64,000 nucleotides of DNA from Antedon mediterranea (GCF_964355755.1 NC_092675.1:30662912-30726911); one strand, 5' to 3'. Positions 1 to 64,000 are shown, counted from the first letter of the stretch. The notes: a model not told the origin generated them from the sequence alone. Numbers and translations are program-made.

Positions 1-402
1 AATACTAAATAAAGAAAATAAAACAGAATGCATGATGAGAAAGCAGAATATTCTGTCTACAGCAGCAATACTTGAGTACTATACAGCTGTCAACAAATAA
101 TGATATGCATCGTAGGTAGCAGTAGTAGTATAGTATGTAATCCTGACAACTCAATAGTACTGTTGTACCAGGGTTCACAATAATCATATAATAATATATC
201 TTAATGGCTACTTACATCAGACATGATTAGAAGCTGGAAGAAAACAGTTAATAGAGATGAAAATAAAAGAAGTACTTAATACAGCTAGATGACAGTAGAC
301 TGACTTAGAAGGGTGAATACTAAAACAGACTGATCTAGCTTCACATCAGTTAAGCCCAACAGTGAGATTGAATAGCAAACATATTGATTCATTGATTTTT
401 AC

Positions 403-439
403 CTTTGTTCCCGAGCCATTCATGTCCGTGGTAGTGATC
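403..439 (-). CDS. Probable small exon with start codon (MNGSGTK...) of an unidentified gene continuing left of the window
   Basis: Minus strand reads polypyrimidine-CCCCACAG|GATCACTACCACGGAC ATG AAT GGC TCG GGA ACA AAG|GTAAAA. It has a good acceptor and donor but is too short to identify. Confidence 0.4.
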
Positions 440-1629
440 CTGTGGGGTAGAGAGAAAAAAACATATGGTTAGTTGTTAATTCAATAAGTAAAATGGATGA
501 CAATAGACAGTAGTTATATATGCAATGTAACAGCCGGTATAATTTGGAGCCATGTGTCGTTTACGGCTAATTTGCTACATCAATTTCAATATTGATTTTC
601 AGTAACCAGCTTATTGACTCCTAAATTGAAATCAGAATTGAAACAAGTCAGTAATGCTTCATGTTTTACACCTCAATTATAAACATTTCCAGCAGACTGA
701 TCACAAATACACCTTTTGATTTTAAAAACAATTTGGTTGGCTCTAATTATGAATCAACTATGAACAAACAAACTTCCAAATATCCGGATATAAACTGTAG
801 TTTTCAATTTAGCAATGTCAGAGTCAAGGGTCGTATTCACCAATCACACTTAAGTGAGATATTTTTCTAAAATATTAAGCATTTCACTTAACTCAATACA
901 TATTTAAGTATTTCCCTTTAATTGTATTCACTTAGATAGGAGATTTTTTTAATGTTTAAGGGAGAATGTTTCCCTTAGCCTCTTGTACTGTATGTGAGAA
1001 TAGCAAATATGGCCACTGGATCCTAAGTGAATCAGGACTCACAAATGATAACTTATAGTGCTAAACTTAATCACTTCAGATGTTTATAAATTTACTTGTC
1101 TAAAGCACATTCACAAATTTTTATAAATGATTAATTAACAGATTATTATAACGGTTGTGGAAACACTTTTTAAATTCATTCAGTCAACACAAAATGACTT
1201 GGACCAAAATAGTAGCCTTGCAGAAACAAGAAAACTTTTCCTATTCTTTAAAATAAATTCTGAACCTTTGCTTATTTTGGGGTTTTTATATAGAGTCTAT
1301 TGTTCACATAAAAATATCTTTTAGGGTTAAAAAGGAATTTAATAAAAGCAAACTACGTATTTCCCATTGTACATTCAAATGTATTCACTCTGTTTTCTTA
1401 GCAATGCATACAGTACCAAAGCACTTTTATAAAAACAAAAAACAATTCATAAAAGGTTAAGTTGAAAGAGTATAGAGCAAAAAAAAAGGAGAAAATGCAA
1501 CTCAAATTATTATTCAAACCACAAACCCACATTTTCTAAAACATCAATTACTTTGCCTAGTCTTTCATATTTATTTCTTTTATTATTTCATACTTGTGTT
1601 AACCTGTTAACCACAAATTAAATCAACAG

Positions 1630-1897
1630 TCTAAGGGTTCGAGCCTCACTCGCTCCATGGTTCTGGCTGTAGAACGAGTCTTCTCGGATAAGGACTATAA
1701 ACCGTAGGTCCAGTGTACACATCTGGCTCATGTGCACTTTAAAGAACCTAGTACATCTTTCGAGACGAGTAGGGGGTTGCCCTGGTGTACTGGTATACAC
1801 ACAGCCACTGTCACTCATCAAAGAGGGCCCCTTGATTGTCAGCATACGCTGTTTAGGGTCACCCTCTATAAATAAGGTGTAATAAAATAAAATAAAG
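1630..1897 (+). mobile_element. tRNA-derived SINE with Deu/Nin-like central domain
   Basis: B-box-like GGGTTCGAGCC (1635), then GGATAAGGACTATAAACCGTAGGTCC...TAAAGAACCTAG...GAGTAGGGGGTTGCCCTGGTGTACTGG, resembling the Deu domain of AmnSINE1/DeuSINEs. Ends in an (AATAA)n tail. The 3' part recurs inverted at 35886-36026. Confidence 0.7.
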
Positions 1898-3659
1898 TTG
1901 ACAAGCAAAACTTATTTTGTTACTTAAACGCCATACAGTGACATTTATTACGCGGTGTGTAAACTCACGTTTGCTAGGACACGCGTATGTATCATTTTTA
2001 ATCAATCATTCTCATAGTGAAGTCTAAGCAGTACACTACAGAGTCAGTAGTTTACCAAAACTTAAAGTAAACCAAGAGAAAGTTAGTATTAATGTTTCAC
2101 CACTGTTACTGCATGCATACTGTTTTCACTTTGAAATAATACATTGGCAGTACAGGATTACTTTATTTCATTACATAATAATAACTAGTACAGTAATACC
2201 ATAATACAGTACTATATTGTAATTAAATTATGTAAGCAATTATTGTGAATGTGAGAAGGGTAATAATATAACCTGGTTTTCACTAAATAGTTAAATCGAA
2301 GGCCAAACAAATACAGTATTGTTAAGCGTCAATCTCTGAATAAATTTTAGGGAGGTAGAGATCGATAACCCACTCACAACCCCTATTAAATCACTATTTA
2401 ACAACTCTTTTAAAGATCATGAATTTTCAACTTCAAGAAAACCATAATAAAATCAAATGTTCCAGTACACTCTATAAAATCAAAAACACTTGCCTAAATC
2501 ATTATTTAAAATTTACCATTTTTTTTCTATTTTCCTCTCCTCACTGCTTAATATTTCTTCTGCTTCATATCATAGCCATTTTATTAATTTTATCTATTTT
2601 TCTGTAAATAATTCAGCGTCTTCATTTGAATGCCTCGTAGGTCGTTTTATTAAATTATATCTTAGTATTGTTTGCATTTTTATTTTATTGATGAATAAAG
2701 ATTGATTTGAGATAGTACAAACCAACTGCACAATAGAACACACAACAGATAAAAAAACTCTTAATATATAGTAATCTAAATTACTAAGAAAACAATAAAA
2801 TACAATAAAATCTATGAAATATTGAATTTGATTAAATTAGAGAACGCTATTTATAATACTGTAGATAAATTGACAATAAATTTATTTTTAAATTCTAAAA
2901 ATATATGTTACTGAAAACATACAGTATTAATAACAATATCCTTTCTACCACAAATACAGACTTATAATACACTCTATTTTATTTTGGCAAGAGCATATTT
3001 TTAATACTGTACATAAAATATTGGTTACTGTATACAATTGTATGTATTGTATGAGGCAATTCCTCCGGGTGATCACATTAACTTGACATACCATCAAATA
3101 GTACAATATGCAAAGTATAAACTTCTAGGCCTAACAACTTTTTAAATAAAATTAACAATTTCATTAATGACCTAGAAAAAAAATGTATAAATGATCATGG
3201 CGAGGGATTTGTAACGGACAGGAAATTAGAAATTAAAAGAGTTAGCAAGTTTAAATGAGGGAAGGATGTAAGTGCTGCTGATGACTGTGATTATTATGAA
3301 ATACTTATTATCTGAAGAATACATATTTCACTGCTTATTTCAGTACTGTATGCTATTTAGTATGCTATTCATTTTCATCCGACTGCATGTGTTCCTATAC
3401 TTGATAATATTAACTTAGATTTCAATGTATATAATAACCTCATAAAAATATTCCCTATTTGTATTCAATAATATTACAATAGCCTAAGCTTCTATAGTAC
3501 AGCTGGAAGTTGGAAAATAAACCTCAAATATTGGCATGGTTACTGCATGCTTTACATTGATTCTATTTTATTTTTACTTCCAAGCTTTTTCTCAGTTTTG
3601 GATTCTTCCAGTATTTTTTTAGTGTTTTAAAAAATTTAAATATTGATACTGTACATATA

Positions 3660-4975
3660 CAGTGGCGGATCTAGGATCTGATGAGGGGGTGGGGGGTGGC
3701 CACGAAAGTGGCAAACGAGGTGCGTAGCACCGAGCGGGGGAGGGATTGGGAGGGGGTGTCCCCCTCCCGAGGCTCCGAAAATTTTTGAAAAAATAGAAGC
3801 TTACACACTGTTTAATAGGTTAGAGAAACTGTTTCCATCACACTTTTATAACAAATATCACATAATGTAAATTTAAATAAATCCTTCCTAAATACTGTAC
3901 GGATCGTTTTTGACGAACTAATAATAATCTTTGGTCAAAAAACTTTCAAACAAAATGAACATTTGGTAATGCGTTACTCCGAAAATGTCTCTATAGTGCA
4001 TGTGTTGTGTACCGTGTTTTGGTGATCTGTTAACCTCAGAGATATATACCCTACAGCCGGGTGAATAACTCAATGTAATTTGGTATACAATGATTGCAGT
4101 AATCGCCGTGTCTATAACACAAATCAAAAAACAACAAATACGTCACATACTTTTTTTCGACCGTCCCGTGTACATACAAGACATTTTATGTTTATTTTAT
4201 GCCTATAAAATAATAAAAGAACACCATGTTTCTCGTTTATTTTTTCGTTTATACTGCATACTATAATATTATACAAAAAACCTTCTTGCGCGAAAAAAAA
4301 GTTCCCGATATTACACTCTCAGGGGTGTAAATATACCACGCTAACGCTTGCACACGCGGACGTACCAGAGCGCACCAATGGAAAATGGTGTATTTTTGGA
4401 GAGTGATGACGTCGGTATTCACACGATGAGTGAACTAGACAACGTGACGCTGGTAGTTTTAGGAGTGCGTGTGTTTTGAAAATAAATCAGTTGTGGGTAT
4501 TTTCCGAAGATTTTAAATCGCGTTTTCTTTTTAAACTCTTGAATTCATAATACAGTCAACTCTCCCAATACCGGACTCTCTGAAAACCAGAAACTCTCCC
4601 AATACCAGACTTTTTTTGAGGACCAAAAGGTCCCAAATTTATATTTACCATTAAAAACACATTCCGAATACCAGACTTTCCGGAAAACCAGACTTATTTG
4701 GCCGGCCCAAAGGTTTCCGGTATTGGGAGAGTTGACTGTAGTAATTGAACTCTTAGCTCTTTCACTGTGTAGGCCTATTTACACAACTATTAATGCTAAC
4801 CCTAGCTCTAGGCCTAGTAGGGCCTAGCTAGGCCTAGGCTACCTCTTCTTAATTAAAAGATTAATCCACGACTAGCGACGGTCAATCGCCGGTAGGTTGC
4901 ATCTTTTTTTCTTTTTTTTTGAGAATTAAGGGGGGGTGGCTAGACACCCTATTTACCCCCCTAGATTCGCCACTG
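3660..4975. mobile_element. Non-autonomous TIR element with hAT-like CAG termini
   Basis: CAGTGGCGGATCTAG at 3660 and CTAGATTCGCCACTG ending at 4975, with G-rich subterminal motifs. Flanks share only ATATA; there is no clean 8-bp TSD. Confidence 0.65.
4553..4738. mobile_element. Tc1/mariner (pogo/Tigger-like) MITE nested in the previous element
   Basis: TA|CAGTCAACTCTCCCAATACCGGA ... TCCGGTATTGGGAGAGTTGACTG|TA: a perfect 23-bp TIR with TA TSD. Confidence 0.85.
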
Positions 4976-5109
4976 ATATATTTATTTATTACGAACTACT
5001 TACTCTACTAAACTACAGCATCGATACAAACAAATTATACAACGGGGGTGGACACAGGGTTTTGCTCTGACTACTTTCTTTGTTGGATTGGTCAACAAAT
5101 TGATTAACC

Positions 5110-5248
5110 GATATCACTGTACTGACAGAAGATATCATTTCTGCAAAAACAGTAGAGTCCTTCAAAGAAAAATTGAGGGCCCTTTCTTAAGTACTACAGG
5201 GTCTATCTACCAAGTAACCAAGTAAGTAAGTAACCAAGTAAGTAACCA
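5110..5248 (+). mobile_element. Short 3' remnant of a CR1-like LINE
   Basis: Encodes LTEDIISAKTVESFKEKL, a typical LINE ORF2 C-terminus, followed by an (AAGT/AACC)n tail. Confidence 0.45.
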
Positions 5249-7615
5249 GTGGCGTTTATTGTTTCTCTGTCAGCAGTACCTACCAGTACCACTGACTGCA
5301 CCCCGCACGCTGCAGTGCATGCCAGGAGGAGGGAAAATCCTTCAGCTAGGAATCAAAACAAACTGTGTCTTTAATTAGCACTATGACGTGTGTAATGATA
5401 TTTATTGATAAAACACTAGAAAATATAACAATGCATTTGTAATGGTTTATAGAATTTAATAAAAATAGACTCAAAAGATTCCTGAATGTCTGTTTTTATA
5501 GGCCACCGTCTGTTTGACTGCGAGGCACGTAAACACACACATGCACTTACTGTGTGTACCTTTTCTGAGTGAGTCAGTCAGTCAGTCAAACAAATTTATG
5601 ACAAATTGTATTTTACTAAAAATTCAACCGAAATAGACAAGTTTGAGTTTTGACATGACAAAAGAAGCCACTGATAAATATATAAAACATAAGGAAAATA
5701 AATTTAATGTTCTATTTACCCCTCCATTCCTTGAAATAGTGAAGAATGTCTACAGAATTACAGAAGATAGGCTTAGAAAATCTGCAGGTAGCTGTACAAA
5801 GCAAAATGGCGAAAAATTAGGAGTGGGCCCTCAACGTTAATTAATTGACCATCCATCTTTTTCGCGCGTTTTTATACTCGGTGTGTTGCGCAGCAATGGT
5901 ATACACTATAGTAGAGCAGTTAATGACATGAGCTGTGCATTTTATTACCAAAGCATGAAACTTGGCACAAAGTTTCTTTGATGTATATAGATTCAAAATA
6001 TCGGGGGGTGCCAAGTGTCCAACGTCCGGTATGGCGGCCATCTTGATTTCAAAATGGCCACCATAAAAACAAAAAATGTTCATATCTTGGCAACTATACA
6101 CATTAGAGACTTAATTCTGGTCTCAAATTGTTCACAAACTATGTATTTCTATTTGCTCTAATGAAAAGTTTCGTCTAAAAATGACCGGAAATGACGTTTC
6201 TTACAGTTTGACCTTTGACCTTGTATTTGTATATCTCTGTAACTACTGGTCATTTTCAATCGATTTTGGTGTCATTTTGTTCAGAATAAATACATTTATA
6301 TTTGTAGTAATGAAACATTTTCACATAAATTGACCGGAAATACAATTTATGACCTTTGACATTAATTTATTGATTTTTAATTATGTGAATATACTGTAGG
6401 TGGTTTTTGTTGGTCTAAAGTGCACCTAATTTTGAACTTTAACCTGATAGGCGTAATTATATTAAATGATTAATGGACTTAAATTGTATATAGTACATAA
6501 AATTGGTAAACATTGTGCTTGGTGGTACCATTAGTTCAATGATGTTGGCACCTTCTGATTCGCTAAAAGTTTTAATAGTTTGACAGAGGAAATAACATAC
6601 ATGTTATTGAATACCGTAAAACCTCGAAAAGGTGATAGTATGAGCTTCTTTTCGAGACAGACTGTATTTGATTGTCAAATGAATATAGTATGATGATCGT
6701 GTTTATATCAATATATTATTAATGACCTTACAAAGAACCCTTTCTATTTCAACAATTAAGCCACAGTTATTCTACAATTTATTGTTTTCCAAGTGGTAGG
6801 CCTATTTTGATTGCATCTTATTTTTGTATTCTTCCTCGGTTAATATGGTCCTAACCCTCCTTCTTTGTCTGTAGATGATCTTATACCCCATTCTTTGTCT
6901 GTGGATGGTCTTTACCCGCTTCTGTGTCTGTTGATGGTATTATTACACCCCTTTCTTTATGTGTGGATGGTCTTACACCCATTTCTTTGTCTGTAGATGG
7001 TCTTACACCCCTTCTTTGTCTGTGGATGGTCCTACACTCCCTTCTTTGTCTGTGGATGGTCCTACACCCCTTCTATTTCTGTGGATGGTCCTACACCCCC
7101 TTCTTTGTCTGTGGATAGTCTTATGCACCCTTCTTTGTCTGTGGATGGTCTTACACCCCTTTCTTTGTGGACGGTCTTATACCCCTTTCTTTGTCTATGG
7201 ATGGTCTTATACCCCCTTCTGTGTCTGTTGATGGTATTACACCCCTTTCTTTGTCTGTTGATGGTATTAAACCCCTTTCTTTGTGTGTGGATGGTCTTAC
7301 ACCCCTGTCTTTGTCTGTAGATGGTCTTATAATCCCTTCTTTGTATGTGGATGGTCTTACACCCCTTCTTTGTCTGTGGGTGGTCTTACATCCCCTTCTT
7401 TGTCTGTGGATGGTCCGATGGTCCTACACCTCCTTTTTTGTCTGTGGATGGTCTTATACCCCTTCTTTGTCTGTAAGTGGTCCTATACCCCTTTCTTTGT
7501 CAGTGGACGGTTCTACACCCCCTTCTTTGTCTGTGGATGGTCTTACACCCTTTTCTTTTTCTGTGGACGGTCTTATACCCCCTTCTGTGCCTGTGGGTGA
7601 TCTTATACCCCCTTA

Positions 7616-7740
7616 TAACAACTTTATTTAAAAACGGATGCAACACTTGAATCACCATATTGGTGTTTTTCACAAGGCCGTTACTTACTACAAAACTATT
7701 TATACTATTACACAAGTTATCAATTACAGTACAAAAACAA

Positions 7741-7779
<39 letters not shown>

Positions 7780-10461
7780 TTTCATGAAAAAATATAGAGT
7801 TTCAAGTATATTTTATCTTTGGTCATTTATCATTTTTTTAAATATATGTATATTAGGAGCTGTAATTGCATTTGAGTTTATAGCATTTAAACTATTCCAT
7901 AGCTTTGCGCCAGAATACGAGAAACTTTTCTTTTTATACTCAGTGTTTGCCTTATGTAAACTTAGAATATCTTTTGATCTAGTATTATATGTTTGTTTGC
8001 GTTCATAGAATCTGTTTCTTAAGTAGGATGGTGTCAAGTTATTCATTATTTTATACATTGTGACTGCTTCGTTGTAATATTGTTTTTCTTCTAAATTAGG
8101 CCAATTTAAATCTTTGAGCGCCTGTGAGCTAGAGTCATACCTAGATGTATGTGTAATTATTTTAGCCGCTCTATTTTGGAGTACTTGGAGTTTATATTTG
8201 AGGGTTTGGTTACAACGACCCCATACTACATTGCAGTAGTCAAAATGGTGGGCTATGATAGATTTGTACATTAATGATTGAATATTTTGAGGGAAAATAT
8301 TGCTGCATTTTTTTAGATAGTACAGACCTGATATTACTTTATTTTTCACCTGATCTATTTGTTTATGCCATTTTAAATTTTCATCGATAATAACACCTAA
8401 ATGTTTACAGTTATTTACCTTTTCAAGTTTTGTACCGTCTATATTAATATTAATATCCATGTTAATCAATTTATTTAATTTTTGATGTGTTCCTAAAATC
8501 ATATATTCAGTCTTTTTAATGTTTAGACTTAATTTGTTACTTGCTAACCATAGTTGTACATGTTTTAGATCAGTATTTACTTTGCTTATTATATCGTGTA
8601 TGTCTTTAGATGCATAATATAACGCAGTGTCATCTGCGTACATGCTTACATTTACATGAGAAACTGAGTTAGGTAGATCATTAATATACATGATAAATAG
8701 AAGGGGCCCTAATATTGATCCCTGAGGGATTCCACAAACACTATTAGACTTTACCGAATCAACATTGTTAATATTAGTAATATGTGTACGATTTGTTAAA
8801 TAATTTTCAAACCATTTGATAACATGATTAGCAAAATTAAAATTGTGTAGTTTTTTTATTAGTATCTGGTGATTAACAGTGTCGAAAGCTTTTTTGAGAT
8901 CAAGCATTATTAGTCCTATGTATTTACCATTTTCAATACTGTCAATCCAATCTTCAGTTATATTTATTAATGCCGATGATGTCGAGTAATTTGGCCTAAA
9001 TCCAGATTGTTGATTGTATAATTTAGGGTTGATTTGTGGATAGAGTTGGTCAAAGACAGCGCGTTCAATAATTTTTGATAAAATTGGTAGTACAGAAATT
9101 GGCCTGTAGTTAGATGGTTCACTTCGGTCGCCATTTTTAAAAATTGGGCATATTCGTGCATTTTTCCATTTACTTGGGAAGTCGCTGGTTCTTAGAGATA
9201 AATTAATTAAAAATGTAATGGGTTGTACAATTGAGTTGATTGCTAATTTTATTAGTTTAGCAGGAATTTCATCAGTTCCTGTAGCCTTTTTGTCAGATAA
9301 TGATAAAATTTGTTTATATACATATTCCTCGTCAACAAGTGTGAAATTGATTTTGTCTTCACCTTGATTTGGGTATTCATAATTTACATGGTTATTTTCA
9401 AATTGAGGAATTTGTTTAGCTAGGTTAGGTCCTATGTTTGCAAAAAACTCATTTAAAGTATTAGCTATCTTGTAAGAATCTGTTTCAAGGCCATTTATTG
9501 TATTTATACTATTTATAACACTTTTTTTATTCTTAGATGGTACAATATATCTTATGTTTTTCCAGATTATTTTGGAATCTTTTGTATTTAATTGTTCAGA
9601 GAAATAATTTTTTTTTGATCTCCTGATATCGTAATTTACTTTGTTTTTTAATTCACGGTATTCGTTCCATAATTGAGGACAATTTTCTTTACTCGCTCTT
9701 TTTTTCATTGAGTCACGTTTTCGCATTTGTAATATTACATTTTTTGTGAGCCATGGACTATCTTTATTTCGAACCCGTTTTTTCTTTAAAGGTACATGTT
9801 TATTAACAATTTGTAAAAACTTGTCTTCAAAAAACTGCAGAGCGTCATTCACATTTGTATATGAAGTTATTTCATGCCAATTTACATTTAACATATCAAT
9901 TTGTAGTTTTTCCTCATCAAGGTTATTATAGTTCCTTTTTGTTTTATATTTATGGTTATGTTTTGGTTTTTCTTCTTTACCAATGACAGCGTAAATAGCT
10001 GAATGATCACTACTTCCTGTGTTAAGTACACCCGAGGAAGAAATTCGGTTTGGAAAGGATGTATAAAAATGATCAATCAGAGTTTTACTTTGGTTTGTTA
10101 TCCTTGTCGGTTCAGTTATAATTTGTGTTAGAAAATGGTTATTAGTTATATCCATTAATTTTTGTGTATAGCAAGTAGGGTTTTGTGAAAGTGTGTCACA
10201 ATTGACATCTCCTATTATTATTATTTCTTTGTTTAGACATTCGTTTTCTTCTAAAATTTGTTCAAAAATATCTAAAAGTTGAATTTTTGAGTTTGGTGGG
10301 CGGTACCATGCTATTAAAATGATTGGTTTAGTTTTTGGTTTACAAAGTTCGATTACTACTATCTCAAGCTCCATTTTCATGAAATCATTTCTTAGTTTAC
10401 AAGTAAAACATCCTCCTCTATTTACATAAACTGCAACCCCTCCCCCTTCCCTATTTCTGTC
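7616..10461 (-). mobile_element. 5'-truncated non-LTR retrotransposon (CR1/L2 group, Crack/Daphne-like)
   Basis: ORF2 is open from about 10461 (DRNREGGGVAVYV, an APE motif) to 7813. The 3' UTR has a poly-T tract and a terminal AATAAAGTT. It inserted within one satellite unit. Confidence 0.9.
7813..10380 (-). CDS. LINE ORF2 fragment: partial apurinic endonuclease plus reverse transcriptase
   Basis: Motifs YRPP, GDVN, TLIDH, SDH (APE) and NYRPIS, DLKKAFDTV, GIPQGSILGP, YADD, KHLGV (RT). 855 aa without a stop. Confidence 0.92.
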   Translation of the reverse strand: MKMELEIVVIELCKPKTKPIILIAWYRPPNSKIQLLDIFEQILEENECLNKEIIIIGDVNCDTLSQNPTCYTQKLMDITNNHFLTQIITEPTRITNQSKTLIDHFYTSFPNRISSSGVLNTGSSDHSAIYAVIGKEEKPKHNHKYKTKRNYNNLDEEKLQIDMLNVNWHEITSYTNVNDALQFFEDKFLQIVNKHVPLKKKRVRNKDSPWLTKNVILQMRKRDSMKKRASKENCPQLWNEYRELKNKVNYDIRRSKKNYFSEQLNTKDSKIIWKNIRYIVPSKNKKSVINSINTINGLETDSYKIANTLNEFFANIGPNLAKQIPQFENNHVNYEYPNQGEDKINFTLVDEEYVYKQILSLSDKKATGTDEIPAKLIKLAINSIVQPITFLINLSLRTSDFPSKWKNARICPIFKNGDRSEPSNYRPISVLPILSKIIERAVFDQLYPQINPKLYNQQSGFRPNYSTSSALINITEDWIDSIENGKYIGLIMLDLKKAFDTVNHQILIKKLHNFNFANHVIKWFENYLTNRTHITNINNVDSVKSNSVCGIPQGSILGPLLFIMYINDLPNSVSHVNVSMYADDTALYYASKDIHDIISKVNTDLKHVQLWLASNKLSLNIKKTEYMILGTHQKLNKLINMDININIDGTKLEKVNNCKHLGVIIDENLKWHKQIDQVKNKVISGLYYLKKCSNIFPQNIQSLMYKSIIAHHFDYCNVVWGRCNQTLKYKLQVLQNRAAKIITHTSRYDSSSQALKDLNWPNLEEKQYYNEAVTMYKIMNNLTPSYLRNRFYERKQTYNTRSKDILSLHKANTEYKKKSFSYSGAKLWNSLNAINSNAITAPNIHIFKKMINDQR

Positions 10462-12895
10462 ATTTCTTTGTCTGTTGATGGTATTACACCCCTTTCTTTG
10501 TCCGTTGATGGTATTACACCCTTTTTTTGTATGTGGATGGTCTTATACACCCCTTTCTTTGTGTATGGCTGGTCTTGCACTCCTTTAATTTGTCTGTGGA
10601 TGGTCTTATACCCCTTCTTTGTCTGTAAGTGGTCCTATACCCCTTTCTTTGTCAGTGGTGGATGGTCTTACACCCCCCTTCTTTGTCTGTGGACGGTTCT
10701 ACACCTCCTTCTTTGTCTGTGGATGGTCTTACACCCCTTTCTTTTTCTGTGGACGGTTTTATACCCCTTCTGTGCCTGTGGGTGATCTTATACCCCCTTC
10801 TTTGTCTGTTGATGGTATTACACCCCTTTCTTTGTCCGTTGATGGTATTACACCCCTTTTTTGTATGTGGATGGTCTTATACACCCCTTTGTGTATGGAT
10901 GGTCTTGCACTCCTTTAATTTGTCTGTGGATTTTTATTTCTTTGTCTGTGGATGGTCTTATACCCCCTTCTTTGTCTGTGGATGGTCTTATATCCCCTTC
11001 TTTGTCTGTGGATGGTCTTCTCCCCTTCTTTGTCTGTGGATGGTCACACCCCTTCTTTGTCTGTGGATGGTCCTACACCCCTTATTTGTCTGTAAGTGGT
11101 CCTATACCCCTTTCTTTGTCAGTGGATGGTCTTGCACCCCCTTCTTTGTCTGTGGATGGTCCTACGCCCCCTTCTTTGTCTGTGGATGGTCCTATACCCC
11201 TTTTTTTGTCAGTGTATGGTCTTATACCCCCTTCTTTGTCTGTGGACGGTCCTACATCCCCTTCTTTGTCTGTAGATGGCCTTACACCCCTTTCTTTGTC
11301 TGTGGATGGTCTTATACCTCCTTCTTTTTGTGTGGATGGTCTTACACCCCCTTCTTTGTCTGTGGATGGTCTTACACCCCCTTTTTTGTCTGTGGATGGT
11401 CTTATTCCCTCTTCTTTGTATGTGGATGGTCTTACAATCCCTTCTTTGTCTGTGGATGGTCTTACACCCCCTTCTTTGTCTGTGGATGGTCTTACACCCC
11501 CTTCTTTGTCTGGTCCCACTACTTTGATTGATTAAATTAGACATTGTTTCTTGTATGATTAGGAAACCAAGACCTTTAAAGTGAAAGTCCACAGGTGGAT
11601 GCCTAAACAGGTCTTGTACAGAACAGTATATTGTAGGTCCATGTCACTAATTTGAGGATTACTTGAATAATTATATTGAGATGTCTTTTACGAACTGATT
11701 TAGTTCGGATTTTGCTAAAAAATCAATGATTAGAGAAAATCGAGGAAAAGGATTCAGATGAAAGGTTTACAGCAAAGGCCCATTACCATAAAAATGGAGT
11801 ACATTTTTTTAGATGCAACGAAAAAACGATTGACACATAACAGTTTAGCAAACATGTCGGCATAGATGAGCTCAGTGATCTGTCATACTTTATGCCTATC
11901 CTATCACATCAAAAGTTAAAAATTCAGAATAATAATTCCGTGTCATTTATTTCGGTAAAAAAATTAGGTGCATTTATACCAATTTAACCACATACAGTAT
12001 GTTCACATAGTTAAAAGTTATAAATTGTATTTCCAGTCATTTTATGTGAAAATGTTTCATTACTACAAATATAAATGTCTTTATTCTGAACAAAATGACA
12101 CCAAAATCGATTGAAAATAATCAGTAGTTACTGAGATATACAGATAAGAGGTCAAAGGTCAAACTGGAAGAAACGTCATTTCCGGTCATTTTTGGACGAA
12201 ACTTTTCATTAGAGCAAATAGAAATATGTGGTTTGTGAACAATTTAACACCAGAATCAAGTCTCTACTGTTTATAGTTGCCAAGATATTAACACTTTTTG
12301 TTTTTATGGTGGCCATTTTGAAATCAAGATGGCCGCCATACCGGACGTTGGACACTTGGCACCCCCCGATATTTTGAATCTATATACATCAAAGAAACTT
12401 TGTGGAAAGTTTCATGCTTTGGTAATAAAGTGCACAACTTGGCTATTTTTATGGCGTTAACTGCTCTACTACTATAAAATCGGAGCAGCTATAGGAAGAT
12501 AGACCAGGGAGAGATGTAAAATCTCCCTGGATAGACATACACTAAACTACGTATAACATTACATATACACAATAAATTATAATTATGCAATAATAATATG
12601 CCTCTTCCCACCCATATAATATTAATTTATAATCTATTGTTGTTACATATGCTTGTACTAGGCCTGGCCCTACATACATAAACAAGAGGTATAGTTACTC
12701 TGTTCCTTGAGTTTTTGGTGCGATTAAAAAAATAAATCAATAGAAACAGAAATTTGTTTAGACCTTTTTAAAATCTTCTTGCCAATTAACTATAACTGTG
12801 TTGACGTATGATTTGACGCGTCAGCTAATTTGTTGACGCTTTTCACCAGGGGAGAAAATTTAAAATGTAGCGATGTTGTGAAATTTGAAAACGTA

Positions 12896-14146
12896 ATGAA
12901 TTTTATTAGGGCAATTTTCAGATCTTCAAAGGAAGTAAAGAAGTTGATTGGAACGGACCATTTGGGAAATAAATATTATGAAGTTCCAGAAGATGCTAAA
13001 GTATTAGGTAATTAAGTAAGGCATATAAAGGCTATACAGACATCTACCTAGGCTAGGGTCAGGTAGCCAACGGCGTAGGAGGACTGGTCGGACCAAACTA
13101 ACTAAAATGACTTCAGAGAGAGGGAGCGAGAGAGAGAGAGAGAGAGAAGAAGCGGCCTAGAATAAGAGGTGATAGGTGGCAGCAGACTGACTAGTTTATC
13201 TCTCACAAATAAAACTGACAGGTCATGTATGTTTTATGTTAAAACTTACCTATATATTTCAATACTTTCAATATTTTTTTTTTATTTTTCATATATATTT
13301 TACAGGTGAAAAGCTAAAAACTAGAAGGTTTGTGGAATCTAATATAAGTCATTATGAATATGAACCAGGAATGATACCATATGAATGGGAAGGTATTTAT
13401 AGTATTCAACTCATTTCTATATGAGTAAATTTAGAATATTTTCACAAAGTAGTAAATAATCTAGTTTTATATAAGTTGTGATTATACACATTTTTTATGT
13501 ATAAACTTTAGCATGGATGCGAGGAAATCGCAAATTGCCTCCAAGTGCCGAGGAGATCGCTGGTAGAGAACAACAAACAAAAAGTGTGCAACAAAAAGCA
13601 AAAGAACTGGAAGAAAATGAAAAACAGGTATTTTGAATCAAATACTTGCTGTCTTTGAATTACTGTATAACACAACACACAGATTTATTTATAAAAACCT
13701 TATCAATCCAGTAACAAATATTAAACCAACTCGATTGGGAATTTAAAATACCGTAAATGTTGATGTATGGTATTTGTTTTAATAGGCAGAATTTACTAAC
13801 ATTCAAACTGCTGAAGAAGTAACAACAGAATCGCATACTAAACCTGAAGGTAGGGGCAATTTAGCTTTTAAAGGCTGTAGCGAGAGGTTAAAAATAAACG
13901 AGGCAAAGATGCTTTAATATATGACGAACTGTGCTGGGGGATCTCATGCTGGCTATGGCCCTGCTTTTCAAAACAGCGATTAATATGCATAATTTGTAAT
14001 TGTACTTTATATCACCCCTATTAAAACGTGTTGTTGTTCTAGGACATGCTTCTGCACCTGTATATAAAAAAATTGATGGTGAGAGTGATGCTGTCAGCAC
14101 AGGCAATGAATTTCAACCAGCAGCTTGGAAACCTGGAAAGAAGTGA
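12896..14146 (+). CDS. NDUFAF2: NADH:ubiquinone oxidoreductase complex assembly factor 2 (NDUFA12-like), 5 coding exons
   Basis: Exons 12896-13007, 13306-13392, 13512-13627, 13786-13849, 14043-14146, all GT-AG and in phase. Motifs IGTDHLGNKYYEVP, IPYEWEAWMRGNRKLPP, GHASAP...FQPAAWKP. Confidence 0.93.
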
Positions 14147-15250
14147 CCAGAAGTACTAAAGCATTAAGAGTATAAAAGAGCAATGGGTTTGAACTGCAAT
14201 GTCCCTCGGGTAGGAAAAAGAGCATGTAAAACAGACACTGGCAGTGATACAGTGCAAGATGAAAGAGAAAACAGGCAAAATGAGGAACATAAAGATACGA
14301 TAATCGCAAAATAAAAAAACAGTAATATTAACTAATGTCGGAATCAAGCACTGGAAATTAATATATTTATATAGAATTCAAACAAATAATATTAACTAAA
14401 CTATGTTTAAAACTTATTCCTTTATTTTGTTTGTAATCTATGCATGCTTAAGATGATTCAAATACAAGTTACAGTCATCAGTTTTAAAACTCTCTCATAC
14501 CTCTGCTGTTTCGTTAACTGTGATGGATACAGTAGGGTTTCAGAGTTACATTCAATGTAACTTTTAACTTGGATTGTAATATTAGAAAAGCGCTGCCCAT
14601 TATGTAACTGCTCGGTAAAATGAGTGTTTGTGTAAAAATTGAAATTGAAAGTGTAATCGGATTCAAATTTATTATGTATATATCTTATTAAATACTTATG
14701 TATACAGTGCAACAATATGGTATATTAGTCAAACTTGTACAAGTCAACGTTGTTTTACTAATGTATATAAATATTTATATGCAGGTCAAAGTAGATATTG
14801 TATCTTATTTTGATGATTTGACTTGTGCAAGTTTAATTATTATTTTTAAAAATTCAACTTTTTTAAAGATTGCATAAAGCCTTGCATTGCGTAGCAAATT
14901 CACAGTTTAGTCATGATTTCATTTTTATTATTTAATTTACCAATATTTTATAGAAAGAATTTGAGGTATATTTTACAAATTAAATTATTTCTTCATATTA
15001 ATATGTAGTAGTCTATAAAATAAGTTTCATTTTATTGAAAATCATTCTCCACCAGTTGCTCTTCTTAAATTCCTTTGTTAACGACTCATCTTGAACGGGT
15101 GATCAACAATCATAAGCTTGTTAAAGTTACAATTCACAAAATGTTTTATCAATTGCTTGCTTCCATTAAACAAACACAATTACTTTACTCCCATCACCAA
15201 TGATTTTCCTTGAAACACAAACACCAAGAATACACAATGCATGAACACAG

Positions 15251-15556
15251 CTAATTGTCTTTCTTAGAGCGCCCCCTAGCCCTTGCCTGGTTCGATTCCT
15301 TTTTCGCTCTACGCTTTTTATCTTTTTCTCGCTTTTCAACATCTCTGTACAACATGTATGAGAGTATGGCACTGATTATAAATAACGGGCTCAATATGAG
15401 GAACACAGTGTAAAGAAATCCATAAGGGTCTTTTAAAACCCATAGCAGAATGTTTTCACGGAACCAGTATGTCCATGTTCCAGGCTCAGTGTCTTTCAGA
15501 ATGCTATCCTCAATGGTTCGTGCTCCGTCCACACTATCTGCAACATTCTCTGCCAT
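15251..15556 (-). CDS. SMIM15: Small integral membrane protein 15
   Basis: WVLKDPYGFLYTVFLILSPLFIISAILS...EKREKDKKRR matches the SMIM15 signature (KDPYGFL, transmembrane segment, basic tail). There is an acceptor just upstream of the ATG and a likely non-coding exon 1 donor near 16451. Confidence 0.92.
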   Translation of the reverse strand: MAENVADSVDGARTIEDSILKDTEPGTWTYWFRENILLWVLKDPYGFLYTVFLILSPLFIISAILSYMLYRDVEKREKDKKRRAKKESNQARARGRSKKDN

Positions 15557-16613
15557 GTTCTAAAATAATAAAATGAGTTTATATTAATATAAGTCAGGGT
15601 TTATATTTTAAGTAAAAGCAATTTCCATATTTGAAAAGACTAGATCTTGATTATTTAATTTAAAAAACTCCAACTGGAGGAGTATCACTCAATGTGTAGA
15701 TAGAGGTTGAGGAGGGGGAAAGCTAGTCAAACTTGGGTATCAGTATTGTAAAAACTGAATTGAATTTCAAAAACCTGTGACTACGTACAGAAGTCCATTC
15801 AAATGTTGTAAATGCACACAACACAAAGGTTTAAATTCTTAATTAATGATTGAATCATAATAAAAACAAACATACTAAAAACCACAAACATTTTGTTTAC
15901 ATAGAGATAGTGGAGAAAAGTCTAATAAGTGTAGCAGTACAGTAATAATAGTAGTATTGTAAACTACTATTCCTGCAACATTCCCAAGTACTACTATAAT
16001 ATTAATATTGACCGGAGATTTACCCTATTTTTAATCCTATATAACCACACCCTTTGATTGAATACAGTACTTTTAGAGTACACCGTACCCAAACAATTTC
16101 AAGACCCACCCACAAACACTCAACAATTTAAAAACTGAAAGACAACTCAACAAATATTGAAAACTGTTATGAATTATATGAATAATAATTTCAATAAAAT
16201 GTAAAATAAGTGATCCCAATTCAATACAGTAAATATAATGTTCTGTTGTTTTGCTAGGCCTAGACTAGTGGTCGGGTCTGGGCGGATCAAGCTTCCTCCC
16301 GTCGTGGAATCCGGTGACAGAAAAGCACGATTGATATAAAAAAAAATACGCCAATACGGCCTAGCTAGGAGGAGGCCTAGGCCTAGAGTTATTTTCAACC
16401 CCTCAAATTAGAAACTAGTCATAATTTTGAAAAGATTTATTGTACATTACCTGATCACCTGTTATTTTTTGTGCACGACCGTATAACTATAGTTACCGTG
16501 TAATAAGTTTAAATTATATTTAAACTTTTAAAGAAATTTCACTTCGATTACAGTACTAGGAGGCTAGGCCTATAAACTACTATACCTACCGTACTACAAA
16601 TTCACCGCGTCAC

Positions 16614-18676
16614 GAGGTATATTCAGAGCGTCATTCTGGCGACTGGAGCGTTCTCTACTTCTCTACGGAGCGCCATTTATGCCTTTATTAACTTTAATAG
16701 AAATAGTACTACGGTAACTGCTCAAGTGTCACCCAATTTAACACCAAGGTTGCACAGTGACATAAAATGGAAATAAGTCACTGATACATACATTGTGACT
16801 GTGCTGTACACTGTTCTCAAATGGACCTAATTTGAAATCACTTAAGTTTAAATGTCTTTTCGTATGTTAATACACTGTGCTCAAGTGGACACGATTTGTC
16901 ACCAGTGGAGCACAGTGATATATAAACAACAAATAAAATAAGTTACTGAATGTTAATATCTTTTCGTATGTTAATACACTGCTGTGCTCCAGTGGATCCA
17001 ATTTGGCGCCAGTGGTGGAGCACAAATAGTCACATACAAAAACATCGAAAAAAAAATACTTTTGAAAATACTTCAAAAATATTTCAAACTTCCAGGTATA
17101 TATAGGCCATGTTAAATATCGGTTACTCAATAAAAATTTCAAGCCAAATCAATGATTTTAATAACTTGTCTAAGATAAAAACTTAGTGTGGAGAGTGCAC
17201 CTATCATTGAAATATGAAATAAGTTGGGGCAGAGCTAAATGAAAATAGAGCCCAGAATTGCACTTATACTTATTACTATACATAATCGATCATCTATGAT
17301 AATTATGGTAAGTGTTGACCGCGAATGACTAACAATACCATCTTTCCCACTACACCTGCACACCCATTGCATAACAACGCACGACATACCAAACCGTTTC
17401 GTACACTACCTGTGATGAAAATATAAAATTCAATTTCTTTTAAAATTGAGGGCGGCAAACATAAAATTTACGAGATCGAATACAGGTTGAAAAAAAAAAT
17501 TAAATAAAAAAAAAAGATGTTAAATGTGCTCTCCCTGCCTCAGCACTAAGGCCCTGCCACAGCCTTTTGGGGTCGTTTCCAGCACATCACCAGATGCATT
17601 GATGTTGTCGCCTCATGATGTGTGGTGGAAAGGGGGACGTATAATTCTGTGAACCCCAAACACAGTGGCCGGGCCGCATACCTTTAACTCTATTCCACCG
17701 ACCAGCGTGGGAATCGAACCCACGACATACGTGTTGTGAACACGACGCTCAGGCGCCTGAGCTAACTGATCATTTTGGTTTTAACAAGGTTAATGTGATA
17801 TTTATGATGTAATGAGGAATTACGTAATACACGTACAAATAGACTATTACCAGCTGTTCAATTCAGTTATCTACTAATTTGTGGCCTAACGGGTAATGCT
17901 CAGCTTTGGGCGCTCTCAGCTCTAGTAGATAAATCCTCTAGATTTTGTTTTAATAAAAAATAAATAAATAAGGAAAAATAAATAAATAAAAAAATAAATT
18001 AATGAATATTGTTTTCTTTTATTTTGAAAGAGAGATATTTTGAGGGTTGTAAATGTCAGGCCTAAAACAAGTGGACCTTTTTAAAAATCAGAAACAAAGC
18101 ATGGCATTATTTTCCATTAAATAGACTGCCATAAAACCTCGAAAAGAAGCCTATGTGCTCCTTCATTTTAGTACTCTTGAGTGGGCTTCTTTTCCACATG
18201 AGTTCTTTTCGAGATTACTTTAGCAAACTAAAAGAGGGGAGCTGAACATTTTTTATTTACATGATTTGAACAATCTTCTAATGTAAAAATTTACATTTTA
18301 ACTGTTTTAATCTGCTAAAGGGAACACAAAGGATATTATATATTATTCCTGAGGATATTGATCTAAACGTCGAGAAACTCAACAGTTCTTTTTAGAAACT
18401 AATATACGTGGTGTACCGCAAACTTAATTATCAACAAAGGATTTGTTTTTCTTAAATTTATTAAAATTGAGTGACTTTATTTCTATATACAACTGTGCTC
18501 AATTGAACCCAATTTGTCACCAGGGAAGCACAGTGTATTAACATACAAAATATATTAAAAATTCAGTGACTGGACCAGTTACCGTAGTACTATTTCTATT
18601 TCTGAACTAAATAAAGGCATAAATGGCGCTCCGTAGAGAAGGCTCCATTGTCAGAATGACGCTCTGAATATACCTC
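16614..18676. mobile_element. Non-autonomous TIR element with GAGG...CCTC ends and GCGTCAC duplication
   Basis: TIRs of about 105 bp starting GAGGTATATTCAGAGCGTCATTCTG. Flanking direct repeat GCGTCAC at 16607-16613 and 18677-18683. Internal CTGTGCTC...GAGCACAG subrepeats. Confidence 0.8.
17490..17771 (-). mobile_element. tRNA-derived SINE (tRNA-Val(CAC)-like head at 17700-17771)
   Basis: Minus strand GATCAGTTAGCTCAGGCGCCTGAGCGTCGTGTTCACAACACGTATGTCGTGGGTTCGATTCCCACGCTGGTC folds as a cloverleaf with a B box but a degenerate A box/D loop. About 200 bp of body and a T-rich tail follow, with no immediate Pol III terminator. Confidence 0.65.
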
Positions 18677-19597
18677 GCGTCACACGTCCTCCAGTGTGAT
18701 CGTTGTTTTTTTTTTGTAGGGGGGTTTTTATGTGTTGTTTTTGTGTGTATAGAACAGCCTATTTGCGTCAAGATTCAGCGAAACGCGTTTTCAGTTTTAT
18801 TAGTGATGATACAGAACAGTATTACAGTTGCTTTTTATTAAAATGTATTTTTATTATTCTGTTTTTTAAAATAAAATTGTACACACTAATTAAATCACAA
18901 AATGAAGTGATTTAAATTTATATTCAATATAACTATTTGTTTTTTAATAAATTTCACATGCAGACACATCTATTTTCATAATTGCTTCTCTATGCTTTTC
19001 TCAATATATAAATTCAATTCATCTGTTCTGTATGGCCTTAATTCTGTCTAATAGTGACTTTTACGAAACAGGAGTTTCAACGGTTGATTAATTTTACGCG
19101 TCAGTAAGCGCATTCTTACGCAATTATTGACCTCATATTGACATATATATTAATAAATTATTTATTGGTCAAATTTGTGATGTCCTTGTTTGATGAAACT
19201 CTTCATATATATTTAAATTCAAGACTATGTAAACTAAATAATAAACCCATTGTTCTACAAAGATAGACATTGTGGAAACATATTTACAGTTGTACAAATA
19301 ACAATAAATAGAAATACACTAAGGGTCTATTTACATGTGTTTTAGAAACATTTGTTTAATATTAATATCACAGTGTCTAAAATTGAATTACACGTTTTCT
19401 TGTCATTTGTTTGTTTGTAGTTGGAATGTTTAAAAAGTTCATTTGCAGTTTAGTTTCTAGACAGTGATTTCGCTTAATACAGTCTTCATAAAAAGAACAA
19501 TATTTTGGCACACATGGCGTGTCATAAATATTAGCTAATGATGGCTACTTTTAGTTTTCAATAATCATTTTTGAACTGGTAAATCTTACATATGGCT

Positions 19598-19830
19598 TAG
19601 GTTGGTTGGGCGCCATCTGTATTTCACAACTTGCTTGTGACTACAATTTTTATCAATCCACTGCTTACAATCCAAGTGAGAAACAATAGGTTGGTTGGGC
19701 GCCCTCTGTACTTCACCGCTTGCTTGTGACTGCAAGTCTTATCAATCCACTGCTTCAAAGATCTCAGTACAATTCAAGTGAGGAACAATAGGTTGGTTGG
19801 GCGCCCTCTGTGCTTCACCACTTGCTTGAT
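19598..19830. repeat. Three diverged 80-105-bp tandem copies in the ERCC8 3' UTR region
   Basis: TAGGTTGGTTGGGCGCC(A/C)TCTGT..TTCAC..CTTGCTTG occurs at about 19598, 19688 and 19789. Confidence 0.8.
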
Positions 19831-19861
19831 CATCGCATTAAAATCAAAGCGAGAGATTTCT

Positions 19862-22800
19862 TCAATCCTCATCTGAGCTCCAATTATCTACATATTTCTG
19901 TTCTTTCTTATTCTGAAAAAAACACCAAAGAGCTTCCAATTTAATCACTGTATTAGGACACTCATATGGATAAAACAATGTAAAGAAAATAAAAAAAAGG
20001 TAACTTAAAAATCATACCATGTCAGGTTGCTGATCGCGACAAACTTCAGGTTCCCAAATTAAAATGCTACTGTCATTACTTCCACTGTACAGCTCCTGAA
20101 AGTCATGAATAAAAGTATGTTAATAGCGTGCTTTATATATCGGTGTGTATAGAGCAAAGCTACTTAGTCCTTAAAACACAAATAGTGCTTTATATCAATA
20201 TGTATAGAGCAAAGATACTTAGTCCATACAACAAAAAGAGTGCTTTATATCAATATGTATAGACCAAAGATACTTAGTCCATACAACACACAGAGTGCTT
20301 TATATCAATATGTATAGACCAAAGATACTTAGTCCATACAACACACAGAGTGCTTTATATCAATATGTATAGACCAAAGATACTTAGTCCATACAACACA
20401 CAGAGTGCTTTATATCAATATGTACAGAGCAAAGATACTTAGTCCATACAACACACAGAGTGCTTTATATCAATATGTATAGACCAAAGATACTTAGTCC
20501 ATACAACACACAGAGTGCTTTATATCAATATGTACAGATCAAAGATACTTAGTCCATACAACACACAGAGTGCTTTATATCAATATGTATAGACCAAAGA
20601 TACTTAGTCCATACAACACACAGAGTGCTTTATATCAATATGTATAGACCAAAGATACTTAGTCCATGCAACACAAAGAGTGCTTTATATCAATATGTAC
20701 AGACCAAAGATACTTAGTCCATACAACACAAAGAGTGCTTTATATCAATATGTACAGACCAAAGATACTTAGTCCATACAACACACAGAGTGCTTTATAT
20801 CAATATGTACAGACCAAAGATACTTAGTCCATACAACACACAGAGTGCTTTATATCAATATGTACAGACCAAAGATACTTAGTCCATACAACACACAGAG
20901 TGCTTTATATCAATATGTATAGACCAAAGATACTTAGTCCATACAACACACAGAGTGCTTTATATCAATATGTATAGACCAAAGATACTTAGTCCATACA
21001 ACACACAGAGTGCTTTATATCAATATGATGCTTTATATCAATATGAATAGAGCAAAGATAATTAGTCCATACAACACACAGATAAATGAAATGGGTAGTG
21101 TACTGTAAGTGCAAGGAAAATTTGCCATAGATTTTTTCTAAAAAGTTTTTTTTTTCAAATGGTCAACAAACCTGGAATAAAGGATGGAATGTGCAGGCAT
21201 TGACTCTACTATAATGTCCTGTAAGATTGACCACTGGTCTGCCTGAATGAATTTCAAAGACACAAATCTCTCCAGATGAAGGCACAAACACCAGATCATC
21301 GGATGCATCACAAGAAACACTCATCTTCAAGTTTCTTCTCGTGTCATTTATAACTTTACCATAGTTTACCTGAAAAACAATTTATTCAGTGAAAAATTAC
21401 TTTAATTAAGTAATGAAAACAACCCATAACCCTTGATAATTTCTTTTTTTTTAAATGCAACTTTTTAAGAACTATTATATGATATAATGAATTCAATTCA
21501 TCTTTTATTGGTCTAATTCATATAAAAATAGAAAACAGAAAATCTTTGTTAATACACTGCAGTTGAAAATACATGGAAAAATGTTTAAACAATGGCAAAG
21601 TACAGAAAATATTTAAAAGTTATAAAAATAAATAATATATATAATAAATAATTTTGGCAAAATTTATAAAAATTAATATATATATTACGATCCAGGTGTT
21701 CTCTTAAATAAAAAATAATATAATAAAATGACTTACCAATGTGTTTCTACCAGTCACTACATCCCATAATCGTAATCTGTCATCTGATCCACAGGTAAGT
21801 AAGTGAAGTCCATCACTTGTGAAGCACAGCCCAGTCACATAGCCATTATGTGCTGTACTTACTATTAGGATGAGATTGAATAATGACAGTTTTAAAAACT
21901 TATACAGAGGTTCAAAGTTGAACTATCAGGAGACTTTTTAAAAAGGTGCACGAACAATGTTATTTTAAAATGATTGGGCATCAACATCTATAGTAAACAA
22001 TAGGTAAACAATTTTTAACTATGACATAATGTATATACATATCCAACCAAAAGAGGCCTAAAGTAGTAGAGCATAAATGATAGATTTCTTTTGTGTGTAT
22101 AAAATAATCGGGAGAAAAAATCACACATTTAGTGGGAGATTGGAATACTAGAAAACTCCCATAATTATCCAGAGTTGGGAGGTCTTTTAAACAACAAAAT
22201 TAAATGTGAAAAACTGAATTTACAGAAAGATTCACATAGTAATTGAATGATACACTGGTAATTGAATACATAACAATTGAATCATACCAGCTTCAGTGGT
22301 AGTTGCTCCCTTCTCTCCATTGTGTTGATCTAGAACCATCAAACTAGCTTTTGACTTGCGAACATCCCACAGCATCACACGGTTATCTTTACTATGTACA
22401 AATGTAAACATATGGTCATTAGATTTCATAGATTCATAACTAAAATACAATCTAGTAAATCTAAATTGTAAATCTCTGTCCACACTATCAAACTAATTTG
22501 ACAAAAAAACATGGTAGTGTATGCCCAAATATGGTAGTGATGTGACATCATCATATCCATATATGTGCACATCACATTTTTTTGTCTAATAAGGTTTGAT
22601 AGTGTAATAATAATAGTTCATTCTTATATAGCGCATATAAGCAAGCTCTAAATGCGCTGAACATTATTACCCCAGTCATTTCCTGATCAAACACCTATGG
22701 AAACATACTCCCATATATGCAGCTAGTAATCAGCGCAAAGTTGTGTCTTGATCTAACCGGGTTCCCAATTATACACCTGGGTGGAGAGAGGCAAACTTTA

Positions 22801-25517
22801 AACAAATACCTGGCTGTTGCTAATAGGTACTCTTCTTTACTAGACCATTGGATGGCCATTACAGAACCCTTGTGACCTTTCAATGTGTGTGTCGATGACC
22901 CATTTCGTAGGTCACACAATGTCACTAGTGATGATGCTGTTGCAACTATAATACAGAAAAGAGATTTGTACAAAAGTTTTAATAAGGCCAAATAAAAAAA
23001 CATACTTGTTAAGCGTCACCGCCTGCTCCTGATTATCCAGCCGCCTCTCTTTTTATTTTTTTTTTTTTTTTACCGATATACAACGGAAAGTTCAGCGGCC
23101 AGGCCCAGCTCCAGAGTAGGGCTCGAAATTCACGCTAGCAAACTAGGATTTTGCTAGTAGATTCTTCATAATTGCTATTTGAAAATTTCAAAACTAGCAA
23201 ATGTTTGTTAGGCTAGTGTAATTTTTGAAAAATACGTACTTTTTAGCTTAGACAACGCTAGCCGCCGATCGCTCTATGTCGACAACGGCAATTTGGTGAA
23301 AACAATTGTTTCATTTACACGCCGCCGATTTACGTCAAGGAAACGCGAATAGCACCGTGAATCATGTAATGTGGTAAACAGCAAGCTTTTTCCCCAACAC
23401 ATTAAATCATGTGCATTTAGTACGTCGCTGAGTATTACATCATCAGTCACGTGATTACAGAATACGCGATTATCAATTTAGGGATTTAACGAAATAAATA
23501 TTTTGCCTACACAGTGGTCGAAGCGCGTTTTTTTATAGGTTCGTAAATAGGAAACACCCCATACATAATGGACTCTACCAATTTTGTTTACGATGATCTC
23601 GCGCTCGAGATCGGCACACCACGAGGTCCTGTTGGGCGATGGGTTTCCTTATGCCTGGTTTACCTGTGGAATAATTACATACACTTTTTGCATCACAACT
23701 TTAAATACTGATTTACACAGCAATTGGCAAAGGGTTCATCAAAGAAGAATGAATACGTTGAATAAAAATTCACTTAAGAAATGCCGTAAGCTGTTTTCAA
23801 ACTATAAATCAGCCCACTATTTAGTATTATTGAGACCAAATCATGCTTCTCGCGATAGGAAATTTCCTGGATAGATGAGTCGAGCGAGAGACGGCGGATG
23901 GCCGATGAGTGAGGTGGGGGTAGCACCTTGGACGGATTAGTTAGCCTAGGGCCTACAATTTCGCTTGGTGGCAATTAAATTTAATGTTTTAATTACGTCT
24001 GGATATAAACAATACAAAACTCAATTTTGTCATAAGCAATAATATTTCATACATAGTCAATTTTGTTCTGTTTCGCATTTTAAAAGTTTGACGTTTCGTC
24101 CTAAAAAAAGTGGGGCAAAACGCCCACCGCGCAAAAATATACCTCTATAAAAAGTAAAAAAAAAAAAAAAAAACCGTCCCCCCGCCCCTGAAAATGTATG
24201 AGGGTGTGACGCTTAACAAGTATATTTTTTTATTTGGCCTAATATTGATTAAGTTGAATAATTTGTTTGATTAAATTTAAAAGTACATAAAAGTACTTAA
24301 TTATCACGTGAAGAAATAAGTTAGGATTTCTCCATGGTTAGCACAAAAGCTTATGTATATTCTCAACTTCAAACAAATAATATTTGGAGTATAAAGAATA
24401 TTTAACACAGAAGATGGGTTTGTAAACTTACCACTAATAAGACAGTGCTTCGTAGCAATCTGTGACATGTGATGGCAGTAGACTGGTTTATCAAAGCGGA
24501 AACTCTCTGCTGGTTTTAGTGTATTTGTATCCCATACTTTGAGAATGTTGTCCATTGCACTTGAAGTAAACATACCAGTGTCATGTGGGTACCATTGCAC
24601 TGTCTCTACACTGTACTTGTGAGCTACTGAATTTGACCTGAAAGTGTCAACATCTTATTAATGTAATTCTTCTTTCAAATACCTTATAGTTCTAAATTAG
24701 TGTGTGGACTTTGTTTAAAAATATCATGATCTGTTCTGATCTGATCTGATCTAATAAACTGTAGAATATATTGTATATAAATTGGATTATTAATTCAATA
24801 AGATAATCTCATATCAGAGTTGTGCAAAACATGTGACCAATTAAATAGTTGCAATATTAACTGCATTACAGAATGTAAAGTCCTCGATTTTTGTTTGGAA
24901 TGGTTTAAAAATGTCTTCATCTGTCCTAATATATTATATATAAATTGGATTACTATATTCAATAAGATAATCTCATATCAGAACAGAATGTGCATGTGTT
25001 CCCGAATAAAGTTACCTGTTAACCGAACAGACTAAAGGACACGTGAAGCTTGAGGGTGCTGGTTTACATTCAATGTCATATATTGCGATTCCACTGTCAG
25101 CTCCGCCAGACAACAAGCTGCAAAAACATCAATAATACAATAACAAATATACTCTATAAAACATTCATTCCACAATCATATAAATATAAAAGAATAGAAA
25201 ATAACAGATTTTAATAACATTAATGTCGGTTTTCTACTGGCAATTTGGTTCGGAAGTTGTCTTAATTCTTGTAAAATAAACATTTCAGTAAATTATTCTG
25301 AAAGTTAATCTACTTACGACTTTAATAATGAGTGTAGTAGCACTTACTATTTTCCTTCAGCAGGGTCTATATCAAGACAGTTGACAGCACTTTGTATACG
25401 TTGTACATCCCTGGTCTTGCTCAGTTCTAAGCTGTATATTCTTCTTGTGATCTCAGCTCTCATCAGTTCCAGACTGCTCACAATACCTCTTTCCTGGTAA
25501 TTCAGGAATTTCAACAT
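19862..25517 (-). CDS. ERCC8: DNA excision repair protein ERCC-8 (Cockayne syndrome A, WD40), 9 coding exons
   Basis: Exons 25517-25348, 25117-25016, 24637-24432, 22945-22810, 22391-22288, 21861-21737, 21369-21172, 20095-20018, 19912-19862. Motifs [54 protein letters not shown] and C-terminal DNWSSDED. Confidence 0.95.
20128..21081. repeat. 55-bp minisatellite, about 17 copies, filling an ERCC8 intron
   Basis: Unit AGTGCTTTATATCAATATGTATAGACCAAAGATACTTAGTCCATACAACACACAG. Confidence 0.95.
22474..22606. mobile_element. Small palindromic MITE family (Harbinger-like), copy 1 of about 7
   Basis: TIR GCTCTGTCTACACTATCAAACT / AGTTTGATAGTGTAGACAGAGC with internal TATCACTACCATATTTGGG repeats. Other full or partial copies at about 30440-30539, 39394-39530, 42238-42393, 51600-51773, 55806-55888 and 61351-61496. 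Confidence 0.8.
22607..22796 (-). mobile_element. SINE 3' part with CORE-like segment and L2-like tail
   Basis: Minus strand TTGCCTCTCTCCACCCAGGTGTATAATTGGG...GCGCTATATAAGAATGAACTATTATTATT. The same tail recurs at about 63575-63657. Confidence 0.55.
22986..24239. mobile_element. Non-autonomous TIR element with TAA TSD (Zator or PIF/Harbinger type) in an ERCC8 intron
   Basis: [TAA]GGCCAAATAAAAAAACATACTTGTTAAGCGTCAC ... GTGACGCTTAACAAGTATATTTTTTTATTTGGCC[TAA]: a 34-bp TIR with one mismatch. Confidence 0.85.
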
Positions 25518-26325
25518 TGTTACATCTCTCTTAGCTCATCATCATGCTAAGCCTAAAAAGGAAAATTAAATTAAATAAAACCAACAATTAGTATTAGTAT
25601 AGTAAAATATGAACTCACTCCTGAAGTGAGAATACACATCTCACTTATCATGGTGAAAGGAACATTTATTGCTTTAATAGTTTTTGTCAATTGAATAAAT
25701 TTTGCATGGTGTTGAATTGATTAAAAAAGCTAAATCTAAAACAACTACAGAAGGAAAACATTATAAATAGAATATAAATTGTAAACACCATTTAATAATT
25801 AAAACTGTTATATTATAGTGTTACATACGTCAAAAATTCAGAGCAGAGACACCACCGAATGACCCCCTACATCGGCAAGGTAGCTAAGCCTAGTGAGGTT
25901 GGGCCTAGATAGTCTAGACCTAGCCCGTGGCCGGCCGTGTAAAAGAGGCCTGAAGAGAGCCCGATTACTCTAGCTAGAGGGAGTTAGGCCTAGGCCATAA
26001 TAATATGCTAGAAGGTAGATCTATATATCTTTTGCACTTATAGACATACACACCAACTTCTAAATGTACTCACTTAATGACTTATATTACTAACGTTAAC
26101 TAATAATTATGAAAAATTGTAAGATTAATAAGCGTTAAATAATATTCCTATTCGACGACGAAAACAATCTCCATTTTTCGATGATTTTTTGTTTATAAAA
26201 GACAATTGAGGGCGTGCTTTTAATTTTTATTTGATGTTCATTGAACCATGAAATAATACACACAACAACACAAGTGAGAACTGCTGAAAAAGGTTGTTTT
26301 CATATAAATCTCTTTTGATTTCATC
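25518..26325. promoter_or_regulatory. Probable bidirectional promoter region shared by ERCC8 and NEK8
   Basis: Divergent start codons are only about 810 bp apart, and the interval includes an ERCC8 5' UTR intron (acceptor near 25552). Confidence 0.65.
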
Positions 26326-29300
26326 ATGGAAAACTACGAAAAACTGAGAATTGTAGGACGCGGTGCCTTTGGGTAAGAAGTTTAAATAGCTACAAAATCG
26401 ATCATACATTGAAGTTGGTATTTTCTGGTCAACTTGTCATGCTATTTACTTATTTATTGAAAATGAAATAGAGCAGAGCCACTCTCTCTATCTAGCTAGG
26501 CTAGGCTAGTTTACTTTTACCAGTGAGGTGTAACAATACCCTTCAAGAGTGGGGAATCTAGGCTCTACTAGTTTAGCCTAGAACCTACCTAAACCTACGG
26601 TAGTCCTATAATATGGGCTATATAGTGGCCTGGTCAAGAGAGGTTAGCCCTACTCTTTCCCCTTGGCCTTATGTATGATGTATCCTTCCTGTAGATATTG
26701 ATTTAAAAAATTATCTATATAGAACTGTACATCTTTGTCGTCGATTAACGGATAAGAAGCTCGTAATTGTGAAACAAATTCCTGTGGAGCAGATGACGAA
26801 GGAAGAAAGGCAGGCAGCGTTAAATGAAGTGAAAGTGTTATCGATGCTTGATCACCCAAACATCATTGAATATTACGAAAACTACCTGGAAGGAACAGCA
26901 TTGATGATTGTTATGGAGTATGCAGAAGGTAAACTGATATTAAATAATTAAATTTTTAAAATAATTTTTCATTTTTCTACTATATTATATTATTAATTAT
27001 GTACTATTACCAAATCTATCAATAATCAATTTGTAGTAATGTCATTACTGTACATGTAGCATACAAATAAATTATTTTATTTGAAAAAATATGAATTTTG
27101 TTTACCAGACTTATTTTAATTTCAGGTGGTACACTCTGCGAATATTTGCAGCAACAGGGTAATGCTTTACTAGAAGAACAGGTAAAAGCACTATTTTTAG
27201 GAAAATATTACAAATCATAAAACATAAATTTGCATATTTCTGACAATCTTTTTTAAATTTTATTAGAAAGTTTCAGCATGATTGAATAAAAGGCACACAG
27301 TCAACCTTGCCAATATTAAAAAATATATTTGACACACAGTCGATTGTTCCTATAAACTTGACACCAAATATTGGCTTTCAGTACAGTCAACCATGCTAAG
27401 ACTTAAGAAATTGAGAACTTAAAATGACATGCCTTATCCATACTTAAAAATAATAATTATTTATTATCTTTTTGCAGGAGATTTTGCATTTTTTTGCCCA
27501 GATCTTATTGTCTCTTCATCATATTCATTCGAAGCAAATTTTACATCGTGATTTGAAGACACAGAATATATTACTAACCAAGCAACATGACATTGTAAAG
27601 ATTGGAGATTTTGGGATTTCAAAAATACTAAACACCAAAAGCAAGGCACAGACCGTAGTTGGAACGCCGTGTTATATTTCACCAGAGTTATGCGAAGGAA
27701 AACCGTATCCTTGTCTTTTAGATTGTAGTAAAATAGGATGACATAGTTTTGTCCCACATCTATATATTTTTTAGATAAAATTTGTAAGTAAATGTTCAAG
27801 AATGTCCTGAACATAAAACTGCTTATAATTTTGCATATCAATTAGGCCTACTACGATATTATTCAAGTTTTTATCCTTGATGTTGTTGCAGTTATAATCA
27901 AAAGAGTGATATATGGGCGCTAGGCTGTGTGCTGTATGAATTAGCTACATTGAAACGTGCATTTGAAGGACCAGTAAGTAACACACATATATTTCATGTA
28001 ATATGGGCGCTTTCCATGTTTTTAATGATGAATTTTGGATATTATGACTGTACACAAATTGTTCTCAATTATTGAAAAATAAAAGAAATATTATCTACCA
28101 CTGAATGATACACATAATCAAAAATGGAACTTTTTTAAAATTTTTCTCTAAGAACTTACCAGCGTTAGTTTTGAAAATAATGCGAGGGGCTGTTGCACCA
28201 GTATCTGATAAGTACAGCAAAGACCTACATCAACTTATCCTACATATGTTACATCTGACCCCTGAGAAACGACCCACAATAACGCAGGTCATGGCTGAAC
28301 CAATCATTATCAATTCACTTCTTAATCTGCACTCAGAAATTGGAAGAGTTAAGTGTGAGAAAAAGTATGTTTTCAGTCATCCTCACTTTTTCTTTCTAGA
28401 TTAGAAAACGACTCTTTTATAATTATGTATCTTATGAAAATACAGTTGAATTAAATTGAATTGAATAATCATTTTATATTCATCTGGGATATGGCGCCAT
28501 TATTTCATTGCATTTCTTAGGCTACATCATTCCTTTTTTTCTTCCAATTAAAAATTGATTATGCAGGTTTCTTGATTAGCTATTTAGAACTCATGTACCA
28601 TGAAACATGTAAATTAAAATGTCCACTTAAGATGTTTAGAATGTAGTGAATGTTCTTTTTGCAGACTTCCTCCGTTGCCACCATTGACTCCACGCACCAT
28701 TGATGGCAGATCAAACAGTAGAATGTCAAGCAGAAGTAAGTCAAACAGTCTCACATTATTGCTACACAATTAATATCTTTTTATCTTTTGTCGCACATTA
28801 CATTTTTATTTCTTGTTTTAATAGGTTCATCAAAGAATGTTATTCATGACGGATCCACAGTGCCTAGCGCCCTCAACACTATCTACTGCTGGGGTAACAA
28901 CGTCAGCCCTCCAATCAAACTACCCTTACCACACAATGACACGCAGGTGGTGCAAGTGTCAACTGGACGTAATCAGAAGGCCGCAGTCACTAAGAATGGA
29001 CGGCTTATACTTTGGGAGGTAAGGTGTATACAGACACTCAAATCAAAGTTTGATTCAACAAATTTATACCAAACTACAGGATTAAAGTGCACTGCTTATA
29101 CTTTGTGAGGTAAGGTGTATACAGACACTCAAATCAAAGTTCAACTTAACATCTTCATACCAAACTGCACCGTTAAAGTTCATAAACTGCAGGGTTAAAG
29201 TGCGTGTTATAAATAAAAAATAATTAGTCTTCAGTGCACCTCTTCCAATGCCCTTTAATATTATTCCATAAACCATTTTAAGGGGCTTACAAATTCACAT

Positions 29301-32300
29301 TAATAATATGTTATATTTATTACACAGTGTCCAGTTGTTGGAGCTGAGAGTATGTTACCAGGTGCTACTGACCCCGAGATGCCATCGTATATCCCTCGTT
29401 TTCTTGAGGGTCAGTCAGCAGTGACCATTAAGCATGTCTCATGTGGCGATTTATTCACCGCTTGTTTAACTGGTAAATAACACATTTTCTAATACTTTTT
29501 GTTTTGCTGATAACTTATATACAGTATAAACTTTATAAACTTTCTTTTGTTATTAAAGCCTGTTTGTTGTTTGGTTTGCTGTGTGTAAAGTTAAAAATTA
29601 TTTTAAATCAAGATCAGCCTTTTTCTTTTATGGGTGAACTGTAAAACAAACTCTATCTTTTACTCAGTTTTGGTGTATTTTAGGTTCTAATTTTTAAATC
29701 TCTTTCTTACATTCTACCACATTTGCCATAAGTGTCCTAAAGTAAATCTAACTTCATTCTAGATCGTGGAATCCTAATGACATACGGCAGCGGAGCACAT
29801 GGCTGTCTGGGCCACGGAAACTATCATGATGTACCTCAAGCTAAAATTGTTGAAGCTTTACTTGGTTATGAGATAACAATGGTGTCATGTGGTGCATCAC
29901 ATGTCATGGCAGTAACCAATGAGCATGAAGTATTTGCTTGGGGTCGAGGTGACAATGGTAAAACTAAAAAATGATTTTTCTTTGAAATTTGAGATTCAGT
30001 TAATTTTTCAAATTACATAGGATTATAAGATGAGATGAAATAAATAAAATAATGAAAAAAATGGAGGGAAAAAAACAAAAGAGCAATGCTTGTTTTTATG
30101 GCTAACCTTATACGTATACAATGACAATAAAAACAAATTACTTACACAAAGCAAATAAAGGCTAACATTTTGTTTAAATAAAGCTCACATTTATTATGAA
30201 TTATTATATGATTGTTTTGATATTTTATGTAGGACGCTTAGGACTAGGAAATGCTGATTCCACGTCATCACCACACCCTGTACCCCTTGCAGACACTGAT
30301 CAAGCTTTATCAGTTCACTGTGGAGTCGACTGCTCAGCTTTACTCACAACAAACAAACAACTCCTAGCCTGTGGAAGTAACAGGTATTTATTACATTATA
30401 CTTTCACAATAATTTCTTATTTAGAATTGTCTTAGCAGTGCCTAAAAAAAAAATGTGATGTGTCCATATATGGACCACATTTGGGCATATTACTACCATA
30501 TTTTGACACATCACACTTTTTTGATAGTGTAGACAGAGCTTTTATTTTTATTTTATTTATTCATTTCCCAACCAACAGTGAGCTCATGGTTCACCACTTA
30601 CAGGAGGGAACACAGACAAACACGAACATATACAATAACAAACATTAAACTAAACTACTAACAATGTTACGAAACTTACGGAAATTATTACTAAAGATAT
30701 CTAACTCAGGGTTTCTTAAAGTAAAAGAATTATAAGTTTGACTTAATCTACTAATAAAACCATTTTTTAAAACATTTACTCTACTAAAAGGAATATGAAA
30801 AGTAGTATTTCTTCTAAGACGACGACTAGGGACTCTAAGATAAAAATTACTAACTAAATTACAGTCAAATAAAGAATTAATACATTTATACAAAAAAACA
30901 AGATCAAAAAAGGTTCTACGAGACTCAGGAGATCGGACATGGAAATGAAAGTCAGGATTCTGGTTGTGGCTGATGTAGCGTAAAAAACGGTTATGCAGAC
31001 GGTTATATGCTCATACAAGCATACAGAAAGCATTACAATAATATTGACTGTTTCTGCTTGCAGGTTTAACAAGTTAAATCTTGACTGTGTTGAGTCAGAT
31101 GGTAACTGCACACAGCAAGTTGAAGATGTGCACATATTCACACATGCAGGCACAGACCCCCTCAACCAAGTACAAGTAAACCATGTTGCCTTAGGAACAT
31201 CACACTCTGCTGTCATTACAGGTATCACTTGTTTTAACATAGAAAAGTGTACGATAGAATGTTAAGGCATTAACAGACAGCTTCTCGCAACGGCCTAAAA
31301 ACTACAGCCGACGCTATCTCAAGACAACTCATCTCGTCGGAATTGAACTCGGACCACACCGATGAGTCAAGACGTTCTGTTGTTCTGGTACAGGTTATTC
31401 CTCCACGTGTCCAAGTTGACTGAATGTAGTGTAATTGACATAGTTACAAACGTTATTATGAAATTTATGTTTTTTAATTGACAGATCAGCGTGAATGTTA
31501 CATGTCTGGATCAAACCTCTTTGGTCAGCTTGGGTTTAAGAATGAAGGTGAGGCAGCATCACGACAGCCCCACTTGTTAGATCTACCTGGCAGTGTCCAT
31601 GTTGACTTAATTTGCTGTGGTGACATGTTTACAACTGCAGTCACTGCTGGTGAGTGTAACTTTTTTGTTGTAAACAACTTCATTGTAAAAAAAACACCTT
31701 GTAATAACTGAATGACATACATTAAATGAGGTATGACCTCTGTAGGTATGACCTCTGTAGGTATGACCTCTGTAGGTATGACCTCTGTAGGTCAAGCTCT
31801 GCTAAAAAACGATTGAGGATTCTTAATTTGAATCATCTAATTGTTTCATTAAAAAATCTTTAAATGTGATGAGTTTATGTAAATAATACCGTATTGTGTT
31901 TCCTTAGATGGAGAGGTTTTTTCATGGGGCAAAGCCTCTAGAGGGCGTCTTGGAAGGAAAGATGGTGAATATTTCAACCCGTCACCTTTGAATTTACAAG
32001 AAGGAGATGATGGGATAGAAGTCATCTCAATATCCAGTAGTCATGGCAGCACATTAATGGCTGCTAAAAGTAAGATTGTATTTCAAGTGTTTAGTTTAAC
32101 TTATAGTCCATGGGATTTAGACTTTTAACTCACACAAATTGCAAGAAAAGGTTTTTTTGATGAAATGTGTTCTTTAGACCCTACTGAACACATTTTTCAA
32201 CGTTACAGTAGGACATTTTTCGACAACAGGAAGTAGCCTAATTTGCATAATTAAAAATGGCGGCCATTTTTAATAACGTACTCTGTATCTTGGAAACCGC

Positions 32301-34962
32301 TAGTCACAGATACTTAATTATGGTGTCAAAATCATTAGAATATATGTTTTTATATTCACTTTAATGAAAAAGTTTGTCCAAAAATGAATGGAAGTGCTAT
32401 TTCTAACATTATTGACCTTTGACCTTGATTTATCATATCTCAGCAACCACTAATCGGAGATATACAAATTAGGGCTTAAATTGTTCAGAAACTACACATT
32501 TATATCCAGTCTAATGGCATGTTTTTGCAAAAAATGGCGGATTCTAACATTATTGACCTTTGACCTTGATTTATCATATCTTAGCAACCACTAATCTGAG
32601 AGACACACAATATGGCTCAAACTGTTTAGAAACTACATATTTATATTTAGTCTAATGGCATGTTTTTTGCAAAAAATGGCCGATTCTAACATTATTGACC
32701 TTTGAACTTTGCACTACATAAAATCGCATAACTTTGAAAATATTGTACATATGAAATTATATTTAGTGTCAAATTATTCAGAACATACATGTTTCTATAG
32801 AGTCCAATGACACATTATGTCCAATAATGACCTATTGTATGGTTATTAACATTTGAACTATATTTGAAAAGGATTTTTAAACCCGGAATCTTCTTCATGT
32901 AGGCATTCATTAGAACATGTGATTTGGCACTACTTGTTTAGAATATGGTGGTAATTTAAAGTGCATGTAACCAGTTGATTTAAATTAAATTTTAAAACTG
33001 AAATATTCACTTTAAAAAAAAATATTAGACTATGTATACATACATTATAGGTTTGGATTATTAATAAATTTTTAATTAGGTCTTACATCTTACTCAGGAG
33101 AAAGTTGGTGTTGACACTATTAACAGAGCCAACAAAAATGTAGTTTTTTTTATGATATATTGTACATACTTTAAATAGGCCATGCCATTTTGCAGGTTTA
33201 TTAACGTTTTTTTCAAGTTAGTAATTTATTTTTTGATCAAATTAAATTGCCATTAAATGGCATATTCAAAAAACAAATTTCTAAAGATTATTTAGTTTAT
33301 ATTTTGCTAAGGATAGCATCACTCTTGAGGGCATTCTTTTAGGTTGAAACATAGTCTTATTAAGAAGGCATTTTCTACTAATAGACGCATTGTTGACAAC
33401 TGGAATTTTAAAAGATCGATATTAATGCAACATATTTAGTTTAGTTTAATTAATTGGCTATCGAGACTCATAATTAGGCTGACCACCACTTGCAATATTT
33501 TCGCCGTATACAGTAAAAACCCCAGTTTCTTATGGAATTTATTTATTTATTTCAATAACCATATACAGTACGACTACTAGTCGTGTATAGTTTTTAACCT
33601 TTTATAACTTGTTTTTGTACTTTTTTTATGTGAATGTATTGTGTATGTACCATGTTTCTATGTGGTTTAATTTTTACCATTTTTTAACCATCAATTTTAA
33701 TGCTTTTAATATTATATAAATATATTGTAATTCAGCTTCAGCTGCGAAAACGATAAGAAATAAAATAAACAAACGTGTAAACTTGTAGGCAGTTTATGGA
33801 TGAATGCAATAGTTTATGCTTATAAATTTAATGTACCATGGCCTACTTTAAACTAAACATAATAAGTCAACATTGCAACTCTTACATTTTAGAGTGCCAA
33901 ATCACATGTTCTAATGGATGTCCACATGAAGAAGATTCCGGGTTTAAAGGCTTTTCAAATATAGTTCAAATGTTAATAACCATACAATAGGTCATTATTG
34001 GACATAATGTGTCATTGGACTCTATAGAAACATGTATGTTCTGAATAATTTGACACTAAATATAATTTCATATGTACAATATTTTCAAAGTTATGCGATT
34101 TTATGTAGTGCAAAGTTCAAAGGTCAATAATGTTAGAATCGGCCATTTTTTGCAAAAAACATGCCATTAGACTAAATATAAATATGTAGTTTCTAAACAG
34201 TTTGAGCCATATTGTGTGTCTCTCAGATTAGTGGTTGCTAAGATATGATAAATCAAGGTCAAAGGTCAATAATGTTAGAATCCGCCATTTTTTGCAAAAA
34301 CATGCCATTAGACTGGATATAAATGTGTAGTTTCTGAACAATTTAAGCCCTAATTTGTATATCTCCGATTAGTGGTTGCTGAGATATGATAAATCAAGGT
34401 CAAAGGTCAATAATGTTAGAAATAGCACTTCCATTCATTTTTGGACAAACTTTTTCATTAAAGTGAATATAAAAACATATATTCTAACGATTTTGACACC
34501 ATAATTAAGTATCTGTGACTAGCGGTTTCCAAGATACAGAGTACGTTATTAAAAATGGCCGCCATTTTTAATTATGCAAATTAGGCTACTTCCTGTTGTC
34601 GAAAAATGTCCTAACGTTGATAAATGTGTTCAGTAGGGTCTAAAGAACACATTTCATCAAAAAAACCTTTTCTTGCAATTTGTGTGAGAAAAGGGTCATT
34701 TTTTAGCTAAATCCCATGGACTATTAATGAGGTAGAGAGGTGTAATAAGCCAAAGGCTAGAGGGCATAGGACCCAACAAGTTACAATACAAACTACAAAA
34801 AAACAGTTTAAATTTCTCAATATTGCTTTCACATGTTTTCATGTTGTTTTTCATGATAGTTGACTGACTTTCACTTTTTTTAACTATTTACTTTATATAT
34901 TTTTTCATATATAAGCTAGATATCATTATAACATTGTTTTCTTACTGTTTTCAGCTAAATGA
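26326..34962 (+). CDS. NEK8: Serine/threonine kinase NEK8 (NIMA kinase plus RCC1 repeats), 15 coding exons
   Basis: Exons 26326-26372, 26723-26928, 27126-27181, 27478-27704, 27892-27973, 28153-28364, 28665-28735, 28825-29018, 29328-29472, 29763-29957, 30233-30383, 31064-31221, 31485-31649, 31908-32069 and probably 34955-34962. Motifs [64 protein letters not shown]. Confidence 0.95.
27705..27891 (+). other. U12-type (minor spliceosome) GT-AG intron in NEK8
   Basis: 5' splice site GTATCCTTG. Branch-like TTATCCTTGAT with its A 11 nt before the AG, and no long pyrimidine tract. The join gives the conserved [12 protein letters not shown]. Confidence 0.85.
30541..30990 (-). mobile_element. Decayed 3' end of a LINE (CR1/Jockey-like) in a NEK8 intron
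   Basis: Encodes [10 protein letters not shown]...[32 protein letters not shown], similar to an ORF2 C-terminus, followed by an (AATAA)n tail. Confidence 0.6.
31730..31792. repeat. 15-bp tandem repeat x4 (GGTATGACCTCTGTA)
   Basis: Direct inspection. Confidence 0.9.
32104..34723. mobile_element. Long-TIR (foldback) non-autonomous DNA transposon, Academ-like, in the last NEK8 intron
   Basis: [TTA]TAGTCCATGGGATTTAG ... CTAAATCCCATGGACTA[TTA]: TAG...CTA termini with 3-bp TSD. Near-identical TIRs of about 830 bp (32104-32931, 33893-34723) contain internal repeats of about 120-140 bp. Confidence 0.9.
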
Positions 34963-35885
34963 TTCAAAATATCAGCCAAGTCGTAGCATGTCGCTTCCAG
35001 AGGTTTTGATCTCTCTCTCTCTCTCCGATACTAGTTGATGTGTCCCTAATATTGTTATATTCATATAGTTTCTCTACTGATGTGCTCTGCTTATTTTTCC
35101 TTCCATTGATGTCCAAACTGTCATCTGTAATTCATCTAACATGACCTGTTCATGTACATTTGCTGAATTTAAACTGTTTCCATTATTTCTGTTGCATTTG
35201 TTTGTATGTTTTCAGCATGCCACACTCCAAATGTGCAATAAGTTCAACAATAGTTGTTTATTACCTGTTCCAGGAATTTTTGACCAATTTGAAGGTTTTA
35301 TTCATAAACTAAGTAATTTTATGAATTTTACTTTTGTAGGTAAACAAATGAATAACTGTAATTAAATATACCTTGATAAAAAGGCAAAAATAATTGTAAA
35401 ATATTGTTGACATGTTGACATGCTATAAAGCATACTGTATCCAAGTATGTACTAATATTAGCACCTTTTATGTGAGTACTTAAGTTCTATACAAAATATT
35501 TCATAGTGTATTTTATTAAGTTTAAACAATATCGATAAAAGATGTATATTTTTATACCATATTTATGTACTTACTGGTCAAAATTGTGCCAATTGTGATG
35601 ATATTTGAGAATTTGATTTTTCTCACAGTTAAATATAGCCATAAAGAATGTGAATTTCCATAATCCTATATTATTTTTGTATACATACTTGTTTGTAATA
35701 AACTGTCATGAAGATCATTTAAAATTGTGTCAAATTAAATACTTGTTTGTATTGTTATACTTTATAATATTAATAAGAAAGAAAAAAATGTTTTAATTGA
35801 TCTTCTATTGATTTCACCAGAAATAAAATCTACCTAAATAGTTGTGGTCAATATGTACACTAGTTTACCAGGAGCAGCACATTTG

Positions 35886-36026
35886 TATTTTATTTATTTG
35901 TTTATTTCACCTTATTATAGAGGGTGACCCTAAACAGTAAATAGACCCTAAACAGCGTATGCTGACAATCAAGGGGCCCTCTTGATGAGTCTGTGTGTGA
36001 CAGTGGCTGTGTATACTAGTACACCC
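35886..36026 (-). mobile_element. 3' fragment of the Deu-like SINE seen at 1630-1897
   Basis: Reverse complement of CACAGCCACTGTCAC...GGGCCCCTTGATTGTCAGCATACGCTGTTTAGGGTCACCCTCTATA. Confidence 0.8.
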
Positions 36027-36236
36027 CTAAATTAGTTTTTCAAAACCGTCCTGTATGTGCACTTTCCCCATTTAGTTCACTACAGTAGTATTCAATGGTG
36101 TAATGGCTACAGTATAAGCGCTCATCGACTGACCAAGCTTATAGGGGAAATAACGAGAATTAAAATATGTCGAAAAGGGCTAAAAAAACACCCGAGGCAT
36201 CCAGAGTTGGAAGGCCACTTAGGGTTCCCAAACCAG

Positions 36237-36401
36237 GGGGCTCAGGCCTCTGCGTTACTCCACTATATTGGGGCTCAGGCCTCTGCGTTACTCCACTATA
36301 TTGGGGCTCAGGCCTCTGCGTTACTCCACTATATTGGGGCTCAGGCCTCTGCGTTACTCCACTATATTGGGGCTCAGGCCTCTGCGTTACTCCACTATAT
36401 T
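36237..36401. repeat. 33-bp perfect tandem repeat x5
   Basis: Unit GGGGCTCAGGCCTCTGCGTTACTCCACTATATT. Confidence 0.95.
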
Positions 36402-37865
36402 GTATTGTATATGCCTGAGTTAGTCTCCTGGGCCTGAGTACAAAATGAGGCAGTGGGTATTACAGTACAGTACATTAATGTCATATATACAGTACATTAA
36501 TGTCAATATTCAACTGATTGAAATACAAAGACTGCAGATGGTTCAATATTAGGGTACAAACAAAAACCATTTAATGCTACAGAAGAAAATCAACACCAAT
36601 GTTTATCAATTATTGAATACTTTATTGTTTTAAACATTTATATTAAGAAATACCATAAATGTATATTTCATCTAAGAAATAATGTAACTGTATATTATTT
36701 TTATTAATCTACCTTATTCCGCTAAATATATATTGACCAATTTAACCGGCTGAGTTTCACAACACAACCCTATAGCTCACATGTGTTAAATATTGTAATA
36801 CTGTATAATAATTGATAAGTATGATTTATAGCAATGCTTTTTATTTTATTAATACAAAAAATACAATATGCAATATCTCTATCTTCAAAAAGAACTACTG
36901 TAGCAACTCTACAAAACTACTGTCATCCATTTTACTATTTTAAAATTTGTAAAAATGTTCCAGTTACTGAATTTAAGTAAGTAAGTAAACCCCCATAATA
37001 CAACACCCAGTTAAAAATGATTTCTATGCAAATGTCACATTCATTTGGACCGCATAACCATAAATTAAAAAATATAAAATCTTTAAAATGACGGTTTTCA
37101 GCTTTAGAATACAGGTCGAGTATTCAACATCCTTGTAACCAAGATACAGCACACATATTTATCACATGTGACCAATATCAGGAATTACTTTTACGGTTGG
37201 AGTAAATACAGTGTCACAGATAAATGTATCACAGTATTTGCCTAAATACAGTAGGGAGAATTAACTACTGCAGTATTATTAGTATGGTATAATGAATAAT
37301 GGCAAAAGATGAATTAAAATTTGCTTAATGATATTTATGTGTGCAAAATTGAATCATCATCAAATTAATAATTATTATTCAGGTTAATTTAGCGCATTAT
37401 GCAAACGCTTCAATGCGCTTAACAGTTTAAAAAGTGGATGTTTTAAAATGGCAACCTGCACCACTTATTTCAGCTTTATACAAATTGAGTAAATAAATTC
37501 TATGTTTAGAATAAGCTAATAAGTAGTTAAACATTATGCATCAAACATTCAAAACTTGGTTCTTAACAACATTACGTTTTAAAATAAAACGGTCCACAAC
37601 ATTTCACAATCGCATAAAATCATGAAGGCTTACTAACAAAACGTTACAGAGGGGTTGAAGTCGCCTAAATAAACAGCTTTACACGTAGGAATAGTATAAG
37701 ATTATTATATTCTAGTTGGACTAACAATTAACAAGAGTAAATATAGTAAACAACACAAAGTTTGTGATGCATAATATCAGACGCAATGCTTCTAAAATCA
37801 GTTATTGAATGCAGTAGTATTCATAATGTTTATGTATGTCGCCCTCTAGTGATAAGTACAAATAT

Positions 37866-40800
37866 TTACGAGAGTATTGTTAAAATAACTTTTCCTTTCG
37901 CATTCTTCAAAATGTTAACAGCTTCCTCGTGAGTGGCACCTTCTAACGATTCGTTATTCACCTGTACTATTTGGTCACCTCTTTTAAGTAACCCATTTTC
38001 TGCTGCCGCCCCTTTATTAAATACGGTCTTGACGTAGATTGGTAAATCGCCATGGGGACTGTCATGTCCCCCAACAATACTAAACCCCAAACCATCTGGT
38101 CCTCTGTCAAGCTCTATCGTTCGATATTGTGCTCTGAAAGAATGTATTCAATTTTTATCAAAAAAATAAGATTATATTCAACTATTGAATTAATATATAT
38201 ATATATATATATATAACCTGTGACTCGCAGCCTACTGGGCTGAATGCGCACAGGTGTGGAAGACACATACCACAACTTTCTACTCCCTAAGAGTCCCTTC
38301 ATGTCGAGTGCTGCCACCAAACGGCGGCCATTCACACAACGACAGGGGCTGAATGTTGCATAATGAACATTATCAAAATCAAAAGTGCTTACCCTCCTTC
38401 CTCATTCAGTGACTGCGTACTTTGGGAGTCGTGGATATTAACAGAGCTAGCAGTGGCCGCTACAAAGCCACTGTTTGCGTCAGCTTCGATGGCTTCTGAC
38501 ACAAGTGAGCTAACATCTGGACGCTGTACGACCTCTAACAGGATCTTGCCAGTGGCCTCTTTGAGAAGGGTCACAACCCCTGCATGATTCATGCCCTCAA
38601 GGCTTTTAGAATTGATCGTTAACAGCTGATCACCAGCCTAGAAAAATGATTAGACATTTTAATATATTACTATTTAATTAACATGTCTGGAAAAACAATA
38701 ACAAACTTCAAGTATCTCAGTATTTCATTTAGCTTCTATGTTTATAAAAGATAAGATTTTCTTTTTTGAAAGAGCAATTTATTAAACGGACAGTACTTAC
38801 TCAAACCTTTCGATCTTTATCAGAGATATTTATCAATTGACTGCTTGTTTATGAGCAGCCTGACCAGGCTGCTTGTTCGAGTAAGTATTCTCCGTTTAAA
38901 GAAAATCTTATCTTTTATAAACTTCAAGGAGTTAGCAAGACAGAGGGCAAGTGCAGAAAAATAGCCTGACCGCTCTTATCAGATAAGAGCAGTGCCTTTG
39001 TTGGGTTTGATCAAGCTGCAAGGTAATTGGCAGTGATCAACATATTTACCTTAAGCGATCCATTAGAATCTGCAATACCACCTGGCTGGATATTAGCAAT
39101 GAAGATGGGTACATCACCTAGAGGGCTCCCTACACCACCAGCAATGCTCAAACCAAGAGATCTGTTTGGTTCTTTTATTAACTCAACTCTTCTCATATCC
39201 ATTAAAAATGCTGAATCTTGGTTTGTAGACATAGTCACTGTAAACAATGTATAATTATTTATTATTCCTTGGCATTTGTTTGCTGTGGAATTCAATAGCA
39301 CATAGACCAATCACATTTAAGCAAAATACTTCACTTAAGTCAATAAATATTTCACTTAAGCACTTATTCAGGAGATTATTACAATTTCAATTTCTCAGTC
39401 TACACTATCACACTTTATGTGACAAAAAAATGTGATGTGCCAATATTAGGACATGATGATGTCATATCACTACCATATTTCGGCACATCACACTTTTTTG
39501 GTCAAACTAGTTTGATAGTGTAGACAGAGCTTTAGTCTAAGTGTATAAATGATAAATATGGTGCAAAAAAAGTAAAAAATTTAAGAAAAATTGTAAAAAA
39601 TAATATATATATATGTGTTTGTTTGAATAGAAACTGAAAACTGACTGTATGACTTACTTGTAGTTGAACTAAGTGGCTGTTCAATATTCAGAGCGGGTGA
39701 TGATGGTAGATTTTGAGACGATAACGATTGTCTTCTCGATGAACTCCTAGAACCACCTTTCAACCGTCCTACTTCCATTAGGATCTTACCTTGTGACATC
39801 TACAAACACAAATAAATCATTAAGTTATCAATTAAATAAATCATTAAGTTATCAATTAAATAAATCATTAATTTATCAATTAAGATCTTTGTAAGTCACA
39901 CATTGTAATGACAATTCCTATTAATAATGGAATAATTACTTGTTTCTACCATCTTTTTGTATGCATTTTATTTAACTAACTGTGCAGATTTTGATACTGG
40001 GATTTAATAAATGTGTTCATTTTTAATGTTTGTATACATTTTATGTCAATTCTTTGTAACTTTTCATATCTCAACATATATGGCCAACACACTTGACCAG
40101 AGGCTGGAAATTTGACCAGTTGCTAGACATTTGACCAGTGGAAAAAATAATTGTGATGATGACACCTTTGTACTGACCTTCAATACAGAAGCAGCTACAT
40201 CTTGTGTTGCGTTAGTCAGATCTTCTCCGTTTACAGACAAGATCTGATCACCTTTCATTACGCGTCCATCATTATCTGCTGTTCCTCCTTTGACGACCTC
40301 CGAGATAAAAACTCCTAATTCATTGCTGAAAAATAATATTGCATTTAAATTTATTCTGCTGCATCACATGTTTCAATAATTCTTTTGGTCTTTTGAATTA
40401 GGTCAATAAATGTGGTATTCACTTAAGTGTGATTGGTGAATACAGCTTCTGGAATATATTTTAGTAAATTTCCATGATTTTTTATGTGTTCAATGGATTG
40501 TATGAACTCTGACATTACACTTTCTAAATTAAACTGCCTTTGACTATTGTAAATTAAATATTTAATAACCAATATTTACCTTTTTTCCACGATGCTAAGT
40601 CCTAGCCCTCGACCTGGTTTTTTGTTTAATTCAATGGTAAACTTATCATAAATTAATTCATCTTCTTTAAACATAGCACTAGAGTCTCTGAAGACTACTA
40701 ATTTCACTTCAGAGGGGGTTTGTCTTAATGCTGTAATGGCATCATCATGTTTGGCTTTTGAAAGATCAACTTCATTCACCTGAATAGGGAGTAAACATAA

Positions 40801-43800
40801 ATTAGTAACTCATTGTAAGTAGCACCATCAAACACTTAGGTCCTAATAAGTATTTTGTTATAGTTTTCACATAAACAAATCTACTAATAAATTTAAAAAT
40901 AAACTAAATATTTAATATACAGATATCATCAGTATAGTATTATTAGTCTGTTGGTCATCTGGATCTAGAACCTGTGTCAAGTGAGCAAATGACAACTCTA
41001 TGCAACTACAGTAGTTCCAAGAAAGCACATTAGTGCTTTGCTATCATCTGTCTGTATATTTTGCTGACCTTAATAAGCTGATCTCCAGACCAGAGACGAC
41101 CATCTCTTGCAGCTGCACCATCGTCATAAACTTCATGGACCATTATAACACCCTTTAAGAAATATATAAGTATCCTTCAAATTTAATTGTGCCAAACTTA
41201 GCTTTATTTAACAGATCTGAAACATTTTTTGAGTAAACATATAAACACAAAAAATCTGGTATTGGGTGAGTCCACTGTACTTTCAATTGTAAAGAATAAG
41301 GGTGATATCACTTACCAAAGGGGTATCACTTCCGCCCACGATGCTTAAGCCAAGACCCGTAGTACCTTTAGGGATGATTATAGTAGTCTCCTTCCCAGCC
41401 ACTAATTCACAGGTGTATGGATCTTGTGGTGGCGATATAATTGGAGTGAAGATAGTTGGAGGAGATTTGTCTGAGAAAAAAAAGCAGCATTATAAACCAT
41501 ACAAACAATAATTCATAAAAATCTTAACAAATCTTATCAAAACCATACTAAATATTTCTGATAGTGGTGTGTTTCATCTGTTAGTGGTGGTTTCATCGCT
41601 GTTGGTTGTGAATAAAATAAAATAAAAAATAAACAAACAAAATCGTTGCTTATTGTTTGCCTTGAAATAACATATAGAACTGTAGAAACCGGATTGTACC
41701 AACACTTGATTGACTTTCTTACGTTTGCTCTCTATGTTGAAACTCTGGAAATACAGCATAAATACACTACTCCAAATAAAATAATTTGAAATAGTTGTAG
41801 TTTCTTTTTTGTATACCCACTAAAAATGTAAACATAAAAAGGCAAAGAGAAAAAAAACCCTCAAAACCCAGACAATTGTAAAATTACTAATAAAAATACC
41901 TGATGACTCTATCTTTGTCGGTTTTGACCTCTCTTTGACCCTTTGTTCCGGTTGAATGATTGCCTCTTGTATGTTTGTTTTGCTAGACCCATCAGTTTGA
42001 TATTCCATTGGTTTTGATTGATGTACATTTGACTGGTTGGCTGTCGCATTAACAGTCAGCACAACTTTCCCTTTTGTATTTTTCAGGACAGAAATTGCAC
42101 TGAGTTTTGAGAGGCCAATCAGTGACTGGTTGTTGACCGCTAAGATTTGGTCACCACATCTCAACCTTCCATCCTACCAACAAAGTACACAAAAACAAAA
42201 GTCAAACCTTATAATATTATGATATGTTGATCTAAAAGCTCGGCCTACACTATCAAACTGTACGTGACAAAAAAAATGTGCCCATATATGGACATGATGA
42301 TGTCATATTACTACCATGTTTGGGCATATCACTATCATATTTGGGCACATCACATTTTTTTGTCACATAAAGTTTGATAGTGTAGACAAGGCCTAACTCA
42401 CATCACTGTAGGTTAGGCTCTTCCACCCACAGTCGAAGTCTGTTTTCCCAGAGGGCCCAGTATACAGGACTATGATGTATGATGAGTGGCTGTGTGTGAA
42501 CTAGTACACCTGCCGGTGGTAACCCCCCTAATAATTTTGACAGATACTAAAATCATAATAATCCATTTCAATTCTTTTTTTACCAGATTATAAAAAAGTT
42601 ATAATCTTCTATCTATTGTAGTTCAATTTAAATTTCACATTTCATTTACACAAATTTCACAAGCAATGCTCATTAAATGTCAAATATATTCACATTCAAT
42701 GTTTATTTTGTTATCACTTTTGATGAGTATTGAATTTTACTACAGAACCTAATTATAGATTTACTTCTATTTTGTAAACAAATTCATTATAATATGCAAT
42801 AATATAAATTCCCATATAAAATTGTATTTAAAATGGTTTTCCATTAATTTGTACAACATTTTTAAGTTCATTTGTTCATTGACATTATACAATTTTGTTC
42901 TAAAATTAGAAGTTTTGGTCACTAAACCTGACATTTTAACAAATAAAGAATATTTTTGTAATTTTAAACCTTTTAACCATTTCAATAATAATTTAATTGT
43001 TAATTGTTATTATGTTGTATGCACTGTGCATATGAGCAACTTTAATTGATATGGCACAAAATAATGCTTAAATATTATTATTTAGAGGCTACTTATTACT
43101 ATAGGCATCTAATATCTTTGGTACTAACGTCATACAATTATCTTAGCCTGGATATCATGCGAGAGGGGCCTAATTAAGGCAGACAAGCGGTGTAGGGTAT
43201 CAGGCTTGATTCAATTAATAAGCTTACGTCTAGATAATATTACAAGAAAATTTATAATAAGCCAAACAATGACTAAAAACAAGGAGATAATCAACAAATC
43301 ACTTACTCAATCTACAGTAATTTAACCCTATTCTCTGATTGAATATTAAATACTTATTATTTCAATTCAAAATGTCATATAAATTTTGATATATTATGTG
43401 TATTGTAAAGTAAACAAGACTATCGATGGCAGCCAACTCAACCTGTGTAACTACAACATTGCTTTAAGGACAGTCAAAACCTTTAAGGTTATAACAACTT
43501 GTTCCTCAGTTTGTCTGCCCTCCTTTAATAATTTTTATTCATTTTTATATGCATTTATTTATATTTTGGAAGGAAAATAAATATATTATATTGCTGTTAT
43601 ATTTTGTAGCACTCAATACAACATAGGCATTGCTGTTACAGTTTGAAATTTTGTCGACTAATCTCATGCATAAATTAGAAGTTAATAATGATTATTGTGA
43701 GAGTTGGGGAGTGCCATCTGCTTCTTATTGCTTAGTCTTTTATGAACATCAGCGAGAGGGATTACATCATATATTTTTGATTTATTAGTTTAAATATTGA

Positions 43801-46800
43801 GAAATGCATAATTTATTGTTTAGTGACATGTTAAATCGCCTATGAATGGTTTATACATACAAATAGTTAGTATATCAAGAAGCTGCTGATGATGACAATA
43901 ATGAAGATGACATTTACAATGTGATATAGTAAAGGCTGTTTTTCACTAGCAAAATTTGTTCCACAAATGAAAACTGTCTGAATATTCATGTTTTTTTCTT
44001 CTAAATGTATTTCTGCGACAAATTCAAGTTCCTTGTGTTCAGGGGTGGCGCCAGGACAAATTCAAGTTCCTTGCGTTCAGGGGTGGCGCCAGGACAAATT
44101 CAAGTTCCTTGCGTTCAGGGGTGGCGCCAGGACAAATTCAAGTTCCTTGCGTTCAGGGGTGGCGCCAGGACAAATTCAAGTTCCTTGCGTTCAGGGGTGG
44201 CGCCAGGACAAATTCAAGTTCCTTGCGTTCAGGGGTGGCGCCAGGACAAATTCAAGTTCCTTGCGTTCAGGGGTGGCGCCAGGACAAATTCAAGTTCCTT
44301 GCGTTCAGGGGTGGCGCCAGGACAAATTCAAGTTCCTTGCGTTCAGGGGTGGCACCAGGACAAATTCAAGTTCCTTGCGTTCAGGGGTGGCGCCAGGACA
44401 AATTCAAGTTCCTTGCGTTCAGGGGTGGCGCCAGGACAAATTCAAGTTCCTTGCGTTCAGGGGTGGCGCCAGGACAAATTCAAGTTCCTTGCGTTCAGGG
44501 GTGGCGCCAGGACAAATTCAAGTTCCTTGCGTTCAGGGGTGGCGCCAGGACAAATTCAAGTTCCTTGCGTTCAGGGGTGGCGCCAGGACAAATTCAAGTT
44601 CCTTGCGTTCAGGGGTGGCGCCAGGACAAATTCAAGTTCCTTGCGTTCAGGGGTGGCGCCAGGACAAATTCAAGTTCCTTGCGTTCAGGGGTGGCGCCAG
44701 GACAAATTCAAGTTCCTTGCGTTCAGGGGTGGCGCCAGGACAAATTCAAGTTCCTTGCGTTCAGGGGTGGCGCCAGGACAAATTCAAGTTCCTTGCGTTC
44801 AGGGGTGGCGCCAGGACAAATTCAAGTTCCTTGCGTTCAGGGGTGGCGCCAGGACAAATTCAAGTTCCTTGCGTTCAGGGGTGGCGCCAGGACAAATTCA
44901 AGTTCCTTGCGTTCAGGGGTGGCGCCAGGACAAATTCAAGTTCCTTGCGTTCAGGGGTGGCGCCAGGACAAATTCAAGTTCCTTGCGTTCAGGGGTGGCG
45001 CCAGGACAAATTCAAGTTCCTTGCGTTCAGGGGTGGCGCCAGGACAAATTCAAGTTCCTTGCGTTCAGGGGTGGCGCCAGGACAAATTCAAGTTCCTTGC
45101 GTTCAGGGGTGGCGCCAGGACAAATTCAAGTTCCTTGCGTTCAGGGGTGGCGCCAGGACAAATTCAAGTTCCTTGCGTTCAGGGGTGGTGCCAGGACAAA
45201 TTCAAGTTCCTTGCGTTCAGGGGTGGCGCCAGGACAAATTCAAGTTCCTTGCGTTCAGGGGTGGCGCCAGGACAAATTCAAGTTCCTTGCGTTCAGGGGT
45301 GGCGCCAGGACAAATTCAAGTTCCTTGCGTTCAGGGGTGGCGCCAGGACAAATTCAAGTTCCTTGCGTTCAGGGGTGGCGCCAGGACAAATTCAAGTTCC
45401 TTGCGTTCAGGGGTGGCGCCAGGACAAATTCAAGTTCCTTGCGTTCAGGGGTGGCGCCAGGACAAATTCAAGTTCCTTGCGTTCAGGGGTGGCGCCAGGA
45501 CAAATTCAAGTTCCTTGCGTTCAGGGGTGGCGCCAGGACAAATTCAAGTTCCTTGCGTTCAGGGGTGGCGCCAGGACAAATTCAAGTTCCTTGCGTTCAG
45601 GGGTGGCGCCAGGACAAATTCAAGTTCCTTGCGTTCAGGGGTGGCGCCAGGACAAATTCAATTTCCTTGCGTTAAGGGGTGGCGCCAGGACAAATTCAAG
45701 TTCCTTGCGTTCAGGGGTGGCGCCAGGACAAATTCAAGTTCCTTGCGTTCAGGGGTGGCGCCAGGACAAATTCAAGTTCCTTGCGTTCAGGGGTGGCGCC
45801 AGGACAAATTCAAGTTCCTTGCGTTCAGGGGTGGCGCCAGGACAAATTCAAGTTCCTTGCGTTCAGGGGTGGCGCCAGGACAAATTCAAGTTCCTTGCGT
45901 TTTCCAATTCAGCGAAATTAGTAGTTTGAAAATTCACAAATAAAAAGAATTGTGGAAATGAGTTCATGTGAAAACAGCGCAGCAGACACAGATGAAATGA
46001 AAATCGCAGCTATTTGTAATTGAAACTAAATCAAAATGGATGATGAAGATTATGATTAGGATGATGATGATGATAATGATGACGATTATGATTAGGATGA
46101 TGATGATAATGATGACGATTATTATTAGGATGATGATTAGGATGATGATGATGATGATTATGATTAGGATGATGATGATGATAATGATGACGATTATGAT
46201 TAGGTTGATGATTAGGATGATGATTGTAATGATAGGCGCTAGCAACCACATTTAGAATCCGATTTCTTTTATTTATCCATTAATTAGATATGCCTCAGAA
46301 AAGAGATGTGATTTTATTGGTTTTTTAAAAATTAATTGTATGGAGATACCTAATCCGTTGAAGAACAGTATTCCAAAGACGCGGAGCAGCAACTGAAAAA
46401 GCTTGATGTGACGAGATAATAATAGTGAATAATCTAACCTGTGCCGCTGCGCCACCTGCAGTTACGTCTTTCACAAATATCCTGGAATTTCCGTCTTCAT
46501 CTACATCTTCTAAGATTGTAAACCCAAGTCCAGTTTGACTCTGAAATAAATCATTGCTTTTAATTATAACGTGTACATGTTAGTGACGCCACAAAGTGAC
46601 ACTGATGTATTTACACACACTATGCACATGAAATGATGTGTTTCACCAACAGACACAAATGTTAACATACTAGTTGATTAACTTACTAGTTCATTAATTA
46701 ACAAGATCACAATAAAAACACTCTTTAGGTGAATTGTCTGGCATGTAAACAAAACATCTAAAATTTCTTTTAAGCTAAAATGTATGTGTTTTGTGAAGCT

Positions 46801-49800
46801 AAACCATGTTTTTCGCGAATCAAAACCACTACACTTTGTGGCATCGCTAATGATTATATGCTACGATTCAAGACCACCTATAAACACCCGTGCTCAAATG
46901 ATACTTAAGACTACCTTAGGTGTTAATATGGAAGGAAACCGGTACTACTAAGTTATAATCTGAACAAATCATACACAATTCAGTGCCATCATGTTAATAC
47001 GTGTTGAGCACCTCCAAATGTTATTACTTTCTGGGTGTTGCCTCTTAATTATTTATATTTAAATTGTTATTTTGTTTACTTTGAAATGATAAGAAATAAA
47101 TGTTATTATGAATGAATGAATGAATGTAATTTAATAGATACACTGAAAAATATTATATAAGATAAATTTTGGAAAAGTCTGGTTTTGGGAGCAATTTTGA
47201 TTTTCAAGAGACAGTTGTCTATTTCTGTTTAATAGTTTGTGTGTATGTTGTACATCATGTGACAACTCATCCCACCCACACACTGTTGATAATGAAGTAA
47301 TCTCTCACACTGTATTCTACGAATTATTTAAAGCAAATAACATTATTTGATTATTTACAAAATATTTGATTTTCATTATGTTTTGTAGGAGACTGTGATG
47401 ATTATGTTTTGTAGGAGACTGTGATGATTATGTTTTCTCTCATAAACTAAAGAAAATACAAGCGTGCTCTAAGTAGTTACTTAATTAAGCATGAATAAAT
47501 TCAACCAATCATGTAACAGATAATAAATTACATATCTGTATCCATTTAACATCTTCAAAACTACTTGCAAGACTATATTGAGGAGGTAACATAAAAGTTA
47601 ACAAACGGTTATTGTAATAAGCCTCTAATAACCCAGTGCTCTATTTGTAACCAGTAAATTGGGAGGTAACATAAAGGTTAACAAACGGTTATTGTAATAA
47701 GCCTCTAACAACCCAGTGCTCTATTTGTAACCAGTAAAGTGGGAGGTAACATAAAGGTTAACAAACGGTTATTGTAATAAGCCTCTAACAACCCGGTGCT
47801 CAACTTGCCAGAGTATATTGAGGAGGTAACATAAAGGTTAACAAACGGTTATTGTAATAAGCCTCTAACAACCCAGTGCTCTATTTGTAACCAGTAAATT
47901 GAGGAGGTAACATAAAGGTTAACAAATGGTTATTGTAATAAGCCTCTAATAACCCAGTGCTTAGTTTTCTATTTGTTAATATTACCACTATAAATAACTC
48001 AATTCACTATTCGTCATCATCTTTTTTGTCTAGAGAAAGCACATTTAATTACTTATAGATTTAATCAAATCAAACAGTTATAATGTAATACAAATAAGTT
48101 TAAAATATTAAAGATAATTACCCTTGTTAAACTGATTGTGTGAACGTTAGAGTAACTTGCGAAATCCTTCTTTTTATTGCTTTTTGCTCCTCCTCCTCCT
48201 CCATCTCGTCCCACTAACTGTAAAGAAAAGATGGGCCTGCTTTAGAAATTCATGTACAGCTATTTTTAATTTAAATTATTTATTTTCAAATGCATCAATA
48301 GTGTAGAGAGATAGTTTGTCTGTTAAATACAAATGTTGTCTATTGCACGCAGCATACATACACATGGGATATTACAATGAACAGAATCGTACTTGGAAGA
48401 TTTTAAACTACATGTGAACCAGCTGAGGAACAGCTATTTACGATTGTAGTTCAACAAACCAATTCATGCTGGTACAATGACTGTTGCTTAATATATAGAA
48501 AACATGAAATAAATAAAACTGGGAAAAAATAAGCAAAACTACTGCTGGAAATAAATAAAAATAGTCTCCATTTTATAATCACGTTCATTTTAGAATTACA
48601 ATTTATTGTGGAATGACATCATTAAGTATGGTATCCCTATGGAGCGAGTGAAACCAACCAACTAATGCATACAAACCCATCAATCGGCTAATTGCATATT
48701 AAAGACACACAAATGCATATATCTAATCTGTAGTACTAATGATTTGAACCCTGCTGATTCAACTAGAAGCAAAGCACTTATCTACTCTAACAATTAAGTC
48801 TTCTGTCAATTATACCTAAATGTAATTGTTGATGATTTTTAACTGTTATCATAACTAATTGATATTTAATGACTTAAGATGTGGGGGTTTTTAATTAAAT
48901 GGTTGGCTAGATCAATTCAGTACTACATATCAAGTATATTGAGATTGTTGAGATTTTTTAAAATTAGACTGAAATAACAAATAAATATTAAAGAATATAA
49001 ACCAGATTGTTTCTGCATGATGAATTGTCACTAGGAATACTATAATGAATATGAATGAGTTGGAATCCTACAAACACTAGAAAGATAGATAGATGATGAG
49101 AGAGTGGATGAAAGGTAGAGCGACTATTAAATTGGTTTTGCACACAATATGATTTATTATCATATTAACAGGACTTGATTGAACAAGTACATTATCTTGT
49201 TGATAATTAATTACGCACTAAGTAAATGTTTATCATAGTTTGTAGTTACATGAATTATTAATGTATTAGAATCTCATTCCTGTCACCAAAAGAGGTATTT
49301 CAACTGAAATAAGCACTACAAATACTACTAGCTCTAAACACATTCTCCTTGTTAACTAGGAGACTAAAAAAAAACCAAACCAGTAAGCAATAAATTACAT
49401 TTCAAGTATAATAGAATACAGTATAATAGAATACAGTATAATAGAATACAGTATAATAGAATACAGTATAATAGAATACAGTATAATAGAATACAGTATA
49501 ATAGAATACAGTATAACAGAATACAGTATTATAGAATACAGTATAAAAGAATACAGTATTATAGAATACAGTATAATAGAATACAGTATAATAGAATACA
49601 GTATAATAGAATACAGTATTATAGAATACAGTACTCCAACATAAAACTTACATATGGATGTTGAATTGAAGTTAGAAACAAATAGATGGGTCATAATGAT
49701 GTAGAATGACCTCTATATGACCTTTCACATCACCATAGCGATAATTATATTATATACTATAGTATCTCTATGATCACCTAGCACAATCCAGAGTGTTCAC

Positions 49801-52800
49801 ACCGGGACACACACCAAAACAAATCGTTGCTACTTCAGTGTGTGTAGTAGTTTTTCTAAGTGATTTCTAGTTTTGAGATTACATAATTATTTCATTATTT
49901 CATTTACTGTTCTTGTTACTACTGCCTGTCATTAATGACTTGTATTTTCTAAATCATAATAAATACACACTTAATATGCATACAAACAAAACATTTTCGT
50001 TTAAAATATAAAACCATCTTTATATTTAAAAAACATATTTTGAATAATTTGAGAGATATAAACATATGAAAGTTTTTGTGCATTATCCAAATTGTAATGT
50101 TACATAAAACTAGAATCAATTGTTATATCAATCAAAGAAATGAATTCATAAAACGTTTATTTTTTTAGCTTTTCATTCAGAATAAATAATCTCTTAAAAT
50201 GAAAATAGTATACAGAAATTGATTCCTTTATTGATATCATCAGCATTAAGGAGATAGCTGTTGACACGAGATAATGTTATGCTTCCAAACATTATATAAC
50301 ATTATGCTTCTTTCAGACATTATATAACATTATGCTTCTAGACATTATATTAACGCTATGTGCTATGATGATCAGGCAATATATAATAACTTGTGATGTA
50401 TACATTTTATCCATCTCAAAATAATAAAATCAAAATTCACAAAATTGTAATATAAATGAGTTTTACTTTCAGAATTAGAACTGATAATAATTATTATTTC
50501 AGTACGTCATGCAAAGGCCTCACTGGGACTGACAGTAAAAACAAAATGGCTGCAAATAAAGAGTATGAGATAAAAAGATGAGTTTTTTAAGCTGCCTGAA
50601 ATTTGCAATTGAAGTTGCCCGAGTCTCTATTAATTAATTAATTAAATGGAGGGGAGGGATAAAAACAATAGCATTTACAGAATATATTAATTACTTTATG
50701 GAATGCAAAGAAACATTAAATAGAGATAATAATTTTTCCATTCAATTCAAAGTGACATTTATTTACTTCAAAAAAGACAGTTAAAAAGATGTAGGTAAAA
50801 AAAAAAACCAGTAACAGTTGAAGAAGGCATGCAAATATATATATATATATTGACAATATACTTGTTTATGCTATGATTTTCTAATGCAATTAGACATACC
50901 AATGAGAAAAGATTTCTTTTGTAATAAATTAGACGATTTGCAGAGAGCAGGTCAAGTAGTGGATGCAGGTTATAGTGACTATGAAGTCAATTTAATTACC
51001 TAATGCAAGCTCTTCAATTCAATACACTATTGAAAGGCTTTACTAGCAGCCAAAGTGAATTTTTCATATAGCATTTACATCTGAGAAAACACTACAGTCA
51101 AATCTGATTATTTCTAGTAAATCTGTATTTCTGTTTTGATTTTTGTAAAGTAACAAATAAAGAGTATTTAAATTATCATCGCTTCAGTCAGTTAAAATTG
51201 AAACATGAGGCTAGCTGCATCTATTGTCACAAACAGGTTATTTGTTTGTTTGTGCATTTGTATTTATAAATTAAATTATTAAAAAAGTAACAATATTCAC
51301 AAAAATGAAATAGAACACATTTTGTAATAAATAAGAAGAAGCATTAGTGTTTAAATAGCTTTTTATTTAGTGTTTTTGTCAAATAAGTTAAGCAATGTAA
51401 TTAGTATTAATTATTTAATATTTTGACAACAAACGGATGTAGATGAAACTGATTGAATGAATTCAAATGCAAATTATCATTTTGTTTTTTTAATATGAAT
51501 AGTCAATTTAATTTCTCATTATTTATCTCTCTTTGAAATGTCATTTGCAGACTATTAAATGCTTATGTCGTCTCCTTTTGTCAACAGCATGCTAATTAAG
51601 CTCTGTCTACACTATCAAACTTCATGTGACAAAAAAAAATGGGATGTGCCCATATTGACATGATGATGTCATATCACTACCATATTTGGGTATATCACTA
51701 CCATATTTGGGTATATTACTACCATATTTGGGCATATCACTACCATATTTTGATAGTGTACTGTAGATAGAGCTTATGTTTACATGGATAAAGCATACAC
51801 AAATCAATTCTCTGACGAACAAATTGAGATTAGGCTCATAGCCAGTAATGGCGCATGACTAAGTAGAGCAACAGCAGCCATATTGTTTTGGGTTTTGATT
51901 CGGCTTTGGTGCGTAAAATCTTTAGGTGAATTTATTCAAATCATTGCAGAGGAGAAATAAAGTAATTTGCATAAGCTACATAAAAGGTCAAAGTTAACAA
52001 ACTCTTACCTGACTAGAAGGTGATGTGAGTGGATGTACAGCGAGCTGATTAATAGCATCTTCACAACGACAGATCACCATGGTAACCATTTGACCAGTCG
52101 TCTTTATTATAGCAGACGCATTTTGGTGACTACGTCCATATACCTGATTGCCATTGATCTGAAAAACCATGCAACTTTCTTTACCAAATAATCTAATAAA
52201 CTGGTTTTGATTTGTTTGTAAAGTTTTTATTTAAATGTCACTTATTTTTTTCTGACATTTTCAACACACACAACAGATAAGCACAACACACACAACAGAC
52301 AACACACAAAACGCACAACACAGACAGGCACAACATACACAATGCACAATACACACAACAGACAACACACATAACGCACAACACACACAACAGACAAGCA
52401 CAACACACACAACAGAAAACACACAAAACGCACAACACACACAACAGAAAACACACAAAACGCACAACACAGACAGGCACAACACACACAATGCACAACA
52501 CACACAACAGACAACACACATAACGCACAACACACACAACAGACAAGCACAACACACACAACAGAAAACACACAAAACGCACAACACACAGACAGGCACA
52601 ACGCACAACACACAACAGACAACACGCACAACACACAAACAGACAAGCACAATGAACACAACACACATAACGCACAACACCCACGCACAAATAACACATG
52701 CACACACCAAATTCACAATAAATGCTTGTAAAATTTTAATAAGTATACTTTAGATTTCATCTTTCACGCCTACACAGTTACCTGTCACATGGGATGATCC

Positions 52801-55800
52801 ATTTCAAGGCTCTTATGAAATTATGTTATAAGAAGTATCTATGCTAATTTAACTCTTATCTCAACGTTTAATATAGAGGTAATAATGAATGTTGCAGTCA
52901 GCATCAACATATTTCAATATACATTTATTTTCCACCATATTATATTTTTAACTGGAATGGTATGTTCAAACTATTATTGTCTACTAAATAAATATAAATG
53001 GTTGTTACAATTGTGTACATACACAATTTTATGAAATATTTATTTTGCAATAAAAATTGGTAAGATATTTGAGAGCACTTTCAAAGAAATTGTCAAGGAA
53101 ATCCTCAGTTCCAAGCCCTCAACCTCCAGACTAGCCTGGCATTTATACCTCTAGACCATACAGCTTATGCTGATGGCTAGGGTTAAATCCAAGCCCTCAA
53201 CCTCCAGACAACTAGCCTGGCATTCATACCTCTAGACCATAGAGCTTATGCTGATGGCTAGGGTTAAATCCAAGCCCTTTACCTTCAGACAACTAGCCTG
53301 GCATTTATACCTCTAGACCATAGAGCTTATGCTGATGGCTAGGGTTAAATCCAAGCCCTCAACCTCCAGACAACTAGCCTGGCATTCATACCTCTAGGCC
53401 ATAGAGCTTATGCTGATGGCTAGGGTTAAATCCAAGCCCTCAACCTCCAGACAACTAGCCTGGCATTCATACCTCTAGACCATAGAGCTTATGCTGATGG
53501 CTAGGGTTAAATCCAAGCCCTTTACCTTCAGACAACTAGCCTGGCATTCATACCTCTAGACCATAGAGCTTATGCTGATGGCTAGGGTTAAATCCAAGCC
53601 CTCAACCTCCAGACAACTAGCCTGGCATTCATACCTCTAGACCATAGAGCTTATGCTGATGGCTAGGGTTAAATCCAAGCCCTTTACCTCCAGACAACTA
53701 GCCTGGCATTCATACCTCTAGACCATAGAGCTTATGCTGATGGCTAGGGTTAAATCCAAGCCCTCAACCTCCAGACAACTAGCCTGGCATTCATACCTCT
53801 AGACCATAGAGCTTATGCTGATGGCTAGGGTTAAATCCAAGCCCTCAACCTCCAGACAACTAGCCTGGCATTCATACCTCTAGACCATAGAGCTTATGCT
53901 GATGGCTAGGGTTAAATCCAAGCCCTTAACCTCCAGACAACTAGCCTGGCATTCATACCTCTAGACCATAGAGCTTATGCTGATGGCTAGGGTTAAATCC
54001 AAGCCCTTAACCTCCAGACAACTAGCCTGGCATTCATACCTCTAGACCATAGAGCTTATGCTGATGGCTAGGGTTAAATCCAAGCCCTTTACCTTCAGAC
54101 AACTAGCCTGGCATTCATACCTCTAGACCATAGAGCTTATGCTGATGGCTAGGGTTAAATCCAAGCCCTTAACCTCCAGACAACTAGCCTGGCATTCATA
54201 CCTCTAGACCATAGAGCTTATGCTGATGGCTAGGGTTAAATCCAAGCCCTTAACCTCCAGACAACTAGCCTGGCATTCATACCTCTAGACCATAGAGCTT
54301 ATGCTGATGGCTATGGTTAAATCCAAGCCCTTTACCTCCAGACAACTAGCCTAGCATTCATACCTCTAGACCATAGAGCTTATGCTGATGGCTAGGGTTA
54401 AATCCAAGCCCTTAACCTCCAGACAACTAGCCTGGCATTCATACCTCTAGACCATAGAGCTTATGCTGATAGCTAGGGTTAAATCCAAGCCCTTTACCTC
54501 CAGACAACTAGCCTGGCATTCATACCTCTAGACCATAGAGCTTATGCTGATGGCTAGGGTTAAATCCAAGCCCTTTACCTTCAGACAACTAGCCTGGCAT
54601 TCATACCTCTAGACCATAGAGCTTATGCTGATGGCTAGGGTTAAATCCAAGCCCTTAACCTCCAGACAACTAGCCTGGCATTCATACCTCTAGACCATAG
54701 AGCTTATGCTGATGGCTAGGGTTAAATCCAAGCCCTCAACCTCCAGACAACTAGCCTAGCATTCATACCTCTAGACCATAGAGCTTATGCTGATGGCTAG
54801 GGTTAAATCCAAGCCCTTTACCTTCAGACAACTAGCCTGGCATTCATACCTCTAGACCATAGAGCTTATGCTGATGGCTAGGGTTAAATCCAAGCCCTTA
54901 ACCTCCAGACAACTAGCCTGGCATTCATACCTCTAGACCATAGAGCTTATGCTGATGGCTAGGGTTAAATCCAAGCCCTTTACCTTCAGACAACTAGCCT
55001 GGCATTCATACCTCTAGACCATAGAGCTTATGCTGATGGCTAGGGTTAAATCCAAGCCCTTTACCTTCAGACAACTACCCTGGCATTCATACCTCTAGAC
55101 CATAGAGCTTATGCTGATGGCTAGGGTTAAATCCAAGCCCTCAACCTCCAGACAACTAGCCTGGCATTCATACCTCTAGACCATAGAGCTTATGCTGATG
55201 GCTAGGGTTAAATCCAAGCCCTCAACCTCCAGACAACTAGCCTGGCATTCATACCTCTAGACCATAGAGCTTATGCTGATGGCTAGGGTTAAATCCAAGC
55301 CCTTTACCTTCAGACAACTAGCCTGGCATTCATACCTCTAGACCATAGAGCTTATGCTGATGGCTAGGGTTAAATCCAAGCCCTTTACCTTCAGACAACT
55401 AGCCTGGCATTCATACCTCTAAACCACATTGCTTGCACTGATGGCTAGGGTTAAATTCAAGCCCAATAAAATGTTTAAATCAACATACTTCCAGAATTTC
55501 ATCTGCAATGTGTAACCTTCCATCATCAGCAGCCGACCCATCAGAATCTATTCCTACTACAAAGACACTCAGCTTTGACTTGTCTCTGTTGCCTGCAAGA
55601 CTGATAATTAACACATTTAATTATTAAAATAAGATAAAACTCAATCAATATGGATATATTTATTTATTGTCAAATAATAATTTATTTATTGATGAAATAG
55701 GGCACAAATGAAAAATTAAACATGACATACAATTATGATGATTATACTAAATAAGTGATGAAACGGGCATGTTAAATACACATTGTTTTCGGTTGACCGA

Positions 55801-58800
55801 GAAGAACAAAAAAATGTGATGTGCCCATATATGGACATGATGATGTCATATCACTATTTATGCATTATCACTACCATATTGGGTACATCGTATATACATC
55901 ATTAAGCATATTTTGTGGAATGGTTGAGAAACAATTAACATGAATAAAAAAAAAATAAGACTGTAATTTATCGGTGATTGAGTAGTTTATGCTCCAAGTT
56001 ATTGATTTATTAATACCAAATTTAGCAAGGCGTTGAACACGTACTGTAAATCAAGAAACGATTGAACCTTGAAAAGTAATTCTGAATAAATAAAGTAATG
56101 AAATTAAAACACATTTTCATTTCATTCGACGACTAAGTAGTTTTTCATGCTTGAGTGATTTCAAGTTAAGTTACCGCAACATATTAAACAATCCATTTAA
56201 TTAAAAAATGTTTTAAGCAATTTAAATTTGCTCTACCTTAAACTAATTCCACAATTAATTGAAGACAAATAAATTAGCATGTACTTTTATTCTGTGTTAA
56301 TTATGTTTGAGTACCAGTATTGTAACCATTTAGGTATATTTATTCATAAAAAGACATCAAAATACAACGGCAGCCAAAAGGCTGAAAAGTAGTATTTTAC
56401 AAAATTTGATAAAAATATATAAATACATTATGTATAAAAGGTAAAACTAGTTTAAAAAAAAAAAAAAATAATAATAATTTACCACATTAAAATTGGTCCA
56501 CCTGTAAGTTAAAATAGTGCCAGCCTATTCAATATTCATCATTAATGAGTCGGACTAAAAAAGGGACTGGTGAAGATCTAAATCTTTCTGTACGACCAAA
56601 CGGGATTTTGAGTAGAGGCTTACTCGCAGACCTCAGGGTTCTGCTAATGTCACGAACAGGTGGAAGAATGCTTCTAAATGTATCGGACTTTATTATTCCT
56701 TTACCAAATTTCAGTAAGAGTTGGACTCTTCTGTTAACTAGCGATGGAAGGTCTGACAATTTAAGAGCAGACTCGTAGGATACATAGTTCATGCCATAAA
56801 TGATTTGTAGAGCTCTTTTTTGAACTCTTTCTATTGACTTAGTTTGGTCTTTCGTAATTGAACTGTGCCACACAGGGCATGCATATTCAACTAAAGGACG
56901 TATATAGCAAGTATATTCTTGTAGTAAATCTTTACAAGGCGCCTTGGCTTTCTTAAGTATAATCAAAGTGTACAAACGTCGACATGCTTTAGCAACGATA
57001 TCATGAATATGCATCTCCCATTTAAGGTTATCCTGCAAGGTGACACCAAGCAGTTTAATGTGATTTACACATTTAAGATCATGGCCATTTAGATTGAAAC
57101 TGGGAGGAGGACAGTCGGACTTTAGGAAGGAAATACGCATCACATTGCACTTGGATGGCTTGGGGAGGACTCTATTTATCAAACACCAATCATCAAGTTG
57201 ATTTAAAGTGTCCTGCAACAATTGGCTATCACTACTTCTAACTACTTCACTAAGAGTGAGGTCGTCCACATATTTCCACCGCCTGTCAGTTCCCTCAGCA
57301 ACATCATTGACTAATACCAAAAAGAGAAGGGGACCCAACTTCGTGCCCTGGGGCACCCCACAAGTAATATTAGAATTTGAAGAGGTGGCTCCCTTAACTT
57401 TGGTATTGCATGTGCGATTTAAGAGGAAACTACAAACGGTAGGAAGAATGGACGGCCTCACTCCTATGGATATTAATTTATTTATGACAACATTATGATC
57501 CACACGATCGAAAGCCTTCGTAAAGTCTACAGCACATAAGTTTAAATATTTGCTACCCCCCTCCAGGTCAGATACAACAGAATTTATCAAGTCTACGAGG
57601 TAGTGTGAAGTTGACGAGCCTCTACGACAACCAAATTGCTTACTATCTAAAGAATCTTTTATATCATTAGTTACCCACTCCGCTAAAAAGCTTTCAAATA
57701 TCCGAGAAAAAATGGGTGTTAGGGATATAGGCCGAAGGTCATTACAATTATTAGCATCTGGAACCTTAGGAACTGGTATTATAGTAGCCTTTTTCCATTG
57801 TTCAGGAAAATTACCTTCATTTAAAGAAGAATTAAAAATGTCCGCTAATGGATAAGAGAGTTCAAATGAGAATTCCTTAATTAATCTGATCGGTAGATCT
57901 TCTGGGTGTCCTGCTTTTTGTATGTTTAACTTATCGATTGCAGATTTCACTTGTCCTGGGTAGATAACGGGTGGGGGTTCCGATGCTGGTAAGTAACTTG
58001 GTAGTTTTGTAATGTCAAGTGTTGGTTAATTACTGTAACTGTAACTGACATACACAGTACTGTCTTAGTGTAATATTTATTTGTTCAAGGAGACAATCTT
58101 GTTGGCACACTGTGTACTACAGCACACTGTGTAATACAGCACACTGTGTAGTACAGCACACTGTGTAGTACAGCACACTGTGTAGTACAGCACACTGTGT
58201 AGTACAGCACACTGTGTAGTACAGCACACTGTGTAGTACAGCACACTGTGTAGTACAGCACACTGTGTAGTACAGCACACTGTGTAGTACAGCACACTGT
58301 GTAGTACAGCACACTGTGTAGTACAGCACACTGTGTAGTACAGCACACTGTGTAGTACAGCACACTGTGTAGTACAGCACACTGTGTACTACAGCACACT
58401 GTGTAGTACAGCACACTGTGTAATACAGCACACTGTGTAGTACAGCACACTGTGTAGTACAGCATACTGTGTAGTACAGCACACTGTGTAATACAGCACA
58501 CTGTGTAGTACAGCACACTGTGTAGTACAGCACACTGTGTACTACAGCACACTGTGTAGTACAGCACACTGTGTAATACAGCACACTGTGTAGTACAGCA
58601 CACTGTGTAGTACAGCATACTGTGTAGTACAGCACACTGTGTAGTACAGCACACTGTGTAGTAGCATACTATAGTACTATTATAGTACAGCATACTGTAG
58701 TACAGCACACTGTGTAGTAGCGTACTGTAGTACAGCACACTGTGTAGTAACGTACTGTAGTACAGCACACTGTGTAGTAACGTACTGTAGTACAGCACAC

Positions 58801-61800
58801 TGTGTAGTAGCGTACTGTAGTACAGCACACTGTGTAGTAACGTACTGTAGTACAGCACACTGTGTAGTAACGTACTGTAGTACAGCACACTGTGTAGTAA
58901 CGTACTGTAGTACAGCACACTGTGTAGTAACGTACTGTAGTACAGCACACTGTGTAGTAGCGTACTGTAGTACAGCACACTGTGTAGTAACGTACTGTAG
59001 TACAGCACACTGTGTAGTAGCGTACTGTAGTACAGCACACTGTGTAGTAACGTACTGTAGTACAGCACACTGTGTAGTAACGTACTGTAGTACAGCACAC
59101 TGAGTAGTAGCGTACTGTAGTACAGCACACTGTGTAGTAACGTACTGTAGTACAGCACACTGTGTAGTAACGTACTGTAGTACAGCACACTGAGTAGTAG
59201 CGTACTGTAGTACAGCACACTGAGTAGTAGCGTACTGTAGTACTGTAGCACAGACTACTGTAACACAGTGTTTGCCTTTTGTTAGGCTTTCTCAGTGATG
59301 GTTGCTCTGCCTTGTTTTTGGCCTAGCTTTTTGTGATGGGTTTCAATTTAATTTGTTTAGCTAGATAGCCACATCACTGTAGTACAGCATACTGTAGTAC
59401 AGCATACTGTAGTGTATTATACTGTAGTACAGCATACTGTAGTACAGCATACTGTAGTGTAGCATACTGTAGTGTATTATACTGTAGTAGAATACTGTAG
59501 TGTAGCATAATTAAGGTATACAGTGAAAATACAAAAATAGTGAAAACACAAAAATAGTAATAGATGTTCATCTGCAGTACTCCACACTTAATTTCTGCAT
59601 TATGTCCAGCCAAAAGGGTCTACTAATTAATTAGTTTGATATATGATAATATAAAACAAGGTGAGGTGATATATGGCCAATTTACCTGACTCCAAGCCCC
59701 ATAGCACCCTTCTGCAGGTCAATGATATGAATCTCGCCATCAAGATCATTATACTTTTGGCACATCTTCTCTGGAAAAAAAATAAAAAGAAAGAATCAAT
59801 CATGATTTTAGAAAAAAAATATTTCAAATAGTTCAAAAATTACAAAATGTTAAAACAGAAAGTAATTTAAAATGCTAAATTTTATACAATAACAACTGCC
59901 TTTGCCAAAGCATACATTTGTATATTAAATTTTGGCAAATGTACAAATAGCAGTAATCAATGGATGGTTAACATGTGTGCATGTAAAATAGAACTAAACA
60001 CAGGTTAGTGTGCATGTAACTCTTTGTGTCAACATGCACGTCCAGATTATTAAGGCCGATTGTGGCTGTAATGGTCAAGTTGATTATATGGAAATGAAAC
60101 ATTGTATTTGTCCATCGTATTATTTTATCCATTGCATATTATCCATTGTATTATTTTATCCATCGCATTATTTTATCCATTGCATTATTTTATCCATTGC
60201 ATATTATCCATTGCATTATTTTATCCATTGCATTATTTTATCCATTGTATTATTTTATCCATTGCATTATTTTATCCATTGCATTATTTTATCCATTGCA
60301 TTATTTTATCCATTGCATTATTTTATCCATTGCATATTATCCATTGCATTATTTTATCCATTGTATTATTTTATCCATTGCATTATTTTATCCATTGTAT
60401 TATTTTATCCATTGCATATTATCCATTGCATTATTTTATCCATTGTATTATTTTATCCATTGCATTATTTTATCCATTGCATTATTTTATCCATTGCATT
60501 ATTTTATCCATTGCATAATATTATCCATATTCAGGAAAAGAACTTGGATATGAAACACATTATTTATTATTCAGTACAACTGGTATAAAATCAGCTACCT
60601 CTGTATCAATGACCCATCACTAATTTCACGTATAACATATTTTAGAAAAAAAAAACACATTTTGAAATATTTAAACTTGACTAATTTTATGCTACCATAA
60701 TTATTTTAGGAAAAAATTTAATTTGTATATTTTTATTCTTACTGGTTGTTGTTTTTCTTATTAAATGGTATGAGTATACAAATGACCCAAAGAGACACCC
60801 AAAGAGACACCCAAAGAGACACCCAGAAGAGACACCCAGAAGAGACACCCAGAAGAGACACCCAGAAGAGACACCCAGAAGAGACACCCAAAGAGACACC
60901 CAGAAGAGACACCCAGGGTGTTATCCACTTGCAAATCAATGCAAATTAACTGCTGAATATAACAACTCATCTTTACAATCTTAATACAACAAATTCCACA
61001 AATTAAATTGTAATCTAACTAGAAAAAATAACAGTTAATAAATTCCACCTACCTAGTGATAAAAAGCACTTAAATATAATGCATTTGAATCAATTGGTTT
61101 ACCTGGGAAACTTGTAGGTGCCATCATACTACACAAATATATTGACACATTTCGAGAAAAGCAAGAATATTCTAATGTATTCTAAGAGAGTATACAGAAA
61201 TGTTCAGCTTAATAGTCAAAGAAATATCTTTGGCCACACTACAAGATGATTGTGTTTCTTAGCGGTTTTGATTGTATTTCAAATCAGTTGAAATAGGAAA
61301 CCTTCAATACATCCAGAATAGACAACTTAAAATTTAATTTGCCTTGCTAGAGCTCTGTCTACACTATCAAACTTTATGTGACCAAAAAAATGTGATGTGT
61401 CCATATAAGGACATGATATCTCAGCACTACCATATTTGGGTATTTCACTACCATATTTAGGTATATCACTACAATATTGGGGCATATCACACTTTTGCAT
61501 AATGAAATGTGAAAGCAAGGGTTTCTAAGCAAAGGTTGTTCCCTGTACTCTTAAAAAACAACATAATTAAAAAATAATAATAATGATAATGTAAACCATT
61601 TTTTTATAAAACATTATTTAAAAATGTACATCTATAGAATCCCAGGTAACGTCCTTGCACTGAGTATTGCAGGCAACACATGATGATCAACAAGACATTA
61701 AATGGTAGAAACATTCACTAAATTGTTTATTATTATTTTCTGAATCTTGAATGTTTTAATAGTAAGATAGAGTATTGCAAGTGTAGAATAATTTTTTTGA

Positions 61801-64000
61801 TATCATATTGAATATATGCTATCATAAATCCTGGCTTGTGCTGTGATAGATATACTGTTGAATAATATGAAATTTGAAATTGTAAATAATTATATATTAT
61901 TAAAATCAGTCATACAGTAAAAAATCAAAGTCATGCATATCATTTTTTATAATATTTTAAAGCTGTCTGAATCATGGAATTTATGAATATTTATGTTATA
62001 TTTTAAAGCTGCCTGAATCAAGAACTTATGAATATTCATAATGTATTTTAAAGCCATCTGAATTAAGGAATTTATGAATATTCATAATTTTATATTTTAA
62101 AGCTGCCTGAATCAAGAACTTACGAATATTCATAATGTTATATTTTAAAGCCATCTGAATTAAGGAATTTATGAATATTCATAATTTTATATTTTAAAGC
62201 TGCCTGAATCAAGAACTTATGAATATACACAATGTTGCATTATAAAGCCGTCTGAATTAATGAACTTATGAATATTCATAATGTTATATTATAAAGCTGC
62301 CTGAATCAAAAACTTATGAATATTCATGTTGTATTTTAAAGCCATCTGAATTAAGGAACTTATGAATATTCATAATGTTATATTATAAAGCTGCCTGAAT
62401 CAAGAAGAACTTATGAATATTCATGTTGTATTTTAACTGTCTGATTCAACTTATGAATATTCATAGTTGGAAATGAAATTGATGGCATTTTTTTATCAAA
62501 AATGTAAATCATAATTAATAAACATGTTTATGAAGATCATTAATGCATAAAGGTTACCAGAACATAATACATATTAACATATTTTAAAACAAAAGATTCC
62601 TGCTGTATTTCATTTCATGTGTGTGTGTGTACACTAAGATGCAATGGTCTTAATTACATTCAGCTGATTATAATGCAATGGATATTTTCATACTTAGCAT
62701 GACTGTGGATAATAATACAAAAAGAATAATATGGAAACATATCGCAGAAAGCGTAATGTCGGAAAACAATTCAAGAAGAGAAGCAGTAATGTTGAAAACA
62801 AAGTACACTAAGTATGTTGATTGAATACTAACGCCAGCAGTGTATTGAAAGCGTTATGTTGGTATTACTAAACAAGAAACGTATTCAACAGCGTACGTTG
62901 ACTTGCCATTTAAAGAGCAAGTAAATAGCGTGTTGTTCTAAAAGATGTTGTTACACAATGTGAAATAGATGCTGCATAGACAATGTGTTTAAAACAATTG
63001 CTAAATGACTAATGAATAGATGCTGCATAGACAATGTGTTTAAAACAATTGCTGACTAATGAATAGATGCTGCATAGAAAATGTGTTTAAAACAATTGCT
63101 AAATGACTAATGAATAGATGCTGCATAGACAATGTGTTTAAAACAATTGCTGACTAATGAATAGATGCTGCATAGAAAATGTGTTTAAAACAATTGCTAA
63201 ATGACTAATGAATAGATGCTGCATAGACAATGTGTTTAAAACAATTGCTAAATGACTAATGAAGAGAGAAACATGTAGAAACATCATAAAGGCAAATAGC
63301 AATATTATATTACCGTACATATTTTCATATTAACACAAAATATTTTTGTTTGAAATTAAATGTATGATATAATTATTTTTCAATTTATTTGTTTATTTAC
63401 CTACTTTGTCCCATGACACATTGATAGATAATAAATAAATTATAACTATTTCATGGACATATAAAGTTTTACAGCCACAAATGAAGGTTTCACACTATTT
63501 TATTGATAATTTAGTGAACATCCTACAATGTTTTGGAGCGCGCTCTCCAGTGAGTTCACATTTTGAAACCTCTTAATAATAGTTCATTTTTATATAGCAC
63601 ATATAGGCAAGATCTCAATGTGCTGCACATTATTACCCCAGTCATTTTTTGGATCATACACAGAACAGTTGGAAAATCACGTAAAATAGACATTGTTATT
63701 TTGGAGTATATATAACAATGTTTAAAAAGTAAATTAATACATAATTTGATGGTGGGGGGTAAATATAATCTTATTTGTCATCTCATAGCAGTCTATAAGT
63801 TATCTTTACACAATTCTTTATGATAAACGGGTATAAGCTGTGTCTAATTATTTATCGACCTGTTACATAGCTGTTCGTTGATTAGAATACTATTTAACAG
63901 TTGAATAAGAAGAACTAACCAACACCACGAAATCAACCAATCATGAATAATAATGTTGAAAGAAATATACTTACTCAATGAGTATCCAAATTGGTCTTCA
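37866..64000 (-). CDS. MPDZ: Multiple PDZ domain protein (MPDZ/MUPP1-PATJ family), 3' half encoding PDZ8-PDZ13; the gene continues beyond the window
   Basis: Exons 64000-63975, 59770-59686, 55600-55489, 52158-52009, 48217-48122, 46540-46439, 42173-41900, 41470-41316, 41152-41069, 40779-40580, 40325-40178, 39799-39658, 39237-39050, 38637-38393, 38133-37866. Motifs [83 protein letters not shown]. Confidence 0.9.
38740..38922. repeat. Inverted-repeat element in an MPDZ intron
   Basis: GTTTATAAAAGATAAGATTTTCTTT..TAAACGGACAGTACTTACTC pairs with GAGTAAGTATTCTCCGTTTAAAGAAAATCTTATCTTTTATAAAC. Confidence 0.7.
44017..45900. repeat. 38-bp near-perfect GC-rich minisatellite, about 50 copies
   Basis: Unit ACAAATTCAAGTTCCTTGCGTTCAGGGGTGGCGCCAGG with only a handful of substitutions. 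It has no stop codon on the + strand, which explains three long ORFs. Confidence 0.97.
46038..46233. repeat. (GAT/ATG)n imperfect microsatellite
   Basis: Direct inspection. Confidence 0.95.
47580..47961. repeat. About 80-bp tandem repeat, about 4.7 copies
   Basis: Unit begins GGAGGTAACATAAAGGTTAACAAACGGTTATTGTAATAAGCCTCTAA. Confidence 0.9.
49405..49633. repeat. 15-bp tandem repeat (AGTATAATAGAATAC)
   Basis: Direct inspection. Confidence 0.95.
52262..52706. repeat. CA-rich complex tandem repeat
   Basis: ACAACACACACAACAGA-type units; source of the Cys/Val ORFs. Confidence 0.9.
53110..55465. repeat. 81-bp minisatellite, about 29 copies
   Basis: Unit CCAAGCCCTCAACCTCCAGACAACTAGCCTGGCATTCATACCTCTAGACCATAGAGCTTATGCTGATGGCTAGGGTTAAAT, with recurring variants. 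Confidence 0.97.
56335..58025 (-). mobile_element. 5'-truncated CR1/L2-group LINE in an MPDZ intron
   Basis: The frame is open from about 58025 ([12 protein letters not shown]). The 3' UTR has a CAGCC-TTTT-GGCTG hairpin and AATAAA. Confidence 0.88.
56529..57950 (-). CDS. LINE reverse transcriptase fragment
   Basis: Motifs [50 protein letters not shown]. Confidence 0.92.
   Translation of the reverse strand: MKSAIDKLNIQKAGHPEDLPIRLIKEFSFELSYPLADIFNSSLNEGNFPEQWKKATIIPVPKVPDANNCNDLRPISLTPIFSRIFESFLAEWVTNDIKDSLDSKQFGCRRGSSTSHYLVDLINSVVSDLEGGSKYLNLCAVDFTKAFDRVDHNVVINKLISIGVRPSILPTVCSFLLNRTCNTKVKGATSSNSNITCGVPQGTKLGPLLFLVLVNDVAEGTDRRWKYVDDLTLSEVVRSSDSQLLQDTLNQLDDWCLINRVLPKPSKCNVMRISFLKSDCPPPSFNLNGHDLKCVNHIKLLGVTLQDNLKWEMHIHDIVAKACRRLYTLIILKKAKAPCKDLLQEYTCYIRPLVEYACPVWHSSITKDQTKSIERVQKRALQIIYGMNYVSYESALKLSDLPSLVNRRVQLLLKFGKGIIKSDTFRSILPPVRDISRTLRSASKPLLKIPFGRTERFRSSPVPFLVRLINDEY
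58106..59510. repeat. Compound satellite of related 17-bp (58106-58660), 30-bp (58695-59250) and 15-bp (59377-59510) units
   Basis: CACACTGTGTAGTACAG; TGTGTAGTAACGTACTGTAGTACAGCACAC; ACTGTAGTACAGCAT. Confidence 0.95.
60110..60528. repeat. 17-bp tandem repeat (TATTTTATCCATTGCAT)
   Basis: Direct inspection. Confidence 0.95.
60784..60915. repeat. 12/13-bp tandem repeat (GACACCCAGAAGA)
   Basis: Direct inspection. Confidence 0.9.
61952..62465. repeat. Diverged about 46-bp dimeric tandem repeat
   Basis: Alternating TTTTAAAGCTGCCTGAATCAAGAACTTATGAATATTCATA and TTTTAAAGCCATCTGAATTAAGGAATTTATGAATATTCATA units. Confidence 0.85.
62964..63263. repeat. 48-52-bp tandem repeat x6
   Basis: AATAGATGCTGCATAGACAATGTGTTTAAAACAATTGCTAAATGACTAATG. 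Confidence 0.9.

Follow-up and report, generated by a model that had tools for sequence, protein, structure and literature searches.

We identified two non-autonomous Academ-type TIR elements, neither assigned to a strand, in the window, that is, the whole stretch of 64,000 nucleotides of Antedon mediterranea DNA that was analysed. Element 1 (5909-12471; 6563 bp) is flanked by the target duplication (TSD) CTA, at 5906..5908 on the left and 12472..12474 on the right, both on the plus strand. Its TIR starts with TAG, spans about 520 nt and is interrupted close to each tip. The left terminal block of 15 nt (5909..5923, plus strand) is identical to the right block (12457..12471, minus strand), and is followed on the left by a short spacer of 10 nt (5924..5933, plus strand), and on the right by a long spacer of 20 nt (12437..12456, minus strand) that contains an A5 tract. 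The repeat thus resumes at nt 26 of the left end (left inner TIR, 5934..6433, plus strand) and at nt 36 of the right end (right inner TIR, 11960..12436, minus strand). Past nt 26, the arms are 91-100% identical at an offset of 10, out to nt 430, and 17-35% identical at an offset of 0 or 5; aligning the two ends globally over their first 445 nt takes no more than a single 10-nt gap. The interior of the element holds a 30-bp tandem array, whose left (6845..7614) and right (10464..11512) parts, also unstranded, are split by a nested, 5'-truncated LINE on the minus strand (7615..10463, borders approximate), and element 1 is long only because of this insertion.

Element 2 (32104-34723; 2620 bp) lies between two plus-strand copies of TTA (32101..32103 and 34724..34726), just downstream of an RCC1-repeat exon that ends near 32070, and is probably intronic. 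Its TIR of about 830 nt also starts with TAG, and has identical terminal blocks of 17 nt (32104..32120, plus strand; 34707..34723, minus strand), followed by a short spacer of 8 nt on the left (32121..32128, plus strand) and a long spacer of 18 nt, with an A6 tract, on the right (34689..34706, minus strand). The inner repeat begins at nt 26 on the left (32129..32931, plus strand, built of 141-bp subunits) and at nt 36 on the right (33893..34688, minus strand). The arms differ by two further indels, of 5 nt extra on the left arm (at about nt 101-110) and of 2 nt (at about nt 770-780), and because of the first the offset is 10 up to about nt 100 and 5 beyond. Alignment of left against right ends confirmed the coordinates, TSDs and unequal ends (nt 26 against nt 36) that a sequence-only reading had given for both elements. 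The same reading had called the rest of the element 2 TIR nearly identical, which is true of the 668 nt at 100% identity between the two indels, but overlooks the indels themselves.

Left and right spacers are 36-55% identical and are therefore different sequences, with no clean insertion between them; their earlier description as unpaired is right in that they are mostly unalignable, but they are not wholly unpaired. The terminal tips are identical from left to right within each element and unlike between the two, as the sequence-only reading had noted. The TIRs of both share a unit of about 141-150 bp that is 69-73% identical (within-window E 4e-25), and because of this shared unit elements 1 and 2 are best counted as related families, not as independent inventions. 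Both of the two elements, the only cases read at both ends, combine a short with a long end. Controls for end asymmetry within the window were mixed: a 9-nt end difference resembling slippage was seen in an unrelated element (16613-18677), and two further elements (4553-4738 and 22986-24239) have TIRs that are short and unsplit.

We found neither an Academ DDE transposase nor the second nuclease gene in frames read within the elements. Element 2 has no frame of at least 120 aa, and in the inner regions of both elements stops are abundant and no transposase remnants were seen. The sole long frame of element 1, a stop-to-stop frame of 909 aa (7813-10542), contains a reverse transcriptase domain (PF00078, E 9.5e-39) and was rejected as a transposase, being that of the LINE. 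The missing genes distinguish both elements from the autonomous members of AcademX (Academ-1 in Dfam), and are expected for non-autonomous Academ copies. Repbase, according to the accessible part of PMC4455052, files non-autonomous elements by TSD length and by terminal nt 1-11, with at most one mismatch to a member. The 3-bp TSDs (CTA/CTA and TTA/TTA) agree with the 3 or 4 bp reported for AcademX in the available text of PMC10045372. By eye, the first 11 nt are identical (11/11) to Academ_A.kagoshimensis_4 for element 1 and to Academ_A.marissinica_59 for element 2, in the accessible part of a curated bivalve library (PMC10294476), whose consensus entries are compared here by terminal sequence. 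Both elements follow the Repbase 11-nt rule and have TIRs that start with TAG. They resemble AcademX in TAG termini, 3-bp TSD, first 11 nt and, for the library entries available, in having the same landmark words inside the end, equally far from the tip. On these terminal features, and in agreement with the sequence-only reading, we classify elements 1 and 2 as non-autonomous Academ (AcademX/Academ-1) transposons of the form TAG…CTA with a 3-bp TSD. AcademH, which needs a TSD of 9 or 10 bp and a helicase, was ruled out by the 3-bp TSDs, and a Transib or RAG-like identity, which needs a CAC terminus, heptamer and nonamer, and a 5-bp TSD, by the TAG start and the 3-bp TSD.

We investigated whether further copies occur by comparing the ends of both elements with public contigs (run X6, organism A and others). 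For element 2, the contigs of run X6 that carry single-copy flanks (depth about 290-310) end at 32129 and 34695, and the depth of the element itself is in the tens of thousands. Five contigs of this run carry other flanks behind 12471, the long end of element 1, for which the shared inner repeat has a depth of about 500,000 and the long spacer one of 273,000, about half, where single-copy sequence has 277; this halving is a weak hint only, because contig depth is no copy number. Organism A yielded the right end of element 2 with a different flank, a contig that ends at 34688, the spacer border of element 2, and a short-type end of element 1, again with a different flank, that aligns to the long end minus exactly 10 nt (over 12440-12456). 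We additionally identified one decayed, single-copy end of element 1 that falls about 19 nt short of the long form. In the comparison with the long end of element 1, two of four runs returned no records, and almost all X3 comparisons for element 2 were empty; run X3, with 1 record for the element ends, and run X10, with 0, were counted neither for nor against. Each of the two end types exists in many copies, and a second organism shows the 10-nt difference as well. Motif scans for relatives returned 2, 0, 2 and 0 loci in viral contigs, 1 in genome contigs and 52 in metagenomes. A blastn search with 54 of these loci (2 from viral contigs and the 52 from metagenomes) gave 0 matches to the element ends, the 8 of 52 metagenome loci inspected for inverted repeats contained no Academ-like element, and the remaining three loci were rejected as chance matches in GC-rich or bacterial DNA. 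An index of other DNA stretches likewise yielded no look-alike.

We examined end registers more widely in the accessible part of the bivalve library, which comprises the first 260-280 nt or so (5' ends only) of 98 of 100 Academ-1 consensus sequences (PMC10294476); all placements were made by eye. The landmark of element 1, AAGCA or a close variant, has its G at position 45 (short end) or 55 (long end), and occurs in 20 entries, 13 at 44-45 and 7 at 54-55, with none between. That of element 2, ATTGCA or a variant, lies at 38 and 48 in the element and was found in 33 entries, three of them counted after two missing terminal nt had been added back: 21 at 37-39 and 8 at 47-49, the other four lying at 46, 46, 50 and about 63 (the last in an N-rich entry). 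Thus, 49 of the 53 placed 5' ends fall within 1 nt of the short or the long register (45 of the 98 were unplaced, two of them with landmark-like words at intermediate positions). Several entries are near-duplicates, so that related entries are not independent, and the binomial values for the register fit (2e-8 and 2e-7) are no probabilities, since the entries are related and were placed by eye. The clearest pair is A.marissinica_91 and A.marissinica_34/_58, which share the 17-nt tip and the inner repeat, with 4 and 15 nt, respectively, between them; further similar pairs differ by 11, 11, 11, 10, 9 and 13 nt. Short ends number 34 and long ends 15, and one subgroup of 12 entries has a single register throughout, which fits symmetric families as well as a fixed orientation. 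These placements indicate two length classes, and not one of each class per element; as the library covers 5' ends only, the combination of short and long is established for elements 1 and 2 alone. The sequence-only reading had proposed an end difference of about one helical turn, as in the 12/23 rule, and this was upheld by the 10 nt in both elements and by the two registers among the available library ends. The two-class spacing extends to bivalve Academ-1 families. The reading's further suggestion, that the transposase may require a short-spacer end paired with a long-spacer end, is kept as a hypothesis. Separately, we weighed the A-tract of the long spacers as a bending signal; because many short library ends also have an A-tract, it is not specific to the long spacer.

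Unequal ends as a design are already known from Transib, the P element, ProtoRAG and piggyBac, and the 12/23 analogy is in print for the P element and Transib. As in elements 1 and 2, the RAG 12/23 signals and several Transib families with RSS12- and RSS23-like ends have a bipartite end, with spacers about one helical turn apart; most Transib families are symmetric (PMC1131882, in the text available). Transib and RAG-like ends start with CAC and have a heptamer, a nonamer and a 5-bp TSD (accessible parts of PMC7204232 and PMC1131882), whereas the ends described here start with TAG and have a 15-17-nt tip, a long inner repeat and a 3-bp TSD; we compare them by end layout, and claim no sequence homology. 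For the P element, the accessible part of PMC7776569 gives a spacing between terminal repeat and transposase site of 9 against 21 bp, which is likened there to 12/23 in an induced-asymmetry model; it differs from elements 1 and 2 in its 31-bp TIR, 10-bp THAP site, 8-bp TSD and 12-bp difference, and, as far as that text goes, in having mapped binding sites where elements 1 and 2 are known from sequence. ProtoRAG prefers its unlike 27/31 ends (PMC8289069, in excerpt), which differ by 4 bp as against 10 nt here. Symmetric ends leave piggyBat inactive, while an engineered piggyBac can accept them (PMC11707139, in excerpt); the piggyBat ends differ by motif content and not by one turn.

In the accessible part of the literature we found no description of unequal ends in Academ, which the main Academ papers may nevertheless contain. 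PMC3845634, PMC11071193 and PMC12730594 contain no Academ text, PMC12166591 and PMC5714489 merely cite Academ, PMC5751038 gives, in the part available, its distribution in fungi and no more, and the accessible portion of supplement file 25 of PMC10294476 has no Academ entries. A whitefly supplement file contains unclassified MITE copies.

We consider it somewhat probable that an Academ transposase made elsewhere pairs one short with one long end in a lopsided complex. The catalytic core of the transposase would grip the 15-17-nt tip, and a separate (tethered) DNA-binding part or a second protomer, possibly with a host bending protein, would grip the inner block. An offset of one helical turn would leave the inner site on an unchanged helical face; the complex would tilt to the short end and the long spacer would bend to absorb the slack, by analogy with synapsis of the RAG 12/23 and P element 9/21 ends. 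If selected, this geometry would account for tips and inner repeats that are homogenised between the ends alongside a spacer length difference that persists. The tips match from left to right across a spacer that is not homogenised, even beside 668 nt of TIR at 100% identity, and the survival of the gap between them and the inner repeats points to selection. Pairing of unlike ends also has precedents with tested or modelled function, in the 9/21 spacing of the P element, the unlike ends of ProtoRAG and the inactivity of piggyBat on symmetric ends. Further points in its favour are the organism A end that lacks exactly 10 nt of the long form, the halved depth on the long spacer in run X6 as a weak hint, the points at which contigs end in element 2 (32129, 34695 and 34688), the two registers of the placed library 5' ends, and the contrast of A.marissinica_91 with _34/_58. 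Against it stand, in the available library ends, the excess of short over long ends (34 to 15), the single-register subgroup and the four entries outside both registers, together with the decayed element 1 end that is about 19 nt shorter and the 9-nt, slippage-like difference in the unrelated element at 16613-18677; in the texts available, most Transib families are symmetric and engineered piggyBac works on symmetric ends. Phase is not kept deeper in, as the 5-nt (half-turn) indel of element 2 at about nt 101-110 indicates.

The main rival, which we regard as unlikely if still a serious contender, is that the end difference is selected without a pairing rule. It would then serve to modulate activity, to set the order of the two cuts or to place a host factor, and symmetric ends would still transpose. 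Asymmetric ends do restrain the activity of piggyBac, a modified form of which works on symmetric ends (PMC11707139, in excerpt), TIR asymmetry has been argued to matter rather little to invertebrate RAG-like enzymes (PMC7204232, in the part available), and the short-end excess and single-register subgroup among the accessible library entries allow for symmetric families. However, a difference of 10-11 nt across families with unrelated spacers, as far as the library extends, is what a fixed protein geometry predicts, and run X6 hints at about equal dosage of both ends.

Both the pairing of unlike ends and the tuning of activity fit better than the two remaining explanations. We think it improbable that the difference is neutral, left over from an old indel that arose in an ancestral Academ end, passed to both families and was never repaired. 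The TIRs of elements 1 and 2 are homologous, indels of 5, 2 and 21 nt are also present between arms, and the unrelated window element has a 9-nt end difference, as such a relic would allow; yet the sequences of tip, spacer and inner repeat have all been replaced between families while two registers persist in this host and in the bivalve entries available, and a neutral gap should have been lost when the sequence to either side of the spacer was homogenised. Chance indels or assembly error in two copies, for which the small number of full elements readable at both ends (just two) might speak, are largely refuted and very improbable, as independent read sets contain both end types at high depth and next to other flanks, and organism A shows the 10-nt gap again. 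The earlier judgement that the difference is not decay is supported.

The one-turn end difference is a real and probably ancient feature of AcademX ends, judging from their sequences. Only tentatively, and short of an even expectation, would we extend the pairing of long and short ends to a strict rule obeyed by AcademX as a group and enforced by its transposase. AcademX would then represent a widespread 12/23-like system that is still active and lies outside the RAG/Transib line; it would either have arisen on its own or descend from an older ancestor common to RAG-, P- and Academ-type enzymes. As to how the 12/23 rule arose, most Transib families are symmetric and the ProtoRAG ends differ by a mere 4 bp; a superfamily with many young families of one-turn-unequal ends, if true, would provide an independent and testable model of asymmetric synapsis, with a possible use as an orientation-aware gene-delivery tool. 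For annotation, consensus builders that merge both ends blur the Academ termini.

Words of the AAAATGGCGGCC type, arranged head-to-head, were identified 120-160 nt inward of each end of both non-autonomous Academ-type TIR elements, at 6031-6062 and 12308-12339 in element 1 (5909-12471) and at 32254-32274 and 34552-34568 in element 2 (32104-34723). We provisionally label these words YY1-like. They are also frequent among the 5' ends surveyed for 98 of the 100 consensus sequences in the curated bivalve Academ-1 library (PMC10294476).

Element 1 contains a 5'-truncated LINE (7615-10463) with an uninterrupted frame of 909 aa, which lies inserted in the 30-bp tandem array of the element, indicating that the LINE is younger than this element 1 copy. 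Another LINE-type reverse transcriptase frame, of 498 aa, was found on the minus strand at 56529-58025. Element 2 begins approximately 33 nt downstream of a host exon with an RCC1 repeat (31883-32070; PF00415, E 7e-07).

We additionally identified three other elements. The first, a TIR element of 2065 bp (16613-18677), has CGAG termini and a 5-bp target duplication, CGTCA; its first 26 nt are the same at both ends, beyond which the left end is approximately 9 nt longer, apparently through an 8-nt tandem duplication. The second, of 1254 bp (22986-24239), has GG termini, an unsplit TIR of approximately 33 nt and the duplication TAA, and is presumably Zator- or Harbinger-like, judging by these traits. 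The third, a 186-bp MITE (4553-4738) with CAGT termini and the target duplication TA, we assume on the same kind of basis to be Tc1/pogo-like.

Finally, near-perfect tandem arrays (97-99% identity) of 55-bp, 38-bp and 81-bp units occupy 20146-21027, 44017-45901 and 53110-55464, respectively, and a dispersed repeat family containing a 21-bp unit occurs in both orientations in six stretches (22470-22606, 30447-30542, 39398-39533, 42235-42396, 51596-51750 and 61425-61490).
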